Origin: an uncultured virus (IMG/VR IMGVR_UViG_3300049172_000101)
Lineage: Duplodnaviria > Heunggongvirae > Uroviricota > Caudoviricetes
Length of the DNA: 64,000 bases
Reading direction: 5' to 3' (one strand)
IMG/VR virus record: IMGVR_UViG_3300049172_000101
Within the stretch, counting starts at the first letter, position 1. Every line of letters begins with the position of its first letter. The notes beneath the pieces were generated by a model. That model was given only the letters and a program-made list of their open reading frames with translations, searched no databases and had not been told where the DNA came from. Positions 1 to 64,000 of this stretch are shown piece by piece. The position numbers and the translations under genes are program-made.

Positions 1-27
1 CGCCACCCGCGGCGGATCGGGGGGGGG

Positions 28-186
28 CTAGCGGGGCCGCTGCTGCGACTGCTTGTTGGCCTCGCGGACCTTCTCGGAGAGCTTCTTGTGACCCTCCTCG
101 TCGAGCCAGCAGATGAAGCCCTGCGGGTGGGGGCGCGGCGGCCGGATCGGCAGCGGCTCCTTCGCGCGCTCGTGTTCGACGCTCAC
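28..186 (-). CDS. Small hypothetical protein
   Basis: GTG start overlaps the stop of the upstream ORF (GTGA); last of a coupled chain of short ORFs. Confidence 0.45.
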   Translation of the reverse strand: MSVEHERAKEPLPIRPPRPHPQGFICWLDEEGHKKLSEKVREANKQSQQRPR

Positions 187-422
187 GACACCTCCCGCAC
201 CGCGTGCAGGTGACGGACACGGGCCCGCGGCTCGGGCGCCGCAGTGGCCGGGGTGAACCAGTGGCCCATCCGGCGCTGCGTTACCGGGTCGGTGAACGAC
301 ACCAGCACTGCCGGCGACTCGCCGTCCCACGCGGGCAGTTCGTCCACGATCCTCTGCATCGCCGTCTGCAGCAGCTGCAGCCGCTCCCGCTCGTTGAGCT
401 TCGGGGCGTCCACGGTCACCAC
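183..422 (-). CDS. Hypothetical protein
   Basis: 79-aa ORF in a translationally coupled operon. Confidence 0.55.
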   Translation of the reverse strand: MVTVDAPKLNERERLQLLQTAMQRIVDELPAWDGESPAVLVSFTDPVTQRRMGHWFTPATAAPEPRARVRHLHAVREVS

Positions 423-534
423 CCCCGCACCTTCAGCGCGCGGCGGCGGGCGACGGGCTCGCGGGGCAGCGGCGGCAGGTCCGGCGTGGGCTCCGGCCGG
501 GGGCCACGCGTCGGCAGCTTCTCGTCGGCGGCGG

Positions 535-816
535 TCACGACGCCAACCCGATCAGGTCGAGGCGGCCGGCCTTGGCGAGGACGGTACGGGCGGCGGCCAT
601 GATGTCCTCGGCAGCGGCCAGCGAATCGGCGTCCAGGTCCGTGAGCTTGCCAGCCTCGGCGAGCGCCGCGAACTGCACCGCGTGCAACGCCGCCGTCTCG
701 TACTGGGCGACCGCACGAATCAGCGGGAACTCGGACTGCAAGCGGGCCAGCGCCTCGACGGCGGCCGGCGTGAGCGGGGCGGTGCGGGTGGGGGTCTCGA
801 CGGTGGTGGACATCAC
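535..816 (-). CDS. Hypothetical Ala-rich helical protein
   Basis: Start overlaps the stop of 813..1013; AAGGAGG RBS upstream. Confidence 0.7.
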   Translation of the reverse strand: MMSTTVETPTRTAPLTPAAVEALARLQSEFPLIRAVAQYETAALHAVQFAALAEAGKLTDLDADSLAAAEDIMAAARTVLAKAGRLDLIGLAS

Positions 817-1013
817 GCCGCCTCCTTGGGGGCTTCGATGGGATCCGTCGAATTCAGGACGGACTCGGGGATGCGGAGGGCGCCAGTGGCGCCGTCTCCG
901 GGCTTGTAGGGCTGGCCGTTCCTGTAGGCCGGGAGAAAGCCCTGGTGGATCCAGCGGTAGACAGTCGCGGGGTGCACTCGGAAGTGCATCGCGACGTCCC
1001 GAACTCGCAGCAT
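813..1013 (-). CDS. Excisionase-like (MerR-type/HTH_17) DNA-binding protein
   Basis: MLRVRDVAMHFRVHPATVYRWIHQGFLPA...LRIP signature; GGAGG RBS; TTGCTA-18 nt-TAACGT promoter-like sequence upstream. Confidence 0.85.
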   Translation of the reverse strand: MLRVRDVAMHFRVHPATVYRWIHQGFLPAYRNGQPYKPGDGATGALRIPESVLNSTDPIEAPKEAA

Positions 1014-1187
1014 TGCGCCTCCGATCGAGTGCTTCGCATCTGTCAGCAGACGTTAATAGCTTACGTATCTAGGTAGCAAGCTCTGCGGCATGGATCTGGC
1101 CAGACATGACCCGATAGGCGTAAGCATCAAGGGATTAAGGTGGGGAGGTCAGCAGCCACACAGGCAGCAGGAGAGGAGGCGCCAGAG

Positions 1188-1718
1188 ATGGCCGATAAGC
1201 AGCGACAGTCCGACTCGCTTGCCTACGTCACACCACAGGGAAGCGGACAAGCCGACGCCTGGAGCAGGGAAGCCGGCAAGCGAGGAGGACAACAACTCAC
1301 CGAGGTTGCCGAGGTCGTCCCGCCCAGTGCCGTAGCCGAGGCGCTGCACCTCTCCCCCGGCGAACCGGCAGTCGTCCGGCGCCGCGCCATCTCGTTCGAC
1401 GGGGACGTGATCGAACTCGCCGATTCGTACTACCCGACTGCCATCGCCCGCGGCACAGCCCTCGCCGAGAAGCGCAAGATCAAGGGCGGCGCCCCGACAC
1501 TGCTGGCAGAACTCGGCTACCAGGCCCGCCACGTCAACGAAGATTTGGAGTTCCGGGCCGCCACCAAGGCCGAACTCGATGCGCTGGCCCTGCCCGAGGG
1601 AGCCAGCATCCTCAACCTGCTACGCACCACATCCACCGAAGACGGGAGCCCTTTCGAAGTGCAGCTCATGGTCATGAAGGCGCCTCGCCGCCTCCACTAC
1701 AAGATCGAGGTCGACTGA
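1188..1718 (+). CDS. UTRA-domain protein (GntR/HutC ligand-binding domain without HTH)
   Basis: AVVRRR...IELADSYYP...IKGGAPTLLAELG...RAATKAE pattern; paralogous to the C-terminal part of 1720..2484; GAGGAGG RBS. Confidence 0.85.
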   Translation: MADKQRQSDSLAYVTPQGSGQADAWSREAGKRGGQQLTEVAEVVPPSAVAEALHLSPGEPAVVRRRAISFDGDVIELADSYYPTAIARGTALAEKRKIKGGAPTLLAELGYQARHVNEDLEFRAATKAELDALALPEGASILNLLRTTSTEDGSPFEVQLMVMKAPRRLHYKIEVD

Positions 1719-1719
1719 C

Positions 1720-2484
1720 ATGCCTGAACCGCACGAGGACAAGCGCCCCAAGGCTGAACGGATCGCCGCCGAGATCAGAAAGCTGATCATGTCCGGTGAC
1801 TGGGCGCCCGGCGCGCAGGTCCCTACGAACAGCCAGCTTCAGGATCAGTTCAACACCACGAACGTCACCGTCCAGCGCGCCCTGCAAATCCTCAAAGACG
1901 AGAAGTTCCTTGAGGGGCAGGTCGGCGTCGGCGTTTTCGTGCGTGGCGATCGCGCGCAGACGATCCAGCCAGCCCACTACATCGAACCTTCCGAGCCGGG
2001 CCGGCCGTACCGGTGGCTGTCGGAGGCTACGAAACGAGGGCAGCGCAGCAAGTACAAGATGATCGCGGTCGGGGAAGTCGTTCCACCCGTAGAGGTCGCC
2101 CGCGCTCTCCGTCTCGAAGAAGGCGACACCGCGATGCTCCGGTCCCGCATCGGTTTTCTCGACGATCAGCCGGCCGAACTCGTGCACTCTTACTACCCGG
2201 TCGAGTTGGCACGCGGCACGCGGCTGGCGGACCGTCGGCTCATCCCAGGCGGATCGCCTGCCCTGCTGGAGGAGATGGGCTACCCGACTCGCTCCCAAGA
2301 TGACGCGGTGGGAGCGCGACCTGCTACGACGGAGGAGTACGAGGCGCTTGAGATCCCCCGCGACGTGCCGGTGCTCGAGGTCTTCCGCATCGTCTATAGC
2401 AACGGCGATGAGCCGATCGAGGTCACGCTGCTGACGAAGCCAGCCCACCGGTTCAAAATGGGTTACCACATCGAAGTGCCCTGA
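1720..2484 (+). CDS. GntR/HutC-family regulator (KorSA-like), wHTH plus UTRA
   Basis: N-terminal IAAEIRKLIMSGDWAPGAQVP...TVQRALQILKDE...GVGVFV wHTH followed by a UTRA domain. Confidence 0.92.
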   Translation: MPEPHEDKRPKAERIAAEIRKLIMSGDWAPGAQVPTNSQLQDQFNTTNVTVQRALQILKDEKFLEGQVGVGVFVRGDRAQTIQPAHYIEPSEPGRPYRWLSEATKRGQRSKYKMIAVGEVVPPVEVARALRLEEGDTAMLRSRIGFLDDQPAELVHSYYPVELARGTRLADRRLIPGGSPALLEEMGYPTRSQDDAVGARPATTEEYEALEIPRDVPVLEVFRIVYSNGDEPIEVTLLTKPAHRFKMGYHIEVP

Positions 2485-2500
2485 CGCCCCGCCAGCCTGC

Positions 2501-2528
2501 GCCCCCGACCTGCCGGTCGGGGGCTTCT
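2501..2528 (+). terminator. Hairpin terminator after gntR
   Basis: GCCCCCGACC-TGCC-GGTCGGGGGC perfect 10-bp stem. Confidence 0.75.
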
Positions 2529-2622
2529 GCGTTCCCGACCCAACGGCTTGATACAAAGACGCTTAAGCCTTACGGTCGACTACGTGAGGGTGGCTCACGC
2601 CACACACTCAGTTAGGAGCGGC

Positions 2623-3135
2623 ATGCCTGAGACCGCCGAGCGCACCGCGCTCTACCGCCTGTACACGACGAACCGCAAGGACGGCCTTCCCGCCTTCCTC
2701 GCCGAGCTCTACCCGTACCGCATCGCCTCCTGGCACTACATGGGTACGGCCGGAAGCTGCCAGAACGGCGGACCCGGCATCTACTACAGCCCATACGACT
2801 GGGACTCCGACAACTGCGTTGGCTTGCAGCTCGAAGTCGAGTGGGGGCGGCCCAGGATTCCGAGAAAGCCGCTGAAGCAGGTCTCCGTCGATACGCCGAC
2901 CGCTCTGTACCGCCTTCGCGACAAGGGCGGCACCCTGCTCTATGTCGGTATCAGCAGCGATCCTCTGCGTCGCTGGCCCGAGCACGCATCTGACAAGCCG
3001 TGGTGGTCGGACGTCTCCGATCTGTCGCTGGAGTGGTTCGAGGACCGTCCTGCCGCGCTCGCGGCTGAGGCTCGCGCCATCCGGACGGAGAAGCCGCTGC
3101 ACAACGTCGTTCACAACGGAGAAGCTGCAGCCTGA
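2623..3135 (+). CDS. GIY-YIG nuclease-domain protein
   Basis: ALYRL...LLYVGISSDPLRRWPEH...KPWW...AEARAIRTEKPLHN; AGGAG RBS; TTGATA-17 nt-TACGGT promoter-like sequence. Confidence 0.8.
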   Translation: MPETAERTALYRLYTTNRKDGLPAFLAELYPYRIASWHYMGTAGSCQNGGPGIYYSPYDWDSDNCVGLQLEVEWGRPRIPRKPLKQVSVDTPTALYRLRDKGGTLLYVGISSDPLRRWPEHASDKPWWSDVSDLSLEWFEDRPAALAAEARAIRTEKPLHNVVHNGEAAA

Positions 3136-3717
3136 GGCTTCGCCTGTCCTCACTACGGTCGGTGTGCGCCGGCTGTCCTGTCCGTTTCGTGTTTGATTTG
3201 CGGCCTATCGTTCGCTTGCATGGGTGATCGACCGGGCGAGCGAACGACTGGACGTGCGATGTCCGGTTGGAGCGTCATCCGCTTCCGCCTGTCGCTGCAG
3301 GTGGGCAGGGCGACTGTGCGAATTGCAGCCCCCACCGACGCGGGTTGGCGGTTTCGGTCTACGGTCCTACGTGGCGGTCGGCTGAGGCTGCCGACTGGGG
3401 AGAGCATGCCCGTTTCAGCCATTCGAGGATCACCACATCGGGAGGTGTACAGGGTGGGGCGAAGTAGACATCGCGAAAAATCCACGCAGGTCGCCTCGGC
3501 TGACATGCCCACGAAAGTGAGAATATGTCACTCCACCGCAGGTCAGAGCGCTACTGAATCCGTCCGCCGCTCTTACGGAAGTCGTCGCGGACTGTCGTAA
3601 GTTCTGCTCGCTCCTCCGGGAATGCGAACGGCCGGGTGGTCGCCACCACCCGGCCGAAGTAACCGCGAGTCGCCACTCGCGATCAGCCAACCTGTCTCGT
3701 CCAAGAGAAGAGGTCTC

Positions 3718-4161
3718 GTGAACACTGTAGCTTCTGGGTGCAAGGTTGCACCTGCCGTCGTCTCCTCTGTCCCGCGTCTGGTGCCGGCGTCGATCGGCCG
3801 TCCGGGTCGCGTTCAGACGGTCCACGTGCCGTGCCCCAGCTGGTGCCACGTCGATCACGTCGAGAACCGTGAGGTCGCCGTGGAGGACATCACGCACTAC
3901 GGTCCGGGCGGTGGTGTGCAGGTGCCGGACATGAGCGACGACTCGACGGCCGTCCTGGAGTGGTACGTGAACATCATCGCGGATCCGGCGGCGTCGGACC
4001 CGCGGTTGCGGGCCGCGCATCTGGTCGTCGCGGACGGTGCCAGCGCGAATGACGCGCACTTGTCGGAGGTGCAGGCGGAGGAGTTGGCGGGCGCCCTGGA
4101 GCGTCTGGCGTCGGACATCCGGCGGGCGTTGGCTGTGTGTCGGGCAACCAACGTCGCGTAG
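3718..4161 (+). CDS. Conserved actinobacterial hypothetical protein (CPSWC...H motif; DUF6907-like)
   Basis: PCPSWCHVDH...H motif and C-terminal LSEVQAEELAGALE helix; followed by a hairpin at about 4181-4210. Confidence 0.65.
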   Translation: MNTVASGCKVAPAVVSSVPRLVPASIGRPGRVQTVHVPCPSWCHVDHVENREVAVEDITHYGPGGGVQVPDMSDDSTAVLEWYVNIIADPAASDPRLRAAHLVVADGASANDAHLSEVQAEELAGALERLASDIRRALAVCRATNVA

Positions 4162-4302
4162 CTGTAGCCCCACCCGCCTCGCCCCCGTGTCGACAAGCCG
4201 ACACGGGGGCTTCGCGCGCCGGTTTCGCGCCCTTGTGGCTGTACCGGGCGCCCCGGACCGTTGTGCGCAGGTGTTGTTTCGCGTCGACGACAGGGGGCTT
4301 TC

Positions 4303-4548
4303 GTGCGGCGAGGGTTGAACGATGCGCTGGGCTGGTTGCTGCTGCGGGTAGCGGTGGTACTGCACCGGACGGCGGCCAGCAGGGAGGCGACGAGACGGCT
4401 CCGGCAGCGGCGGAACGAGGCGTTGCGACGGGCGCATCGACGGGGCGTTCCGGTCGAAGTCCTCGCGGCCCGGCTGGGGCTGACGCACTCCTGGGTGCGG
4501 TATGTGATCCGGGATCCGAAGCGGGCGGCCGTCGAGGAGGCCGCGTAG
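4303..4548 (+). CDS. Small HTH-like protein
   Basis: RNEALRRAHRRGVPVEVLAARLGLTHSWVRYVI resembles a helix-turn-helix. Confidence 0.55.
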   Translation: MRRGLNDALGWLLLRVAVVLHRTAASREATRRLRQRRNEALRRAHRRGVPVEVLAARLGLTHSWVRYVIRDPKRAAVEEAA

Positions 4549-4560
4549 ATGGGCACGCGA

Positions 4561-4591
4561 GAAGCCCCCGCCCATCCTGGGCGGGGGCTTC
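4561..4591. terminator. Bidirectional terminator between convergent genes
   Basis: GAAGCCCCCGCCCA-TCC-TGGGCGGGGGCTTC. Confidence 0.75.
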
Positions 4592-4599
4592 TCGCACGG

Positions 4600-4998
4600 T
4601 CAGAGCAGGCCGCGGCGCTTGAGGTCGCCGATCGCGGCGTCGCGGATGGCTCTGATCTGTGGTGCGGACAGGTCGCTGTGGGCGGCGATGCCTGCGAGGA
4701 GGGCTTGGCTGATGTCCTCTTCGGTGATCGACCTGGTTGATGCAGCGTTCTCGTCGTTGATCGCGGCACCAGCGCCTTCGAGGATGCTGACGCAGGTGCC
4801 GGGCGGCCAGCCGAGGACCTTGTCGAGCGCTATGTAGGTGCTGTCTCGGGCCGCTCGGCCGTCTTCGACCTTCATGAACGCGTCTTTCGACATGCCAGCC
4901 TTTACGGCCAGGTCGTAGACGGTTAGACCGAGTTCCGACCGGCGTATGCGAACGCGGCGGGCGAGCTGCGAGTAGTTGCGGGTTCCGTCGGCAGTCAC
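4600..4998 (-). CDS. XRE-family HTH regulator
   Basis: LARRVRIRRSELGLTVYDLAVKAGMSKDAFMKVEDG...LDKVLGWPPG. Confidence 0.85.
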   Translation of the reverse strand: MTADGTRNYSQLARRVRIRRSELGLTVYDLAVKAGMSKDAFMKVEDGRAARDSTYIALDKVLGWPPGTCVSILEGAGAAINDENAASTRSITEEDISQALLAGIAAHSDLSAPQIRAIRDAAIGDLKRRGLL

Positions 4999-5109
4999 GG
5001 TGGCGAGTATGCCGATTCCGGCTAGTCAGTAGCAGCGGTTAGTCGGAATCCGACGCGTTTCCTACGCCGCTCGCCGTTCCGCGATCGGCAGCCGACGGCA
5101 TCGCGCTGT

Positions 5110-5994
5110 CTACCGGCGCCAGACGTTGACCTTCTCTGTGGACAGCAGCGGCGCGCCTTCCGGGCCCTTCACGTAGGAGGGCACCCACGTCTGGCGGCGC
5201 AGTGACCTCTCTGGGCCGTAAGCCTGGTTCCGCCAGTGCCCGGAGACGATCCACCTGTGCCGATACCGCCGGCCATCAGATCCGGCGTCGGACTCCTTGG
5301 CGGACGGCCTGTACTGGCGGCGCAGCGCGACCAGTGTGACGCCGTCGTCCGGCAGGCCGGCCCGGCGCAGCGACCGGGCGTCCGTCCGCCCGGGCTCCAC
5401 AGTGGTCCGGTCGATGAGCTGCGGCTGCTGCACGAGGTGCCACATCGCTGCGAGCGCTGCGACGATCGGCCTGGAGGGGCGCATGCCCTCATGTGCGGGC
5501 AGGTCGTCCAGCGAGACGGGCTCGTCCGTCACCGGCAGCCTGACCTCACGCACCGCCAGCAGCGGCGGCACACGACTGACGTCCGCGCCGGGCAGCTGCG
5601 CCAGGAGTTCAGGCCCGTTCAACAGATGCCACACGATCAGCGTGGAATCGGGCCCGGGTCCCCAGGCGAGAGCCTGTACGGGGGCGTGGATGCCGGGGGC
5701 GACGTCGACCATTCCGAGGCCGCCGTCGAACACGGCGAGCCCGATCGGGGACGGGCGGTCGACGGTCGCCCACCGTGCCGCGGCGAGGCTCTGCCCGGCG
5801 TGCATGGCGAGCGCGGTCATGTCGTCGCTGATCCAGTACAGGTCGGCTGCCCGCAGGTGGCTGACCATGCGGTCCAAAACCTGGTCATCACTGGGTAGCA
5901 GGATCGGATCACGGGCGTGGCCCAGACCGAGGCCGGTGATCCGGCGAATGGTCTGGGCTCGCGCCTTGGGGAGACTGCGAGGGCGCAGGGTCAT
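5110..5994 (-). CDS. Conserved phage hypothetical protein
   Basis: C-terminal HRWIVSGHWRNQAYGP...WVPSYVKGP motif familiar from phage proteins; start coupled to the upstream stop. Confidence 0.7.
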   Translation of the reverse strand: MTLRPRSLPKARAQTIRRITGLGLGHARDPILLPSDDQVLDRMVSHLRAADLYWISDDMTALAMHAGQSLAAARWATVDRPSPIGLAVFDGGLGMVDVAPGIHAPVQALAWGPGPDSTLIVWHLLNGPELLAQLPGADVSRVPPLLAVREVRLPVTDEPVSLDDLPAHEGMRPSRPIVAALAAMWHLVQQPQLIDRTTVEPGRTDARSLRRAGLPDDGVTLVALRRQYRPSAKESDAGSDGRRYRHRWIVSGHWRNQAYGPERSLRRQTWVPSYVKGPEGAPLLSTEKVNVWRR

Positions 5995-6302
5995 CAGGTA
6001 CCTGCCGGAGCTGTGCGGCGCACGCCGCGGAAACGGTTGACGAACTTGCCAAGACGGCGCCTGGTTCCATTGCTTCCGCCCCCGTCCCACCACCGCCAGG
6101 CCAGGTAGCCGGCAGCGGCACCCGAAATGCTGGCGGCGATCGTGTTCCCGGTGACGAAGCCGCCGATACAGACGGCGATCTGGCTGAGGGCGAGCAGGCC
6201 GTAGGTCGTCGTAACTGAGATCCATCCGATCATCCGGGCTGCTAAGGCCAGCATCACGATGCTCATTCCAGCTACGAAGAGGGGGAGGAAGTCGGAGTTC
6301 AC
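5994..6302 (-). CDS. Small membrane protein
   Basis: Three hydrophobic segments and a basic tail. Confidence 0.65.
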   Translation of the reverse strand: MNSDFLPLFVAGMSIVMLALAARMIGWISVTTTYGLLALSQIAVCIGGFVTGNTIAASISGAAAGYLAWRWWDGGGSNGTRRRLGKFVNRFRGVRRTAPAGT

Positions 6303-7327
6303 GCGACGGCCCCTTCGACCTCGTCGTCGGCGTAGTTGATGCGGGCGCCGGTCTGGGCGGCGGCGCGGGCGCAGGCTCGCCGGTGCCAGGACGCCGACCA
6401 GCCGTGCAAGCCTTCCGACCAGCTGGTGCCGCTCACCGCGGCCTCGTACTCCTTGTCGTTGCGGTAGGTGATCAGCGTGTTGTCGTCGGAGTCCTCCAGG
6501 CTGGCGATCAGCTTGGCGACGACAGCGTCGGTGGCGGCCTTCAGTTCGGCGATCTCGGGGCGGATACGGCCGGGGATCGGGTCGCGTCCCTGTTCCCAGG
6601 ACACCAGCGTGCGCGGGTTCACGCTGAGCTTCTGCGCCATCTTGTCGCCGGTCAGGCCCAGGGATTCGCGGGCGGTCCGCAACTCGGCCTGTGTCAGCGG
6701 GTCTTCGTTCGCCAGTTCGTCGCGCAGTTCCTTCAGGTAGTCGTCCAGGCCGTGGCAGACGGCGACCTTGCTGCCGTTGCAGGCTGCCAGGTCCGCGAGG
6801 ATTTCCTGCTCGATCTCCTCCAGTCGGGCGTCAGTAGTGTCGGCGGTGATGCCGTACTCGTCGGCCTCCTGGCCGTTGGTGGCACCGTTGATGTCCCACT
6901 CGGTCACGATGTCGATCCTGTCGAAGCCCTGCGTGGCCTCGTCGAGATCGCCGTAGCCCAGGTTGAGGCCCAGGTGCTCCCGGATTTCCTCCTCGGCGGC
7001 CTGCGCGTCCTCACCGAGCACGGCGACCATGTTGTTGCCGTCCCACTCCTCTTCCCAGTCGGCGAGGATCCGGTCGGCGAGCGGGGCGATCTCGTGCAGG
7101 ACCCGGTTCGCGGCCTCAGCGGTGAGGACGGGGATCCTGTAGCGGCGGTCGAAGCCGTGGTGGACGGTGCCGGGCTTCCCGTTGCCGATCTCACTGTCGT
7201 AGTCGGCGTACAGCTTTCCGGCCTTCAAGTCGAGCTCGATGTAGGCGGGCTGCGGCTCGAGTTCGCCGTCGTAGTGGCGGTACAGCTCGGTGGGTTCGGT
7301 GCACTCGATGATGCGGACCTTGGTCAT
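6299..7327 (-). CDS. Acidic protein with C-terminal XRE-type HTH
   Basis: ELRTARESLGLTGDKMAQKLSVNPRTLVSWEQGRDPIP; AAGGA RBS. Confidence 0.8.
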   Translation of the reverse strand: MTKVRIIECTEPTELYRHYDGELEPQPAYIELDLKAGKLYADYDSEIGNGKPGTVHHGFDRRYRIPVLTAEAANRVLHEIAPLADRILADWEEEWDGNNMVAVLGEDAQAAEEEIREHLGLNLGYGDLDEATQGFDRIDIVTEWDINGATNGQEADEYGITADTTDARLEEIEQEILADLAACNGSKVAVCHGLDDYLKELRDELANEDPLTQAELRTARESLGLTGDKMAQKLSVNPRTLVSWEQGRDPIPGRIRPEIAELKAATDAVVAKLIASLEDSDDNTLITYRNDKEYEAAVSGTSWSEGLHGWSASWHRRACARAAAQTGARINYADDEVEGAVA

Positions 7328-7385
7328 GGTGTTGGTTTCCTTTTCGGGGAGGAGGCGCGGCGGTGTGGACGTCAGCGAGGCTGGC

Positions 7386-7649
7386 TCAGCGGTCGCTTTT
7401 TGCGGACTCCTGGAGTCGGGCGAGCTGCTCCTTGAGCCGCTGGATCTCGTCGCCCTGCTCCGCGATGACCCGGTCCTGCGCGGTGATCGTGCGGTTCCGG
7501 TCGGCCACGCGCTCGTTCAGCGCGGCGATCTGGGCGCGCTGCCGTTCGATCTTCGCGTCCTGCTTGGCGATCTGACGCTTCTGTCCGTCGATCTTCGTCA
7601 GCAGGTCTTCCTTGCTGGAGTCCTGAGAGACGCGGAAGGAGGCGGTCAT
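7386..7649 (-). CDS. Coiled-coil protein
   Basis: Heptad pattern (IxxQxxxI repeats); AAAGGGA RBS. Confidence 0.65.
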   Translation of the reverse strand: MTASFRVSQDSSKEDLLTKIDGQKRQIAKQDAKIERQRAQIAALNERVADRNRTITAQDRVIAEQGDEIQRLKEQLARLQESAKSDR

Positions 7650-7687
7650 GGCGGTTCCCTTTCCGGGGTGGCGTGCGGGAGGAGGAG

Positions 7688-8194
7688 TCAGAGGGCGGCG
7701 ATGGCGGCGCGGACGGCGCTGAAGATGCGGTCGGCGATTTCGTCGCGGTCGAGGCTGCGGGGGTTGCCCCAGCCCCACTTGATGTGGACCTTGCCGTCGG
7801 CGGCGTCGAAGTAGACCTTGTCGACGGCGGTGGCGAGCCGGCCGCCCTCGGCGTTGGAGATCTTGTCGCCGTCGAGGGTGGCGTAGCTGATGCTGCCGGA
7901 CTTGTAGTGGTCGAGTTCCAGGCCGGGGATGGTCTCGAAGTCGTTGAGGTAGACGCGGTCGTGGCCGTTCTTCTGCCAGCGGCGGCCGCCGATGGCGGTC
8001 ATCGTCTCGACGGAGTAGACGATCTGGCGGGCGGGGCGCTTCATCTTGCCGATGGCGATGCGGGCGGCGAGGGAGGCGGTGTCGATGATCCAGCGGCCGG
8101 CCTGCTTGATGGCGGCGACGGCTCCGATGCGGCACCAGGTGCGGACGGTGTCGACGCTGACGCCTGCCTGGTCGGCTGCGAGGGTGGTGTTCAT
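7688..8194 (-). CDS. N-terminal HTH (MerR/Xis-like) protein
   Basis: AADQAGVSVDTVRTWCRIGAVAAIKQAGRWII; GGAGAG RBS. Confidence 0.8.
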   Translation of the reverse strand: MNTTLAADQAGVSVDTVRTWCRIGAVAAIKQAGRWIIDTASLAARIAIGKMKRPARQIVYSVETMTAIGGRRWQKNGHDRVYLNDFETIPGLELDHYKSGSISYATLDGDKISNAEGGRLATAVDKVYFDAADGKVHIKWGWGNPRSLDRDEIADRIFSAVRAAIAAL

Positions 8195-8252
8195 GGGGCT
8201 CTCCGAGTCACTTACGGAGCGGGCTGGGGCTGCTCCCCTGCCTCACACCCAT

Positions 8253-8304
8253 GACGCTACACCCGAATTTAGGGTGTGGCAAGGCTGCACCCGAATTTAG
8301 GGTG
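8253..8304 (-). promoter_or_regulatory. Promoter with two identical 17-bp operators
   Basis: CACCCGAATTTAGGGTG at 8260-8276 and 8288-8304; on the minus strand TTGCCA (-35) and TAGCGT (-10) bracket the proximal copy. Confidence 0.8.
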
Positions 8305-8343
8305 CACCGTGGCTTTGGAAGCCGCGCGAGACACCCAAGCCGA

Positions 8344-8377
8344 GCGCCCCCGCCCCTCAGTCGAGGTGCGGGGGCGC
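8344..8377. repeat. Palindromic repeat, copy 1 (terminator-like)
   Basis: GCGCCCCCGCCCCTCAGTCGAGGTGCGGGGGCGC; near-identical to 9532-9566. Confidence 0.8.
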
Positions 8378-8537
8378 CGCGTTGCCAGTTGTCCGCCTCG
8401 TCGGCCGCCAGGTCGATAGATGCCGGCACCACAGATCCTCTCCACCCAAGAGGGCGATCTTGCTGTCTTCCGGCTCGGGTGGGGCTGCAGGGTCAGTAGG
8501 GTGCGGTCGTTGTGTCGTCAACCCTGGGGGGTCATTG

Positions 8538-9509
8538 ATGTCTTGGGCTACGCCTGTTACGCCGAGACCTGTACGCCGTTGGTGGCAGCATCCGGCTCTG
8601 GTGATCACGTTGCTGGTGGTGTTACCGCCGGCGGGAATCTTGCTGGCGTGGTTCACGAAGTGGTCGACGCGGGCGAAGGTCGTCGCGTCGGTGCTGTCGC
8701 TGCTGTGGTTCATTCTGATCTTGACGGCGGATCCGGAGGAGCAGAAGCCGGCCGGGGATGCGCGGCCCGCCGCGTCGGAGCCTGCGAGCGCCTCACCCTC
8801 CCTCTCCCCGTCGCCGTCGCCGAGCGAGACGGAGCTGCCGGACTACACGGGCCGGACACTGCGGGTGGCGAAGTCCGCGGCCTACGAAGACGGCTACAAC
8901 GCGGTGTCGCACGACGCGTCCGATGGGGACGCCGGGCAGTGGGACGACGACAACTGGACCGTGTGCTTCCAGGCGGTGACCGGCACGTCGAAGACGATCG
9001 ACTTCGGTGTGGTGCGCACGGGCCAGCCGTGCCCGAAGCGGGACGGGGATCCGATCCCGTGGCCAGAGATGCCGGACGTGGTCGGTCTGACGTTCGACAA
9101 GGCGTCGGTGAAGGTCGAAAAGCTGGGCGTGAAGGAGATCACGACTGAGGGCGCGTACACGGACGTGACACCGCCGACCAACCCCGACTCGTGGAAGGTG
9201 TGCTTCCAGGACCCGGAGGCGGGTGAGCGGGTGGAGTACCCGAAGAACGCGACCGTGACGTTGAAGGTGACGGAGCCGGGGACGGCGTGCCCGAGCGAGG
9301 AGTTCACTGAGCTGCACCCGGACCCGGTGGTGACGGAGGACAGCGATCCGGACTCGGACGGGTCGGGTTCTGTCTCGGGTGGCGGGTCGGCGTTCTACCC
9401 GAACTGTGCTGCGGCCAGGGCTGCGAATGCTGCTCCGCTGTATCGGGGGCAGCCGGGTTACCGGTCGGCGCTGGACCGGGATGGTGACGGGATCGCCTGC
9501 GACCGCTAA
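8538..9509 (+). CDS. Membrane-anchored protein with two PASTA-like domains and a C-terminal Excalibur Ca-binding domain
   Basis: Two N-terminal TM helices; LPDYTG/MPDVVG...WxVCFQ repeats; YPNCAAARAANAAPLYRGQPGYRSALDRDGDGIAC Excalibur motif. Confidence 0.88.
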   Translation: MSWATPVTPRPVRRWWQHPALVITLLVVLPPAGILLAWFTKWSTRAKVVASVLSLLWFILILTADPEEQKPAGDARPAASEPASASPSLSPSPSPSETELPDYTGRTLRVAKSAAYEDGYNAVSHDASDGDAGQWDDDNWTVCFQAVTGTSKTIDFGVVRTGQPCPKRDGDPIPWPEMPDVVGLTFDKASVKVEKLGVKEITTEGAYTDVTPPTNPDSWKVCFQDPEAGERVEYPKNATVTLKVTEPGTACPSEEFTELHPDPVVTEDSDPDSDGSGSVSGGGSAFYPNCAAARAANAAPLYRGQPGYRSALDRDGDGIACDR

Positions 9510-9531
9510 CCGGACCAAGGTCCGCATAGCC

Positions 9532-9566
9532 GCGCCCCCGCACCTCGATCCGAGGTGCGGGGGCGC
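9532..9566. repeat. Palindromic repeat, copy 2 (terminator-like)
   Basis: GCGCCCCCGCACCTCGATCCGAGGTGCGGGGGCGC, between convergent genes. Confidence 0.8.
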
Positions 9567-9578
9567 TGTCGTGCGCGG

Positions 9579-9890
9579 TTACAGGTAGGCGCGGCCGGGA
9601 AGCGCCGCGGTCTCCTTGCCGGGCCGCATCTCAATCCAGGTGAGGATCGCGGCGACGACGGCGAGGACGGTGATGTACACGCCGCCGAAGAAGTCGGGGA
9701 TGCCTTCGATGGTGTCGTTGCCGACGAGGGCGAGCATCACGACTTCGATGGCGACGGCGGCGACGCTGCCGGCGAGGAGGCCGCTGTCTTTGCGGGTGCG
9801 GCGGGTGAGCCTCAGGTAGAGGAAGGGGGCGAAGGCGAGGAGGCCGGCGCTGGCGAGGGGGACGAGGGTCCAGGCGATGCGTTTGATCAC
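9579..9890 (-). CDS. Small membrane protein
   Basis: Three hydrophobic helices; AGGA RBS before GTG. Confidence 0.65.
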   Translation of the reverse strand: MIKRIAWTLVPLASAGLLAFAPFLYLRLTRRTRKDSGLLAGSVAAVAIEVVMLALVGNDTIEGIPDFFGGVYITVLAVVAAILTWIEMRPGKETAALPGRAYL

Positions 9891-10477
9891 GGCGTGTTTC
9901 CTGTTGATCGGTGGTGGTGTGTGGTGGGCAGCTTGCCGTGTGGGCTGCCGCCACGAACGCACGGTGATCATTCTGTTACAGGGGTGGGCAACTCCCCCAC
10001 CCGTCAGGGCTGTCGGCCTGACCGTCGCCGCCAGCCGGCGCGTGCGGCGGTGAGGTACCGGTACATCTCAGTCTGCCGCTGCATCCTGCGGGTCACGTGC
10101 CCGCTCCACAGAACGTAGATCAGGGCACTGACGCTGACGGCGAGGGCGATACAGCCGAAGATCACGACAGCTCCCTGATCCAGGTAGCAGGCTTCAAAGC
10201 GAGCCCGCCGCGGAAGCGGTCCCACCAGTAGGGCTTACCGAAAAGCCACACCACACGAAGGGCATCGGGGTCACGGATCACGGCGTCTCCTTCGTGCGGG
10301 GTAGGTGGTCGGTGAGGTGCTGGCTGTAGGCGGCGAGGCCGCGGGCGAAGAGGACGCCCCAGCCGTCGGGGTCGGCGGGCCGGCCGGCGGCGTCCCATTC
10401 CTCGCCGAGGTCTTGCAGGACCGACCAGTAGGCGCGGCAGGAGTCGCAGGTGGTGGCGATCTCCTGCCGCAGCCAGG

Positions 10478-10981
10478 TCACAACTGGTCCTGCTCGGGGG
10501 TGGTCGAGGCCGCGTCGTACTCGCAGCCGGGACAGGAGACGGGAACGCTGTGGGCGGGGATGCACGGCGGCCCGTTGTCCGCGGCTGCCTCGGCGACGCT
10601 GGGGCCGGCGTCGCGGTTGGGCCAGGTGAGCGTGCCGTCCCGGTGCCGCCCGTCATGGCCGACGGGCAGCGTGCAGCGCTCGTTACCGAGGGCGTTGGGG
10701 GCGCTGCTGCTCGCCTGGCACGGGGTGGCCACGGGCTCGTAGGTGACGGCGAAGATGTCGTCTCGGCACGGGTAGAACTCTCCGGCGACGCCTCGGATGA
10801 TCCAGTCGCCATACTCGAACTTCACCCACGTGTCGTGCAGTCGGTCGTAGACGTGGAAGTCGCGGTCGACGTCGTTGAGCTTGACGAGTCCATTCGTGAA
10901 GTCGATCAGCTCCCGCATGGACATGTTCTCGGTCCACTGCACGGCTTCGATCTGGACGGGCTTCTTGCGGAACATGGGCAT
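10478..10981 (-). CDS. Conserved phage protein
   Basis: FRKKPVQIEAVQW...GDWIIRGVAGEFYPCRDDIF...YE family motif; GAGGAG RBS. Confidence 0.8.
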   Translation of the reverse strand: MPMFRKKPVQIEAVQWTENMSMRELIDFTNGLVKLNDVDRDFHVYDRLHDTWVKFEYGDWIIRGVAGEFYPCRDDIFAVTYEPVATPCQASSSAPNALGNERCTLPVGHDGRHRDGTLTWPNRDAGPSVAEAAADNGPPCIPAHSVPVSCPGCEYDAASTTPEQDQL

Positions 10982-10983
10982 GG

Positions 10984-11568
10984 TCACTGCTCCTCGGGCT
11001 GGTCGGTTGAGGGCCGGATGGCGTTGTGCAGCTCGGCGAGCCGCTTGTCCCACCATCGGGCGATGGGCGTTCCGAGCGGCGGGGGCCCGGCTTTCACCCA
11101 CCGCTCGTAGAGGGCGGCGACGAGGCGGTTGGTCAGGGCTTGGTTTTCGGTCGCTTGGGTCGCTGACGGGCCGGGCGCCGGCTGCTCGCCGTGGAGCAGT
11201 TTGTCGCCGGCGCAGGGGTCGGGGCAGTTGAGGCGTGAGCAGGTGAGGTAGCCGCCGTTGCCGAGGAAGAGGGACGCGCCTCGGCAGGCGGGGCAGCGGC
11301 CCTGGACGAGAGGGTGGTTCGCGGCGGCCGGGGCGGTGGAGGCCGGCAGGTCGACAGGGTCCTGCCGCTCCCGTTCGGCCTGCTGCCGGCGGGCCCAGTC
11401 GATGGGTCCGCGGGGCTCCTGCCCGTCGCCGAGGCCGTCAGCGCCCGCCTGAGCGCCGTTTCCCGCCTCCGACGCCTCTCGCATCCCGGAACCGCCGTTC
11501 AGGCCGTCCTGCGGCCCGCTGGGCGCGTTCTCAGGCGCCTGCCGGGTGTTGGGGTCGGTGTGGGTCAT
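10984..11568 (-). CDS. Hypothetical protein with Cys cluster
   Basis: CPAC...LTCSRLNCPDPC; start coupled to the upstream stop. Confidence 0.6.
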   Translation of the reverse strand: MTHTDPNTRQAPENAPSGPQDGLNGGSGMREASEAGNGAQAGADGLGDGQEPRGPIDWARRQQAERERQDPVDLPASTAPAAANHPLVQGRCPACRGASLFLGNGGYLTCSRLNCPDPCAGDKLLHGEQPAPGPSATQATENQALTNRLVAALYERWVKAGPPPLGTPIARWWDKRLAELHNAIRPSTDQPEEQ

Positions 11569-11834
11569 GCGGCAGTGTCCTTCCGGGTGCGGGGCGGGCA
11601 GAGCTCGACCTCGTGCGGATGGATGAGTCCGCGGACGAGGCAGATGGCGATGGCGTGGGTGCGGTCGCGTGCACCGAGTTGCTCGTAGGCGAGCCGCATG
11701 TGGGACTTCACCGAGTCCTCGGCGATCCACAACTGCTTGGCGATCTCGGCGTTCGTGCGCCCGTTCGCGGCGAGACGGAGGACCTCAAGGCGGCGGGCGG
11801 TCAGCAGGTTGCGGTCGGCGGGAAGCCCTCTCAC
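11565..11834 (-). CDS. LuxR-type HTH protein
   Basis: LTARRLEVLRLAANGRTNAEIAKQLWIAEDSVKSHM...LGARDRTHA. Confidence 0.9.
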   Translation of the reverse strand: MRGLPADRNLLTARRLEVLRLAANGRTNAEIAKQLWIAEDSVKSHMRLAYEQLGARDRTHAIAICLVRGLIHPHEVELCPPRTRKDTAA

Positions 11835-12006
11835 GGCCGCCTCCCCTGCCGGGCCACGCGCCCGCGGACGTCCAGCAGTCCGTCGGCGCGGGCCAACAGC
11901 AGCAGGGCCCGGCGGAGCACGGCGCCGGGGCGTTCACCGCGGCGGGCGTAGGCGGCGAGGATCGCCGCGGACCCGTCGTCGGGCTGCCAACGCAGCGGCG
12001 GCCGGG

Positions 12007-12237
12007 TCACGACTGCACCTCCGGGTCGATCAGGTCGGCGGCGGCGTCGAGGCCGTCGTCCAGGCCGCGGACGTAGTCGGCCGTCCACTCCGGTTCCCGG
12101 TGGATGAAGTGCTTGCGCTGCTGCTCGGCGAGCTGGTGGGCGTGGGCACGCATCCAGGTCCGTGCTGCATGCTCGGCCTGCTCAGGGGTGTGGGCGACGG
12201 AGAACAAGCCGATCAGGATGGCCTCGATGTTCACCAT
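12007..12237 (-). CDS. Hypothetical protein
   Basis: Coding-like ORF in the early operon; AAAGGA upstream. Confidence 0.55.
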   Translation of the reverse strand: MVNIEAILIGLFSVAHTPEQAEHAARTWMRAHAHQLAEQQRKHFIHREPEWTADYVRGLDDGLDAAADLIDPEVQS

Positions 12238-12422
12238 GTGCTCGGGTCCTTTCGGAGAGGCCGCCGCCCCGGCGTTGGGGCGGCGGATGGTTCAGGGGCG
12301 GGTAATGCCGGGAGAGAAGCGCTGTACGCCTCTGTGAGGCTTCGAAGCGGGCCCCGACAGCGCGAGACCCGCCGGATGGGGCGGGAGGCGCCACAGCGGG
12401 CACTGAGCGCCTCCCACGGGGC

Positions 12423-13028
12423 TCACGCGGACGGAGAGGACGGGCGGGGGTCGTCCTGCCTCGCACCGGCGGCGGGGGTGTGCTCGGCTTCGACCGTGTA
12501 CGTGGTCGTCTCGCGGACGATGCGGCGGTGCACGGGCGCGCCGTCCTTCCACATGGGCGCCTTCTCGATCATCAACTCATAGCGCTCCATGGCCTGCTCC
12601 CGGACCGGCCAGGGGGTGCCGGGCGCCCACTCGTTGGCCAGGGGGTCGAGCATCTCGACGCGCCAACGGTGCTGGGGCGGGTGCGCCTCGGCGGGCTGTG
12701 TCTCGGCGGCCAGGCGGCGCAGCTTCTCGGCGCCGTCCATCACTCCGCCGTTCCAAGCGTCGCGGTACGTGTCGTAGCCGTAGTCGTTGCTGTCCGTTTC
12801 GTAGTCCATACGGCCGAGCTCGTCGGCGGCTTCGCGGAGGGCGGCGGCCTGGTCGACGGGCGCGGTGGCATCGGCGCACTGGATCGCGGTCCGGCTTTCG
12901 ACAGCCGACTCCAGATCAGCGATGAGGGAGCGGACGCGGTCAGCCTCCCAAGCGGGCAGCAGAGCGAGGGACTCGTGGACGGCGCGCCGGGCTTCGGCGA
13001 CGAGTGCGTCAGGGGTCGGGTCGGTCAT
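12423..13028 (-). CDS. Hypothetical protein
   Basis: AAAGGA RBS; coding-like composition. Confidence 0.6.
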   Translation of the reverse strand: MTDPTPDALVAEARRAVHESLALLPAWEADRVRSLIADLESAVESRTAIQCADATAPVDQAAALREAADELGRMDYETDSNDYGYDTYRDAWNGGVMDGAEKLRRLAAETQPAEAHPPQHRWRVEMLDPLANEWAPGTPWPVREQAMERYELMIEKAPMWKDGAPVHRRIVRETTTYTVEAEHTPAAGARQDDPRPSSPSA

Positions 13029-13114
13029 GGCGGGTCCTTTCGGTGGCTGCCCGGGACAGGGCAGCCACGAGACGGTCAGGCGGCGGGGCGGGGGTTTCGC
13101 GGGTCGACCGGTCC

Positions 13115-13360
13115 CTATCGGCCGAGGCCGGTCGCGTCGGTCTGGAACTCGATGACGACCTGGTCGTCGCGGACGTGGAAGCGGAGTGCGTCGTCGCTCA
13201 ACGGCTGCTCCCGGTCGAGGCCGTGGTGCTCCCGGTAGGCCAGTTCGGCGACCGCCCACGCCTTACCGATCTCCGCGGCGGCGGCACCCCACGGTTCGGC
13301 GGCGGGGACGATCCAGCGGCGGATCGTGCGGGTGACCGTCTCGGTCGTGAAGTCAGCCAC
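13115..13360 (-). CDS. Hypothetical protein
   Basis: GAGGAGG RBS; overlaps the upstream stop. Confidence 0.65.
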   Translation of the reverse strand: MADFTTETVTRTIRRWIVPAAEPWGAAAAEIGKAWAVAELAYREHHGLDREQPLSDDALRFHVRDDQVVIEFQTDATGLGR

Positions 13361-13781
13361 GGCCGGCCTCCTCGGCGGCGGGGCGGGCGAAGCGGTTGGC
13401 CCAGCCGACGGTGACGTTGGCGCAGTGGTCGCCGTCGTGGCCGGGGTCGAGGTCGCACACCTCGTCGTCGTACTGGTCGCCGCAGATGTCGGGGTCCAGG
13501 TCGGTCGGCGTGAGGCGGGCGGGGCAGAACCGGGCGGCCTTCTCGCCCGCGAGGTCGAGCCACATGAAGTGGCCGACGGTCAGCTTCCGGTCGGCGTGGA
13601 AGAAGCAGTCCGCGAGCTCCGGCCGGCCCTTGGCGGCGAGGACGGGCCGCAGGTGCGGGATGGCGTGCTCGGCGACCTTGCGGGCCGCGACGGTGCGGTC
13701 GGCGAAGTCCACGGTGATCGGCGGCACAGGCCACGCCGGGCCGAACTCGATCCGGTAGACGGTGGTGGGCTGGTTGGTCAT
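13353..13781 (-). CDS. Hypothetical protein
   Basis: GGAGGA RBS; C-terminal C...C...H...H motif. Confidence 0.6.
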   Translation of the reverse strand: MTNQPTTVYRIEFGPAWPVPPITVDFADRTVAARKVAEHAIPHLRPVLAAKGRPELADCFFHADRKLTVGHFMWLDLAGEKAARFCPARLTPTDLDPDICGDQYDDEVCDLDPGHDGDHCANVTVGWANRFARPAAEEAGRG

Positions 13782-13858
13782 GGGTTCCTCCGGGTGGGGT
13801 GGGTAGGGTCGGGCCAGGCCCCGGGGCGCGATAGCCGCGCGCCCCGGGGTCACGGCAT

Positions 13859-14053
13859 TCACGGGGTGGTCTGCGTGGCGTGCTGCGGGCAGAGGTCACG
13901 GCCGTCGCGGGTGCGTCGCCAGCCGCGGTGTTCCTTCAGCAGCCGACGGAGTTCGCGGTGGGTGTGCGGCTCGAAGCGGACCGGCCAATGCCCCTCGGGC
14001 TCCTCGCAGCCAGAGCCGTCGCACAGGATGACCAGGTAGGCGTCGGCGGTCAT
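13859..14053 (-). CDS. Small Zn-binding hypothetical protein
   Basis: CDGSGC...GWRR...DLCPQH; coupled to the methylase stop. Confidence 0.6.
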   Translation of the reverse strand: MTADAYLVILCDGSGCEEPEGHWPVRFEPHTHRELRRLLKEHRGWRRTRDGRDLCPQHATQTTP

Positions 14054-15135
14054 GCGGCCACCTCCGTCGGCTCCACCGCGGGCATCGGGATGCCGGTCGC
14101 TGCGGACACGACGTGCGCGGCCAGCAGCGGCGGCACGGCGTTGGCTATCTGCAGGAACTGCTTGGACTCGCTGCCGTGGAACGGGTAGTCGGCGCGGAAG
14201 CCCTGCAACACGGCGGCCTCGGTGAGCAGCAGGGGCCGCTTCTCCAGGTCGCCCTTACCGTCGACCTTGACCCATTGATAGTCGTGGCGGGCGTGGCCGG
14301 CGACGAGCGTGGCCGCGGGCTGGTCCAAGCGGCGCACTGTGGCGTTCGACCGCTTGCCCTGCCGAAGCACCCACCAGGAACGGGCCTTCTCGGTGAGCGC
14401 CCACGACGGGCCGTCGCACGAGAAGTCGTTCCCGCCCGGCGTCCTGCGCTCCCCGCGGGTGTTAATGCGCAGGCCCGGCTCCAGACCGAGGGCGTCGGCC
14501 ATCGTCACCCGCGGCAGGCGGGTCGCACCGAACAGGTCCGTTGCCGTGTTCTCGCCGTGGGTGGGGTCGGGGGCGGTGACCGAACGGGTGCGGGAGGCGA
14601 TCAGGATGGCGCGCCGGCGGGTCTGCGGCAGCCCGTAGTCGGCGGCGTTGAGGATGCCGCACCACACGCTGTAGCCCCAGCCGCGGAGGACGCCAGCGTA
14701 CTGCTGCCACAGCGGCAGCACGGCGGGTACCTGCTCCATGCACACCCACTCGGGTCGCAGATCGTGAAGCCAGCGCATCGGCTCCGCGGCAAGGATTGAC
14801 CGGCTGTCGCTGCACGCCGCCTTGACGGCGTCGCGGGTGTCACAGCCGTGCGCCAGGTCGTGCACCGCCTGATGGACGAGCGGCAGGTCGCCGATGCCGT
14901 CCTGCTTGCCCGCCGTGGAAAACGGCGTGCACACCGGGGACGAGATCTTGCCCTTGATGCGGCCCTTGAACGGGGCGGTCGGGTACTGGGCGACGTCGCA
15001 CTGGATGACCGGGTGCCCGGCGGCGTGCGCCGTCCGGCAGGCTGCGGTGTCCCACTCCAGGCCGACGTCGGTGAGGCCGAGGAGGCGCAGGCCCTCAGAC
15101 CAGCCGCGCGGGCCGGCGAACAGGTCCACGATCAT
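14050..15135 (-). CDS. DNA (cytosine-5)-methyltransferase
   Basis: Motif I DLFAG, motif IV SSPVCTPFS, motif VI EQV, motif VIII YGLPQTRRR, motifs IX/X EAAVLQGF...QIANAVPP. Confidence 0.92.
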   Translation of the reverse strand: MIVDLFAGPRGWSEGLRLLGLTDVGLEWDTAACRTAHAAGHPVIQCDVAQYPTAPFKGRIKGKISSPVCTPFSTAGKQDGIGDLPLVHQAVHDLAHGCDTRDAVKAACSDSRSILAAEPMRWLHDLRPEWVCMEQVPAVLPLWQQYAGVLRGWGYSVWCGILNAADYGLPQTRRRAILIASRTRSVTAPDPTHGENTATDLFGATRLPRVTMADALGLEPGLRINTRGERRTPGGNDFSCDGPSWALTEKARSWWVLRQGKRSNATVRRLDQPAATLVAGHARHDYQWVKVDGKGDLEKRPLLLTEAAVLQGFRADYPFHGSESKQFLQIANAVPPLLAAHVVSAATGIPMPAVEPTEVAA

Positions 15136-15365
15136 GCGGCGGCCCCCTGCTCCTCGGCGCGCCACCGGTACACGGTCCGCGGGGCAACGCCGATCAGTTC
15201 GGCGATCTCCTCGACGGACACGTCGCGCTCCGTCAACTGCCGGGCAGCGATCCGCCGGCCGAGACGGGTGAGGCCGTGGTCGGGCAGCCGGTCGCGGACG
15301 ACGAACTCGACGTCCTGCTCGTCGGCCGTGGACCACGTCTCACGGGCCCTGTGCCAGGCGTTCAT
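15132..15365 (-). CDS. Small HTH protein
   Basis: SVEEIAELIGVAPRTVYRWR. Confidence 0.7.
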   Translation of the reverse strand: MNAWHRARETWSTADEQDVEFVVRDRLPDHGLTRLGRRIAARQLTERDVSVEEIAELIGVAPRTVYRWRAEEQGAAA

Positions 15366-15751
15366 GCGGCGGTCCTCTCGGCTTCGGTGTAGCGGCGGGC
15401 GTGGACGGTGGCAGGCGGCAGCGGGAGGCCGTCCGTGTGGCAGCGCTCCCCCGGCCCGACCTGACACGCGGGGCAGCCGGCGACGGTCTGCGCCCACACC
15501 GCGAGCCGCTGCTGATGCGGCTTCGGCAACGTCTTGTCGCGGCTCAGCACGTGGCAGCGCTGATCCGGGCCGGCGTGGCAGTGCGGGCACGTGATCCCGT
15601 TGACGTCCCGGCGCCGACCGGAATGAGGCCACTCCTTCACCACCGCGGTCCCCAGCCGGGCCTTACCCTCGGCGATCTGCTCACGCAGCAGGCTCTTCAG
15701 CGAGCCGTTCTTGCGGGCCGCCGCGATCTGGGCAGCGTCAAAGTCAGTCAC
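15362..15751 (-). CDS. Zinc-finger protein
   Basis: Two CPxC...C...H repeats. Confidence 0.7.
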   Translation of the reverse strand: MTDFDAAQIAAARKNGSLKSLLREQIAEGKARLGTAVVKEWPHSGRRRDVNGITCPHCHAGPDQRCHVLSRDKTLPKPHQQRLAVWAQTVAGCPACQVGPGERCHTDGLPLPPATVHARRYTEAERTAA

Positions 15752-16503
15752 GACGCCTCCTCGACGATGTCGGCGTCGTGAATCGCCTGCTCGGCCTGCA
15801 TCCGCTCGAGCGCCCGGCGGGACGCCTCACGGATCCGTGCCTCCTCCGCGGCCCGCTCCTCCGGCGACTGCAGCGGCTCGCCCGACGCGGCCCGGATACG
15901 GGCGGTGTGCGGCTTCGCCAGCGGCTTCCCCAGCGGGTACTTCGCGGTCGCCTTGCTGCCCTTGCACGGGAACCCGATCTCGGCCCTGCACATCGGGCAC
16001 TCGACACCCAGCGGACCGGACCGGCGCACCGTGTCGATCACCTCGGGCGCGGGCTCGTCCTCGTCGCCGTCGACCGTGCGGTTGCCTTCCCAGCCGCGGG
16101 CCTCCAACTCGGCCATGAACTCCCGCGACGGTCCGCCCTCAAGCGCCAGCCGGCCCGTAGGGGCCGCTATCCGGCCGGAGGCGATCGCCTGCACCTGACC
16201 GCGGTAACGGGCCAGGTACTCGCCGACCGTCTCGTCGGGCAGCGGCTCGTACTGGAAGTTCTCCAGCCGCTTGTTGCGGATCCTCGTGCGGAGCGTGCGC
16301 ACGTGATGCGGCAAGATCCACAGCCGCTCGCTGGGGTTCTGCGGCGGCGTCGAGTAGTACGCGGCCACAGCAGCCTTGGCGTCGTTGTCGAGAGGCACGT
16401 CGTGGAGGGCAGCGGCCCAGGACTGGGCAGCAGCGAGAGAGGGCTGCCGGTTATCGAAGCCGGAGCAGTGCGCGAGCAGTTCGGCAGCTTCGCTGGCGTT
16501 CAC
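15748..16503 (-). CDS. Replication-associated protein (helicase loader/inhibitor-like N-terminus, Zn finger)
   Basis: EAAELLAHCSGFDNR...W...L N-terminus typical of genes following phage initiators; CPMC...C...H. Confidence 0.6.
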   Translation of the reverse strand: MNASEAAELLAHCSGFDNRQPSLAAAQSWAAALHDVPLDNDAKAAVAAYYSTPPQNPSERLWILPHHVRTLRTRIRNKRLENFQYEPLPDETVGEYLARYRGQVQAIASGRIAAPTGRLALEGGPSREFMAELEARGWEGNRTVDGDEDEPAPEVIDTVRRSGPLGVECPMCRAEIGFPCKGSKATAKYPLGKPLAKPHTARIRAASGEPLQSPEERAAEEARIREASRRALERMQAEQAIHDADIVEEAS

Positions 16504-17306
16504 GCGGAGTCTCCTTCCTGGCGGAGTTGGGCGGCTACGGCAGCCCAGCCGGCGACCTTGGCGTCGGTACCGGTGAGCTGCTGGCCGTTGGGGAGCTGGT
16601 AGACGTTCGGGGCGTTCTGGGCTTTGCGGAGTTCGGCAAGGGCGAACTGGAGGGTGCCGCCGGTGACGGGCTTGCTGAGCTCGCCGATGCGCTCGAGGGC
16701 TTGCCAGAGCTCTGCGGCAGCGACGCCGTTGCGGAGTGCCTCGTCGATGGCCCGACGGATGGTGCGCTTCCCCTGGGCGGTGGTGTGGCCGTACTGCTCC
16801 CACCACTTGGTGAAGATCTGCTCGCCGAGCGGCGGTTCGTCGCTGGGGGCTGGGGGGTGGTTCCCCTGGTGGTTCTCTGATGGTTCTAGTGGGGGTTCGG
16901 GTGAACTTTGGACGGGGTTTTCGGGCTCAAAGTTCGGGGTTTCTGCTCCAAAGTTCGGGGTTTCGGGCTCAAAGTTCGGGGTTTCTGTGGTCGATACCCC
17001 GTCAAATGTGCGGGGTTCCTGGTCAGTAACCCCGTCAGATGTGCGGGGTTTCGGGGTGATGCGGTACCGGTTGGAACGGTGCCGGCCGCCACCGTTCTCG
17101 ACCTCCAGCTCGCCGATCTCGACGAGGGCTGCAATGGCCTTCTGGACGGCCCTCGGACTCAACTTCGTGCGCTCGGCAAGGTCATCAATGGATGGCCAGC
17201 AGAAGCCGTTGTCGTCGGCCCGGTCAGCCAGCGCGAGCATGACGAGCCGGGCCCCATTGCGGGACTCGGATCGGGCCCACACCCAGTTGGTGACCTTGAT
17301 GCTCAC
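16500..17306 (-). CDS. Phage replication initiator (HTH_36-type)
   Basis: ARLVMLALADRADDNGFCWPSIDDLAERTKLSPRAVQKAIAALVEIG wHTH; internal DNA repeats. Confidence 0.82.
   Translation of the reverse strand: MSIKVTNWVWARSESRNGARLVMLALADRADDNGFCWPSIDDLAERTKLSPRAVQKAIAALVEIGELEVENGGGRHRSNRYRITPKPRTSDGVTDQEPRTFDGVSTTETPNFEPETPNFGAETPNFEPENPVQSSPEPPLEPSENHQGNHPPAPSDEPPLGEQIFTKWWEQYGHTTAQGKRTIRRAIDEALRNGVAAAELWQALERIGELSKPVTGGTLQFALAELRKAQNAPNVYQLPNGQQLTGTDAKVAGWAAVAAQLRQEGDSA
16900..17058. repeat. Iteron-like repeats inside the initiator gene (probable origin)
   Basis: Three 21-bp-spaced copies of AAAGTTCGGGGTTTC plus two copies of ACCCCGTCA(A/G)ATGTGCGGGGTT. Confidence 0.75.
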
Positions 17307-17342
17307 TGAGATCTCTTCTCGGTACGCAGGGGCAGACGGAGA

Positions 17343-18620
17343 TCAGGCGGCCGGCGCGACGGGGCGCGCGGCGGCTTCGAACACGGAAAGGTGTCGGGGC
17401 AAGCAGGTGGTGATGTCGGTGTCCTGGTAGGCGCCAGCCGATGCTGCGGCGATGTAGGCGTCCATCAGCCAGATGTCGCCGTCCCTACCGACCCGCTTGG
17501 CCGTGGCGACGAACGCCTCGTGTTCCTCTTGGGTCGGCCAGCGGTCTGCCGTCGCGTAGAAAGCTCCGGCCCAGACTTCCTGGATCTTGTTGAAGTCGGC
17601 GGGTCCGCCAGTGAGTGCGAGCTCGTCCTGGGACAGCCCGAAGTGCAGACGCGTGGAGTGGCGCGAGCCAGCAAAGGCAGCGGCCTTCTCAAGGCGGCCG
17701 ACGTACACGCCCGCCGCCAAAAGCTCCTTCGCCTGTTTCTTCACCTGCTCGTACTGACTGTTCTCGGGATAGTCCCCGGTCAGCGTGAGCCACATGAAGC
17801 TCCACCGCTGCAGCACACTGTCGAGGTCGAGAGCCACAATTGCGTCGTCGATCGTGGCCAGGCCGAACCACGCAGCACGCTCGGCCGCCTCGACGATCTT
17901 GTGTGCGTCGACGTCGCGCTCGCGTGCCGCCCGAGCACTCTCCAGAATGCTCTGCCTCGTCTCCTCATCGGCGTCGTCGCCGATCTCCGAGACCCACACG
18001 TCGACCGCTGCCCCCACTACGGGGTCCGTCGGGGCGGACTTCGGTGCCGCACCTCCGGCGATGACCGCGGCCTGCTCGTGAAGTTCCTTGACCATGCGCC
18101 AGGCGATGCCGCAGGCGTAGCGGAAGGTGTTGTCGACCCTGACCGTGGGGTTGGTCATGGCCTTCTCGATGATGTCGGGCCAGACCTCTTGGGGTAGGCC
18201 GGCCGCGTAGAAGGCGTCGAGGCTGCCTTTCCAATTGTCGGGCAGTTCAACGCGCACGGTTTTCCAACCGTCTTCTCGGGTCCATCCACGCCAGGACTTC
18301 TCGAAGGCCTCGCGGTACGCGACCTTCGGTGCCTGCTTGTTCTTCAGGTCGGCGGCGGCCTGCTTCATGGCGTTGGCCCAACGGAGGGCGTCGTCGCTGA
18401 CCTCGGCGACGACAGCCGCGTCGACGGTGCTGCTGCTCTTGCCGCTGTTGCACGGCTCGCAGGACGTCACCAGGTTGTCCGGCGTGTCGGTGCCGCCGAG
18501 CGCGACGGGGGTGACGTGATCGACGCGCAGCGGGACGTCCGGGGCGGACGCGCCGCAATACCGGCAGGTGTGCGAGTCCCGCCTGAGGATCTCGTATCGG
18601 AGTCTCTTGGAGACGGCCAT
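17343..18620 (-). CDS. HNH endonuclease with long helical C-terminal extension
   Basis: LRYEILRRDSHTCRYCG...VDHVTPVALGGTDTPDNLVTSCEPCNSGK; AAAGGA RBS. Confidence 0.9.
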   Translation of the reverse strand: MAVSKRLRYEILRRDSHTCRYCGASAPDVPLRVDHVTPVALGGTDTPDNLVTSCEPCNSGKSSSTVDAAVVAEVSDDALRWANAMKQAAADLKNKQAPKVAYREAFEKSWRGWTREDGWKTVRVELPDNWKGSLDAFYAAGLPQEVWPDIIEKAMTNPTVRVDNTFRYACGIAWRMVKELHEQAAVIAGGAAPKSAPTDPVVGAAVDVWVSEIGDDADEETRQSILESARAARERDVDAHKIVEAAERAAWFGLATIDDAIVALDLDSVLQRWSFMWLTLTGDYPENSQYEQVKKQAKELLAAGVYVGRLEKAAAFAGSRHSTRLHFGLSQDELALTGGPADFNKIQEVWAGAFYATADRWPTQEEHEAFVATAKRVGRDGDIWLMDAYIAAASAGAYQDTDITTCLPRHLSVFEAAARPVAPAA

Positions 18621-18700
18621 TGAGTGGTGTCCTTTGATCGTTTTGCGCTGGACGCTCTGAGGGCGCAAAGGGGTAGACGGGGGGCTCGACTTGACGCCTC

Positions 18701-18782
18701 CGTGTACGTACACGACCTTACCGGTCGTGTACGTACACGGCAACGCCTCATCTGGCGCTCGTGTACGCACACGCGCTACGCT
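18701..18782. promoter_or_regulatory. Divergent promoters with three palindromic operators
   Basis: CGTGTACGTACACG at 18701 and 18726, CGTGTACGCACACG at 18760; minus-strand TTGCCG-17 nt-TAAGGT; plus-strand TACGCT 6 nt before the ATG at 18789. Confidence 0.82.
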
Positions 18783-18788
18783 CGGGGC

Positions 18789-19001
18789 ATGGCTCAGAAG
18801 GAGACCCACACGCGCGCCCGCCCGATTCGCATCCCGCCGGAGGACTGGGCGGACTTCGGCGTGCTCGTGGGCGACCGGGAGCGCTCGCAGCTGATCCGCG
18901 AGTTCGTCGCCTGGTACCTGCGCCGACCGAAGGCCACGCTGCCGAAGCGGCCGACGGAGGAGGACATCCGCGCCCTCCTCACCAAGTCGGCCGGGTCCTG
19001 A
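18789..19001 (+). CDS. Ribbon-helix-helix (Arc/CopG-like) repressor
   Basis: RPIRIPPEDWADF...RSQLIREFVAWY beta-alpha-alpha pattern; probably leaderless. Confidence 0.72.
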   Translation: MAQKETHTRARPIRIPPEDWADFGVLVGDRERSQLIREFVAWYLRRPKATLPKRPTEEDIRALLTKSAGS

Positions 19002-19006
19002 GAGCG

Positions 19007-20302
19007 TCACGCTGCACGCTCCGGGTGCAGCCGCGGGCAACCGGGATAGTGCTTCTGGACGCCGGACAGCGTGCGGTGCGTAGCTGGACGCCCGCACCCG
19101 GTGCAGCGTGATGCTCCAGCTGGCGACGGCTTCGGACGCTCCAGCTCTCTAGGGCTGACACTTGGTGTCGTAGCAGGTCCGACGATGGTCCGGGAAAGGC
19201 TGGCGAGACCGCGTCGTTTCAGAGGGGCACTGGCCAGCCGCGCCGGGGCGAACGTCGTCTCGCCGTAGGTGCACGATTCGGTTATCTCCTCCCCCGAGAA
19301 GACGACCTCCTCCTCGGGGTCCGGCGCCTCAAGGTCGGGAGTAGCCGTGGCGTCCTCGTAGTCGGCCCATTTGGCTTTGTCTTGCGCAGGCACCCAGAGG
19401 TAGGCACCGGCGCGCCTGTCGCTGCGTGACGGGATGAACAGGGATTCGATCTCTCCCGTCGCCGCACCGACGACTGTTCGGCCGACCGTTACTCCGAGCT
19501 TGTCGCCGCTGTATCCGGTCGCTTCGCCGTCGAGGCGTCGAGGGGTGTCCCACTCGAGGTGTGTGTTCCCGCAGCCTGTCTTCACCCGGCCGTCCGGGCA
19601 CGGGCGCTCCGCTGAGGCGGTGCAGCGCCATTCGACCAACACCCGGAAGCCACCCATGAGGGGGAGATCTGCTGCTGCGGCGATCCGGTGCCACGGCAAT
19701 GGACGCATGAGCATCCAGTTGGCGCGGTCGATCAGGTGGAAGGTGTCGTTGTCGGTGATCCAGTTTGCAATGAGGCCGGCTTCGGCGTGGTTGCGAGAAC
19801 GAGTGCGCACGTTGTCGGCAGAAGCGTTGTAGAACTGCGCCTCGCAGCCCAGGTTCTCCCCTCCCTTCTCGTAGACCGTGAAGTCGGGGCGCCTAGTGCG
19901 CGTGCTGGTGACCTTCTCCACGTCGTAGGAGAGTCCTGCGTCCTCGCAGATACGGACGAGGAACTCCTTGGTCGCCTTGTGCTTGTCGGACTCCTCACGC
20001 GTCACGGCATGGGGGGTCGGAAGATGAGCAGCGCACCAGCGCAGAGAGCCGTCCGGACGGCGCTGCTTCCGCACCGTCATGTGCGGACTCTTCACGCCGC
20101 TCTGTTCTGCTTTGCACTGCTGCCCGTGTGCGCGGGCCACGCACAGCAGCAGCTCACGGTCTCGGTCGCGGACCGGCTGCGTGATCTGCTCCCAGATCTC
20201 GACTATCTGATCCTCGGTATACCTCGAACGATCAAGTCCGAGGTCCTCGCGATTGAGATTCAGGTCTTCGCCGATGCGGCTGTGGCGAACTCCGTCTGCC
20301 AT
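19007..20302 (-). CDS. CoiA-like PD-(D/E)XK nuclease-domain protein
   Basis: ESDKHKATK...E...RRPDF...CEAQ motif arrangement. Confidence 0.6.
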   Translation of the reverse strand: MADGVRHSRIGEDLNLNREDLGLDRSRYTEDQIVEIWEQITQPVRDRDRELLLCVARAHGQQCKAEQSGVKSPHMTVRKQRRPDGSLRWCAAHLPTPHAVTREESDKHKATKEFLVRICEDAGLSYDVEKVTSTRTRRPDFTVYEKGGENLGCEAQFYNASADNVRTRSRNHAEAGLIANWITDNDTFHLIDRANWMLMRPLPWHRIAAAADLPLMGGFRVLVEWRCTASAERPCPDGRVKTGCGNTHLEWDTPRRLDGEATGYSGDKLGVTVGRTVVGAATGEIESLFIPSRSDRRAGAYLWVPAQDKAKWADYEDATATPDLEAPDPEEEVVFSGEEITESCTYGETTFAPARLASAPLKRRGLASLSRTIVGPATTPSVSPRELERPKPSPAGASRCTGCGRPATHRTLSGVQKHYPGCPRLHPERAA

Positions 20303-20371
20303 GTCCCCTCCTCTCGGTTCCTCCGGGGCCCCGCGGTTGCGGGGCCTTTTGTCGTGCGGTGGTGTGTTCGG

Positions 20372-20647
20372 TCAGTGGTGGTGCTGGCTGGCGGTCGCGC
20401 GGCGGTTGTGGGTGCGTTGGTGGAGTCGTCGGCGTTCGGTTTCGGTGAGGCCGCCCCAGACGCCGTCGGTGATGCCGTGTTCGAGGGCCCAGGTCAGGCA
20501 GTGGTCGGTGACGGGGCAGCGTCGGCAGATGGCTTTGGCTGCGGCGATGACGAGTTCTGAGCTGGGGCCGGTGTCGGATTTGGGGAAGAAGATGTCGGGG
20601 AGGTCTTCGCTGCGGCAGGCGGCTTGGTGCAGCCAGTCGGCGGTCAT
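20372..20647 (-). CDS. WhiB-family Fe-S transcription factor
   Basis: WLHQAAC...DIFFP...AKAICRRCPVTDHCL...GVWGGLTETER. Confidence 0.93.
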   Translation of the reverse strand: MTADWLHQAACRSEDLPDIFFPKSDTGPSSELVIAAAKAICRRCPVTDHCLTWALEHGITDGVWGGLTETERRRLHQRTHNRRATASQHHH

Positions 20648-21483
20648 GCGGCGGCCTCCACGGCGTATTCGGGGTGGTCGCGGAAGGCGTGGTCGATGTA
20701 CGACTTGGCGACGCCGAGGCGTTCGGCGGCGGAGGCGCGGTCGAGACCGATGGTGGTCATGACCCAGTGCGCGTCCTGGGCGACGATCTCCCGGCGGGTG
20801 AGCCCGTACATGGGCTCGAAGTCGGGGTCGTCGATGGCGTCGCTGTACTGGTCCCAGTAAGAAGGTGGGGCCCATCGCTGGGCGGCTGCCCGCTTGCGGG
20901 CTTGGCGGGCGTACTGCCTGGGTACGCCGTTGCGTTCCGGCTTGAGGGTGCGGAGCTCGTCGTAGGTGGCGGCGATGAGCTGTTCGGTGGAGCCGAGGAT
21001 GGTGTCTGCGGCAAGGATTTTCCGCATGCGTTCGCGCTTGTAGCCGAGTCGCCGGTCGATGTAGATGAGCGGCCATCCGGCGGCGACGAGTGCTTGGAGC
21101 CTGCGGTGGGTGCCGGTGGGGTTGACGCACAGGGGGGTGGCGTCGGCCTCGGTGACGGCAAGGATCTTTTCGAGGGTGGCGGGCGAGGTGCGGTAGCGGA
21201 AGCCGCGCCAGCCGTCTCCGGTGAGGTCACGGATGGACTGCAAGGGGATGCCCGCGGCCTTGGCGATCCGGCTGGGCAGTACGCCGGCCTCTTGGAGTCG
21301 GAGGATGTGCTGCCGGGCGGGGGTAGCGTCGACGAGGTTGTCCCACGTGCCGTCGGCTTGGCGAGTGCGCCGGTCGCGGTCCCAGTCGAGGTAACGCTGC
21401 ACGCACTCGGGGCGCCGGCAGTCGTAGTCGGTGTAGCAGGTGAGGTTGCGGTGGTGGGGGGCTTCGCGGACGGCGGTGGTCAC
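20644..21483 (-). CDS. Conserved actinophage protein with several HTH-like segments
   Basis: H...CY...CRRPEC N-terminus; GTHRRLQALVAAGWP; C-terminal AAERLGV. Confidence 0.7.
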   Translation of the reverse strand: MTTAVREAPHHRNLTCYTDYDCRRPECVQRYLDWDRDRRTRQADGTWDNLVDATPARQHILRLQEAGVLPSRIAKAAGIPLQSIRDLTGDGWRGFRYRTSPATLEKILAVTEADATPLCVNPTGTHRRLQALVAAGWPLIYIDRRLGYKRERMRKILAADTILGSTEQLIAATYDELRTLKPERNGVPRQYARQARKRAAAQRWAPPSYWDQYSDAIDDPDFEPMYGLTRREIVAQDAHWVMTTIGLDRASAAERLGVAKSYIDHAFRDHPEYAVEAAA

Positions 21484-21765
21484 GGCTTCTCCTTCCGGGC
21501 GTGCAGGTGGTGGGTGATGGTGCGGCTGGTCCAGGTGGCGAGGACGGCGGTCCAGTAGCCGAGGGCGACGATGAGGTAGGCGGCGCCTGCGGTGAGGAGC
21601 CCGACGGAGATGACGGCGCCCCAGATGACGGCTTCGACGGTTTCGATGGCTTCGTGGATCACGGACGCCTCCTGGTGGCGAGCCAGCCGAGGCCGATACC
21701 GAGCGCGCTGCCGGCGAGGACGATGAGCGGCACCCAGGCGAGGTTCAGGTGGTTGAAGCGGTCCA

Positions 21766-22137
21766 TCAGGCGGCCCGCCTTTCGGCTGCGCGGGCGGCGC
21801 GCTGGGCGGCTATCTGGCGGCCCTTGGCGGTGAGCTGCCAGACGGCGATGCGGTGGGCGTGGGTGTTGGCCTGGGTGGACGGCACCATGCGCCCGGTGTG
21901 GGCGATGACTCCGGCGGTGCGCAGCGAGGTGATGGCGGCGCCGAGGAAGCCCTGGCCGAGCTCGGGCAGGACGTCGCGGAGGTCGTTGCAGGAGAACTCG
22001 TCGTGGTGCTGGCCGAAGTGGAAGACGGCCTGCTCGACGAGGTGCTGGTCCCAGGCGGACTGGTCGGCGATCTCCTCGAGGAGGAAGTCCTTCTCGGCGG
22101 AGGCGAGGCGTTCGGCGGGGCTGAGCTTGCGGGCCAT
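21766..22137 (-). CDS. Hypothetical protein (winged-helix-like)
   Basis: AAGGAG RBS; coding-like composition. Confidence 0.65.
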   Translation of the reverse strand: MARKLSPAERLASAEKDFLLEEIADQSAWDQHLVEQAVFHFGQHHDEFSCNDLRDVLPELGQGFLGAAITSLRTAGVIAHTGRMVPSTQANTHAHRIAVWQLTAKGRQIAAQRAARAAERRAA

Positions 22138-22218
22138 GGTCGACTCCTTGCGGCTGTGGTGTGCTTGGTCCGGGGCCTGCCGCAGGTTCGGGCCGCGGCA
22201 GGCCCCGATCGGGTCGGG

Positions 22219-22623
22219 TTAGATGGCGGTGGCGGTGTCGGCCAGCTGCTCCTGGACGGCGCCGAGGACGTCGTCGCTGGGGGTCCAGAAGCCGAGCGCT
22301 CCCTTGGGCACCGGCACCGGCTCCGGGAGCGCGATCACGTCGGCGAGGATCCAGTGGTAGGTGCGCTCGAAGCCCCACGGGCCGCAGCAGGTGCCCGCCA
22401 CGGAGAAGTGGCAGCCGGTGATCGTGACGACGGCGACGACCGCGCGGTACACGTCGAGGTGCTCGCCGTACACCTGCGCGTCCCGGTCAGGCTGCGCTCC
22501 GGCGTGGATGAGGATCCGGGCACCCTCATACTTCGCGGGGAGGCGCCAGCTCCTGTTTTCCACACGCTTCGTCTGGTGGGCAATGGCGCCGGCCCACGGC
22601 TGCCGAACCGTAAGTGCCTTCAT
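22219..22623 (-). CDS. ASCH-domain protein
   Basis: MKALTVRQPWAGAI...KRVENRSW...ILIHAG...KGALGFW. Confidence 0.88.
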   Translation of the reverse strand: MKALTVRQPWAGAIAHQTKRVENRSWRLPAKYEGARILIHAGAQPDRDAQVYGEHLDVYRAVVAVVTITGCHFSVAGTCCGPWGFERTYHWILADVIALPEPVPVPKGALGFWTPSDDVLGAVQEQLADTATAI

Positions 22624-23612
22624 CGGGTGGTCTCCTCGGACGTGCCGCGCTGCTCGAGCTCGGCGTCGGTCATCAGGTCGTGAGGGATACGGCCGGTGCG
22701 GAGAACCTCACGCAGGTCCGCGACGGCCTTGCCGTAGGTGGCGGCGCGCTCGTGCTGCCGGAGCTGCACCGGCGTCGGCTCGTCAACGAGCAGTTCGTCA
22801 CCGAAGTCCGGGCCGGACTTCGCCATCTGCTCCCAGCGCTCGGCGAGGTCGGCGAGCGCGGCGCGAATCTTCCGCTCTCCCGTCAGCGGAACCAGCGGCC
22901 ACTCGCTGTCCACAACCGCGTGCGGGTTCATCTTTCGCAGGTGCTCTTGCATGCCGACCGCCTGCATGTGCGCCCAGCGGATCTGCCACACGTGCAGCTG
23001 CTGCGGGTGGACCTGGAGCTCTGGGTACTTCTCGGCAATGGCAACCGCGACCTGGACGGCGGCGAACGCGTCGGCGTCCGCGGTGTGCGCGTCGGCCAGC
23101 GTCACCCCGTAGTGGGCGGCGAGCGCCTCGAGCTTGCGGGAGCCTTTGCGGTACTTGTCGGCCTGCTTGTCGAGGATGTACGGGTCGATGACCGGGCCGG
23201 GCGTGACCTCGCTTCCGAGTCGCTGCTGCAGCGTGGGCAGGCTGTAGCGGCGGAGCTCGCGGTCGAGGACGGTGAAGTCGTAGCGGCCGTTCATCGCGAC
23301 GACCGGGATGCCCGTGGACAGTGCCGCGGCGAGGCTGTCAGCGATCTCGTCGGCGACCTGGGCGGCGGGCCGGCCGTTGGTTCGGGCGTCCTCGGTGGTG
23401 ATGCCGTGGACGACGGTCGCTTCGGCGGGGATGAGGATGCCGGGGTTGGCGAGCCACAGCCGGGCCCGGTCCGGCAGCGTGTCGATCGTGTCGCCCGGCT
23501 TGTAGTCGACGGTGGCGGCGGTGACGATGCGGGCGGTCTCGACGTTGACGCCGGTGGTCTCGAGGTCGAAGCCGAGTAGGGGTTCGGTGTGCCAGGTAGC
23601 GGTGTTCGTCAT
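22620..23612 (-). CDS. DEDDh 3'-5' exonuclease (DnaQ-like)
   Basis: FDLETTG, MNGRYDF and AHTADAD motifs. Confidence 0.92.
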   Translation of the reverse strand: MTNTATWHTEPLLGFDLETTGVNVETARIVTAATVDYKPGDTIDTLPDRARLWLANPGILIPAEATVVHGITTEDARTNGRPAAQVADEIADSLAAALSTGIPVVAMNGRYDFTVLDRELRRYSLPTLQQRLGSEVTPGPVIDPYILDKQADKYRKGSRKLEALAAHYGVTLADAHTADADAFAAVQVAVAIAEKYPELQVHPQQLHVWQIRWAHMQAVGMQEHLRKMNPHAVVDSEWPLVPLTGERKIRAALADLAERWEQMAKSGPDFGDELLVDEPTPVQLRQHERAATYGKAVADLREVLRTGRIPHDLMTDAELEQRGTSEETTR

Positions 23613-23687
23613 GTCGGTGGTCTCCTTGGAGGCGGGGCCCCGCCCGATACCCGCGGGCGGGGAACCCCTTGAATGCGTGCGGGTGGG

Positions 23688-24656
23688 TCAGCCGACGACT
23701 TCGGCTTCGTAGGCGCCGTCCTCGTCCGGCTCCTGCCGTGAGGTAAGGCCGTGTGCCTGCTTGTGCTCGGCGTCCTTCTCAGCGGCGATCGCCGTCAACT
23801 GCTTCGACAGCTCGTCGGTACCTTTCGGGTGGACGGCGCCCGCTTGACGGGCTTCCATCCACAGGTCGCGGACGTCGTCCGAGGTGAGCGCACCCTGGGC
23901 TTCAGCGAGCCAGTCGCGGCCCTTCGGCGCCTCGATCGCGGCCACGGCCTGGGCGCTGGTTGCCGGGTCCAGTGCGGTCGCCGCCGTCATCGGTCCGGCC
24001 AGCGCCTGCCGGGGAGTCACCCCGCGCAGCTCGACCACGACGACCGGGAACTTCTTCGTTTCCCCGTTCGCGACCCGCTGCCGCGGTTCGATTCGCAGCG
24101 TCACCGGGACGAAGCCGTCGCCACGGGTTCCGGCGAGGACCATGTCGACCATGCCGCCCCACTCCTGCGCGGCGTAGAAGGAGTGGGTCTCAGCCCGCCA
24201 CATGCCCATCCCGGACAGATCCGGGAGCATGACGTTCAGGCGGGACGTGGTCGAGCAGACGCGACCCTTCGGCTGCAGGTGCCAGTCCTCACCGAACTGC
24301 CGCGCGCACAAGCACGGCTGGCGGGTGAGGAGTTCGGTCTCGCCGTCGCAGCGGCGCTGGCATCCGCCCTTGGACCACATCTCGTTGTACTGGTTCAGTG
24401 GGTCGCCGGGCGTGATGAGCGCCTCGACGGAGGACGCTTCGGTGATCACCCGCCACTGTTCGATCGTCGAGTTCAGCGGCTTCCACGTCTCGGGGGTGCC
24501 GCCCCACAGCTTCGCTGCGGTGCGGACGTGCTCCTCACTGTGGGAGGTGATCACCCAGGTGGCGGACCGCATGGGCCGGTTGCCCTGGGTGTAGCCGGTG
24601 CGGAGCCGGCCGTGTTCGGCGGCGCGGCGCTGGATGTTACGGAGTCGGGAGCCCAT
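23688..24656 (-). CDS. Putative recombination protein (partner of the adjacent exonuclease)
   Basis: Directly follows the PD-(D/E)XK exonuclease; GRLRTG, CQRRCDG and C...RLNVMLP motifs; acidic tail. Confidence 0.55.
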   Translation of the reverse strand: MGSRLRNIQRRAAEHGRLRTGYTQGNRPMRSATWVITSHSEEHVRTAAKLWGGTPETWKPLNSTIEQWRVITEASSVEALITPGDPLNQYNEMWSKGGCQRRCDGETELLTRQPCLCARQFGEDWHLQPKGRVCSTTSRLNVMLPDLSGMGMWRAETHSFYAAQEWGGMVDMVLAGTRGDGFVPVTLRIEPRQRVANGETKKFPVVVVELRGVTPRQALAGPMTAATALDPATSAQAVAAIEAPKGRDWLAEAQGALTSDDVRDLWMEARQAGAVHPKGTDELSKQLTAIAAEKDAEHKQAHGLTSRQEPDEDGAYEAEVVG

Positions 24657-24658
24657 GC

Positions 24659-25501
24659 TCAGGCTGCCTTTCGGATCGTGCGGCGTCGTGTCGTGACCGG
24701 CTGGCCGGGCGCGAGGAGTGCCGGGTAGGTGGACGGTGCGGCGTGATGCCAGACGGCGTTGGCGAGGGCCCCACGGAATGCGCGGTGGGCTTCGCGGCCA
24801 GCGGGCATCTCGACGAGGGCGTGGGACTTGGCCCGCAGGTTGAGGACACCGGTGCGTTGGATCTTCGGCATCGGTTGCTCGGTGTCGTCCGGGAGGAGGA
24901 CGGTCTCGCAGTAGCGGAGTGCGGCGAGCTGCTGTGTGTTCTCCGGGTAGACAGACTTCGCGGAGCGGGTGGCGCTGGTCTTGAAGTCGATCAGCCAGAG
25001 TTCGAAGGTTCTGTTCTTGCCGGTGGGCAGCCAGATCATGAGGTCGGCGGTGCCGGCGTAGCCGAGGCGCCGGTGCAGGCAGGTGATCTCGGTGGCTTCG
25101 ACGTGCTTGTCGATGTCGATGCCCCAGTAGGACAGCCATAGGTCGAACTGAGCGAGGTAGGGGGCGACTTCGAGGTCGCCTGGAACGGGGGCACCGAGGA
25201 GGCGCAGCTCGCACGCCTTGTGGATGCGGTCGCCGAGGTCGGCGGCCGTGGCTCGGGCGTCGCGGTGGATCTGCTTGATCTGCTTGGTGAGTTCGGTCCG
25301 GTCGGTAATGGCGCGGCGGGCGACTTCCATGCGGTTGTCGAGGATCCATTCGACGGTGAGCTTGACCGCCCACGGCATGAGGGCCCGCTTGTTGACGGAG
25401 GTGTCGAGGACGTTGGTGACGGAGACGAGGTCGGGTCCGCCGGCCGGGTCGGTGTAGTAGCGGCCGTTGTCGGTGTCGCGGGCGTGGCGAGGGCTGGTCA
25501 T
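24659..25501 (-). CDS. RecE/Cas4-like PD-(D/E)XK exonuclease
   Basis: SVTNVL, GDRIH, YAGTADL, LIDFKT and QLAAL motifs. Confidence 0.85.
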   Translation of the reverse strand: MTSPRHARDTDNGRYYTDPAGGPDLVSVTNVLDTSVNKRALMPWAVKLTVEWILDNRMEVARRAITDRTELTKQIKQIHRDARATAADLGDRIHKACELRLLGAPVPGDLEVAPYLAQFDLWLSYWGIDIDKHVEATEITCLHRRLGYAGTADLMIWLPTGKNRTFELWLIDFKTSATRSAKSVYPENTQQLAALRYCETVLLPDDTEQPMPKIQRTGVLNLRAKSHALVEMPAGREAHRAFRGALANAVWHHAAPSTYPALLAPGQPVTTRRRTIRKAA

Positions 25502-25746
25502 CAGAACGGGTTCCTTTGGTGCTGGGCGGTGGCGAGGCGGGGCCAGAGCGGGAGGCGCCAGGTGCGCATCTGGGTGAGGCAGTGGCAGTCGTCCCAGTCG
25601 CCGTAGCCGTCGGGGGTGACGTAGCCGTGGCCTCCGCGTCCGTGGCAGGCGGTGCAGTCGGGGTCGGCTTTCGGGTGGCGGGTCAGGTGGATGGCCCGCT
25701 GCTCGTACTCGATTTGCCAGTGTTTGATGGTGTGTGTGAGGTACAT
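25501..25746 (-). CDS. Small Cys-containing protein
   Basis: PDCTACHGRGG...CHC. Confidence 0.55.
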   Translation of the reverse strand: MYLTHTIKHWQIEYEQRAIHLTRHPKADPDCTACHGRGGHGYVTPDGYGDWDDCHCLTQMRTWRLPLWPRLATAQHQRNPF

Positions 25747-25874
25747 GAGGTCCGTTTCTGGGTGTGCTGAAGGAGGGCCCGCTCCGTTGGGGCGGGGGGT
25801 GCTCCGGCGGAGCGGGCCCTGGATGGCGGCGCGGAGTGAGGGGCTCAACACGCCGCCGGCTGTGGGGTTGCGGG

Positions 25875-26417
25875 TCAGGTGGCGTCGGTGAGGGCGACGA
25901 TCCGGTTGTGGGCCTCGTTGAAGTCCTCGGTGTCGAGGCCCATCCACGGCACGCGGTACGTCATGTCGTAGAGGACTTCGAAGGAGTTGAGCCCGTCGGC
26001 CTTGTACTTGGCGGCTGCGGCCTCGATGTCGGCGTCGGTGTAGGTGCCGTTGCGGGTGACGTTGCCGGGCATGTAGGAGCTGCCGGGGGATTCGCACCAG
26101 GCCCAGCTGAGCTTGACGGCCAGGTCGCTGGCGGTGTGACTGCTGATGGCCGCCTGAACGGTTTCGGTGTCCTGCGTCCAGTCGATGCCGGACTGCACGA
26201 GGATCTCGACGCCCTTGAAGGCGGCCTCGCGGCGCATCGCTTCGGCGATGGCGAGGCCACCGTGGTGGCCGATCCGCCAGCGGGCCGGACTGTTGATGCT
26301 GTGCTCGTCCGGGAGCCGGAACACGAACAGTCCGGGCGCCGCCTGGATGGCGTCGCGGATGGTGTACCGCTGCTCTCCGTGGACGATCATCTTGTACTCG
26401 GTGATCTCACCGATCAT
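25875..26417 (-). CDS. Hypothetical protein
   Basis: GGAGGG RBS; coding-like composition. Confidence 0.65.
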   Translation of the reverse strand: MIGEITEYKMIVHGEQRYTIRDAIQAAPGLFVFRLPDEHSINSPARWRIGHHGGLAIAEAMRREAAFKGVEILVQSGIDWTQDTETVQAAISSHTASDLAVKLSWAWCESPGSSYMPGNVTRNGTYTDADIEAAAAKYKADGLNSFEVLYDMTYRVPWMGLDTEDFNEAHNRIVALTDAT

Positions 26418-26485
26418 TGGGAATCCCTCCATGGGATGCTGGTGTCGGATCCCCGGGCGGTACGAGCGTCCGGGGGTTCGTTGTG

Positions 26486-26686
26486 TCAGGCGGCGTCGGT
26501 TGCCTGGGGCTGGTTGGCGGCGACCGTCTTGAGGCCCTCGATGAACTCGTCGAGCCGGTCGACGGGGATGTAGCAGCCGCTGGGCGAGGTCTGGAGCCAC
26601 AGGACGGGGCCCTGCTTCTCGTCCTCGATGAGTTCGGCGCCAGCCACGTCCTGGTCCGCGTCGATGAACTGGTAGGTCTTCTTCAT
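26486..26686 (-). CDS. Hypothetical protein
   Basis: AGGAG RBS. Confidence 0.65.
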   Translation of the reverse strand: MKKTYQFIDADQDVAGAELIEDEKQGPVLWLQTSPSGCYIPVDRLDEFIEGLKTVAANQPQATDAA

Positions 26687-26786
26687 GGGGTTCTCCTGGG
26701 TGTGGTGTCGGTCCCGCCCGGCCTCTCCGGGCGGGGTTCTTGTGCGCCGCCTCGCCGGCCAGTCGTCATCCGGCGCGGCGGCGGGT

Positions 26787-27104
26787 CTATGCGGCGGCGA
26801 GTTGGGCCGCGGTGACGATGGGCGTTTCGACGGTGTCGTCGGTGGCGACCCCCGCCAGGCGTTCGAGTTCGGCGATCCGGGAGTCGCGTTCCATCAGCTG
26901 TGCGACCTGCCGCTGGATGAGCTGTTCCGCGAGGACCAGCTCCCCGCCGGCGATCTCCACCTGCGCCTGTAGGGCACGGCAGCGGGCGGTGACGGCCATC
27001 AGGCGGCTGCGGTACCAGGCGAGGTCGTCGGTCAGGTTCGCGACCCTCTGCCGCAGCCGGATGTTGTCGGCGCCGGCCCGCCGCCTGCCCGTGCCGCGCA
27101 TCAC
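26787..27104 (-). CDS. Coiled-coil hypothetical protein
   Basis: Heptad pattern; GGGAGG RBS. Confidence 0.6.
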   Translation of the reverse strand: MMRGTGRRRAGADNIRLRQRVANLTDDLAWYRSRLMAVTARCRALQAQVEIAGGELVLAEQLIQRQVAQLMERDSRIAELERLAGVATDDTVETPIVTAAQLAAA

Positions 27105-27586
27105 GCTGCCTCCCTGCCGGTGGTGGGGTCGATCATGTTGAGGTCGAGTCCGCGGGCTGCCGCGTAGGCGATCCGCAGATCGTCGCGGCTGGTCCGCGAG
27201 TCGGCGGCTTCGACGGGGTCCTGAATGAACAGGCCGGGCGCGAAGTTGAGGCGCAGGTGGGCGAGCTGGGCGAGTGTCATCGGTCCTCCCGGCGGTCGAT
27301 CCAGGCGTAGAACTGCTCGATCGCGAAGATCACGAAGATGGGTGCGACGAGGATGAACGGGGCGAGGACGGTCACGGCCCCTCCAGGAGGTCGCAGCCGG
27401 CGGCCAGGTCGTGTCGCAGTTCGCGGGCGTCGGCGAGTTGCTGTTCGAGGTCGGCGATCCGGGCGTTGAGCCGGGCGATCGCGGCGAGGCTGTCGGTGTC
27501 GACCTGGGGCGGCGTGTCCGTAAGCCAGCGGGCGAGGCCCGGCACGGATATGACGGGCGGCAGCGCCCCCAGGTCGACTTGTGCGC

Positions 27587-27790
27587 TCATGAGGCCGTCT
27601 CCTGCTCGTGCGTCCGCAGCCAGTGGCGGCGGTGGTTGTAGCGGATGTGGACCTGCTCGATGCGGTCGAGGTACTCGGCCGGCGTCCACGGCTTCACACC
27701 GCGGGCCCGGCGAGCCATCTCCTCCTCGACACGGGCGAGTGCGTCCTGCTCCAGGTCGGCGAGCGGGCGGGACTCGGTCGCGGTCGCCAT
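27587..27790 (-). CDS. Hypothetical protein
   Basis: GGAG RBS; coupled to neighbouring ORFs. Confidence 0.6.
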   Translation of the reverse strand: MATATESRPLADLEQDALARVEEEMARRARGVKPWTPAEYLDRIEQVHIRYNHRRHWLRTHEQETAS

Positions 27791-27791
27791 G

Positions 27792-28016
27792 TCACGCCAC
27801 TCCCCGCAGTCGCCGGGCCCGGTTGTGGGCGGCGGCCTCGGCGGCGACAGTGGCGAGCTTGTCGATCGCGGCCTGCGACGACGGCGGCAACGCCACCGAC
27901 ACCGGGCCGACGATGACGAACGCGTGCCCCTCGTGGACCTCGAAACGGATCTCGTCCGGGTTGTCGCCCAGGCTCATCGTCTGGGACAGGATCTGCGTCG
28001 GGTTCTCGATCATCAC
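27792..28016 (-). CDS. Hypothetical protein
   Basis: GAGGAGG RBS; coupled. Confidence 0.6.
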   Translation of the reverse strand: MMIENPTQILSQTMSLGDNPDEIRFEVHEGHAFVIVGPVSVALPPSSQAAIDKLATVAAEAAAHNRARRLRGVA

Positions 28017-29005
28017 GCCTCCTCGGCGGGGTCGATGGTGCGGATAGCGGGGTGCATCCCGGCCTGCTTGGCGGCGGTGGGCTCGTCGGTCAGCGCGGCG
28101 CCGACCTCGTACAGCAGCCGCGCGGCCTGCGGGTTGGTCTCTCGCTCGTCGCGCCAGACGCGGAGGGTGTCGAGTCCTCGCTGGACGGCTGCCTCGGCCG
28201 TCTCGGCGCGGTCGCGCCAGCGCTGCTTACCGGCCTTGTGGTGCTCGACCTCGCGGCGCAGTTCCGGCAGCGTGCTCCGGTGCAGGAAGGCGATGTCCTC
28301 GCGCTCGCGGGCCAGTTCCGCCTTGAGTCGCTGGACCTCCGCGAGTAGGGCGGCGAGGTGGCGGCTGACGATCGCCGCCGACTTGTCCGACATCATCGCC
28401 AGCAGGTCCAGCGACTGGATCTCCGCGATCCGCTCGTCGGTCAGGGGCTTCGGCTGGTCGCCGACCGGCACCGGCAGCGCACCCAACGCGGCCACAGCGG
28501 CGGCCGTCTCCTCGGCGCGGGCCTCCTCCCACTCGTCCTCGGTCACCGGGTCCACGTGGGTGAGGCAGATGTACGAGCCCTCCCCCTCAACCCAGACCAC
28601 AGGGTGGCCGCTGGCCGACACCTGGGCTGCAGTGCGGGTACGGGTGACCAGCCGGCGAGCGTCAGAGGCGTCCTCCGGCCGGAAGCCCGCGTAGGCGAAC
28701 ACCGGCGTGCCAACCGGGTGGCGGTCGTTGAAGGCGTCGACCTGACGTTGCGCCTCGGCCTTCTCAGCCGCCTTTTTCGCCTGGTACTCGGCCTGGTACT
28801 CGGCTTCGACCTTCTCCCGGTGCGCCTTAATCAACGCGCGGGCGTCGTCGTCGGTGACGCCGGCCTCGCGCAACGGCTGGCACGGCCAGGCGATCGGGTC
28901 GTCCAGGCTGTCCTCGTCGTCGGGCGTGCAGTGCAGGCAGTAGAACCCGCCGAAGATGAGCTCGTCCCAGTCGTGCAGCTTCAGCAGCTCGGTGCGGTCG
29001 CTCAT
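28013..29005 (-). CDS. Hypothetical protein
   Basis: GAGGAGG RBS; mosaic of short motifs typical of phage early genes. Confidence 0.65.
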   Translation of the reverse strand: MSDRTELLKLHDWDELIFGGFYCLHCTPDDEDSLDDPIAWPCQPLREAGVTDDDARALIKAHREKVEAEYQAEYQAKKAAEKAEAQRQVDAFNDRHPVGTPVFAYAGFRPEDASDARRLVTRTRTAAQVSASGHPVVWVEGEGSYICLTHVDPVTEDEWEEARAEETAAAVAALGALPVPVGDQPKPLTDERIAEIQSLDLLAMMSDKSAAIVSRHLAALLAEVQRLKAELAREREDIAFLHRSTLPELRREVEHHKAGKQRWRDRAETAEAAVQRGLDTLRVWRDERETNPQAARLLYEVGAALTDEPTAAKQAGMHPAIRTIDPAEEA

Positions 29006-29496
29006 CGGGTCGCCTCCTCGCCGAAGCGGATCAGCTTGGACGGGTAGTGGCCGCCGCCCTTCAGCGGGTCGATCTCGTCGGCCGCATGGCGGAACTCTCG
29101 AGGCGTGGTCTTCTCGCCCTCGGCCTCCAACTTGGCTGCCGCCATGCGGAGGTCCTTCGCCGCCTCCTCGACGGCCCGGTTTCCGATGGCCTGCTGGTAG
29201 CGCAGGTGGACGTCCTCGGCGAGGCTGGCGGCGAGGAAGGCGTGCACCTCGGACGGGGTGACGGAGAAGCGAGACAGGTACTCAGACTCCTCGATCACCG
29301 CACCGTTGACCTCCAGCTTGCTGAGGAGCCGGGACAGCTCGTACTGGGCGGCCAACGCCTCGGTACCGGGGTCGGTGGTGTCATCCATGAACTGCTGGAG
29401 GCAGGCGCTCACTCGCTTCGCTGCGGCGGCCACCTCGTTCCGCTCGATGCGCAGGCGCTCGATCTCGCGCTCCGGCGTCTGGGATGATGGCTTCAC
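29002..29496 (-). CDS. Hypothetical protein
   Basis: AAAGGGG RBS; coupled to the next gene. Confidence 0.6.
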   Translation of the reverse strand: MKPSSQTPEREIERLRIERNEVAAAAKRVSACLQQFMDDTTDPGTEALAAQYELSRLLSKLEVNGAVIEESEYLSRFSVTPSEVHAFLAASLAEDVHLRYQQAIGNRAVEEAAKDLRMAAAKLEAEGEKTTPREFRHAADEIDPLKGGGHYPSKLIRFGEEATR

Positions 29497-29579
29497 GTGA
29501 AGCCCCTTTCGTTTCGTGTGTTCCGGTAGGGGTGGATCGCGAGGCCGTTCCCGTAGGCGCGGGGCGGCCTCTTTGCCGT

Positions 29580-29852
29580 TCAGGCGGCGGCGCGGGTCGG
29601 CTCGTGCTGGAGCTGCGGGGTGGCGTAGTCCGGGATGCCGAGGTACTCAGCGACCGCTCGGGCGGGGAACCGGAGGGTTCGCCGGCTGCTGTCCGGGGTG
29701 GCGATGTCGATGACACATCCGCGGGCGGTGAACTCGGGGTCGTCGTCGACCCGCATGCGGATCCACATGTCGCTGACCTTGAGCCACTCGCGAAGCTCTG
29801 CCTTGGTGAGCAGGGGGGTGTGCAGCTGCGTGGGGGTGAGGGGCTGGTCCAC
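29580..29852 (-). CDS. Putative excisionase / HTH protein
   Basis: LLTKAELREWLKVSDMWI...LRFPARAVAEYL; second gene of the early operon; AAGGAGGAG RBS. Confidence 0.7.
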   Translation of the reverse strand: MDQPLTPTQLHTPLLTKAELREWLKVSDMWIRMRVDDDPEFTARGCVIDIATPDSSRRTLRFPARAVAEYLGIPDYATPQLQHEPTRAAA

Positions 29853-29918
29853 TACTCCTCCTTTCATCTGGTGTGGACGATCTTTCGGTGAATGTGGAAA
29901 CCGTTGGCGCGAAAAAGG

Positions 29919-30170
29919 TCACGCAGGGGCGGAGGTGTCGAACAGTTCCTCGATGGACTTGTCGAGCGCTCGGGCGACCAGGTCGCAGGAGCGGTCCCTG
30001 AAGGGGGTCCGTCCACTGGGGCCGCGGGAGACCATGTGACCCACGGTGGCGCGACTGATGCCGTAGCCGAGGGGGTCCACTTCTCGGGTCTTCTCGGCGA
30101 GGCGCTCGATGGACAGGCCGGCTTCCCGCATCGCGTCTCGTATGGGTTGGCCGTTGTCCCGTCTGTGCAT
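29919..30170 (-). CDS. Cro-like HTH protein
   Basis: IRDAMREAGLSIERLAE...ISRATVGHM...VARALDKSIEELF; divergent from the repressor. Confidence 0.82.
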   Translation of the reverse strand: MHRRDNGQPIRDAMREAGLSIERLAEKTREVDPLGYGISRATVGHMVSRGPSGRTPFRDRSCDLVARALDKSIEELFDTSAPA

Positions 30171-30209
30171 GGGGTGCCCTTTCAAGGCCGAGAGGTGTTG
30201 TGCGTGGCC

Positions 30210-30413
30210 GAATGTGGAAGCTCGGCCGTCGGCTTCGTTTCCACATTCAATGTTGGATGTGGATAGATGTCAAGGCTCACTGCATGGTAGGTAGCGTTGG
30301 CCAGCGCTTCCGCATATGCCAATGCTTCCGCATGTGGAAACCAATGCTGGTCAGATGGGGTGAGACGACTTGTCTGCACGGCACGCGATGCACAATGCTT
30401 CTACATGTGGATG
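30210..30413. promoter_or_regulatory. Immunity switch region: early promoter and operators
   Basis: Repeated ATGTGGAA half-sites (30210, 30237 inverted, palindromes at 30324 and 30397; another at 29890); minus-strand TTGACA-17 nt-TTGAAT. Confidence 0.75.
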
Positions 30414-30760
30414 ACCTTGCGCGCTTGATCACCAGACTGATGGACGAGAAGGGATGGACACTGTCCACCCTCGCCCGGCGCTCAGGCCTGTCCACCTCCA
30501 CCCTCCACAGCTGGAAGAGCGGAGACCGCGCAACGGGCAGCCGTGGCCCCAGCCCCGACAAACTCCGCCAGCTCGCTGACGGCGCCGGACTCACCGTCGC
30601 CGAAGTCTTCGAAGCAGCCGGCCGCCACGTCCCCACCGCCATTGACGACGAGGAAGAGCGCCGCTTCCTCCACCTCTTCCGCGCCCTCGACAGCCAAGAC
30701 CGCAGGGTGGTCGAGGCGACGATGCAGGCGATGCGGGAGCGACAGAAGTCAGCCCCCTGA
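30407..30760 (+). CDS. Immunity repressor (XRE HTH, CI-like)
   Basis: LMDEKGWTLSTLARRSGLSTSTLHSWKSG...LRQLADGAG; alternative start ATG 30395. Confidence 0.87.
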   Translation: MDDLARLITRLMDEKGWTLSTLARRSGLSTSTLHSWKSGDRATGSRGPSPDKLRQLADGAGLTVAEVFEAAGRHVPTAIDDEEERRFLHLFRALDSQDRRVVEATMQAMRERQKSAP

Positions 30761-30928
30761 CGAAGATTCACCCGTTCGGAGTACAACCTTCTGCGGAGTC
30801 CAGCTTCAACATCACTAATCTCGAATGGGCGCTTCACGAACGGTAGTTGTCAGTTGTACCGTCGAAGCTCCGCCGTACCTCCACCTGCGGCCGGGAACGC
30901 AACCGTTTCATGGGCTCATGGGGGTCGT

Positions 30929-31192
30929 ATGTGCGCAATCGTGATCGTGGAGGACTTCGCTCCGGTCGCGCCGCGGTGGGACAGGGACAGGGTCGCGATT
31001 CTCATCGGGCGCGGCCTCGACCACTTCGGGATGCTGCGGCAAGTGCAGGCCATGCTCACCTACCTGGGAGCCCCGCAGACAGGCGTCAGCGCTACATGCT
31101 GGTGCGGCGACTACATAGAGGTGCCCACGGCTCCCCCGTTCCCCCAGCAGCTCACCGCGCCTCGGCAGAAGGAGGTCGGCCATGCCCCGTAA
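30929..31192 (+). CDS. Small protein between repressor and integrase
   Basis: CWCG motif; its 3' end carries the integrase RBS (AAGGAGG). Confidence 0.6.
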   Translation: MCAIVIVEDFAPVAPRWDRDRVAILIGRGLDHFGMLRQVQAMLTYLGAPQTGVSATCWCGDYIEVPTAPPFPQQLTAPRQKEVGHAP

Positions 31193-32465
31193 GGCTGCCA
31201 ACAACCCCAGGCAGATCAGCGTCAAGTCCTGCGGCTGCAAGACGTGCACGGCCAGGTTCAGGCCCGGTGAGGAGTCGACCCGGAAGACCTGCACGGGGCC
31301 GTGGCAGGCCCGCTACCGCGACCCGTCCGGTAAGCAGCGCGCGAAGACGTTCTCCGGCGAAGGGGCGAAGAAGAAGGCCGAGGCGTTCCTCGACAAGACC
31401 CGCGACAAGGTCCGCAGCGGCAGTTTCGTCGACCTGGACCGCGGCAAGGTCACGGTCGCCGAGTGGTACGAGAAGTGGCGGCCGACCCGCCGCATCGCCG
31501 TCAACACGACCGAGACGGCCACCAGCGTCTGGACGAACCACGTCGAGCCGGCGTTCGGGGCGTGGCCACTCACCTCGATCGGTCACCTTGACGTCGAAGC
31601 GTGGGTGGCTCGGCTGGACATAAAGGTCGGCAGGGCCACCATCGAGAAGGCATTCCGGATGCTCGACGGGATGATGAAGGCCGCGGTCCGGGACCGGCGC
31701 ATCCCCCACAATCCGTGCGACGGGGTGAAGCTGCCGAAGGGGCAGCCCAAGCATCCCGACGACCTCATGCCGCCCACCTACGACCAGCTGGCCGAGATCC
31801 GCGGCGAGTTCCCCGAGCACTACCATCCGATGCTGATCGTGGCAGAGGAGACGGGTCTGCGCTGGGGTGAGCTGGTGGGCTTGCGGCGCTGCTGGGTGGA
31901 CCTCGACGGGGCCGCTATCCAGGTCCGGGAGACCATCATCCAGGTGGGCGGCAAGCCGCAGCGCAAGGCGTACCCGAAGTCGGCGGCCGGCTGCCGCACG
32001 GTTCCCCTGTCGGACCGGGCCCGCCGTGCTTTGAAGGCCCATCTGGAGGCGCATCCCGCTGCCCCCACCCGTACTGCTGTGAGTAGCGGCATGCATCCTG
32101 AGGAGCTGGTGTTCCGGTCCCCGTGGGCCGGCAAGAAGGTGAAGGGGCGGCCTCCCTTCGACGGGGTGCTCGAGCGGGCGAACTTCTGGCTGAAGTGGAA
32201 CCGCGCTACGGAGAGCACGGGGATCGCGCGGCAGGTGGAGAACAGGGCCACGGGGCGGATCGAGCGGTGGCCGCACTTCCACGACATCCGGCATGCGTTC
32301 GCGTCGCGGCTGCACTCACTGGGGATTCCGGAGGCGGACGCGCAGCGGATCCTGGGGCACGAGCGGGGCGGGCGGATCACGTGGCTGTACACGCATGCAT
32401 CGGCGGATTCGGTGTCGACGGTGCGGGATGCGTTGGATCAGGGGCGGCTCCGGAGGGTGGTGTGA
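31182..32465 (+). CDS. int: Tyrosine integrase with arm-binding N-terminal domain
   Basis: WQARYRDPSG arm domain; catalytic R (GLRWGEL), K, HDIRH, LGH and Y (WLYTH). Confidence 0.96.
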   Translation: MPRKAANNPRQISVKSCGCKTCTARFRPGEESTRKTCTGPWQARYRDPSGKQRAKTFSGEGAKKKAEAFLDKTRDKVRSGSFVDLDRGKVTVAEWYEKWRPTRRIAVNTTETATSVWTNHVEPAFGAWPLTSIGHLDVEAWVARLDIKVGRATIEKAFRMLDGMMKAAVRDRRIPHNPCDGVKLPKGQPKHPDDLMPPTYDQLAEIRGEFPEHYHPMLIVAEETGLRWGELVGLRRCWVDLDGAAIQVRETIIQVGGKPQRKAYPKSAAGCRTVPLSDRARRALKAHLEAHPAAPTRTAVSSGMHPEELVFRSPWAGKKVKGRPPFDGVLERANFWLKWNRATESTGIARQVENRATGRIERWPHFHDIRHAFASRLHSLGIPEADAQRILGHERGGRITWLYTHASADSVSTVRDALDQGRLRRVV

Positions 32466-32880
32466 AAGTCCGCGTGAAGTCCACAACCCGTCCACACCAC
32501 CACGTCAACTCACATCTACTTACATCAGAAAGTGGTGTGTTCGGGGTGTGCGGTGACCTGGACTTTCACCGACCGCGAGCCGTCCACCAGTGTGGAAGAT
32601 CCGTCCGCATTGGGAGTCCATTTTCCGCGTCACGGAAATCGTCGGCACCTCACCCGACAGCGTCGACCAGGCCGTACGCAACGGCATCGACCGCGCCTCG
32701 CAGACGCTGCGGAACCTGGACTGGTTCGAGGTGACCCAGGTGCGCGGCCAGATCGAGGACGGGCGGGTCGCCCACTACCAGGTGGGACTGAAGGTCGGCT
32801 TCCGCCTGGAGGCCACGGACTGAGCGAGGTGGAAGTCCACATCCCGTCCACAACGCGCCAGGAGACCACTCGTCCACACG
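32466..32880. other. Putative intact attP: core at about 32622-32638 with arm-type repeats on both sides
   Basis: GAAGTCCACA(A/T)CCCGTCCACA at 32476-32496 and 32832-32852; inverted repeat TTTCC-GCGTCAC-GGAAA where dodecin similarity begins. Confidence 0.75.
32622..32823 (+). pseudogene. 5'-truncated dodecin (flavin-binding protein) gene carried in attP
   Basis: RVTEIVGTSPDSVDQAVRNGIDRASQTLRNLDWFEVTQVRGQIEDGRVAHYQVGLKVGFRLE is a dodecin lacking the usual short N-terminus and an RBS. Confidence 0.85.
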
Positions 32881-33333
32881 CAGCGCAGGATGACCCGAGC
32901 GGGCCATTCCATTGCAGCGCGCATCCAGTTAGCCTGTGGATCACCTGGGGAGGGATGGCGCCTCATGCGCGGCCCTCAGACGCACCCCCACGCGTGTACC
33001 GGTGGGGAACAGGGGGTGGAGCCTCGACTCCACCGGAGACGGCCCCCGCCGGGATTCTCGGCGGGGGCCGCTGCCGTAGACAGTAGACCGCCCCGCGACG
33101 TGTGTCGTTGGAGGCGGTCGCCCTTTTGCGGTTCTGTGATGAGCGAGCGGCGGTCGGCGGACGCACCTACGCACGGCCGCCGCTCGCGTGTCCGCCGCTC
33201 CCCCGGGGGATAGGTTGCGGCGGACCGGAGGCCTGCTCTTGGTCGGGGAGCAGGCTGGCCCTAGGCAGCATGATCGAAAAGTGCCTCAAATATGCTGCTG
33301 ACTTATGATCTTGGTCGGTAAACGGTTGGTCGG

Positions 33334-33564
33334 GTGCCAGCTGATCTGCCCGAGTGGGTCCCTCAGGCCCGCCGGGCCGTCGGCGACCGCATCCGCGTGC
33401 GACGCCTCCACCAGAACATGACCCAGGAGACGCTCGCCGCAGTCAGCGGCCTGGACCGCAGCACCATCCAGAGGATGGAAGCCGGCCAGGAGATGAAGCT
33501 GAGTCACCTGTTGGTGGTGGCTCACGCTCTGCGTGTGCACGTCGTCGACCTCCTTCACGGCTAG
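33334..33564 (+). CDS. XRE-family HTH protein
   Basis: VGDRIRVRRLHQNMTQETLAAVSGLDRSTIQRMEAG. Confidence 0.88.
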   Translation: MPADLPEWVPQARRAVGDRIRVRRLHQNMTQETLAAVSGLDRSTIQRMEAGQEMKLSHLLVVAHALRVHVVDLLHG

Positions 33565-33747
33565 TTTTCACCGCTTCGGCCGATTCCTGACCGGGGCTAT
33601 AGACCAGAATTCAACAGTACGTTGATCAGGAACGGAAGTGCCTGCGCCGCCCATTTACATGCGGAACGTGAACAGTCGTCACGTTTCCGTTACCGGCCGT
33701 CGAGGCTCTGGCCTGGGCTTTCCTCGCAGACATCGAACGGCCGTCGA

Positions 33748-33993
33748 TCATTGCCTGGGAGGCGATGGCGCCCTGCCAGCCAGCTGATCGAGGGCCGCGT
33801 TCGCCAGGACTCGCCAGGTACGGTGCAGCTCGTTACCAGCCAGGCAGCTCTGCTCGATGTCACGGCAGGCGGTGCACCGGGTGGCGTGGCGGGCGTAGTC
33901 GGCGTAGGCCTCCTGTACGGGGCTGAGCCGGGTGGAGGCGGCGATGGCGGGCCGTCTTTCCGCTGCGGCTGGCTGGTCTTTACGCTCGTCCAC
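33748..33993 (-). CDS. Small Zn-binding hypothetical protein
   Basis: HATRCTAC...C motif; GGGAG RBS. Confidence 0.6.
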   Translation of the reverse strand: MDERKDQPAAAERRPAIAASTRLSPVQEAYADYARHATRCTACRDIEQSCLAGNELHRTWRVLANAALDQLAGRAPSPPRQ

Positions 33994-34147
33994 GTCGACG
34001 GCTCCCGTTCGTCGGCCATGCCCCCGGGCCGTGTCCGCGGTCGCGGGGGTCTTCCCTGTTCAGACGGTACCGCTACATACCGCTACATGGGGCCCCATGC
34101 CGCCACCTGCGGATGCCTGGCGTCCGGTGTCGCCCTACGTTTCGATC

Positions 34148-34381
34148 ATGGGTGAGGTGCCGATCGGGTACGTGTACATGCGGGTCGCCGACGAAGTCGA
34201 GGCAGAGATCCGCTCAGGCCGGCTGCCCCGCGGGGCCCGGCTGCCGAACGAGCGGGACATGGGCGCCCAGTACGGTGTCGCGCCCGGGACCGCACGCCGG
34301 GCTGTGCAGGAGCTACGGGACCGCGGCCTGGTGGTGACGCTGCCGAACAAGGGTACGTTCGTCGTCGCCGGCAACTCGTAG
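34148..34381 (+). CDS. Stand-alone GntR wHTH protein
   Basis: YMRVADEVEAEIRSGRLPRGARLPNE...TARRAVQELRDRGLV...KGTFV; TACCGCTACA direct repeat upstream (34067-34087). Confidence 0.9.
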   Translation: MGEVPIGYVYMRVADEVEAEIRSGRLPRGARLPNERDMGAQYGVAPGTARRAVQELRDRGLVVTLPNKGTFVVAGNS

Positions 34382-34414
34382 CCCGCTGTCAGACCCGCGC
34401 CCTAGAATCGCGGC

Positions 34415-34609
34415 ATGATCCCCTCTCCTCTTTGTGCGGGTCCGGTGCGGCCTGCTGCGGTGGTGAACGAGGAGATCCGCGCGCTGGTCGTGTCGTGTGG
34501 CGGCTGGCTGTACGGGGAGTCGCGGGCCCGGTATGAGCTGCTGGTAGCGGAGTGGACGCTGGCCGTGCAGGCGGAACGTGCGTGCGGCGAGATCGACGTC
34601 GCCGCGTAG
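34415..34609 (+). CDS. Small hypothetical protein
   Basis: VNEEIRAL...YELLVAEW pattern; start uncertain. Confidence 0.5.
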   Translation: MIPSPLCAGPVRPAAVVNEEIRALVVSCGGWLYGESRARYELLVAEWTLAVQAERACGEIDVAA

Positions 34610-34618
34610 GATCCGCCC

Positions 34619-34825
34619 GTGGCTGACTACGACTTCCCCGACGACCTGCTGGAGCTGGAACGATCCGCCTGGGCGGCGATCCAGGCCGGGACCCTCACCG
34701 TCGACCAGGCCGACGCCGTACAGGCCGGGATCACCGCCTACGCCGAAGCCGCGCGCCTCGACCGGTACAAAGTGGAGATGGCGCTCAAGCGGGCCGTCCG
34801 GCACGGGGAGCCGGCCGACGCCTGA
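34619..34825 (+). CDS. Small hypothetical protein
   Basis: Coding-like 68-aa ORF. Confidence 0.6.
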   Translation: MADYDFPDDLLELERSAWAAIQAGTLTVDQADAVQAGITAYAEAARLDRYKVEMALKRAVRHGEPADA

Positions 34826-34903
34826 CAGCGGATCGCCCCGCCTGCGTGACCAGACGGGGCGGCCTCAGCCAAGCGCCAGCATGGCCTGATTGATGACCCC
34901 ATG

Positions 34904-35116
34904 CTACGAGGGGCCACTGACAACGCCGGGGCGCGGCCATCTGTCCAGCTCCGCGCCAGTGTCCTCGTCGACGAGGGTGACGCGGGCGCCGGGCCTGCCC
35001 CAGTCGCCGACCCAAGTCCGGAACTTCCCGCGGGCCACGACCTCCGACGCCCACCAGCCGTGTGCGACCGGGCGGCCGGCCACGGCCAGGACGAGATGGA
35101 AGCGCTGATCAGACAT
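34904..35116 (-). CDS. Small hypothetical protein
   Basis: HGWW...ARGKF...RVTLVDE...WP. Confidence 0.6.
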   Translation of the reverse strand: MSDQRFHLVLAVAGRPVAHGWWASEVVARGKFRTWVGDWGRPGARVTLVDEDTGAELDRWPRPGVVSGPS

Positions 35117-35331
35117 GCCGCCACCCTACGGGCAGCCGCATGGCCTCCCGCGGGGAGGAGACGGGAGGTGCGGCGGGCCCTGCCGCATCGGCGGAGCGCG
35201 GCAGGGCCCGAGAGGGGAGTCCTCGCCTGGGGTGCGCGGATCCCGTCGCACCACCATGCACCATGATCCGGCCACGCGGTAGATCACGGCCGAAAATCTG
35301 TGCTGTCAGTGCCAGCAGGCATGATGCCCGC

Positions 35332-35505
35332 ATGCAGAACTACGCCCTCACCTGGACCGACCCCGACGGCCGGCCGCGCGCATCCGCCGTCGCCTACGAC
35401 AAGCCCTCCGCCGACGAGCAGCGCGACGAGCTGCAGGCGGCCGGCTGCACCGACATAGAGATCGTGCCCGTCAAGCCCGGCCAGCTCCCCCAGCCGCGGG
35501 CCTGA
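35332..35505 (+). CDS. Small hypothetical protein
   Basis: Coding-like ORF followed by a hairpin at about 35513-35543. Confidence 0.55.
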   Translation: MQNYALTWTDPDGRPRASAVAYDKPSADEQRDELQAAGCTDIEIVPVKPGQLPQPRA

Positions 35506-35595
35506 CGCGCAGAGGCCCGCCTCGACGGGGGGCGAGGCGGGCCGAAGCCAGTGTGCCCGAGATGGCGCCGGAAGTCCGGGAAACGGCTGCGAAGT

Positions 35596-35626
35596 TACCG
35601 CAGATAGCGGCACACTATCTGCGGTA
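35596..35626. other. lox/dif-like recombination site
   Basis: TACCGCAGATAG-CGGCACA-CTATCTGCGGTA (perfect 12-bp arms, asymmetric 7-bp spacer); extra half-site at 35681-35692. Confidence 0.75.
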
Positions 35627-35706
35627 GCGCGATAGGCGACCTGGAGGAACGGGCCCGCCGGAGGCTACCGACTCGGGAAACTATCTGCGATAGACGAGGA
35701 GACTCC

Positions 35707-36630
35707 TTGGGAACCGTCCACGCCCTGCCCGCCCGCAGCGCGACCCCGGCACTGCGGGACGCCGCCGCCACCTACCTGGCGACCATCGCCGACGCTGGAA
35801 CCGTCCGCACCTACCGCGTCGTCCTCGACCGGCTCGCCAAGCACTACGGCCCGGACGCCGGCCTCGACGCGCTCGCCGACCCGGACCGGCTCGCCGCCTG
35901 GTTCACCGAGCAGTGGGGCACCGCCGCCCCGAAGACGTGGAACACCCGGATGAACGCCCTGCACTCGGCGACCGGTTACTGGCGGCAGCAGGGCTGGCTC
36001 GTCGACGACCCCACAGTGCGGCTGCGGATGCGGCCCACGCCCGCCGACCGCGACCGCGCGCTCAGCCGCGACCAGGTCGACGCCCTCCTCGGTGACAAGA
36101 CGCCCGCGCTGCGCGACCGCGTGCTGTGGCACCTGCTGTACGAGACCGCGGCCCGCGCTGAGGAAGCCCTCCGACTGGACGTGCGCGACCTCGACATGCC
36201 GGCCCGGACCGCGCGCACCCGCCGTAAGGGCGGCGCCCGGGACGTCATCGCCTGGCAGACCGGGACCGCGCGGCTCCTCCCCCGTCTGCTGTCCGGGCGC
36301 CGCAGTGGCCCGGTATTCCTCACCGACCGGCGGGCCCGCCCGTCCGTGGCGGTCGCCGACGTCTGCCCGACGACCGGCTGCGCACGCCTGTCGTACCGGC
36401 GGGCAGCCGAGCTGTTCGAGGAGCACACAGTGCGGGTGCTCGGAGAGAAGGCGACGCTGCACCAGCTGCGGCACTCCGCGCTCACGCACGCTGCGGAGGA
36501 CGGCGCGAGCACGCCGATGCTGATGGCCCTGTCCGGTCACACGTCGGTGCGGTCGCTGGCGAAGTACGCGCGCCCGTCAGCGGAGGCCCTCGCGCGTTGG
36601 CAGGCCGAGCGCGACCGGGCCCGCCGGTAA
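35707..36630 (+). CDS. Xer/Cre-like tyrosine recombinase without arm-binding domain
   Basis: ETAARAEE (R), RKGG (K), HQLRH, SGH and KYAR (Y); GAGGAG RBS before TTG. Confidence 0.93.
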   Translation: MGTVHALPARSATPALRDAAATYLATIADAGTVRTYRVVLDRLAKHYGPDAGLDALADPDRLAAWFTEQWGTAAPKTWNTRMNALHSATGYWRQQGWLVDDPTVRLRMRPTPADRDRALSRDQVDALLGDKTPALRDRVLWHLLYETAARAEEALRLDVRDLDMPARTARTRRKGGARDVIAWQTGTARLLPRLLSGRRSGPVFLTDRRARPSVAVADVCPTTGCARLSYRRAAELFEEHTVRVLGEKATLHQLRHSALTHAAEDGASTPMLMALSGHTSVRSLAKYARPSAEALARWQAERDRARR

Positions 36631-36653
36631 CTCCCGTGCCGCGACACGACGAA

Positions 36654-36693
36654 GCGCCCCGCTCTCCCGCCGGCTGGCGGAGAAGCGGGGCGC
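36654..36693. terminator. Hairpin between the recombinase and the lysis operon
   Basis: GCGCCCCGCT-CTCCCGCC...GGCGGAGA-AGCGGGGCGC. Confidence 0.65.
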
Positions 36694-36700
36694 AGTCGTG

Positions 36701-36859
36701 TCACGCGGGCTCGTCGTCGGCCGGCCAGTCCGGTTCGAGGAACGGGTTCGTGGCCGGCGCCGGGATCGGCGGGAGGTCTTCCTGCCCGAGCTGCACCAGC
36801 GACCTGGCATCCGCGGCCGTGTCGTCCCGACGCGGCCGGAGGGGAATCGGATCCGGCAT
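36701..36859 (-). CDS. Small protein at the end of the lysis operon
   Basis: GGAG RBS; MPDPIPLRPRR. Confidence 0.55.
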   Translation of the reverse strand: MPDPIPLRPRRDDTAADARSLVQLGQEDLPPIPAPATNPFLEPDWPADDEPA

Positions 36860-36861
36860 GG

Positions 36862-37188
36862 TCACACTCCAGTTCGGTTGCGGCTTTCCCGCTGGGCTTG
36901 CAGCAGGATGCGGATGCGCTGCGCGATCAGCGCGCTGATCACCAGCGCCAGTGCCGTTCGAACCCACCGCAGGATGACGGCGATGCAGCCGTCCGGCCAC
37001 AGGGTGACGAGGACGGTGTACAGGAACAGCAGCCCGATCGCGGCCGGCAGTCCCATGAGGTTGCGGCCGGTCTGGGACCGCCACCACGTCGTCTTCACGT
37101 GGTAGATGACGACGAATGCGGCGCAGACCAGCGTGGCCAGTGCCGACGCGATCAGGTTGACCCACATGTCGACACCCATCTCTCTCAC
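36862..37188 (-). CDS. Holin-like membrane protein (3 TM)
   Basis: Hydrophobic helices with WWRSQTGRNLM loop; within the lysis cassette. Confidence 0.7.
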   Translation of the reverse strand: MREMGVDMWVNLIASALATLVCAAFVVIYHVKTTWWRSQTGRNLMGLPAAIGLLFLYTVLVTLWPDGCIAVILRWVRTALALVISALIAQRIRILLQAQRESRNRTGV

Positions 37189-37403
37189 TACGGTGCTCCT
37201 CTGAACGCGGCCTCGATCCGCTCCCTGAAATGGTTCTCCTCGCGGGCGTGCCGGAGTTTCGCGGCCACAGCAGAGACCAGGGGTTGGCGGGCCTCGGCCT
37301 GCTGGCGTGCCTCCCGTGCCCGCTCCAGGGCCGCTTCGGAGTCGCTCGGCTCGGTGCGGTCACATCCGAGGACGAGGCGCCTGACCCATCCGATCACCGG
37401 CAT
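37188..37403 (-). CDS. Lysis-cassette small protein
   Basis: REENHFRERIEAAF motif; GAGGAGG RBS. Confidence 0.65.
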   Translation of the reverse strand: MPVIGWVRRLVLGCDRTEPSDSEAALERAREARQQAEARQPLVSAVAAKLRHAREENHFRERIEAAFRGAP

Positions 37404-37680
37404 TCACCTCCTCCTCGTCCGCGTGCCCCGGATGGGGCAGGGCGGTGAGGATGTGACCGCCGAGCTTGGCCATCTCCAGCAGCTCACCGGTCTGTTCGTG
37501 CTCGACCTTGCGGGCCGCCTCGCTCTCGAGGAACGCCTGCCGCCAGTTGTCCCTGTCGGTGAGGGCGTCCTCATGGGTCTTCCGGGGTACGAGACGGCCG
37601 GTGAGGACCAGCAGGACGACGACAACGAGGAGCGTGACGGCTCCAGCGTCACCCGGGTTGACGCCGAAGACCTCGCTCAC
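37360..37680 (-). CDS. Single-TM lysis-cassette protein
   Basis: LLVVVVLLVLTGRLVPRKTH followed by a coiled coil. Confidence 0.7.
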   Translation of the reverse strand: MSEVFGVNPGDAGAVTLLVVVVLLVLTGRLVPRKTHEDALTDRDNWRQAFLESEAARKVEHEQTGELLEMAKLGGHILTALPHPGHADEEEVNAGDRMGQAPRPRM

Positions 37681-37713
37681 TGCGCCCTCCCCTTATGTAA
37701 GTGGTGCACTCGG

Positions 37714-38070
37714 TCAGACGCGCGGCGGCTCGGCGGCGGCGGGGCTGGGGGTGGCCGGTGCGACCTGGCCGCGGGTGAGCAGGCCGAGGACGGCGAGCAC
37801 GACCGCGTTGATGGCGCCGACCTGTTCCACCGAGAGTTCCAGGCCGTAGGCGGCGAGGAGCGCTGCGGCGGCTGCGACGAGGCCGGTGAACGCGCTGGGT
37901 GCGATGGGTCGGGTGACGGCGGCGGTGGCTGCGGCGAACACGGCGCTGATGACGGCGACGATCGCGCCTGCCTGTTCGGCGGACAGGCCGAACCCGAACG
38001 TGACCAGCAGCGACAGGCCGGCCGAGACGGCAGCGATGAGGAGCGCGGGCTCCCTACCGAAAGCCTTCAT
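37714..38070 (-). CDS. Holin (4 TM)
   Basis: FGREPALLI...LSAEQ...LSVEQ...RGQV; directly after the endolysin. Confidence 0.8.
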   Translation of the reverse strand: MKAFGREPALLIAAVSAGLSLLVTFGFGLSAEQAGAIVAVISAVFAAATAAVTRPIAPSAFTGLVAAAAALLAAYGLELSVEQVGAINAVVLAVLGLLTRGQVAPATPSPAAAEPPRV

Positions 38071-38072
38071 GG

Positions 38073-39035
38073 TCAGGCTTCCTTCCAGACGAGCGCCGAC
38101 AGGACGGCGCTGGTGACGGTGACGGGGTTCTTCGACGTGTTCAGCGCCCGCACCCGCATGCTCCGGCCGGCGGCGAGGCGCTTCGTCAGCGGCGTGACGT
38201 GGAACGTGCTGCCGCTGGTGCCGATCACTTCGTCGATCGGATGGTCCGCGCGATGCTCGCTGCCCTCGTACTCGGACATGCGGACCTGGACGATGTCGCC
38301 CTTCGGCAGGTCGGAGAGGTTCAGGCTGACGCTGCCGGTGAAGCGCGCGGCGCCGCGGACGAAGACGGAGCTGTTCGTCGCGTGGTCGTCGGCTTCGTCG
38401 GTCCACTCGCGCGTGAACTCGAGGCTGTCCCACACGCCGGGCTTGAGCGTGGCCGCCTTCGCGAGACCAAGGTTCACGTAATCCGGCATACCTTCCTCCT
38501 GGTCCTGGCCGGTGGCCCGCGCGACGATCCTCGGGAACACGACCTCACGCCACTGCCTGATCCGGGCCGCCCCAGGGCACGCCGTCCCACTCGTCGACCA
38601 CTGGGGAAAAAGCGAGTGGTAGCCGTAGCCGGGGTCGTCGTGGCTACGGCAGATCCGCAGCGGGATCTCGTGCTCCTGGTGCAGCCAGACACCGAGACGG
38701 ACGAGCGTCTCGATCTGCTCCTCGGTCCACGGGTCCGACCCCGCCGTGTTCGACGCCGTCTCCGCGCTCACCGCACCCGTGCCGTCCGGTCTTCGGTTGG
38801 CCCCCGCGTTCGCGTCCGCCCGGGTCTGCGTGCCGATGTACTGGGCCACGCTGCCGTCGTAGCCCACCCCGAAATGGGACTCCAGGTTCGTGGAGTCCCG
38901 CCAGAACTCGTATGTGCGCTGCGGCGTCCACGGTGCGACGATGCTGTGCACGATGAACTGCGTCGGCTTGATGGCCTGCTGCTGGTCGCTCTCCGGCTGC
39001 AGCTCCAGCTTCTGCGCGAACGGGCACCACGCCAT
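38073..39035 (-). CDS. Endolysin, N-acetylmuramoyl-L-alanine amidase (Amidase_2)
   Basis: FIVHS, ESHFGV, RADAN, SAET, GYHS and TACPG Zn-amidase motifs. Confidence 0.9.
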   Translation of the reverse strand: MAWCPFAQKLELQPESDQQQAIKPTQFIVHSIVAPWTPQRTYEFWRDSTNLESHFGVGYDGSVAQYIGTQTRADANAGANRRPDGTGAVSAETASNTAGSDPWTEEQIETLVRLGVWLHQEHEIPLRICRSHDDPGYGYHSLFPQWSTSGTACPGAARIRQWREVVFPRIVARATGQDQEEGMPDYVNLGLAKAATLKPGVWDSLEFTREWTDEADDHATNSSVFVRGAARFTGSVSLNLSDLPKGDIVQVRMSEYEGSEHRADHPIDEVIGTSGSTFHVTPLTKRLAAGRSMRVRALNTSKNPVTVTSAVLSALVWKEA

Positions 39036-39352
39036 CAGGGGCCGTCCTCGGTCTCGGGCGGCGGGGTGTAGCCGGACAGGGTCGAGGCGACCGCCGGGGT
39101 GAAGCCGCCCGCCACCAGGGCGTCGTAGGCGCTCTTCTTCAGTGCGGTCTCGGCGGCCTGGGCTTCCTCCTGCCGCTGCGCGGTGGCCGCCTGCAGCTCG
39201 GCCAGCTCCGCCTGGTACTCGGCTTCGCTCACGATCCGGCCGGGCTTCACCAGCACCGGCTCCGGGGCGCCGGCCGGGACCTGCATCAGTCCGACGGATC
39301 CGTCGTCGTACACGACGTGGTATGTGGTGACCTCGTCAGTGGGGGTGGACAC
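39035..39352 (-). CDS. Small partner of fibre protein 2 (assembly-chaperone-like)
   Basis: Paralogous to 40375..40797; follows the fibre gene. Confidence 0.65.
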   Translation of the reverse strand: MSTPTDEVTTYHVVYDDGSVGLMQVPAGAPEPVLVKPGRIVSEAEYQAELAELQAATAQRQEEAQAAETALKKSAYDALVAGGFTPAVASTLSGYTPPPETEDGP

Positions 39353-39362
39353 AGCGGCCTCC

Positions 39363-40274
39363 CTAGCGGGTGATGAAGAAAGCGCGGAAGATGTTCTGGA
39401 TCTGCGTGTAGACGGCGCCGCCGGTGCCCTTACCGATCCGCACGTCTCCGGTGATCGTCACCGACCCGCCCGCCGGCACAGTGGCCTGGTACTGGAGCCA
39501 CCGCGAGGACTGCAGGTGGGAGTCGATGAGGGTGGTGTTGCCGTTGTTGAAGGTGAGCCACATCTCCTCGCCGTCCTGCCCGTAGGCGGCGGACGACCCC
39601 GGAGGCAGCGTGAAGTAGACGTCGACTTCGCGCGCAACGAAGAGGCGCGCGGACCGGCACGGGTCGGGGTTGGTGACCGTGACCGAGAACGTGTCCGCCG
39701 GCGTGATCAGGTCGTTTCCGGTCGGTACCGGCACGCTGGGGTAGAACCGCACGTCGAAGTGGTTGCTGTAGTCGGTGCGGGCGCGCGGCTCGCCGTACAG
39801 GCGCCCCGTGGCCGGGTCACAGGCCACGACACCGCCGTTCGTGGCGATGTCGCACGCATACGGCCAGGGCCCGGTGTCGGCGATGAGCGGGTCCTCGGTC
39901 GTTCCCGCGCCGGTGAGGCCGCAGCCCGCCACCAGCTCGGACGCCGGTGCGTACAGGCCGTCGGCGCCCACGGTGAGCGTGTTGCCGGCGGCGTCGGACA
40001 CGTCCGCGGCGAAGACGCCGGTGGCCGGGTCGTAGGTGATGCCGGGGCCGGCGGACAGGCACGGGCGGACCTGTGCGCAGTCCACCGTGCCACCGCCGCC
40101 GGGCGGCACGTACAGGCCGCCGGGGTCCAGGGTGAGTGCGTTGCCGGGGGCGTCGGACACGTCCGCGCCGACGATGTAGGGGTTGTCGGTGGATCCGGCC
40201 CCCTGTACCGAGATGCCGGGGCCTGGCAGGATCACGCAGTTGCAGGCGCCGCCGCCGCACTGGCACTTGGCCAT
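39363..40274 (-). CDS. Tail fibre / receptor-binding-like protein 2
   Basis: MAKCQCGG start; repeated ADVSDAxGNxL...GLY units; C-terminal beta-sandwich. Confidence 0.65.
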   Translation of the reverse strand: MAKCQCGGGACNCVILPGPGISVQGAGSTDNPYIVGADVSDAPGNALTLDPGGLYVPPGGGGTVDCAQVRPCLSAGPGITYDPATGVFAADVSDAAGNTLTVGADGLYAPASELVAGCGLTGAGTTEDPLIADTGPWPYACDIATNGGVVACDPATGRLYGEPRARTDYSNHFDVRFYPSVPVPTGNDLITPADTFSVTVTNPDPCRSARLFVAREVDVYFTLPPGSSAAYGQDGEEMWLTFNNGNTTLIDSHLQSSRWLQYQATVPAGGSVTITGDVRIGKGTGGAVYTQIQNIFRAFFITR

Positions 40275-40300
40275 TCTTCCCTCCGAAGGAGTGGAATTCG

Positions 40301-40318
40301 GCTCGGCCCAAAACCAGC
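40301..40318 (-). promoter_or_regulatory. Late-gene leader box, copy 1
   Basis: GCTGGTTTTGGGCCGAGC, 27 nt upstream of ATG 40274, 10 nt after TATGAT. Confidence 0.8.
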
Positions 40319-40374
40319 AACCGCCACAATCATATGGTTCATCGAGCACCGGTCCGACGACGCAGCGCAGGTCA

Positions 40375-40797
40375 TCACTGCACTGAGGTGTCCTCGTCCG
40401 TCGGGGTGTAGCGGGCCACTCGCGCGGCTACTTCCGCCGGCAGGAGCTTGACCAGCTCCAGGTATGTTTCCCGGGCTTGGGCTTGCTCCTGCGCGAGCTG
40501 CGCGGCCTCCCGGGCGGCTTGCTCTTCCTGCACGGCGGCTGTGGCCGCTTGGAACTCCTCTTCGGTGAGCCGTTCCGCGCCCTCCGGGGTGTGGACGTCT
40601 ACGTCTCCGAACAGGGCTACCGTCCGCAGTCGGCCGTCTGCCAGCCGGTAGTACCGCATCACCAGGGTCGGGGGAGTTTCCTGCGGCGGCTCCTGCGGCC
40701 ACGGGTCCGGCCACGGCTCGTCCGGCGCGGGCTCCTGCGGCTCGTCCGGCGTAGGTTCCTGCGGCTCGTCCACCGGCTCGCCTGTCGTGTCGTCCAC
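40375..40797 (-). CDS. Small partner of fibre protein 1
   Basis: Pro/Glu-rich N-terminus followed by a region paralogous to 39035..39352. Confidence 0.65.
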   Translation of the reverse strand: MDDTTGEPVDEPQEPTPDEPQEPAPDEPWPDPWPQEPPQETPPTLVMRYYRLADGRLRTVALFGDVDVHTPEGAERLTEEEFQAATAAVQEEQAAREAAQLAQEQAQARETYLELVKLLPAEVAARVARYTPTDEDTSVQ

Positions 40798-40799
40798 GC

Positions 40800-41642
40800 T
40801 CACTCCTGGGGGATAGAGAACAGCCACGCGCGCACGTTGGCTTGGATACGGGTGTACGTCGCGCCGCCGGCTCCGCGGTTCAGCGTGATCTGCATGGTGT
40901 GCGTGGTGGTGCCCCCCGCCGGCACTACCAGATTGCTCATCACGCTGTGCTGGCTGTGCCAGAGGTTGATGGCCCCGCTGCCGGTGTTCCGCAGGTAGTT
41001 CACGTCGTCGGCGCCGATGGCGGAGGATGCTGCCCCGCCGTCCGCCGGCAGGTTGAAAATGACGTCCACCTCTTGGTACAGCAGGGCGAACGCAGGCCGG
41101 CAGGGGTCCGGGTTGGGGATCTGCAGCGCGAGGGTGTCCACCACCGTCTCCGTCGACGGCACCGTCCGCGGGCTGGGCAGCAGTTCGTTGACGGACGCCT
41201 GCCGGAACGAGGACCGGAACGGGGGGTCCGTGCGCATCCGTCCGCTGACCGTGTCGCAGTAGACGTTTCCGCCGTTGGTGGCGATAGCGCACGTGTGCGG
41301 CCACGTCGCGGAGTTGACCCGCACCGGGCTGCCGCCCGAGCCGTCCCCGGTGAGCCCGCAGCCCGTGCTGACCGTGGCCGCACCCGTGGGCACGTACAAG
41401 CCGTTGGGGCGCCGCACCAGGTTGTTACCGGCGTCCTCCGACAGATCCACAGAGATCTGACCGGTGGCCGGGTTGTACGTGATCCCGGACCCGTTGGACA
41501 GGCACTGCCGGACCTCCGCGCAGTTGGTGACCGCGCTGACCTCATACGGATTGGCCGTGGAGCCGGAGCCGGTGACCACCGTGTTGTCGCCGGCCTGGAC
41601 GACGCAGTTGCACTGACTGCCGCCGCACTGGCACCTTGCCAT
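40800..41642 (-). CDS. Tail fibre / receptor-binding-like protein 1
   Basis: MARCQCGG start; full-length paralogue of 39363..40274. Confidence 0.65.
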   Translation of the reverse strand: MARCQCGGSQCNCVVQAGDNTVVTGSGSTANPYEVSAVTNCAEVRQCLSNGSGITYNPATGQISVDLSEDAGNNLVRRPNGLYVPTGAATVSTGCGLTGDGSGGSPVRVNSATWPHTCAIATNGGNVYCDTVSGRMRTDPPFRSSFRQASVNELLPSPRTVPSTETVVDTLALQIPNPDPCRPAFALLYQEVDVIFNLPADGGAASSAIGADDVNYLRNTGSGAINLWHSQHSVMSNLVVPAGGTTTHTMQITLNRGAGGATYTRIQANVRAWLFSIPQE

Positions 41643-41668
41643 GCTGCCTCCGGGGAGGAGTACCCACG

Positions 41669-41686
41669 GCCCGGCCCAGAACCAGC
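41669..41686 (-). promoter_or_regulatory. Late-gene leader box, copy 2
   Basis: GCTGGTTCTGGGCCGGGC, 27 nt upstream of ATG 41642, 9 nt after TAGACT. Confidence 0.85.
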
Positions 41687-41745
41687 AGCGCCCCAAGTCT
41701 AGGCGCTGGGCATGCGTCCGGGGGGCCGCGCGCCCGGCGGGGCAC

Positions 41746-42468
41746 TCATCCGTACAGCTCGAGTAGCACGATGCCCGGCTGGCCCTCCTCGCCCGCGACG
41801 CTGCTGCCGTCTCGAGCGAGTCCACCGCCCGCGCCGCCGCCGTAGCCGCGGCCCGCATTACTGCCGGTGGAGGCCCGCTGGATGCCGCCGTGCCCGAAGT
41901 AGGCTTCCCCGCCCACACCGGAAAGGCCGGTGGTGCCGTTGACGCGGAGCGCGCCGCCGCCCGCGCCGCCGCCCATGGCGATCTCCCCGGTGCCGGCATA
42001 CGGTCCGGCGATACCGGAGAAAGCGATCGGGGTGGTGCCGCCCGTCATGACTGCCGGCCCCCCGGCCCCGCCGTTGGCCGTGGCGAAGCCACCGAAGGAG
42101 CTCGCGCCGCCGTCTCCGCCGTCGCGGGCCGAGGTGCCCGCAGCACCACCCCGGCCAACGATCACTGTAGTGGTGGCGCCCAGGGAGGAGACGTCCACCA
42201 TCGTCTCCGAGTAGCCGCCGCCGGCGCCGCCGGGTTGCGCTGCGAGCTGGTCCTGTCCGGCTGACGCGCCTGCGGAGCCGCCGCCGCCTGCCTGCACGCG
42301 AGCCCGCACCCGGGCCAGCCACGGATAGAGCCCCTTTTGGAACGTGTACGTGCCCGGGTCCCGGTACACGACGACGTCCCGTAGGCCCATCGTGCCCTTC
42401 CTGAGGCACAGTTCGCCGTTATCCGAATCGACTACGAAGTAATCGTCACATACGCACGCTCTAGCCAC
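41746..42468 (-). CDS. Glycine-rich minor tail protein
   Basis: AGGGGS, GGAGGGY, GGASSFG and GYGGGAGG glycine-rich domain. Confidence 0.75.
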   Translation of the reverse strand: MARACVCDDYFVVDSDNGELCLRKGTMGLRDVVVYRDPGTYTFQKGLYPWLARVRARVQAGGGGSAGASAGQDQLAAQPGGAGGGYSETMVDVSSLGATTTVIVGRGGAAGTSARDGGDGGASSFGGFATANGGAGGPAVMTGGTTPIAFSGIAGPYAGTGEIAMGGGAGGGALRVNGTTGLSGVGGEAYFGHGGIQRASTGSNAGRGYGGGAGGGLARDGSSVAGEEGQPGIVLLELYG

Positions 42469-42496
42469 TTACGCCCCGCATGTCTGTTTCAGCGGT

Positions 42497-42514
42497 GCCC
42501 GGCCCAAAACCAGC
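42497..42514 (-). promoter_or_regulatory. Late-gene leader box, copy 3
   Basis: GCTGGTTTTGGGCCGGGC, 29 nt upstream of GTG 42468, 9 nt after TACCCT. Confidence 0.85.
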
Positions 42515-42542
42515 GACGCGAAAAGGGTAGCCGCGCCTGCGG

Positions 42543-43040
42543 CTACCTCGCCGTCTCACCGCAGGCAGTCACGTGCACCAGCACGCCGACGCCGACGGGC
42601 ACGGCCGGTAGCAGCCCGAGACCAAGGAGCTGCTGCGTCTGCCAGACACGGACGACGGCACGTGTTGCCGTGACCTCTTCGAGCGCGACGCTCACCGTGC
42701 GATCGTCGGAAGGATTCGGATCGACGGCGAGCGCGCTGATCACCGGCGGCGCAGCGAACGGCTCGGCGAACGTCCACCTGGCGCGGCCGTCCGATGCCGT
42801 GACGACGACGGCCGCGGCCGGCGCTGCTCCGCGCGGACCCCGCTCGCCGGGCGGCCCCTGCTCGCCCTGCTCACCGCGCGGACCCTGCTCGCCCTGCTCA
42901 CCGCGCGGACCCTGCTCGCCCTGCTCACCGGGCCGGCCGGCCGTGCGCGCGGCCGTGCGCGCCTGCCGACTGAGGTCACGCAGGACGCCGCCCATCGGAT
43001 TACCGGGCAGCCGCCGATGCGCCGATCCTCTCGAAGCCAT
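42543..43040 (-). CDS. Minor tail protein with short collagen-like repeat
   Basis: (GEQGEQGPR)n G-X-Y triplets. Confidence 0.75.
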   Translation of the reverse strand: MASRGSAHRRLPGNPMGGVLRDLSRQARTAARTAGRPGEQGEQGPRGEQGEQGPRGEQGEQGPPGERGPRGAAPAAAVVVTASDGRARWTFAEPFAAPPVISALAVDPNPSDDRTVSVALEEVTATRAVVRVWQTQQLLGLGLLPAVPVGVGVLVHVTACGETAR

Positions 43041-44065
43041 CAGTCCTCCAGCTCACTGCTCGCCGGCGCGAGCGTGACTTGAACGCTCTCGCCGTCGCCG
43101 TCCTCTTCGACTTTCACCCCGGCGATCTTCAGCCGTTGCGTCAACGGCCGGCAGGTCGCCTGCGTCGCGACGTCGACGCACCAGCCGGGCACCAGCTTGG
43201 CGACGTCGACGGCCGCCTCCGGTGAAAGCGTCACCCGATCCGAGGAGAGGAAGACGGGCACCGGATAGTTCGCTGCGCGTCGGCTGCGCGCTGCGGCGAG
43301 CGCCGAGCCGCTCGTCTTGACGCTGGCCTCCTCGATGCTGCGCTCCAACAGCCCGTAGTAGGCATTTGCGCCGCCGGAGACGCCCTTCACGCCGCTCGCC
43401 TCGCCGCCGTGGACGATCACCCGCGTCGCGAGCTGCGAGCCGTCCTCGGCGACGATGAGCCCCTCGGGGAAGTCGGCGTCGGTCAAGACCCCGACGCTCG
43501 CCGACCACGTCTCCGGCATGAGCACGATCGTCGAGCCGACGGCCGTGTAGTCGAGACCCGTGTCCGCCAGGTCGCGCAGATGGTCACCGGTCTGCCCCAC
43601 GTCGCGCGTGTACTCGCGTCCCCCATCGACTCCGGCGAGCCCGACCACCTGCACGTCGTGCCCCGGATCGTCCGGAGCGAAGCCGTCCTCGATCAGCCAT
43701 GTCCCGATCGTCGTCAGATCCTCGTTCGCGAAGACGATCGAGTCGTGCGGCACACGGCGATCGAGCCAGACGAGAATGTCGGACGCCCAGAGTTCGACCA
43801 CTCCGAACGACCACTCGGCCTGGATGATCGGCCCTTCCCAGACGGGCACGCCGTCACGGGCGATCGCGAGTTTGTGCCGCCAGGTGCGGACGTTGCCGAG
43901 CGCGGCGCAGCAGTCGCCGTCCGGATGGATCACGACGTGCGCCGTCGAGACGTCGTCGAGGATCCGAGTCCACTCGACGGAGATCAGGACGTCGGCGGCC
44001 GTGATGATCGCCCCGTCACGATCGACGATCATCGCGGTATGCGTGCCGCAGCCGGCCGTAGCCAT
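43040..44065 (-). CDS. Minor tail / baseplate hub-like protein
   Basis: Second gene after the tape measure; W...L.I.RDGVPVWEGPI motif. Confidence 0.75.
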   Translation of the reverse strand: MATAGCGTHTAMIVDRDGAIITAADVLISVEWTRILDDVSTAHVVIHPDGDCCAALGNVRTWRHKLAIARDGVPVWEGPIIQAEWSFGVVELWASDILVWLDRRVPHDSIVFANEDLTTIGTWLIEDGFAPDDPGHDVQVVGLAGVDGGREYTRDVGQTGDHLRDLADTGLDYTAVGSTIVLMPETWSASVGVLTDADFPEGLIVAEDGSQLATRVIVHGGEASGVKGVSGGANAYYGLLERSIEEASVKTSGSALAAARSRRAANYPVPVFLSSDRVTLSPEAAVDVAKLVPGWCVDVATQATCRPLTQRLKIAGVKVEEDGDGESVQVTLAPASSELED

Positions 44066-44089
44066 GAAGCCCCCACGAGAGCGAAGGAG

Positions 44090-44107
44090 GCCCGGCCCAC
44101 AACCAGT
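44090..44107 (-). promoter_or_regulatory. Late-gene leader box, copy 4
   Basis: ACTGGTTGTGGGCCGGGC, 25 nt upstream of ATG 44065, 11 nt after TACTCT. Confidence 0.85.
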
Positions 44108-44131
44108 CGGCTACGAGCAGAGTACGGCGGC

Positions 44132-45475
44132 TCAGTAGCCGCGGCCGGTCACAGCGATCGAGACTGTCGCGTCGTCCGCCGGAGGCACGATCTCATCCGT
44201 CTCCAGGCAGACGACGAGCGTGCCGCAGTCGATCAAAGGCCAGGTCGGTGGCGTGCCGTCGCGGCCCCATACGTTCGTCGACGTCTCGCAGGAGCCGCCG
44301 CACTCGACGACGGCGCGGCCGATCTGCCCGTCGAGGGTGAGCGTCCCGGACGCGGGCACGAACCCGACTTCGAACACGGCGAGCGGATCGCATCGCTTCT
44401 TGTCCGCGACCTGCCCGGCCGTCAAGCCGGCGTCAGCGTCCGAGCGTTCATAGAGAGAGATCGTGAGCCGGCGCAGATCCTCACTGCCGGCGTAGACAGT
44501 GATCACCGGCACGTCCGAGGACCAGGCGGGTCGGCCCATCAAGTCAAGGTCGTAGCACTCCCGGTTCGTCGCGAGCGCCATGCAAAAGCACGACGACGGT
44601 GAGGAAGGCTGCGGAGGAGCCGGCGGCGCGCACGTCGGATCCGCGCAGGCGGCTCCGGCGTCCGGGCAGCCGCGCAGTCGGCAGCCGCCGGGCTGGCACT
44701 GCGGCACCCAGTCCGGGAGCGTGTTGCGGTGGATGCACCACTGGATGCATTCGCTGTCGTCGTCCGTCGGCACGTTGACGGAGAGGATCGGCACCTCGTC
44801 CGTCCACGCCCACGGCGTAGCCGCACTGAGCACGAACTCGACGGTGAGGATGTCGGCACCGGAGGTGCATTGTCCGGCCGCGCAGGAGCCGTCGCCCTTG
44901 CGTGCGGTGACGGTCGGTCCCTGCACGAGCGCGACGCGGCGGAACGTGCGCCGATGCCGCGCCAGGAAGTCCGCCGGCTCCTGGTCCTCGCCGGGGCAGC
45001 AGTTGAACATCTGGACGCAGTCGCCGCCGCACGCCGAGCCGGTGCAGCCCTGCAGGGCCTCGGCGAGCCAGTGGAGCCCGTACTCGACGGCGCAGCACGT
45101 CGCACCCAAGAGGATGCCGGTCACGGTGATCGTGCGGGGCTGCACGCGTGCGGGCCCGAATGCGCCGCCGCCGACGACTGCGTTCGTCACTGAGCGGCGC
45201 ACGGGGTAGTCGTCGACGCCGTCGAAGGCGAGCGGAAGGAAGCCGACGAACTGCGCCGACTCCGGCACGTCGACGTCGTACCAGGGCGCCGGACTGTCGG
45301 GGTCGTCCGGCGTCGTATACGGCGCATGATCGAAGACGTCGTTCGTCAGCGCCTCGCAGCCGCAGACGTCGTCGGCGCCCGACGTCAGCGGGGATCCGAC
45401 CGTCGCCAGGTAGGCGCGCAGACGGGCCGTGTTGATGACCTCAATACCGCCTACCGAAAGGAAGTCGGAGAGCAC
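44132..45475 (-). CDS. Distal tail (Dit-like) minor tail protein, Cys-rich
   Basis: First tail gene after the tape measure; RTITVTGIL, FVLSAATPW and TLTLDGQIGR motifs. Confidence 0.7.
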   Translation of the reverse strand: MLSDFLSVGGIEVINTARLRAYLATVGSPLTSGADDVCGCEALTNDVFDHAPYTTPDDPDSPAPWYDVDVPESAQFVGFLPLAFDGVDDYPVRRSVTNAVVGGGAFGPARVQPRTITVTGILLGATCCAVEYGLHWLAEALQGCTGSACGGDCVQMFNCCPGEDQEPADFLARHRRTFRRVALVQGPTVTARKGDGSCAAGQCTSGADILTVEFVLSAATPWAWTDEVPILSVNVPTDDDSECIQWCIHRNTLPDWVPQCQPGGCRLRGCPDAGAACADPTCAPPAPPQPSSPSSCFCMALATNRECYDLDLMGRPAWSSDVPVITVYAGSEDLRRLTISLYERSDADAGLTAGQVADKKRCDPLAVFEVGFVPASGTLTLDGQIGRAVVECGGSCETSTNVWGRDGTPPTWPLIDCGTLVVCLETDEIVPPADDATVSIAVTGRGY

Positions 45476-45499
45476 GAGCGGACTCCTGTGTCGGAGGAC

Positions 45500-45517
45500 G
45501 CCCGGCCCACAACCAGC
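45500..45517 (-). promoter_or_regulatory. Late-gene leader box, copy 5
   Basis: GCTGGTTGTGGGCCGGGC, 25 nt upstream of GTG 45475, 12 nt after TAAGCT. Confidence 0.85.
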
Positions 45518-45587
45518 AGCGGCGATCTCAGCTTACGGCTGGCTTCGTCGTAGCAGGCGTGGACATGCACCAAGCGACGACAGACCC

Positions 45588-45645
45588 AGTCAACGGGTTG
45601 ACTGGTAAACGGTTTGACCGGTAGGGTCTGGTCAAGTGCTTGACC
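45588..45645 (+). promoter_or_regulatory. Promoter with three 16-bp palindromic operators
   Basis: AGTCAACGGGTTGACT, GGTAAACGGTTTGACC and GGTCAAGTGCTTGACC; TTGACT-18 nt-TAGGGT. Confidence 0.78.
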
Positions 45646-45666
45646 AGGCGACGGGAGTAGTAAACC

Positions 45667-46101
45667 GTGCAGTTCGAATACGAGATTCAGGTGCCAGTCA
45701 TCGCCGACCTCAACAACAGTTGGAACAGCCCGGAAAGCCGAGGCCAGATCGAGTGGGACGGCACCGCCCACTCGCTCGCTCGGCACCTTCTGGCGAAGTG
45801 GCACGAGAACGTCATGGGGGAGGCCGCAGGACTCCCAGCGGTAATCGAGGTTCAGGGTGAACAACCTGGACGCTTCGCTAAGCTCGACGATCCCTCCGCC
45901 GTCTCCCAGTCCGTAGAAGCTCTGGAAGCAGCCATCGAAGCTAAGCAAGTAGCGGACGTGGCGGCCGACATTGCCGCTGACGAACTGGTCGCAGCCATGC
46001 GGGACGCTGTCACCTTCGGGGGGGAATCGAAAAACACAGTGGCCAAGCGCGTGAGCGGCTTGATGTCCCGACCGACGGCACTCAAGCATCTCCGCACCTG
46101 A
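45667..46101 (+). CDS. Counter-oriented moron gene with possible C-terminal HTH
   Basis: GGGAG RBS; opposite strand to the tail operon; MRDAVTFGGESKNTVAKRVSGLMSRPTALKHL. Confidence 0.7.
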   Translation: MQFEYEIQVPVIADLNNSWNSPESRGQIEWDGTAHSLARHLLAKWHENVMGEAAGLPAVIEVQGEQPGRFAKLDDPSAVSQSVEALEAAIEAKQVADVAADIAADELVAAMRDAVTFGGESKNTVAKRVSGLMSRPTALKHLRT

Positions 46102-46110
46102 CCACGCCAC

Positions 46111-48984
46111 TCACCCCAGGCTGTACGCCATGGCCATGCGGTGCATCACCCGGGATGCGGTAGCCTCCCCGTCGCCGGCCTCGACGATGGTGAACTGCGG
46201 GGCGATCGTCACCCCTCCCCCGCCGCTGCTGCCGTCCCCCGCGCTGTTCGCGCCGATGATGTTCATCAGCCCGGACCGCTCAGCCAGCTCACGTGCCCGC
46301 CGCGGCTTCGTCAGCGGGATGACGACCTCCGGCCCGTCGCCCTCGCCGATCAACGCCACCGTCGGCCCGGTGACGATCCCACCGTTCGCCAGCCCCGGGA
46401 TGGCGTTACGGATCGCGGACGGCAGGCTGTTGCGGATACGGGACGCGATGCTTCCGCCGATGTCGCCGATGGCATTCAGCAGCTTCCCCGGCAAATCCTG
46501 GAACATCGCCACCAGACTGGAGATGAGCGCGGACGCGGCACCGCGAGCCCGGGTGGCAGCGGTACGGATCGCACCGGCAATCCGGCCGCCCAGCCCGGAC
46601 AAGGCGCTGCCAACACGGCCGATCATGCCTCGAAACAGTCCCACCACCCGGGAGATGGCACCGGAGACGATGGACGACGCGCGGGACATCATCGCCGTGA
46701 ACGCGGCCGGCAGCCGACCGGCCAGCGTCGTGACAATGCCGGTCACGCGCGTGAACATCGTGGAGAAGAACGTGCCGACGCGGGTCAGAGCCCCACCGAC
46801 CCGCGCCGCCGCCGTCGTCACCGCCGCTCCCAGCCGACCCATCCATCCGATGACCGTGCTCGTCGCCCTGCTGATGGCGAAGAACTGCGCGATCACCGCG
46901 ACCAGCGGGGCAACGAGCTGAATCAACGGCGTGATCAGCCGCAGTACCCACGCGATGAGCTGCCCCAGCAGCGAGACGATCGGCGTCAGCAGCGGCGCCA
47001 GCTGCACGAAGACGTTGACGACCGGCATGAACGCCAGCGCCACCTGCACCAGCGCCGGAGCCAGCGCCGTCAGGATCGGCGACAGAGCCTGAACGATCGG
47101 AATGAGTGCCTGCCCGATTGCCATACCGAGCTGGAGAACCGGCTGGAGCAACTGCATGAGCACCGGAACGAGAGCTGTGAACACGGGCAGTAGAGCCGCG
47201 GACAGCGTCGCCACCAGTTGCGTGATGACCGGCACGAACTGCTGGAACGCCGCGATGATCGGCTGGATCAAAGGGGTGAGGGCGGCGAGGATCGGCGCGA
47301 GCGCGGACGCGAACGCTGCCGCGAGCTGCCCGACGATCGGCAGCAGCGGCGCCAGCGCGGCGAGGATCTGCCCGATCGCAGCGCCGAGCGGAGCGAGTGA
47401 TGGACCCACCGCGGCGAACGCCTGCGCGAGGCCCTGCGCGACCGCTTGAATCCCCGGCATGATCGCCGCGATCGCCGGACCGAGCGCATTGATCACACCG
47501 ACGATCGCCGGACCGAGGGCGGTGAGGATCGGACCGATCGCGGGAGCTATCGCACCTACCTGCGTCACCAGAGCAGCGAAGATCGGCCCGAGCTGCGCGG
47601 CGACCTGCGCCAGCGTCCGGAAGATGTTCGTCAGCGCCTCCTGACCGGCTGCGGAGTTGACGAACCGGTCAAAGCTGGCCGTGATCGTCTCCAGGTTCCC
47701 CAGGAACCCGCCCCCCGCAGCAGACGCGGCCTCGAAAACCCCGGAGAGAACGCCCCCGACGTTGGACGCGATCCGCCCGAGCTGCGCGAACACGTCCAGC
47801 GCCGACCGGACCGCTTCCACGGCCTGCCCAGAGGCCGCCATCGTGGACAGCCACGTCCCGAACTGCGCGCCGAGTTGCCCGATCTGCGCACCAACCCCCG
47901 CGCCGAACGCGGTAGCAATGGCGGCACCGATGTCCAAGAAGCCCTTTGCCAAAGGAGCCACAGCCGTCTGGAGACCCGAAGCGGCCTGCGCCGTACCCTG
48001 CAAAAGCGCCCGGATCGGTGCCGCGGCCTGCGCGGACGCAGCGAACTTCAGGCCCGCGGCAGCGGCCTCGCCGAACTCCGCAGCGATCCCGGCCAGGCCC
48101 GTGCGGAGCGGGCCCCCCAGGGCCTTCGCCGCGGAGGTGATCTGACCCTCGAACTGCTTAAAGAAGGAGTCTTGAACGCTGGTCCGTAGCTCCTCAAACG
48201 CCGGCTTAAGGGCGCGGATCTCCTTCGCCGCGGCCTGCGCGGCCGGGGACAGGTCCTCCAGGGCCTCCGTGAACTCCTCGGCCGTCCCGGTGAGCGCGGC
48301 CTCGAACGCCTCTTGGACGCCCAGTAGCGCGATCTTGAGGGCGCCTAGCGCGGCCTGCCACCCGAGGATGAGCGCTGGGTAGGCGGCGATGATCCCGGCC
48401 GCCGGAGCGAGCGCGGCCGTCAACGCGACCACGCCCTGCGCAGCACTTGCGGCGGCGATCCCGATCGCGCCGAAGCGCAGCAGCGAGCCGAGCATGGAGC
48501 CGACGCGGCCAGCGATCCCACCGAGACCGGCGAGTGCACTACTGAGCCGATCCGTATCGACGTCGGCATTCACCGTGACGTCCGGGGGGCTGTGGCCGCG
48601 GATCCGCGCGTCGAAGTCGCTCAGGTCCGGGACAACGCGGATGCTCACCTCTTCGCCGGCAAGCGCGGCACGCAGCCGCGTCATGAACTCGTCGAGATCC
48701 GGCGCGACGGGGATATTCAGTGAGTCAATCCCGCTCAGGCCAGCGAGGAGCTGCGCGTCGAAGCGCGAGAGATCCGGATCGACACGGACGCTCACCGACG
48801 CAGCGGAAAGACCCCGCTGAATGTTCTGCCGAATCCTGTCGCCGGCGTTGCGCGTCGCGCGGACTAGTGCGCGCTGGATACGGAGCCCGAGGTCGCGTGA
48901 CTCCTGGACGATCTCGCTGTCGTCGAGCGTGATCGTTATGCGGGCGGACCCGTAGTCCTCGCTGTCGCCGGCCGGAGTGGTCAC
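46111..48984 (-). CDS. Tape measure protein
   Basis: 957-aa Ala/Gly/Leu-rich helical protein after the tail chaperones; ANGGIVTGPTVALIGEGDGPEVVIPL C-terminal motif. Confidence 0.92.
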   Translation of the reverse strand: MTTPAGDSEDYGSARITITLDDSEIVQESRDLGLRIQRALVRATRNAGDRIRQNIQRGLSAASVSVRVDPDLSRFDAQLLAGLSGIDSLNIPVAPDLDEFMTRLRAALAGEEVSIRVVPDLSDFDARIRGHSPPDVTVNADVDTDRLSSALAGLGGIAGRVGSMLGSLLRFGAIGIAAASAAQGVVALTAALAPAAGIIAAYPALILGWQAALGALKIALLGVQEAFEAALTGTAEEFTEALEDLSPAAQAAAKEIRALKPAFEELRTSVQDSFFKQFEGQITSAAKALGGPLRTGLAGIAAEFGEAAAAGLKFAASAQAAAPIRALLQGTAQAASGLQTAVAPLAKGFLDIGAAIATAFGAGVGAQIGQLGAQFGTWLSTMAASGQAVEAVRSALDVFAQLGRIASNVGGVLSGVFEAASAAGGGFLGNLETITASFDRFVNSAAGQEALTNIFRTLAQVAAQLGPIFAALVTQVGAIAPAIGPILTALGPAIVGVINALGPAIAAIMPGIQAVAQGLAQAFAAVGPSLAPLGAAIGQILAALAPLLPIVGQLAAAFASALAPILAALTPLIQPIIAAFQQFVPVITQLVATLSAALLPVFTALVPVLMQLLQPVLQLGMAIGQALIPIVQALSPILTALAPALVQVALAFMPVVNVFVQLAPLLTPIVSLLGQLIAWVLRLITPLIQLVAPLVAVIAQFFAISRATSTVIGWMGRLGAAVTTAAARVGGALTRVGTFFSTMFTRVTGIVTTLAGRLPAAFTAMMSRASSIVSGAISRVVGLFRGMIGRVGSALSGLGGRIAGAIRTAATRARGAASALISSLVAMFQDLPGKLLNAIGDIGGSIASRIRNSLPSAIRNAIPGLANGGIVTGPTVALIGEGDGPEVVIPLTKPRRARELAERSGLMNIIGANSAGDGSSGGGGVTIAPQFTIVEAGDGEATASRVMHRMAMAYSLG

Positions 48985-49012
48985 CGGGCACCCTCACGAA
49001 GTCGTGAATGGT

Positions 49013-49030
49013 GCCCGGCCCAGAACCAGA
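49013..49030 (-). promoter_or_regulatory. Late-gene leader box, copy 6
   Basis: TCTGGTTCTGGGCCGGGC, 29 nt upstream of GTG 48984; no clear -10 hexamer. Confidence 0.8.
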
Positions 49031-49071
49031 CGGCGAGCGGCAGCACGCGCGGCGCTGCCTTGTTTCTCAGG

Positions 49072-49392
49072 TTAGCCGCTGCGACGGCTTGCGAGCTGTG
49101 CGTCTTCCGCCGCGACCTGCGCCATCAGCGCTCGCGCCTGGCCTGCGTCGACGCGTGCTGCGGCCGGTCGGCCGCGAGCTCGTTCACCGCGAGGCGGCGC
49201 GTACAGCTTCGCGCGGATGCGCTGCCGCTCGGCGTCGTCCTCCGAAGACATCTCCATCGCGACCTCGGCCGCCGCGAGCATGGTGCTCAGCGTCCACGTG
49301 TGCGGGTCGACGCCTTGGAGGGCGAGGTGGCCGACCCACGAGTCCCACGACTCGGCGATACTGCCGCAGAGCCGCTGGACGACCCAGTAGGG
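49072..49392 (-). CDS. Tail assembly chaperone extension (gpT-like; probably reached by -1 frameshift)
   Basis: Open -1 frame overlapping the end of the chaperone gene, immediately before the tape measure. Confidence 0.65.
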   Translation of the reverse strand, partial: PYWVVQRLCGSIAESWDSWVGHLALQGVDPHTWTLSTMLAAAEVAMEMSSEDDAERQRIRAKLYAPPRGERARGRPAAARVDAGQARALMAQVAAEDAQLASRRSG

Positions 49393-49712
49393 CGGGCGCC
49401 GTACTGCTCCACCGTCCACTCCAGGAGGTCTACCAGGATTCGGTCGGGCAGGCGGGTTTGGGCGAAGATGTCGCGGGATTCGGGGAGCATGAAGCTAGAG
49501 AGGAAGTCGCGCAGCGCGTTGGTGACTTTGCGGATTTCCGCCGGGTCTGCGTTAGCCGGGTCGTCGGCCTTGGCTTCCTTCTGCACAGTGCGCAGCTTCT
49601 CGTAGGCGTCAAGAAACTGGTCCCCGTACACCTCGGCCTGAAAAAGCAGCTTGGTGTCGCCGATCTCGGCGACGTGGGGTTCGGTGTTCAACGCGAACTT
49701 GCGAGTGGCCAC
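49287..49712 (-). CDS. Tail assembly chaperone (gpG-like)
   Basis: Position; LLEWTVEQYGARPT followed by a low-complexity Ser/Thr tail. Confidence 0.75.
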   Translation of the reverse strand: MATRKFALNTEPHVAEIGDTKLLFQAEVYGDQFLDAYEKLRTVQKEAKADDPANADPAEIRKVTNALRDFLSSFMLPESRDIFAQTRLPDRILVDLLEWTVEQYGARPTGSSSGSAAVSPSRGTRGSATSPSKASTRTRGR

Positions 49713-49738
49713 AGGTCTTTCCCTGTCTCCCGTTCCTC

Positions 49739-49756
49739 GCCCGGCCCACAACCAGC
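49739..49756 (-). promoter_or_regulatory. Late-gene leader box, copy 7
   Basis: GCTGGTTGTGGGCCGGGC, 27 nt upstream of GTG 49712, 11 nt after TACCCT. Confidence 0.85.
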
Positions 49757-49808
49757 AGCGCACTACGAGGGTAGCCGCAGGTGCAGCAGGACAAGGAACG
49801 GAACGGCA

Positions 49809-50708
49809 TCACACTCTGACGGCTGGGTGGTTGTCGACAAGGTCCAGCACTAGGGGCAAGACGTGCACGGAGAAGTACTCGCGGCCTCGAAGTGGCTCCT
49901 CTCGGGCGTCGCGAAGCGCGGCGAGCACATTGCGTTCGATCCCTCGCGCGGCATCGCCAGGCAAGCCTCGATGCAGGCGCACGACGCTGTGGAGGCCGTC
50001 CCGAGCATGGTTCTGGAGTCGCGGGCGCGGGTCTCCAGACGTGACCCCGATCTTCACCACAGAGCCACTCGTGACGACGTAGAACACGTCCCAGATGCGT
50101 CCCTTGCACTTGTGGCACGGGCCTTTACCCGATGCGATATGCGTCGGCGTGGGACGGCACTGATGTCCTTCCTTGCAAAGCACACGGTGCGGCTTGTGGG
50201 CCCCTAACCAAGCAGGTTCAAGCAAGGTTGCGCCGAGCTCCGCGATACGCGCCTGGAAGGCTTCCCACGCGGCTGCCGGGTCGTTCCCTCCGCAGGTGCG
50301 GCAGATACCGACGCCCTCTGCGACGCGCGCCGGGTACGGGTGGCCGATGTGCCCGTATCGACACCGAACTTTGTGCGGCTTGAGGATGCCTCGCCACTCA
50401 GTTTCAAGTACCTCGCCACCGAGTTGCTCAACCCGTGCGCGGAACGCGGCCTCCGTGACCGCCGGATCGTTCCCTGCGCACGTCCGGCACATGCCCCGCC
50501 CAGGGCGGCGAAGATCATTGGGGCGAGGTTTGCACTCGTGGCCTTTCGAACAGACAGCACGGTGCGGTTGCCCTGCCCCGAGCCACTCCGGTTCCAGCAC
50601 GATGCCGCCAAGTTGTGCGACGCGTGCCCGAAAATCCGCCTCCGCGCGCAGGGACTTTGGCTGCCTTGATCTGCTACTGCTCGGCACTTTTGTCGTACTC
50701 TCGGCCAT
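49809..50708 (-). CDS. Putative free-standing endonuclease: three Zn-ribbon repeats plus a GIY-YIG-like domain
   Basis: Three LE.(E/A)W.G...PH...C..GH...P.P.....G...C..C.G repeats; FYVV...VKIGVTS...RLQNH...IE...EYF; AAGGAG RBS. Confidence 0.65.
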   Translation of the reverse strand: MAESTTKVPSSSRSRQPKSLRAEADFRARVAQLGGIVLEPEWLGAGQPHRAVCSKGHECKPRPNDLRRPGRGMCRTCAGNDPAVTEAAFRARVEQLGGEVLETEWRGILKPHKVRCRYGHIGHPYPARVAEGVGICRTCGGNDPAAAWEAFQARIAELGATLLEPAWLGAHKPHRVLCKEGHQCRPTPTHIASGKGPCHKCKGRIWDVFYVVTSGSVVKIGVTSGDPRPRLQNHARDGLHSVVRLHRGLPGDAARGIERNVLAALRDAREEPLRGREYFSVHVLPLVLDLVDNHPAVRV

Positions 50709-50856
50709 AGGCCGGTTCTCCTTCTCACTCAAGGAAGCCGGACGAGACCCCCGGTGCTCGCTTGGCCGCATCACCGGGGGTCGCCGTTTTAAGGTCTCAC
50801 TGAGTGAGACGTCTGAACTTGCCCTAGAGTTCCGCCCTTTGGAGTGAATTTGCTGG

Positions 50857-51234
50857 TCAGCGCCCCAGTCGCAATGCGCGACCCAGGAAATCATTAGCCC
50901 TGCTCCCGGGGTGGCGAACGAGCTTCGTGTAGACCACGTCACCGCCGACTTCGAACCGGAGCGCTTTCGCCCGGCGCGGGCGGATGAGGTGCGGCCGGGC
51001 GCCGTTCAAGACGTAGTGGACAGCAGGGTGATCACACACGATGACGCCTTGCAGGCCGCGCGGCCCTTCGGTGACCTTCCAGTCGATGTACTGGCCCATG
51101 CTGCCGGGCGCCTCAGCCTCCGCAATGCGAGCCACCCGCTCCGTGCGGGCGCTCATCCGGCGGTGGGCGATACCGCCCCGGGCGCGGATGAGGCGCAGTA
51201 TGCGACCGGGGTCGACGGTGACTTCGACGCTCAC
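50857..51234 (-). CDS. Neck/tail completion protein (HK97 gp10-like)
   Basis: Position; YVLNGARPHLIRP...VRHPG...NDFL. Confidence 0.7.
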   Translation of the reverse strand: MSVEVTVDPGRILRLIRARGGIAHRRMSARTERVARIAEAEAPGSMGQYIDWKVTEGPRGLQGVIVCDHPAVHYVLNGARPHLIRPRRAKALRFEVGGDVVYTKLVRHPGSRANDFLGRALRLGR

Positions 51235-51815
51235 GGGGTCACCGCCTCGTCGGGGCAGCCGCAGCCGGGCAGGGCGACGGTGACGCGCTGCTCGACGCCG
51301 ACGCAGCCCCCTTCGGGGCCGAGGATGCGCGACTGTCCGAGGACGAACTTGCGGCCCCTACGGCTGGTGCTCGTCGCCGGGAGACAGCACAGCAGCGCAT
51401 TCATGATGACCGCCGAGTCGATGTGGACGGTGCGGGCGACGGCCGCCTGCTCGTCGCACGACGGAGGACAGCCCCGATCAGTGGACAGGGGCGCGCACCG
51501 CAGCAGCGTCACCACGTACTCAACCGCGGTGATCGGCGGCGGGGTGCAGCCCCGCAGCCCCTGCACCTCCGCGTCCTGCGCCGGGAAATTCGAGGAGGGG
51601 TACATGCGGGCGACGGACACCGACAGCTGACCGCCGGTCTCCCCCGTGCACAGGTCGGCGCACGAATCCCATGCCGGCGTACCGGGCACGACGCACGCCC
51701 GGCAGGGGCAGCCGGGGTAGTCGTCGATGTCGGCGGCGGTTTCGTCGAGGGTCGCGCACACGCAGCCGAGGATGGCCTGGGCGAGGTCGTGGACGGCGAG
51801 CGCCTGCAGCGCCAT
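51231..51815 (-). CDS. Tail terminator-like protein
   Basis: Position; WDSC...GQL...LRC...GPEGGCVG. Confidence 0.6.
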   Translation of the reverse strand: MALQALAVHDLAQAILGCVCATLDETAADIDDYPGCPCRACVVPGTPAWDSCADLCTGETGGQLSVSVARMYPSSNFPAQDAEVQGLRGCTPPPITAVEYVVTLLRCAPLSTDRGCPPSCDEQAAVARTVHIDSAVIMNALLCCLPATSTSRRGRKFVLGQSRILGPEGGCVGVEQRVTVALPGCGCPDEAVTP

Positions 51816-51824
51816 GAGGGCTCC

Positions 51825-52634
51825 TTACGGCCAGATCTGCGAGCGGGGCCGCCGACGGTCGGGGCTGTAGACGCGGCTGGGAGACGTCAGCCGGTGGGGG
51901 TTCACCGACATAAGCCACAGATCTACGCCGGGCAGGCCGGTGCGCATCTCGGTGTAGAGCAGCGTCGGGTCGGCGAACTCCTGGTCGATGCCTTGGCGGG
52001 AGAGGCGGGTGACGTTCGCGGGCATTTTGCAGCCGCAGGCGCCGCCTCCGTTGCAGCCTTTGAGTAGGTGGCAGACGAGTTCGCTGTAGGCGGCGATCGC
52101 AGCGTCGTCGAGGGGTAGGCCGATGCGGTAGTGCACGGCGAACGTGCCCGGCTCACCGACGGGGGCGGCGAGGTCTTGGCAGTCGGGCCAGCAGCCGCCG
52201 TCGGTACGCACGAGCAGTCCGGGTGAGTCGACCCGATACGCCGACGCCGGCAGCGTGACGCCGTCGACCTCGACGCCGAGGATGTCGTAGACGGGCCCTT
52301 CGAGGCGGACTTCGCACAGCTCGGTGCAGGAGCAGTCGGAGGCGCAGCCGCACACGGACGCGTTGCGCCACTGCCCGTCGCGGCCGATGTACGGGATCCA
52401 CGGCGAGCCGCCAGCCCAGGATGAGGCGAGCGGCAGGGAGTCGAGGCAGCTGCGCCGGCAGGGCCGCACCGTGTAGGGGCAGGAGGGGCCCCAGCGTCGG
52501 CCGGACAGGTTGAACAGGATGGTGGTGGCGACCCGCTTCCACCGTTCGAGTGTCGCGTCTTCGGCGTCTTCGGCTGCGGGGCAGCACGACATATCGAGTG
52601 GCCAGGGCTCGCAGAGGGGCCGTTGCAGGGCCAC
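51825..52634 (-). CDS. Head-to-tail adaptor-like protein
   Basis: ATTILFNLSGRRW...VTRLSRQGI...TGLPGVDLWL..VNP. Confidence 0.7.
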   Translation of the reverse strand: MALQRPLCEPWPLDMSCCPAAEDAEDATLERWKRVATTILFNLSGRRWGPSCPYTVRPCRRSCLDSLPLASSWAGGSPWIPYIGRDGQWRNASVCGCASDCSCTELCEVRLEGPVYDILGVEVDGVTLPASAYRVDSPGLLVRTDGGCWPDCQDLAAPVGEPGTFAVHYRIGLPLDDAAIAAYSELVCHLLKGCNGGGACGCKMPANVTRLSRQGIDQEFADPTLLYTEMRTGLPGVDLWLMSVNPHRLTSPSRVYSPDRRRPRSQIWP

Positions 52635-52734
52635 GACGTCTCCTCACAGGGGGTGGGCGGGGTGTGCGGTGGCCGGACGGGGAACGGGGTCCGTGCGGCC
52701 ACCGCACGATCAGGGGCGCCAACAGCCGGGTCTG

Positions 52735-53421
52735 TTACGGCGCCGGGACGGGCACCGCCGCGTAGTCGCACGACGGCACCGGGGGCGGCGTGGTCGTTAT
52801 GAAGGTGCGGCGGTGGCAGGAGCTGTCGAGCGGAGTGAGCATCGGGCCGGGTGTACCTGCAGCGTCGGTCGGCATGACGTCGTAAGGGCCGACTCCCCAG
52901 GAGCCGCCGGCCCGGGTGGAGCCGGTGATCTGCAGGGTGACGGCCTCGGATCCGATCTCCAGGTCGCCGAGGAGTCCGTTGGTGACCCAGGGCAGCAGGA
53001 AGTAGATCCACTGGCCTTCGGCGCCTTCGACGCATTCCTCGCCGAGGACTTCGGCCCACAGTTCCAAGGCGAAGCCGGTGTCGCAGCGAACCGAGCAGGT
53101 GTCGAAGCCGATGGGCTGGCCGTCGTAGCCGAGGACGACGGGGTTGCCGGTGAGGATCTCGATCAGCTCGGGGCTGACGGAGAAAACGTTCATCTCGAGG
53201 TCGAAGCCGCGGAAGGTGGGACAGCCGCGCTTGAAGCCGCAGACGCGGCCGTTGGCGGCCTTGTACTCGATGTCTTCGCCGTCGTCGCTGTTGTTGTTCA
53301 TCGCCAGCGAGGCGAAGCAATCGAAGACGAAGCCGTTGTCGGGGCCGGGGATGGGGTTGCCGCACTGGTCGAGGCGCGTCACGCGCATGACGTCCGCGTT
53401 CGCGATGAGGGGGCAGGACAA
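52735..53421 (-). CDS. Major tail protein
   Basis: MRVTRLDQCG...KAANG...GFALELWA...YFLLPWV; AGGAGG RBS before TTG. Confidence 0.78.
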   Translation of the reverse strand: MSCPLIANADVMRVTRLDQCGNPIPGPDNGFVFDCFASLAMNNNSDDGEDIEYKAANGRVCGFKRGCPTFRGFDLEMNVFSVSPELIEILTGNPVVLGYDGQPIGFDTCSVRCDTGFALELWAEVLGEECVEGAEGQWIYFLLPWVTNGLLGDLEIGSEAVTLQITGSTRAGGSWGVGPYDVMPTDAAGTPGPMLTPLDSSCHRRTFITTTPPPVPSCDYAAVPVPAP

Positions 53422-53446
53422 GCCAGGAACCTCCTACTAGCAGGAG

Positions 53447-53464
53447 GCCCGGCCCAGAACCAGC
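53447..53464 (-). promoter_or_regulatory. Late-gene leader box, copy 8
   Basis: GCTGGTTCTGGGCCGGGC, 26 nt upstream of TTG 53421, 12 nt after TAAACT. Confidence 0.85.
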
Positions 53465-53620
53465 GGCTCGCAAATCAGTTTATCGGTCGGCGATCAGCGT
53501 CAGACCGCCGTCGTCCTCCCGCAGGCTGATCCCGGAGCCCTCAAGGGCGTACTGCACGCGGGGCCTCCTTTCACGTGAGGAGGGCCGCGCCCGGCCTGGA
53601 GGACCGGGCGCGGCTCCGGG

Positions 53621-56600
53621 TCAGCCGTTCGCCGACGACGGCGGCAGGAAGCAGGGGGCGACGCGCCAGCCGTCGGGCACGCTGTCCTGCCGCTGCCCGT
53701 CCTCGTCGAGGTAGTAGATCGAGTCGTCGCAGCACACCATCCGTGTCCACGACCGCGTCTCCGGGATCACCTGGTAGAACACGCGCAGGTGCACCATGAG
53801 GCCGGCGCCGCCGCCCACGGTCTCCTCGACGTCGAGGTAGAGCGCGTTGCGGCCGGCCTTGGCGCCGGGGATGGTGTCCGGCCCGAAGGTGTAGGTCGTG
53901 CCGTTGTGCGTGGCCGTGGCGGGCAGCGGCTGCCAGGCGCCGTCGTTCAGGCGGAACGCGCGCCCGGCCTGGTCGGCGTTGAACACAGTCGCCTGCACCC
54001 GGATGGTCGCCGGGTCCGCGTTGTCCGGCAGGTCGAAGAACGCCCGCGGGTACCAGTGAGTGTTCAGCAGCGACGGGCCCTCGTTGGGCCGCGGCGGGCT
54101 CGCCTGCGCCGAGCGGCCGTCCGGGTGCGGGCTCACCCACCACGCCGGCCGTGCCGTGTCGGAGTCCCGCACCGTCCAGTCAGCGGAGAACTGGAACTGG
54201 TACATGTCGTACCAGGGCGGGTTCGCCACGCTCAGGTCCGTGGTCCACTTCCACACCGGATCGATGCTGTTGTCGTTGCGGTGCTGCTCGTTGCTGATGA
54301 ACTCGCGGGTCTGCACGGGGATCTGCTGGATGCACACCTGGACGGGCTGGCAGCAGGCGTCGTTCCCGCAGGTGAGGACGGCGCTCGCGGGCAGTGAGGC
54401 CCGGGTGTTTGCGTCCACGACCGTGATGCGGCCTTGGCAGTCCGCCAGTTTGACGGCCTGCCACGGCGCCGTCTCTGTGACGACGTCACACAGCCGCTCG
54501 AAGTGCGGCGCCGGCGGGTCCCCGAACCCGACGCTCGTGAGCGTCAACCTCACAGGCTTCGAGAACTCGACCCTGATCCGGTCGCCCTGGTCGACGTTCA
54601 ACTTCTTCGGGTCCGAGTTCCTGGCCAGCCCGTTACCGGCCAGAGAGCGCAGCGTCACGGTGACGCCGCCGATCGTGGCCGTGCCCACGTAGTCGGGGGC
54701 GGACTGGGTCGGGTGGAGGGGGATCGCCGGGGCGAACGCCGTGAAGTCGATCTCACCGCCGAGGTCCGCGCTCAGGAACCCGATCGCGGAGACTGACCCC
54801 GTGCTCGTGCCGTAGGTGCCCTCCCAGGAGGTGACCCGGTCACCGAAGCCCCAGGTCGGGTTGGGCGCGGTGGCGAGCCAGCAGCCCGGGTACGCGCTGC
54901 TGTTCGGGTCGAAACCGATCGGCCGGTCCGGCAGGGAGTAGGTGCACTCGTCCACCACCGTCAGGTTGCACGGCGGCTCCTGCGTGCACTGGCCGACAGT
55001 CCCGCGCACGGTGTACGGCGTGACACCGTCCAGCTCGGTGTCGGTGACGCTGGTGACCTGCCCGGTGCAGTCGCGGCAGATCCGGCGGAGGAACTGGCCG
55101 CTGGGGATCACGGTGATCGCGCCGGCGTAGTAGGTGAAAAACGTCGTGCACGCCGCGATACGGCTGCCCTTGCCGGGCTGCGTCACGAACGTCGTGACCT
55201 CGTCGCGGGTCCGGAACCTGGGCAGGTTCTCGGTCTGGGGGTCCGTCACATACGAGCACGGGTCCCCCGTAGCGGGCGGCACACGGGTCAGCAGACCGCT
55301 CGCCGCATCGTAGGAGTAGCCGTCCGGCATCTGCACGACGTCCAGCCCGGCGGGGAGCTGCGCCACGTTGCTCGGGGGGTTCGTCGTGCTTCCGATGAGG
55401 TAGACCGAGAACTCGACGATCGACGGCCTTGACAACGTGAACTTGGTGGGGGCGTCGGCCAGGTTGGGGAAGCTGTGGAGGCCCCACCAGGCGCCGTCAC
55501 TGCTGCTGATCTTCGGCGGCATCGCGTTGCCCTCGCCGACCGGGCCCGCGTTGCGCGCGGTCCAGGCGATGCCGTTCGGCAGGGTGCCGGAGGAGGCGGT
55601 CCCGGTGATCGTGGCCGGGGTGCCCGCGCCGCTGTCACACAGGATCAGCGTCTCGCAGTCCTGGCACTCCGGCGCAGGCGCCGCCGCGGGGCCGATGCAC
55701 GGCACGATCACCGCGTCGCCGACGATGTCGCCGCTGTTCGCATCGCGCACGGTGGGAACGCCCGTGCCCCACTCGACGTAGCCGGACCTCACGGCAGCCC
55801 CGGAGACGACCTCGATGGCGAAGTCGACCGCGGCGTTGCCGGTCAGGGTGATGACCGAGCCGTCCTCGAAGTCGAGCGCCGAGAATGCACTGGGGTTGTC
55901 GGTGACGATCCGGCCCGAGCCGCCGCCGGGCACGGTGAACGTCAGCGTGTGCGGGCCGTTCACCTGAGTGAGCGTGCCGTCCGCGTAGGTCACGCCCGGC
56001 TGCGCGCCCTCCACCAGGGCGGAGACCTGCGCGCCGCCGCAGTCCACGGTCAGCGTCGCCTCGTAGGAGGAAAAGAGGTCGATCTCCCGCCAGCCGATGT
56101 CCGGGGCGACCGTGCCCGTCGACGTCGGGAACTTCGCCAGGTTGGACAGCCGCATCCGGGTCACGCCGTCCAGGTTGCCGACCGGCGTCACGCACGGCGT
56201 GGCATAGGCGCTGTTGCTGCTGTAGGTGCAGGTGACGAGGGGGCCGGTGAACAGGACCGCGTCGGCGGCGTTGTAGAGCGTGACCGTGGCGGAGCCGATG
56301 CCGTCGTTGTCGGTGACAATGCCACCGAAGCCGTTCCACAGCCGGACGGCGGTGACGTTGTCGCGGGGCTCCGACAGCCGGTAGTCGATGACGACGGCGG
56401 TGTTCCCCTGGAACTGGTCGCAGTCGATGACGCCGGTCGGGGCGGACGGGCCGCCTGCACCGGTGAGGTCCCCGTTGAACGTGGTGTCCAGGGCGTCCTG
56501 GAGGATCTGGAAGTTCAGCGGGTTGTCGACCACACGCGCGGAGGTGAAGCGCGGCTGCGGGATGTCCGTGATCTGCACGTTGCTGCACGGGCCGTAGGAG

Positions 56601-57763
56601 GTCGTGGACCGGTAGCAGACCATCTCCCGGTCCGGGCCGTCCGAGGTGAGCGGCTGGCAGGCGCCGGGCGTGCCGAGGACCGTGTACGGGGTGGTGCCGT
56701 TCAGGGCGGTGTCGGTGACGGCGGTGACCGTGCCGTCGCAGGTCCGGCAGATGGTCCGCAGGAAACTGGTCGGCTCGGGGTTGAGTGTGATGCCACCGAA
56801 CTGGAACGGGCCGATCTCCGTGCAGGCCGGGGCCGCAGCTCCGAGGTAGTGCACCTGGAATGACGGCACGGGGGTGGTGATGAGGAACCGCGCCGACGTG
56901 GCGTTGAGCGGGGTCTGGAAGGTCGAGCACGGCGCCTGATTGGCAGTGGCATCCACCGTGAGCCTGCCGGTTGCCGCGTCGTAGGCGTAGCCGGCCGGGA
57001 GGTTGATGACCGTGAGCCCGGCGGGGAGCTGCGCCGTAGCGGGCGTGCCGCCGCCACCGCCGCTGTAGCGCATGACGACGCTGAAAGCGACCGTGGCCGG
57101 CGAGTCCAGCTCGACCGTGGTCAGCCCGTAGGCGGCATTGGGATAGGTGGCGACCGTCCACCAGGCGCCGTCCGCGGTGTCCTTGACCGACTCGAACGGC
57201 GCATCGGCGTCGCCCAGCACCGTCCACCCGATGCCGTTCTCGGCGACGCCCTGCGCCGCGTTGTCACCCCGGATCACTCCCGGCTGCGTGCCGGACGGGG
57301 AGAGGCGGTCGCAGAGCTGGATGGTCTCGCAGTCGTCGCACTGCGGCGGGATGCAGGCGCCGACGGTGCCGGTCACGGTGTACGGGGCGCCGTCGAGCGT
57401 GAGGTCGGTGTGCCCGTCCGGCTCACCCGTCGCGCAGTCGTAGGAGTAGCGGCGTAGGAACCGGACGGGCTCGCCGCCGGCCGGGGTGTCGCACAGCAGT
57501 TCCGTGTGACTGTCGCAGCCGTTCTCGCCGGGGCAGTGCTTCAGTTCACCCTGCGGCGTGTACGCCTGGCCGGTGGCCGGGTCAACGGTGCGGGTGCCGA
57601 TACGGTCGCCGCTGCTGACGTCGTACACCGGCTCCAGGAGCACCGTCTTGGCGATCGTGCCGTCGGGGAGCACGTCGCACAGGATCTCGGTCTCCACGTC
57701 CACTCTGGTGGGCGGCACCGCCTGGTTGAAGATCACGGGCTGTCCGCAGCCGCATCCGCTCAC
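53621..57763 (-). CDS. Large (about 1380 aa) Cys-rich modular virion protein
   Basis: GTG overlaps the upstream TGA; LCD...FLR...DC.G...LDG.TPY.V.GTVG.C repeats with inserted beta-rich domains. Confidence 0.8.
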   Translation of the reverse strand: MSGCGCGQPVIFNQAVPPTRVDVETEILCDVLPDGTIAKTVLLEPVYDVSSGDRIGTRTVDPATGQAYTPQGELKHCPGENGCDSHTELLCDTPAGGEPVRFLRRYSYDCATGEPDGHTDLTLDGAPYTVTGTVGACIPPQCDDCETIQLCDRLSPSGTQPGVIRGDNAAQGVAENGIGWTVLGDADAPFESVKDTADGAWWTVATYPNAAYGLTTVELDSPATVAFSVVMRYSGGGGGTPATAQLPAGLTVINLPAGYAYDAATGRLTVDATANQAPCSTFQTPLNATSARFLITTPVPSFQVHYLGAAAPACTEIGPFQFGGITLNPEPTSFLRTICRTCDGTVTAVTDTALNGTTPYTVLGTPGACQPLTSDGPDREMVCYRSTTSYGPCSNVQITDIPQPRFTSARVVDNPLNFQILQDALDTTFNGDLTGAGGPSAPTGVIDCDQFQGNTAVVIDYRLSEPRDNVTAVRLWNGFGGIVTDNDGIGSATVTLYNAADAVLFTGPLVTCTYSSNSAYATPCVTPVGNLDGVTRMRLSNLAKFPTSTGTVAPDIGWREIDLFSSYEATLTVDCGGAQVSALVEGAQPGVTYADGTLTQVNGPHTLTFTVPGGGSGRIVTDNPSAFSALDFEDGSVITLTGNAAVDFAIEVVSGAAVRSGYVEWGTGVPTVRDANSGDIVGDAVIVPCIGPAAAPAPECQDCETLILCDSGAGTPATITGTASSGTLPNGIAWTARNAGPVGEGNAMPPKISSSDGAWWGLHSFPNLADAPTKFTLSRPSIVEFSVYLIGSTTNPPSNVAQLPAGLDVVQMPDGYSYDAASGLLTRVPPATGDPCSYVTDPQTENLPRFRTRDEVTTFVTQPGKGSRIAACTTFFTYYAGAITVIPSGQFLRRICRDCTGQVTSVTDTELDGVTPYTVRGTVGQCTQEPPCNLTVVDECTYSLPDRPIGFDPNSSAYPGCWLATAPNPTWGFGDRVTSWEGTYGTSTGSVSAIGFLSADLGGEIDFTAFAPAIPLHPTQSAPDYVGTATIGGVTVTLRSLAGNGLARNSDPKKLNVDQGDRIRVEFSKPVRLTLTSVGFGDPPAPHFERLCDVVTETAPWQAVKLADCQGRITVVDANTRASLPASAVLTCGNDACCQPVQVCIQQIPVQTREFISNEQHRNDNSIDPVWKWTTDLSVANPPWYDMYQFQFSADWTVRDSDTARPAWWVSPHPDGRSAQASPPRPNEGPSLLNTHWYPRAFFDLPDNADPATIRVQATVFNADQAGRAFRLNDGAWQPLPATATHNGTTYTFGPDTIPGAKAGRNALYLDVEETVGGGAGLMVHLRVFYQVIPETRSWTRMVCCDDSIYYLDEDGQRQDSVPDGWRVAPCFLPPSSANG

Positions 57764-59592
57764 AGGTCCACTCCTGTCGTCCAGTTGATCGTTATGGCCC
57801 CGGTGGCGGCCTCGATGGTCAGCGGCCCGATGAGCCGCACGTCCACGTCCCGGGTGATGGACCACTGCGCGGTCTCGCCGTCGTGCAGGGTGCTCGTGCC
57901 GTCGGCGGTGGTGATGGTGCCGGTGCCGCCCCAGGCGGTCGCCTGCACGGCGCGCAGCGTCCCGTGCGCGGCGGCGGTCCAGCTCTGGCCGGCGGCGAGC
58001 TCGACGCGGTGCGCCTGCACGCCGATGGGCCGCTCGGGCACCGCGTCCGGGGAGTCGCAGTCCACCGGCGCGGTGGGGGTGTACGGCCCCGACAGGTCAC
58101 ACAGGTAGGTGCCGAGGCTGGTGACGTTGCCTGCGCAGTCCACGCCGAGCAGCTCGGTATACGTGACGTCCGCGATGCCGTCGCCGTTGGTGTCGTCGCA
58201 GCGCTCGGCCTGGACCAGGTTGGTCACCGGGCAGTCGTCGGGGCCGCAGACGCCCACGGTGCCCGTCACCCGGTAGGGGGTGACGCCGTCCAGGGTGACG
58301 TCCGCGGTGTCGAGGACGTAGCCGCTGCACGTGGTGGTGATCTTCCGCAGGAACGGCGTCGACTGCCCGTCGGCCGTGACGTCGCACAGCATCTCGAACG
58401 TGCTGCCGCACGGCTCCGGGGCCGGGGCCTCGCCGTCGTCGGTGTCGCAGTCGATCGGCGCTACGGGCTTGTAGACGTCCGCCAGGTCGCACGTGCGGGT
58501 GGCGAGGCTGGTGACATTGCCTTCGCAGTCCACCGCGAGGAGCTCGATGTACGTAGTGTCGGGCTGGCCGTCGCCGTCGGTGTCGTCGCAGCGCTCCGCC
58601 TGGATGATGTTCTGGACGTCGCAGCCGGTGTCGCATACGTCGACGGTGCCGCTCGGGGTGTACGCGGCGCCGTCGAGCGTGTAGTCCGTGTGGCCGGTGA
58701 TCTGGCCGTTCTCGTCGCGCATGTAGTCGCGCAGGATGCGGCGCACGCTGCCGTCCGGCCGCGTCTCGCACAGCACGACGAGATCCTTCTCGGGTTGCGC
58801 GACGCCAGCCGGGCAGGTCGTGATCTCGCCCTGTGGCGTATAGGGCTGGCCCGTCGTCGCGTCGACGATGCGGACGCCGGACACGCCGCCGTCCGGGCTG
58901 TAGGTGTACTCGATCAGGACGAGTCCGTACACGGTGCCCGTGCCGGGGTCGACGTCGCAGAACGTGCCGGTCGTTGACACGCTGCGCGGCGTGCCGCACG
59001 CGACTACGCCTGCCGGGGGCTGGCCGGCCGAGTAGGCGCCCGTCGCAAGGTTCAGCCAGCCCTCTTGCCGGATCGCGCCGTCGCAGTCGCGGGTGACGAG
59101 GACGGCGATAGGGGTGCCGTCGGCGAGGCATAGGCCGAGCGTCGCGACGGGGGCGTGTTGCTCGGCGCAGTCCGATCCGCCGTCGCACGAGCGGACGGTG
59201 CCGATGACGACGTGCGGGGTTTCGCCGTCGACTTCTACGTCGATGTAGGCGGCGGTGCCGTTCGACAGGAACGTGAACTTTCGCAGGAACGGGCGGCCGG
59301 AGTCGTCGCAGAGCAGTTCGGTGTGGCACTGCATGGTGCCGTGCTCGCAGTCGACTGGCGAGACGGGCGTGTATGGCTCGGACGGGTCGCCCTGGTAGGT
59401 GAGGACGAGCTGGCTGGTGCCGTCCTGCTGGATGCACCACAGCTCGCTGTAGGTGGTGTCGGGCAGGCCGTCACCGGTTGTGTCGTCGCAGCGCAGGACG
59501 CAGGTTGTGGTGACGCACGTGGGGGGGCATTCGCATTCGCCTCCGCCGCCTCCCCCGGCGCCGCAGGTGCAGCCGCTGTAGGAGATGGCCAT
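57760..59592 (-). CDS. Cys-rich repeat virion protein (610 aa)
   Basis: Three RCDDT.GDG..D.TY.EL repeats plus the same LCD/FLR repeats as the downstream gene. Confidence 0.8.
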   Translation of the reverse strand: MAISYSGCTCGAGGGGGGECECPPTCVTTTCVLRCDDTTGDGLPDTTYSELWCIQQDGTSQLVLTYQGDPSEPYTPVSPVDCEHGTMQCHTELLCDDSGRPFLRKFTFLSNGTAAYIDVEVDGETPHVVIGTVRSCDGGSDCAEQHAPVATLGLCLADGTPIAVLVTRDCDGAIRQEGWLNLATGAYSAGQPPAGVVACGTPRSVSTTGTFCDVDPGTGTVYGLVLIEYTYSPDGGVSGVRIVDATTGQPYTPQGEITTCPAGVAQPEKDLVVLCETRPDGSVRRILRDYMRDENGQITGHTDYTLDGAAYTPSGTVDVCDTGCDVQNIIQAERCDDTDGDGQPDTTYIELLAVDCEGNVTSLATRTCDLADVYKPVAPIDCDTDDGEAPAPEPCGSTFEMLCDVTADGQSTPFLRKITTTCSGYVLDTADVTLDGVTPYRVTGTVGVCGPDDCPVTNLVQAERCDDTNGDGIADVTYTELLGVDCAGNVTSLGTYLCDLSGPYTPTAPVDCDSPDAVPERPIGVQAHRVELAAGQSWTAAAHGTLRAVQATAWGGTGTITTADGTSTLHDGETAQWSITRDVDVRLIGPLTIEAATGAITINWTTGVDL

Positions 59593-59975
59593 CAGCTATC
59601 CCCCTCGGGGTGGGCTTGGCGGCGGTGGGTGTTCCGGCCGCGTTCGGTGGTGAAGGTGCGCGGGCACCGGTCACAGGCGTAGGCGTCGTCGCTGGTGCGG
59701 GCGTCCTCCAGCGGCGCGAAGTCCGAACTCGGTCCGGCCCCGAATGCTTCGGGGGTGGCGACGCCCAGGAGTTCCTGGCCCGCGTCCTCGACGGGTGAGC
59801 GGTAGCGGTGGCCGTCGACGAGGGAGCCGATCAGCAGCTCCTCCGGCATGTGCGTGAACAGGTCCGGGGGGACGGCGAACTCGCTGTGGGAGCAGGTGGC
59901 TACCTGCGGGGTCTGGGCGGTCGCCCACCGGGCGAACGCTGCACGCCGCTCGGGCGCGGGCCGCACTTTGATCAT
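59592..59975 (-). CDS. Small protein with C-terminal C2H2 zinc finger
   Basis: YACDRCPRTFTTERGRNTHRRQAH. Confidence 0.7.
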   Translation of the reverse strand: MIKVRPAPERRAAFARWATAQTPQVATCSHSEFAVPPDLFTHMPEELLIGSLVDGHRYRSPVEDAGQELLGVATPEAFGAGPSSDFAPLEDARTSDDAYACDRCPRTFTTERGRNTHRRQAHPEGDS

Positions 59976-59977
59976 CG

Positions 59978-60814
59978 TCAGCAGCACGTCGAGATCCTCA
60001 CTGCCGCCGCCTCACAGCACGCCACCTCGATCACGGAAGTGCGCTCGGCGAGGACGTACCGGTCATTCAGGCGGGTGTCGATGCTCCCGGCCTCGGTGGG
60101 CGGGATGATGTCGAGCGGCCCGCGCCGCACCCGCACGGGCCCGGTGATGTAGAGCCAGGCCTCGCCGTCGGGTGCTTGGGTGCAGGTCGGCCCGCCGACG
60201 TTCGTGGCGTAGCCGGCGCCCATCACCACGCCGTTGCCCATCAGCGTCTCGGGGCATTGGGTGTCGCGGGTGCGGGTGACGACGTTGCAGCAGCCCAGCA
60301 GCGCTGCCGCGCCGGCAGGGATGTGCAGGATGCCTTCGCCGCCGTAGTGCTCGGCCAGCCAGCCCTCCAGCGCGGCGATGCCCTGCGCGGCCGGCAACGC
60401 CCCCGACGCGGGGGTGAGGTCGTTGTCGGCGGCCATCGTGCACAGGGCGTTCATCATGAACCAGGCCTCGAGGGCGCGCTGCTCGCCCATGCGGAGAGTT
60501 TCCGCAGCGTGCTCGACGGCCTCGTCGTAGGTCATGCCGAACGTGGAGCAGGTGGATCCGGCGTACACGGTGACCGGGTCGAATTCGCATACCCCGGGCC
60601 GGTCGAAGATTTTCGACGGGGGGTTGGGCACGGTGGGGGGCGGGCAGTCCCGCTCCCACGTGTGGGTCTCCGCGCACGACAGCGGCACGAACTGGGTGCC
60701 GTTCAGCTCGTGCAGATCGGTGACGTCTACGACCTCTACGCACCCGCCGAGGAGGCCGTAGGGGCTGGGATTGCCGCGGATGGGGGTTACGGTCTTGCGC
60801 ATCCCTCCCGCCAT
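59978..60814 (-). CDS. Second capsid protein (putative pentamer protein)
   Basis: Follows the major capsid gene; YGL, P.TVYA...C, E.RALE, G.LH and T..GN.V..G.GY motifs recalled from actinophage pentamer proteins. Confidence 0.65.
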   Translation of the reverse strand: MAGGMRKTVTPIRGNPSPYGLLGGCVEVVDVTDLHELNGTQFVPLSCAETHTWERDCPPPTVPNPPSKIFDRPGVCEFDPVTVYAGSTCSTFGMTYDEAVEHAAETLRMGEQRALEAWFMMNALCTMAADNDLTPASGALPAAQGIAALEGWLAEHYGGEGILHIPAGAAALLGCCNVVTRTRDTQCPETLMGNGVVMGAGYATNVGGPTCTQAPDGEAWLYITGPVRVRRGPLDIIPPTEAGSIDTRLNDRYVLAERTSVIEVACCEAAAVRISTCC

Positions 60815-60887
60815 CTGCCTCACGCCCTCTCGCTGTTCGGGCGCAGCCTCGGCCGGCAGATGGCCGAGGCTGCGCGCAAGGGGTGGG

Positions 60888-62534
60888 TTAGGCGGTCGGG
60901 CAGGCGACGGCGGCGCGCGGTCCGACGGAGCCGTCGGCGCACACCGGGATGGTGATGGCGCGAGCCTGGGGGCCGCGGTAGATGAGCGCGTTGCAGGACT
61001 CGAAGAAGAGGGCGGTCATGTCGTTGGTGCGCAGCAGGGTGCTGTCGTGCACCACACCGAGGTTGATCTCCGGGCCGCGGCCCATCTGGAACGCACCGGC
61101 CGGGTAGAGCAGGGCCTGCACGGTGGCGGGCCAGGCGGTGGCGGGGGTGGTGTTGCCGATCTGGGTGGGGACGGCCGGGGGCAGGCCCTTGACCCACTGG
61201 ACGCGGACGCCGAGGTCGGCGAAGGCCTGCTCGACGCAGTTCTGGTTGAGGTCGCAGACGTTGACGCCGTCACGGCGGGCGATGTCGGCGAGGAACATGT
61301 TGCGCGCCCAGTAGGGCAGGACCAGTTCGAGGCCGATCCGCTCGCACAGGCTGAAGCGCTCGGTCATGTCGGCGATCTGCAGGGCGAGCGCCCCGTACAC
61401 GGCGGAGAACGACGCGAAGCTGGTGGCGGTGGTGACGGGCGTGGCCCGGGTGAGGGCCTGCTGGTACATGGCGGCCTTGAGACGCATCTCGTAGGCGACC
61501 ATGGCGCGCCGAATATAGAAGGTGGTCAGCTCGGGGAAGAACCGCTGGGAGAGGATGCCGGCCTGGATGCAGGCGCCGTAGGCGGTGCAGCGGACCTCGA
61601 CCGGGTCCACACAGGGGATCTTGAAGCACGGCTTGGTGGGGTCACCGTCGACCGCGCTGATGTCGTCGGCTTCGGTCCACACCCACGACATCGCGGTGAC
61701 GTCCAGCTCGGGCGTCATGTAGTAGCGCAGCCCGCCCCGGGACAGGTTGAGTTCGGGCAGGTCCCACAGGTTGTCCGGGCAGGAGATCTCGGTGAAGTCG
61801 TAGACGGTCTCCGAGGGGGCGCACCAGCCGCCCGACGCGACGAGGTCGCCGCCCTTCAGACGCTTCTGGTCCGCGGCCCGCATCAGCTTGGTGGTGCCCT
61901 CCTCCGGAGACCCCGCATCGTTGATGATCAGGTCCTGGGAGAACGGCAGCTGATACGACGCGGCGTAGGCCTTGCCGCCGCTCGCGACGAGCCCGGCGAC
62001 CTTGGTGACGGACTCGGTCAGCCCGTCCATGTCCAGGGGCGCGCCGAGAGTGGCGCCGGGGACCTCGGCGGAGGCGACGATCGTGACGGCCGGGGTGCCG
62101 GACTGGGGCATCGGCTGGCGCGGCTGCCGCTCCCGCACCGTGGCGAGGCTGATGATCGGACGCCGCACGACGGCGGAGGACGCGGCGACCTCCTCGACGA
62201 CCGGCTCCTCCTCGGTGGCGGGCTCGGCCGGCTCGTCCGTCTCGGCGGCGGGGCTGTCGTCGGTGTCGGTGACGGCTTCCTCGCCGAGGACCTGGGCGGC
62301 GAGTTCGTCGAGTTCGGCGACGGCGGCCTGGGCGGCTTCGACGCGCTGGGTCTGCTCGGCGCGCAGCGCTTCGATGCCGGTGGCCAGCTCGCGCAGGGCG
62401 GGCAGGTCTTCGGTGGTGAGGTTGGGGTCCTGGCGCCGGGCGTTGAACGCCTCGACGGCGGCGGCGAGGGTGGCGTCGAGGTCCTCGCTGCTGAGGCTGG
62501 TGAAGTCGTCGGGAAGCTGGAAGGGCTCGGACAT
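60888..62534 (-). CDS. Major capsid protein (hexamer type) with N-terminal scaffold-like region
   Basis: Coiled-coil/acidic N-terminus, then LVASGGWCAPSETVYD...LPE....RGG...FPEL; AGGAG RBS. Confidence 0.87.
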   Translation of the reverse strand: MSEPFQLPDDFTSLSSEDLDATLAAAVEAFNARRQDPNLTTEDLPALRELATGIEALRAEQTQRVEAAQAAVAELDELAAQVLGEEAVTDTDDSPAAETDEPAEPATEEEPVVEEVAASSAVVRRPIISLATVRERQPRQPMPQSGTPAVTIVASAEVPGATLGAPLDMDGLTESVTKVAGLVASGGKAYAASYQLPFSQDLIINDAGSPEEGTTKLMRAADQKRLKGGDLVASGGWCAPSETVYDFTEISCPDNLWDLPELNLSRGGLRYYMTPELDVTAMSWVWTEADDISAVDGDPTKPCFKIPCVDPVEVRCTAYGACIQAGILSQRFFPELTTFYIRRAMVAYEMRLKAAMYQQALTRATPVTTATSFASFSAVYGALALQIADMTERFSLCERIGLELVLPYWARNMFLADIARRDGVNVCDLNQNCVEQAFADLGVRVQWVKGLPPAVPTQIGNTTPATAWPATVQALLYPAGAFQMGRGPEINLGVVHDSTLLRTNDMTALFFESCNALIYRGPQARAITIPVCADGSVGPRAAVACPTA

Positions 62535-62562
62535 TGCCGTGACTCCTGGTGTGATCACAGGA

Positions 62563-62580
62563 GCCCGGCCCAAAACCAGC
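62563..62580 (-). promoter_or_regulatory. Late-gene leader box, copy 9
   Basis: GCTGGTTTTGGGCCGGGC, 29 nt upstream of ATG 62534, 10 nt after CACAAT. Confidence 0.85.
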
Positions 62581-62612
62581 GGCGTATTCGATTGTGGTGA
62601 AAGGAATCTTAG

Positions 62613-62654
62613 CTGCATGGGCGGGCGGTGAGCGTCAAGCCGCCCGCCCATGCA
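62613..62654. terminator. Hairpin upstream of the capsid promoter
   Basis: TGCATGGGCGGGCGG...CCGCCCGCCCATGCA 15-bp stem. Confidence 0.7.
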
Positions 62655-62657
62655 AGG

Positions 62658-62927
62658 TTAGGCCGAGGTAGCCGGTTCGGCGGTCTCGTCGGTCGTCTGC
62701 TCAGTCGACGCCTGCTCGGCAGGAGCATCCGGGTCCGGGTCGATCCGGGCGCGCCCCTTCTCGACCCTGTTGTATCTCCCAGCGACGGTCTGCGCCGACT
62801 CCAGATTGTGCGACTGGTAGGCCACGCGTTCCGTGCTGCCGTTGCGCACCAGAACCGTGTACAGGGTGCGGGTGGGCCCGCTGCGTGCTCGGGAGCGCCC
62901 GCTGCTGCCGCACGCGCCGCACGCCAT
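62658..62927 (-). CDS. Small protein, MACGACG start
   Basis: Coupled to the upstream ORF (TGATG). Confidence 0.6.
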   Translation of the reverse strand: MACGACGSSGRSRARSGPTRTLYTVLVRNGSTERVAYQSHNLESAQTVAGRYNRVEKGRARIDPDPDAPAEQASTEQTTDETAEPATSA

Positions 62928-63085
62928 CAGGCGCTGCCCTTCGGTACTTCGCGGACCTGTCGGCCGGCCTCGCGGGCGGCCAACGCGTCGGCCGTCGTCT
63001 TGTACGGCGTGGGGTCGCCGACGCGGTTGCCCTCAGCGTCGATCACTTCGTACTGCGTCCGGTTCTTCCCGCAGTTGCATCCCAT
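62927..63085 (-). CDS. Small protein, MGCNCG start
   Basis: AAGGAG RBS. Confidence 0.65.
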   Translation of the reverse strand: MGCNCGKNRTQYEVIDAEGNRVGDPTPYKTTADALAAREAGRQVREVPKGSA

Positions 63086-63086
63086 G

Positions 63087-64000
63087 TCAGGCTCCTTCCG
63101 GCTGCGGTGCAGCACTGGCGGCGATCTCGGCGTGGATGGGTTCGATGCGTTCGAAGAGCTGGTCGATCTCGGCGCGCATGCGGGCGCGTTCGGTCTGCCG
63201 CTGCTCGAACGCGTCGGCGAAACGGTCGAGGAACTGGGGGCTGGTCAGCAGGTCGGCAGCGGCCTGCACGACATCGGTGGTGGGAGCGGTGTCGTGTGCC
63301 CGCCTATGCGACGGCTCGGCGGTGGTCTCGTGCTCGGCGTCCAGGGTCGCTGCGGCAGCCGTAAGCGCGAGGTTCGACCGCTCGACAACCGCGGTCGCGG
63401 CCAGGTGCGCGGCAGCGGCCAGCCGGTACTCCGGCTTGAGCGGGGAGGAGTGGCCGGGCACGGGGACGGACAGCACCGCCCGCAACTGCCAGCGCCCGTC
63501 GCCACCTTGCGTCATGTGGTAGCTGGGCTGGCAGGCGCGGAACACGGACAGGTCCCAGGACGACAGCCACGGGGCGGCGGCGCCGGAGAACCACATGCCG
63601 CCGGCGTTCATGCCGACGGTGACGATGCCGGCGACGGTGCGGGTGTCGTCGAACTGGCAGGCGGCGGTTTCGCATTCGGCGCCGTCGCGGTGGTGGCCGA
63701 CGTTCATGGTGATCGCGCCGACGGCGATCTCGGACCCGTCATCGAGGGCGAATCGGGCGCGCAGGAAGTGGCTGGTGTCGATTTGCCCGAGCTTGTCGAT
63801 CATCACTTTGCGGCCGTGGACCGCATGCGGCACGCCCGCTTGGGCGACCCAGCCGTAGATGCGGCCGTCCTTGTAGTGGACACCGCCGCTACCGGGCGGC
63901 AGCTCGGCCTCGGTGGGCTCGGCGAACCATTCGGCGGGCATCGGGTCTGCCTGCTGCATGACCTGCCAGGCGGAGGCTTCCAGCTCGCTCATGTCGCCGT
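63087..64000 (-). CDS. Capsid maturation protease-like protein (probably 5'-truncated by the window edge)
   Basis: Position upstream of the capsid gene; GRIYGWVA, GMWFSG and LSVPVPG motifs; frame stays open to the window end. Confidence 0.6.
   Translation of the reverse strand, partial: GDMSELEASAWQVMQQADPMPAEWFAEPTEAELPPGSGGVHYKDGRIYGWVAQAGVPHAVHGRKVMIDKLGQIDTSHFLRARFALDDGSEIAVGAITMNVGHHRDGAECETAACQFDDTRTVAGIVTVGMNAGGMWFSGAAAPWLSSWDLSVFRACQPSYHMTQGGDGRWQLRAVLSVPVPGHSSPLKPEYRLAAAAHLAATAVVERSNLALTAAAATLDAEHETTAEPSHRRAHDTAPTTDVVQAAADLLTSPQFLDRFADAFEQRQTERARMRAEIDQLFERIEPIHAEIAASAAPQPEGA

Follow-up and report, generated by a model that had tools for sequence, protein, structure and literature searches.

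What does a short sequence box that recurs ahead of the virion genes of an uncultured tailed phage do? A search of the window (the whole 64,000-nucleotide stretch of DNA analyzed here, from IMG/VR record IMGVR_UViG_3300049172_000101) with the pattern GCTGGTTNTGGGCCGGGC, allowing at most 3 mismatches, recovered nine sites, at 40301, 41669, 42497, 44090, 45500, 49013, 49739, 53447, and 62563. These are the nine that an earlier note on this DNA had listed, and the window has no further site. All nine lie on the minus strand, which is, as the note had said, the coding strand of the virion genes. The chance expectation in the window is 0.61 sites, and nine were reached in 0 of 100 shuffles. A covariance model run on both strands of the window scored the nine boxes at 25.6 to 40.1 bits. 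Because its next best place on either strand reached only 14.3 bits, an antisense copy of the box is taken to be absent from the window; the pattern search agrees, and the note had found none either. The box ends 24 to 28 nt from the start codon in all nine units (Table 1), confirming a position shortly upstream of virion gene starts. A (T/C)AnnnT hexamer ends 9 to 12 nt 5' of the box in eight of nine units, also as described earlier. The exception is the tape-measure copy, which has no hexamer at that distance; an additional hairpin separates it from its TAACCT, 38 nt upstream. The box is restricted to late genes. Its description as a switch for all late genes was too wide, as only 9 of roughly 25 late genes in the window carry the unit; from the capsid gene through the lysis genes, each gene is downstream of some unit. 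The window belongs to a Streptomyces-type phage in which nine capsid and tail genes start with one compact unit, a predicted minimal promoter plus a small conserved RNA hairpin.

Table 1 Late-gene units and the candidate partner gene in the window. Hexamers (predicted -10 elements), hairpins, and helices are listed in 5' to 3' order of the transcript; bits are covariance-model scores of the box.
Feature	Coordinates	Strand	Composition
Unit 1, major capsid protein gene (60888-62534)	62532..62596	-	CACAAT 62596-62591, 21-nt hairpin 62583-62563, anti-SD/SD helix, ATG 62534; 40.1 bits
Unit 2, major tail protein gene (52735-53421)	53419..53482	-	TAAACT 53482-53477, hairpin 53467-53447, CCUCCU/AGGAGG helix, TTG 53421; 37.5 bits
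Unit 3, tail assembly chaperone gene (49287-49712)	49710..49773	-	TACCCT 49773-49768, hairpin 49759-49739, GTG 49712; 37.2 bits
Unit 4, tape measure gene (46111-48984)	48982..49074	-	TAACCT 49074-49069, extra GC hairpin, insertion-type hairpin (GCCG+U+CUGG...) 49034-49013, GTG 48984; 26.2 bits
Unit 5, Dit-like tail protein gene (44132-45475)	45473..45535	-	TAAGCT 45535-45530, hairpin 45520-45500, CUCC/GGAG helix, GTG 45475; 36.7 bits
Unit 6, minor tail (hub) gene (43040-44065)	44063..44124	-	TACTCT 44124-44119, insertion-type hairpin 44111-44090, ATG 44065; 25.6 bits
Unit 7, glycine-rich tail fiber gene (41746-42468)	42466..42529	-	TACCCT 42529-42524 overlapping upstream GC hairpin, box hairpin 42517-42497, GTG 42468; 35.2 bits
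Unit 8, Cys-rich N-terminus protein gene (40800-41642)	41640..41701	-	TAGACT 41701-41696, hairpin 41689-41669, CUCC/GGAG helix, ATG 41642; 35.7 bits
Unit 9, second Cys-rich N-terminus protein gene (39363-40274)	40272..40334	-	TATGAT 40334-40329, hairpin 40321-40301, ATG 40274; 28.6 bits
131-aa late-module protein (candidate partner)	59592..59987	-	small alpha/beta N-domain + C-terminal C2H2 zinc finger

Covariation indicates that the box, together with three more bases (GCY), is a self-paired 21-nt bulged hairpin. Its layout is g-c-y / G1 C2 U3 G4 G5 U6 / 4-nt loop / G11 G12 C13 C14 G15 G16 G17 C18, with pairs -3:18, -2:17, -1:16, 2:15, 4:14, 5:13, and 6:11. In an alignment of 101 distinct rows, 99.7% of 707 cells are paired and both sides have changed in four of the seven pairs (25 cells), a level that 0 of 500 shuffles reached, with pairing of at most 61% in slid registers; since the structure was derived from the same sequences that were counted, it is somewhat favored, and these shuffle and slide controls are only part of an answer. 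G.U cells number 114, and 2 of the 707 cells are non-standard, neither being A.C or C.A. These counts and the compensatory changes support an action of the box as RNA, on the sense strand, for which the predicted fold is also the stronger (-19.9 kcal/mol, antisense -16.0 kcal/mol). An alternative fold suggested by thermodynamics was rejected, having no double change and 19 broken cells. Insertions map to the bulged G1 (21 distinct rows). Throughout the 101 distinct rows, and in phages from two host orders, G1, U3, G4G5/C13C14, and G11G12 are invariant; from Streptomyces to Gordonia phages the stems, bulges, and two G-C pairs stay constant, and the loop varies (UNUG, UUCG, GYUA, and CGAG). The hairpin of unit 9, whose gene is followed by the lysis genes, is a GUU...GAGC variant in which the pairs are kept. 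The free toehold that the earlier note placed in the box 5' half is contradicted by the covariation, which pairs that half with the 3' half. Beyond the 21-mer and the -10 element no conserved sequence was found, and Rfam covariance models (window positions 37000-64000, E up to 1) gave only two chance eukaryotic matches, neither at a box. With a nearest-neighbor energy of only -1.4 kcal/mol and a cost of about 13 kcal/mol when it is enforced in the model ensemble, the bulged hairpin alone would not be expected to dominate folding.

The box is accompanied by a promoter signal. For 155 of 219 distinct instances of the box, a TAnnnT hexamer ends 9 to 13 nt 5' of it, compared with 0.6 per position elsewhere, and 160 of 169 hexamers are of the type TAnnCT. 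No -35 signal was found upstream of the hexamers, and their spacing to the box is not fixed, ranging from 9 to 13 nt and beyond. Hexamer enrichment and the lack of a -35 would suit a putative HrdB-like, sigma-70-type, -10-only promoter, from which the transcript start is predicted. Because the box is just downstream of a -10-type hexamer, it should be at the 5' end of the mRNA, as had been suggested. It follows directly from the sequence statistics that putative -10-only promoters (TAnnCT, no -35) precede nine virion genes or gene groups and that the hairpin is predicted at the transcript 5' end or no more than a few bases from it. The hairpin of tape-measure leaders does not lie at the 5' terminus. 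The locus was found in no RNA run.

The element extends well beyond this phage. The box was found in at least 223 IMG/VR stretches and in Streptomyces and Kitasatospora prophages, and variants of it are carried by lytic phages of Streptomyces and by about 50 phages of Gordonia. Streptomyces phage TurkishDelight has nine copies, at the same genes as the window. Among 80 titled genome loci, all 17 with full units are from Streptomyces or Kitasatospora; the remaining exact matches, which fall within genes of unrelated bacteria, were set aside as chance. The strong covariance-model matches of four host genomes are grouped in one prophage each. Each phage has 5 to 10 units, the tape-measure gene always has the hairpin, and carriers are found among lytic as well as temperate phages whose early genes are unrelated. 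The element is thus common to many Streptomyces and Gordonia phages and is apparently an undescribed control element.

In 196 of 212 leaders the start codon lies 22 to 33 nt 3' of the box, and predicted folds suggest that the ribosome site is often paired. The SD has a mean unpaired probability of 0.25 in the leaders versus 0.36 in shuffled sequences (p 3e-12); box-less TurkishDelight genes are less paired, at 0.40-0.48. It is predicted to be mostly paired in 55% of 200 leaders, versus 24.5% of shuffled sequences and 21-32% of box-less TurkishDelight genes. Within TurkishDelight alone, no significant difference separates the box genes from the rest (6 vs 87 genes, p 0.30). The second helix over the SD is variable and gene-specific, and none was predicted in the unit 3 leader. 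With the box hairpin enforced, 46.5% of the 200 leaders still occlude the SD, including 85 of the 110 occluded without constraint. The claim of the earlier note that a stem occludes the RBS therefore holds in part: pairing exceeds that of shuffles and box-less genes, but 82 of the 200 leaders have no predicted occlusion. On these predictions, occlusion of the RBS is no more than a tendency and concerns about half of the leaders.

A similar qualification applies to placing the 3' half of the box in the RBS stem. GCCC, which can pair with the box 3' end, stands before the start in 61 of 202 leaders (23.5 expected), and pairing between the box 3' end and the pre-start region is possible in 20 of 20 tape-measure leaders; in unit 4 a predicted alternative helix, GGGCACC/GGUGCCC, spans the leader. 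Minimum free energy (MFE) folds of the capsid, major-tail, tape-measure, and Dit leaders of the window join the box 3' half to the pre-start region, about 65% of 202 MFE folds give G15-C18 a downstream partner, and the stems quoted in the earlier note reappear in those of the window. SD access, however, is predicted to depend on the box 3' half in only 25 of 200 leaders. Since this pairing and the box hairpin are mutually exclusive, their competition could form a switch in about 30% of leaders. As a whole, the earlier interpretation keeps its 5' position, RNA action, and SD pairing and loses its free-toehold anatomy.

The best explanation overall, which we hold tentatively and at slightly below even confidence, combines a promoter-proximal 21-nt hairpin with post-transcriptional control acting on the first gene in each unit. 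The hairpin may be read as a recognition module because it keeps its stems, bulges, and two G-C pairs unchanged and varies in its loop; it would serve one conserved partner, either a protein or the host transcription or translation machinery. A gene-specific second helix would hold the SD in about half of the leaders, and in about a third the box 3' strand would pair with the GCCC before the start, giving a long helix that closes over the ribosome site. By binding and fixing the box hairpin, in a logic like that of Com/mom, this putative partner would keep or make the ribosome site accessible, and it could also protect the 5' end. Neither an early regulator nor a repressor common to the box-bearing phages was found, nor a candidate regulator common to all hairpin-bearing phages. 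The zinc-finger protein encoded at 59592-59987 is a weak lead. It comprises the small alpha/beta domain, an acidic linker, and the C2H2 finger, in place of which some relatives (lytic) carry an arginine-rich tail; Gordonia phage Phlop has the hairpin and lacks this protein.

The same position could suit an RNA that controls antitermination or pausing, similar to lambda nut/boxB with N, HK022 put, or the LoaP leader hairpin, in which the nascent hairpin, alone or with a host or phage factor, would modify RNA polymerase and let it read through GC-rich hairpins between late genes. Such hairpins often adjoin or overlap the -10 of the next unit, e.g., upstream of units 1 and 7, and the predicted 3' end of the upstream hairpin is -6 to +3 nt from the hexamer in 147 of 169 instances. 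The box hairpin is predicted to be the first RNA from each late promoter, tandem hairpins occur, the tape-measure gene with its long transcript always carries one, and a put-type RNA acting in cis needs no phage protein, consistent with the missing common early regulator. We nevertheless consider this reading unlikely. The stability of the upstream hairpins does not exceed that of shuffled sequence (mean z -0.56), a scan of the coding strand found no terminators, and there is no conserved boxA-like second element; moreover, read-through would make one promoter enough, yet each phage has several, and the tight start-codon spacing and enriched SD pairing are left without a role. A stem-loop that shields late mRNAs against decay dependent on the 5' end (RNase E/J), or that marks cleavage separating cistrons, is distinctly unlikely. 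It would need no dedicated regulator, which suits the unrelated early genes of the lytic and temperate carriers, and the predicted 5'-terminal position and tetraloop-type caps (e.g., UUCG and GNNA-like loops) are consistent with it. However, a stabilizer would need no fixed sequence, whereas the bases listed above are invariant; the energy model makes the hairpin weak, and in tape-measure leaders it is not terminal.

In its original form, the model of the earlier note has the box 5' half as a single-stranded toehold through which a trans-acting RNA or protein opens an RBS stem made from the 3' half. The MFE folds of the four window leaders, the downstream pairing of G15-C18, the tape-measure class, and the enrichment of GCCC before starts all favor it, but the covariation within the box, the lack of an antisense copy in the window, and an occlusion that is mostly independent of the box make it very unlikely. 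Even more improbable is a DNA-level site that occupies +1 to +21 of each late promoter and serves as operator or activator site for a DNA-binding protein of phage or host, in the manner of the asymmetric stoperators of cluster A mycobacteriophages. Multiple asymmetric copies in a single orientation beside promoters, in a phage whose late module encodes a C2H2 zinc-finger protein, would suit such a site, but the G.U and non-standard counts argue for RNA rather than DNA-palindrome drift, pairs change on both sides with identity at those positions not kept, spacing to the -10 varies, and the box position is linked to the start codon.

Several known systems resemble parts of the preferred arrangement of hairpin and post-transcriptional control. 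In the mom leader of phage Mu, a translation-inhibition stem covers the ribosome site, and Com, a small zinc-finger protein with one target gene, binds a neighboring hairpin; the fold then shifts and translation becomes possible. The stem predicted over the ribosome site and the candidate zinc-finger protein of the late module would be similar; here, however, 5 to 10 units are present per phage, the conserved part is itself a covarying hairpin, and predicted occlusion affects only about half of the leaders. Lambda nut consists of boxA and a boxB hairpin bound by the arginine-rich N protein, and HK022 put RNA (about 70 nt, two stem-loops) acts in cis on RNA polymerase. Both share with our element a small conserved hairpin in the first RNA from a phage promoter (predicted here), and N recalls the arginine-rich tail in some relatives of the candidate protein. 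Unlike nut, the element has no conserved boxA partner; unlike put, it has one conserved 21-nt hairpin and a gene-specific second helix; and unlike either, it has many copies tied to start codons and a terminator signal not above chance. Coat-protein operators of MS2 and PP7 are single bulged hairpins over a start codon in RNA genomes and serve as repressor sites. The proposed likeness is a small hairpin recognized by bulge and stem rather than overall sequence, with a structural-module protein as the binder and translation as the output, although our hairpin belongs to dsDNA phages, has many copies, and precedes the start by about 27 nt.

Among DNA sites, stoperators of cluster A mycobacteriophages are bound genome-wide by the phage repressor (L5 gp71) and are asymmetric, with one orientation relative to transcription. 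The box is likewise a multi-copy, asymmetric intergenic site in one orientation, but has RNA-type covariation and is confined to late genes. Stoperators are mentioned in PMC5559632 and PMC3203893. According to the latter, the SAS of cluster K mycobacteriophages is a 13 bp sequence, GGGATAGGAGCCC, that lies 3-7 bp from the start, includes the SD, and precedes non-structural genes only; SAS/ESAS are asymmetric, one-orientation repeats in 11-19 copies just upstream of gene starts, absent from the host and suspected of a role in translation, and the ESAS inverted repeats are said not to support RNA pairing (PMC3203893). On that account, our element is similarly asymmetric, one-oriented, multi-copy, and upstream of actinobacteriophage gene starts, and differs from SAS in its sequence, its distance from the start (22-33 nt), its place behind a -10, its virion genes, and its RNA covariation.

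A more specific form of the preferred reading, which we regard as a long shot, makes the hairpin the operator of a post-transcriptional late regulon: the virion-module protein encoded at 59592-59987 would bind every late leader, fix the box hairpin against the GGGC:GCCC helix, and tune capsid and tail translation to the assembly state. If true, this would be a genome-wide counterpart, in dsDNA phages, of Com/mom or the coat-protein operators.

Nine copies of a repeated leader motif (the box, GCTGGTT...) lie in front of virion genes, each as part of a unit that combines a -10-type hexamer, the box, a leader with the Shine-Dalgarno (SD) sequence and the start codon. All nine sites listed in an earlier note (40301, 41669, 42497, 44090, 45500, 49013, 49739, 53447 and 62563) were recovered, against a chance expectation of 0.61, and every copy is on the coding strand, the minus strand of the window. 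As that note had also reported, a hexamer (T/C)AnnnT ends 9-12 nt upstream of eight of the nine boxes, and there is no antisense copy: with a covariance model the nine boxes score 25.6-40.1 bits and nothing else in the window exceeds 14.3 bits on either strand. The start codon follows the box by 24-28 nt. The units precede the capsid, major tail, chaperone, tape measure, Dit, hub and three fibre-type genes. About 16 other late genes have no unit, so the suggestion that the units serve all late genes holds only insofar as some unit lies upstream of each gene below the capsid gene.

The G+C content of the window is 65-72%, and a siphophage virion module occupies the minus strand from 64000 down to about 38000. 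The left part contains integrases, HTH regulators, a DNA methylase, nucleases and a recombination directionality factor; the IMG/VR virus record identical to 51-37766 has no box in it. Two tyrosine-integrase genes lie 3 kb apart in mid-phage, between the early and late arms, and enclose a dodecin gene and an HTH gene. The nearest named relatives are Streptomyces phages; the capsid protein is 54% identical to its TurkishDelight counterpart and 48-49% identical to those of phages of the cluster BG type, TP1604 among them. Two large proteins (1414 and 610 aa) both belong to PHROG 18824 and have no Pfam match; TurkishDelight has a 'glycosyltransferase' at the matching position. The endonuclease gene in the tail operon looks like a homing-endonuclease insertion. 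The 13 sequencing runs for 40200-50000 are all soil-metagenome DNA.

Features of the window, by position
Feature	Position	Strand	Remark
C-5 cytosine DNA methylase	14050-15336	-
Tyrosine integrase	31182-32465	+
Tyrosine integrase	35707-36630	+
Tail-fibre-region protein	39363-40274	-	cysteine-rich N-terminus
Tail-fibre-region protein	40800-41642	-	cysteine-rich N-terminus
Tail-fibre-region protein	41746-42468	-	cysteine-rich N-terminus
Tape measure	46111-48984	-
HNH/T5orf172-type endonuclease	49809-50942	-	between adaptor genes and chaperone unit
Major tail protein	52735-53421	-
Large protein, no assigned function	53621-57865	-	1414 aa; between head and tail genes
Large protein, no assigned function	57760-59592	-	610 aa; between head and tail genes
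Zinc-finger protein	59592-59987	-
Major capsid protein	60888-62534	-
Portal/MuF-protease fragment	virion module	-
Head-tail adaptors, tail chaperone, Dit-like and hub proteins, fibres, amidase endolysin	virion module	-

The promoter in front of the box was characterized from 219 distinct box instances. Directly upstream, the three bases are G in 94%, C in 97% and C or T in 94%, which brings the conserved element to 21 nt. In 155 of the 219 instances the end of a TAnnnT lies 9-13 nt upstream of the box, compared with 0.6 occurrences per position elsewhere, and 160 of 169 chosen hexamers are of the type TAnnCT. No conserved -35 signal was found upstream of the box. The established distance from a -10 hexamer to the start site is 6-8 nt. 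Judged by this spacing, the first base of the 21-mer should be no more than about 3 nt from the transcript start. In tape-measure-type leaders the hexamer is more distant, with an additional hairpin or second box in between. As terminators, upstream hairpins gave no signal above chance. In TP1604, gp04, gp09, gp14, gp20 and gp27 are preceded by a second, box-less type of promoter-like unit: TAnnCTGG, then a short leader rich in C and A, then GAAGGG, some 30 nt ahead of the start.

Box variants were collected from 38 related virion loci and the named phages with up to four mismatches allowed, and their changes are correlated between positions. In an alignment of 112 25-mers (101 distinct), 99.7% of 707 cells are paired in the structure ..(((.(.(((....).)))))).., which was derived from the same sequences used to count its pairing. 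Numbering the box from 1 to 18 and the three upstream bases from -3 to -1, two-sided changes occur at four of the seven pairs (25 cells in all), with variants G:C/A:U/G.U at -3:18, C:G/U:A/G:C/U.G at -2:17, C:G/U.G/U:A at -1:16 and C:G/A:U at 2:15. None of 500 column shuffles reached the observed pairing and covariation, and with the partners slid along no more than 61% of cells pair. G.U accounts for 114 cells, and only two are non-standard, neither A.C nor C.A. In another 21 distinct rows a single A or U is inserted precisely at the bulged G1, and the lower stem GCC...GG(C/U) is retained. Most copies have a UNUG loop; variants have UUCG, UNAG, GYUA or CGAG, with the closing pair changing from U.G to C:G. 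Whole leaders are more stable in sense than in antisense (-19.9 vs -16.0 kcal/mol, p 1e-28); the variable region by itself shows no such excess, and mononucleotide shuffling of the variable part gives a weak whole-leader MFE z (mean -0.57).

Taken together, the covariation, insertion site, loop variants, G.U cells and sense-strand stability point to an element that acts as RNA of the sense strand, not as a DNA palindrome. RNAfold favours another fold when given the box in isolation, and this one shows no double change and 19 broken cells. The covariation also does not bear out the toehold proposed in the earlier note, in which the 5' half of the box is free and its 3' half is held in an RBS-occluding stem; the box is instead a self-folded hairpin. 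The energy model gives this bulged hairpin only -1.4 kcal/mol, so its formation in vivo, if it occurs, would probably depend on a partner or on kinetic trapping. Tandem hairpins 6-25 nt apart occur before major-tail or tape-measure genes in several relatives' loci (18516-18572 and 22907-22950 in L226; also L042, L066, L076, L005 and L208), and the upstream copy is frequently the more changed one.

The start codon is 22-33 nt past the box in 196 of 212 leaders. Access to the SD was estimated from partition-function folds of 200 leaders, with the sequence upstream of the SD shuffled as a control. The mean SD-unpaired probability is 0.25 in leaders and 0.36 after shuffling (p 3e-12), and values below 0.25 are found in 55% of real leaders versus 24.5% of controls. 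For box-less genes of TurkishDelight the average is 0.40 over 87 genes and 0.48 over the 34 whose gap is 40 nt or more; in TurkishDelight alone only six box genes are scorable, and their difference from box-less genes is not significant. With the box hairpin enforced, the SD is still occluded in 46.5% of leaders. It is occluded with or without the enforced hairpin in 85 of the 200 and in neither case in 82, compared with 25 occluded only when the 3' half of the box is free to pair and eight only when the hairpin is enforced. Given these counts, RBS occlusion as modelled is a real tendency and not a universal property, and the predicted occluding partner is mostly a gene-specific anti-SD segment.

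Pairing between the box and the start region would form a competing helix. In all 20 tape-measure leaders, box bases G15-C18 and the next three bases can pair with those directly preceding the start codon, and one of these pairs covaries (A:U in 12, C:G in 6). Within 14 nt upstream of the start, GCCC, which complements the last four bases of the box, is present in 61 of 202 leaders (shuffles 23.5, sd 4.3, maximum 35) and in 12 of 101 box-less TurkishDelight genes. The GCCC helix excludes the hairpin's lower stem and vice versa, and this predicted alternative offers a possible switch in roughly a third of leaders. To that extent the 3' half of the box may enter a pre-start stem, as first proposed; the rest of the structure does not stand.

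At least 223 IMG/VR stretches contain the exact 17-mer, and the 80 matches listed fall on 34 contigs, mostly with several co-oriented copies each. Prokaryote genomes (one per species) gave 135 matches in 134 stretches, most of them lone chance matches inside genes of unrelated bacteria. The GCY extension and hexamer accompany 31 of the 135; the 17 of these among the 80 titled loci all belong to Streptomyces (15) or Kitasatospora (2), and the reading frames downstream start like the window virion proteins. Exact matches in other bacteria, within coding sequence and without extension or hexamer, were set aside. In four host genomes strong model matches (at least 32 bits) are confined to one region each, with 5-10 per prophage and nothing above 28.5 bits in the rest of the chromosome, which gives no sign there of strong host copies outside prophages. 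The box is present at the same genes in the cultured temperate Streptomyces phage TurkishDelight, with nine copies, two as tandem pairs. Variant boxes precede capsid, major-tail and tape-measure genes in the lytic Streptomyces phages TP1604, Mischief19 and phiSAJS1 and in Gordonia phage Phlop, whose variant occupies four intergenic places per record in about 50 Wizard-type Gordonia phage records. Among 203 classified leaders of relatives, the most frequent gene class (56) encodes tail-fibre-region proteins with cysteine-rich N-termini. Such N-termini (MAKCQCGGGACNC, MARCQCGGSQCNC, VARACVCDDYF) are found in the window and in many IMG/VR loci. Rfam has no matching family, and literature searches by sequence strings and by words found no published description; the passages of a Gordonia phage paper on Wizard, intergenic regions and repeats (PMC5559632) do not mention the element. 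Among published actinophage repeats, SAS/ESAS of cluster K come closest, but they have another sequence, position and gene class and are described as lacking RNA pairing (PMC3203893).

A shared regulator was sought by comparing all window ORFs with TurkishDelight and TP1604 by tblastn and blastp. Only virion proteins and the C-5 DNA methylase are common to all three; a DnaQ-type exonuclease and a small membrane protein are shared with TurkishDelight besides. This comparison found no common early regulator, which leaves as partner a host component conserved in Streptomyces and Gordonia, a virion-module protein, or nothing, the RNA being purely cis-acting. The methylase is found at 31679-32623 in TP1604 (L362) and as gp123 in TurkishDelight (L227); C-5 methylases are common in these phages, and GGCC and CCGG occur within the box.

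Among virion-module proteins, the zinc-finger protein stands out: a conserved alpha/beta N-domain of 65 residues is followed by an acidic linker that varies and a C2H2 finger that is strictly conserved (C..C.R.F.T.RGR..H.RQ.H); an arginine- and lysine-rich tail replaces the finger in the TP1604, Mischief19 and phiSAJS1 homologues. The family member is gp19 in TurkishDelight and gp15 in TP1604. Across the family (L362 16437-16859, L226 15636-16400, L402 11905-12258, L403 11268-11699), these nucleic-acid-binding-type ends are interchangeable, C2H2 in temperate and Arg/Lys-rich in lytic BG-type phages. Tail type does not track loop type, an idea dropped because two relatives' records (G007, G008) combine the C2H2 form with GYUA-loop hairpins. 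Of the 38 loci, 15 encode the N-domain no more than 10 kb from the tail gene, and two more show the finger alone at their cut edge; among ten further box-bearing records searched whole, nine have the N-domain and the one without it is only 39% complete. Its 99 database relatives are all unnamed Streptomyces-type proteins. Foldseek returned C2H2 fingers only (E >=0.4) and VIA-align generic ferredoxin-like matches to the N-domain (Z <=5), so the fold of the protein gives no clue to a function. No homologue is detectable in hairpin-bearing Phlop, and since the gene is syntenic with the capsid gene its co-occurrence with the box says little. Such tails would suit a DNA-binding head protein just as well. 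We consider the protein an improbable hairpin partner, kept as a lead.

Our preferred reading is post-transcriptional control through a partner that binds the hairpin; alternatively, the hairpin may act in antitermination or pausing, or protect the 5' end. The original interpretation is retained in placing the element in the 5' leader, at the RNA level and with a tendency to cover the RBS, and is replaced in its toehold anatomy and universal occlusion, correcting a tempting simple toehold-switch reading. The element gives a handle on how actinobacteriophages switch on and balance their late genes. It is a short, strictly conserved RNA, backed by covariation, and each phage has it on 5-10 of its virion transcripts; the carriers include both temperate and lytic phages and span two actinobacterial orders. 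It is a candidate new RNA family, and the hairpin provides a defined RNA bait for a partner search, with TurkishDelight, TP1604 and the Wizard-type Gordonia phages as readily cultured carriers. The compact promoter-plus-leader cassette could also serve expression control in Streptomyces.
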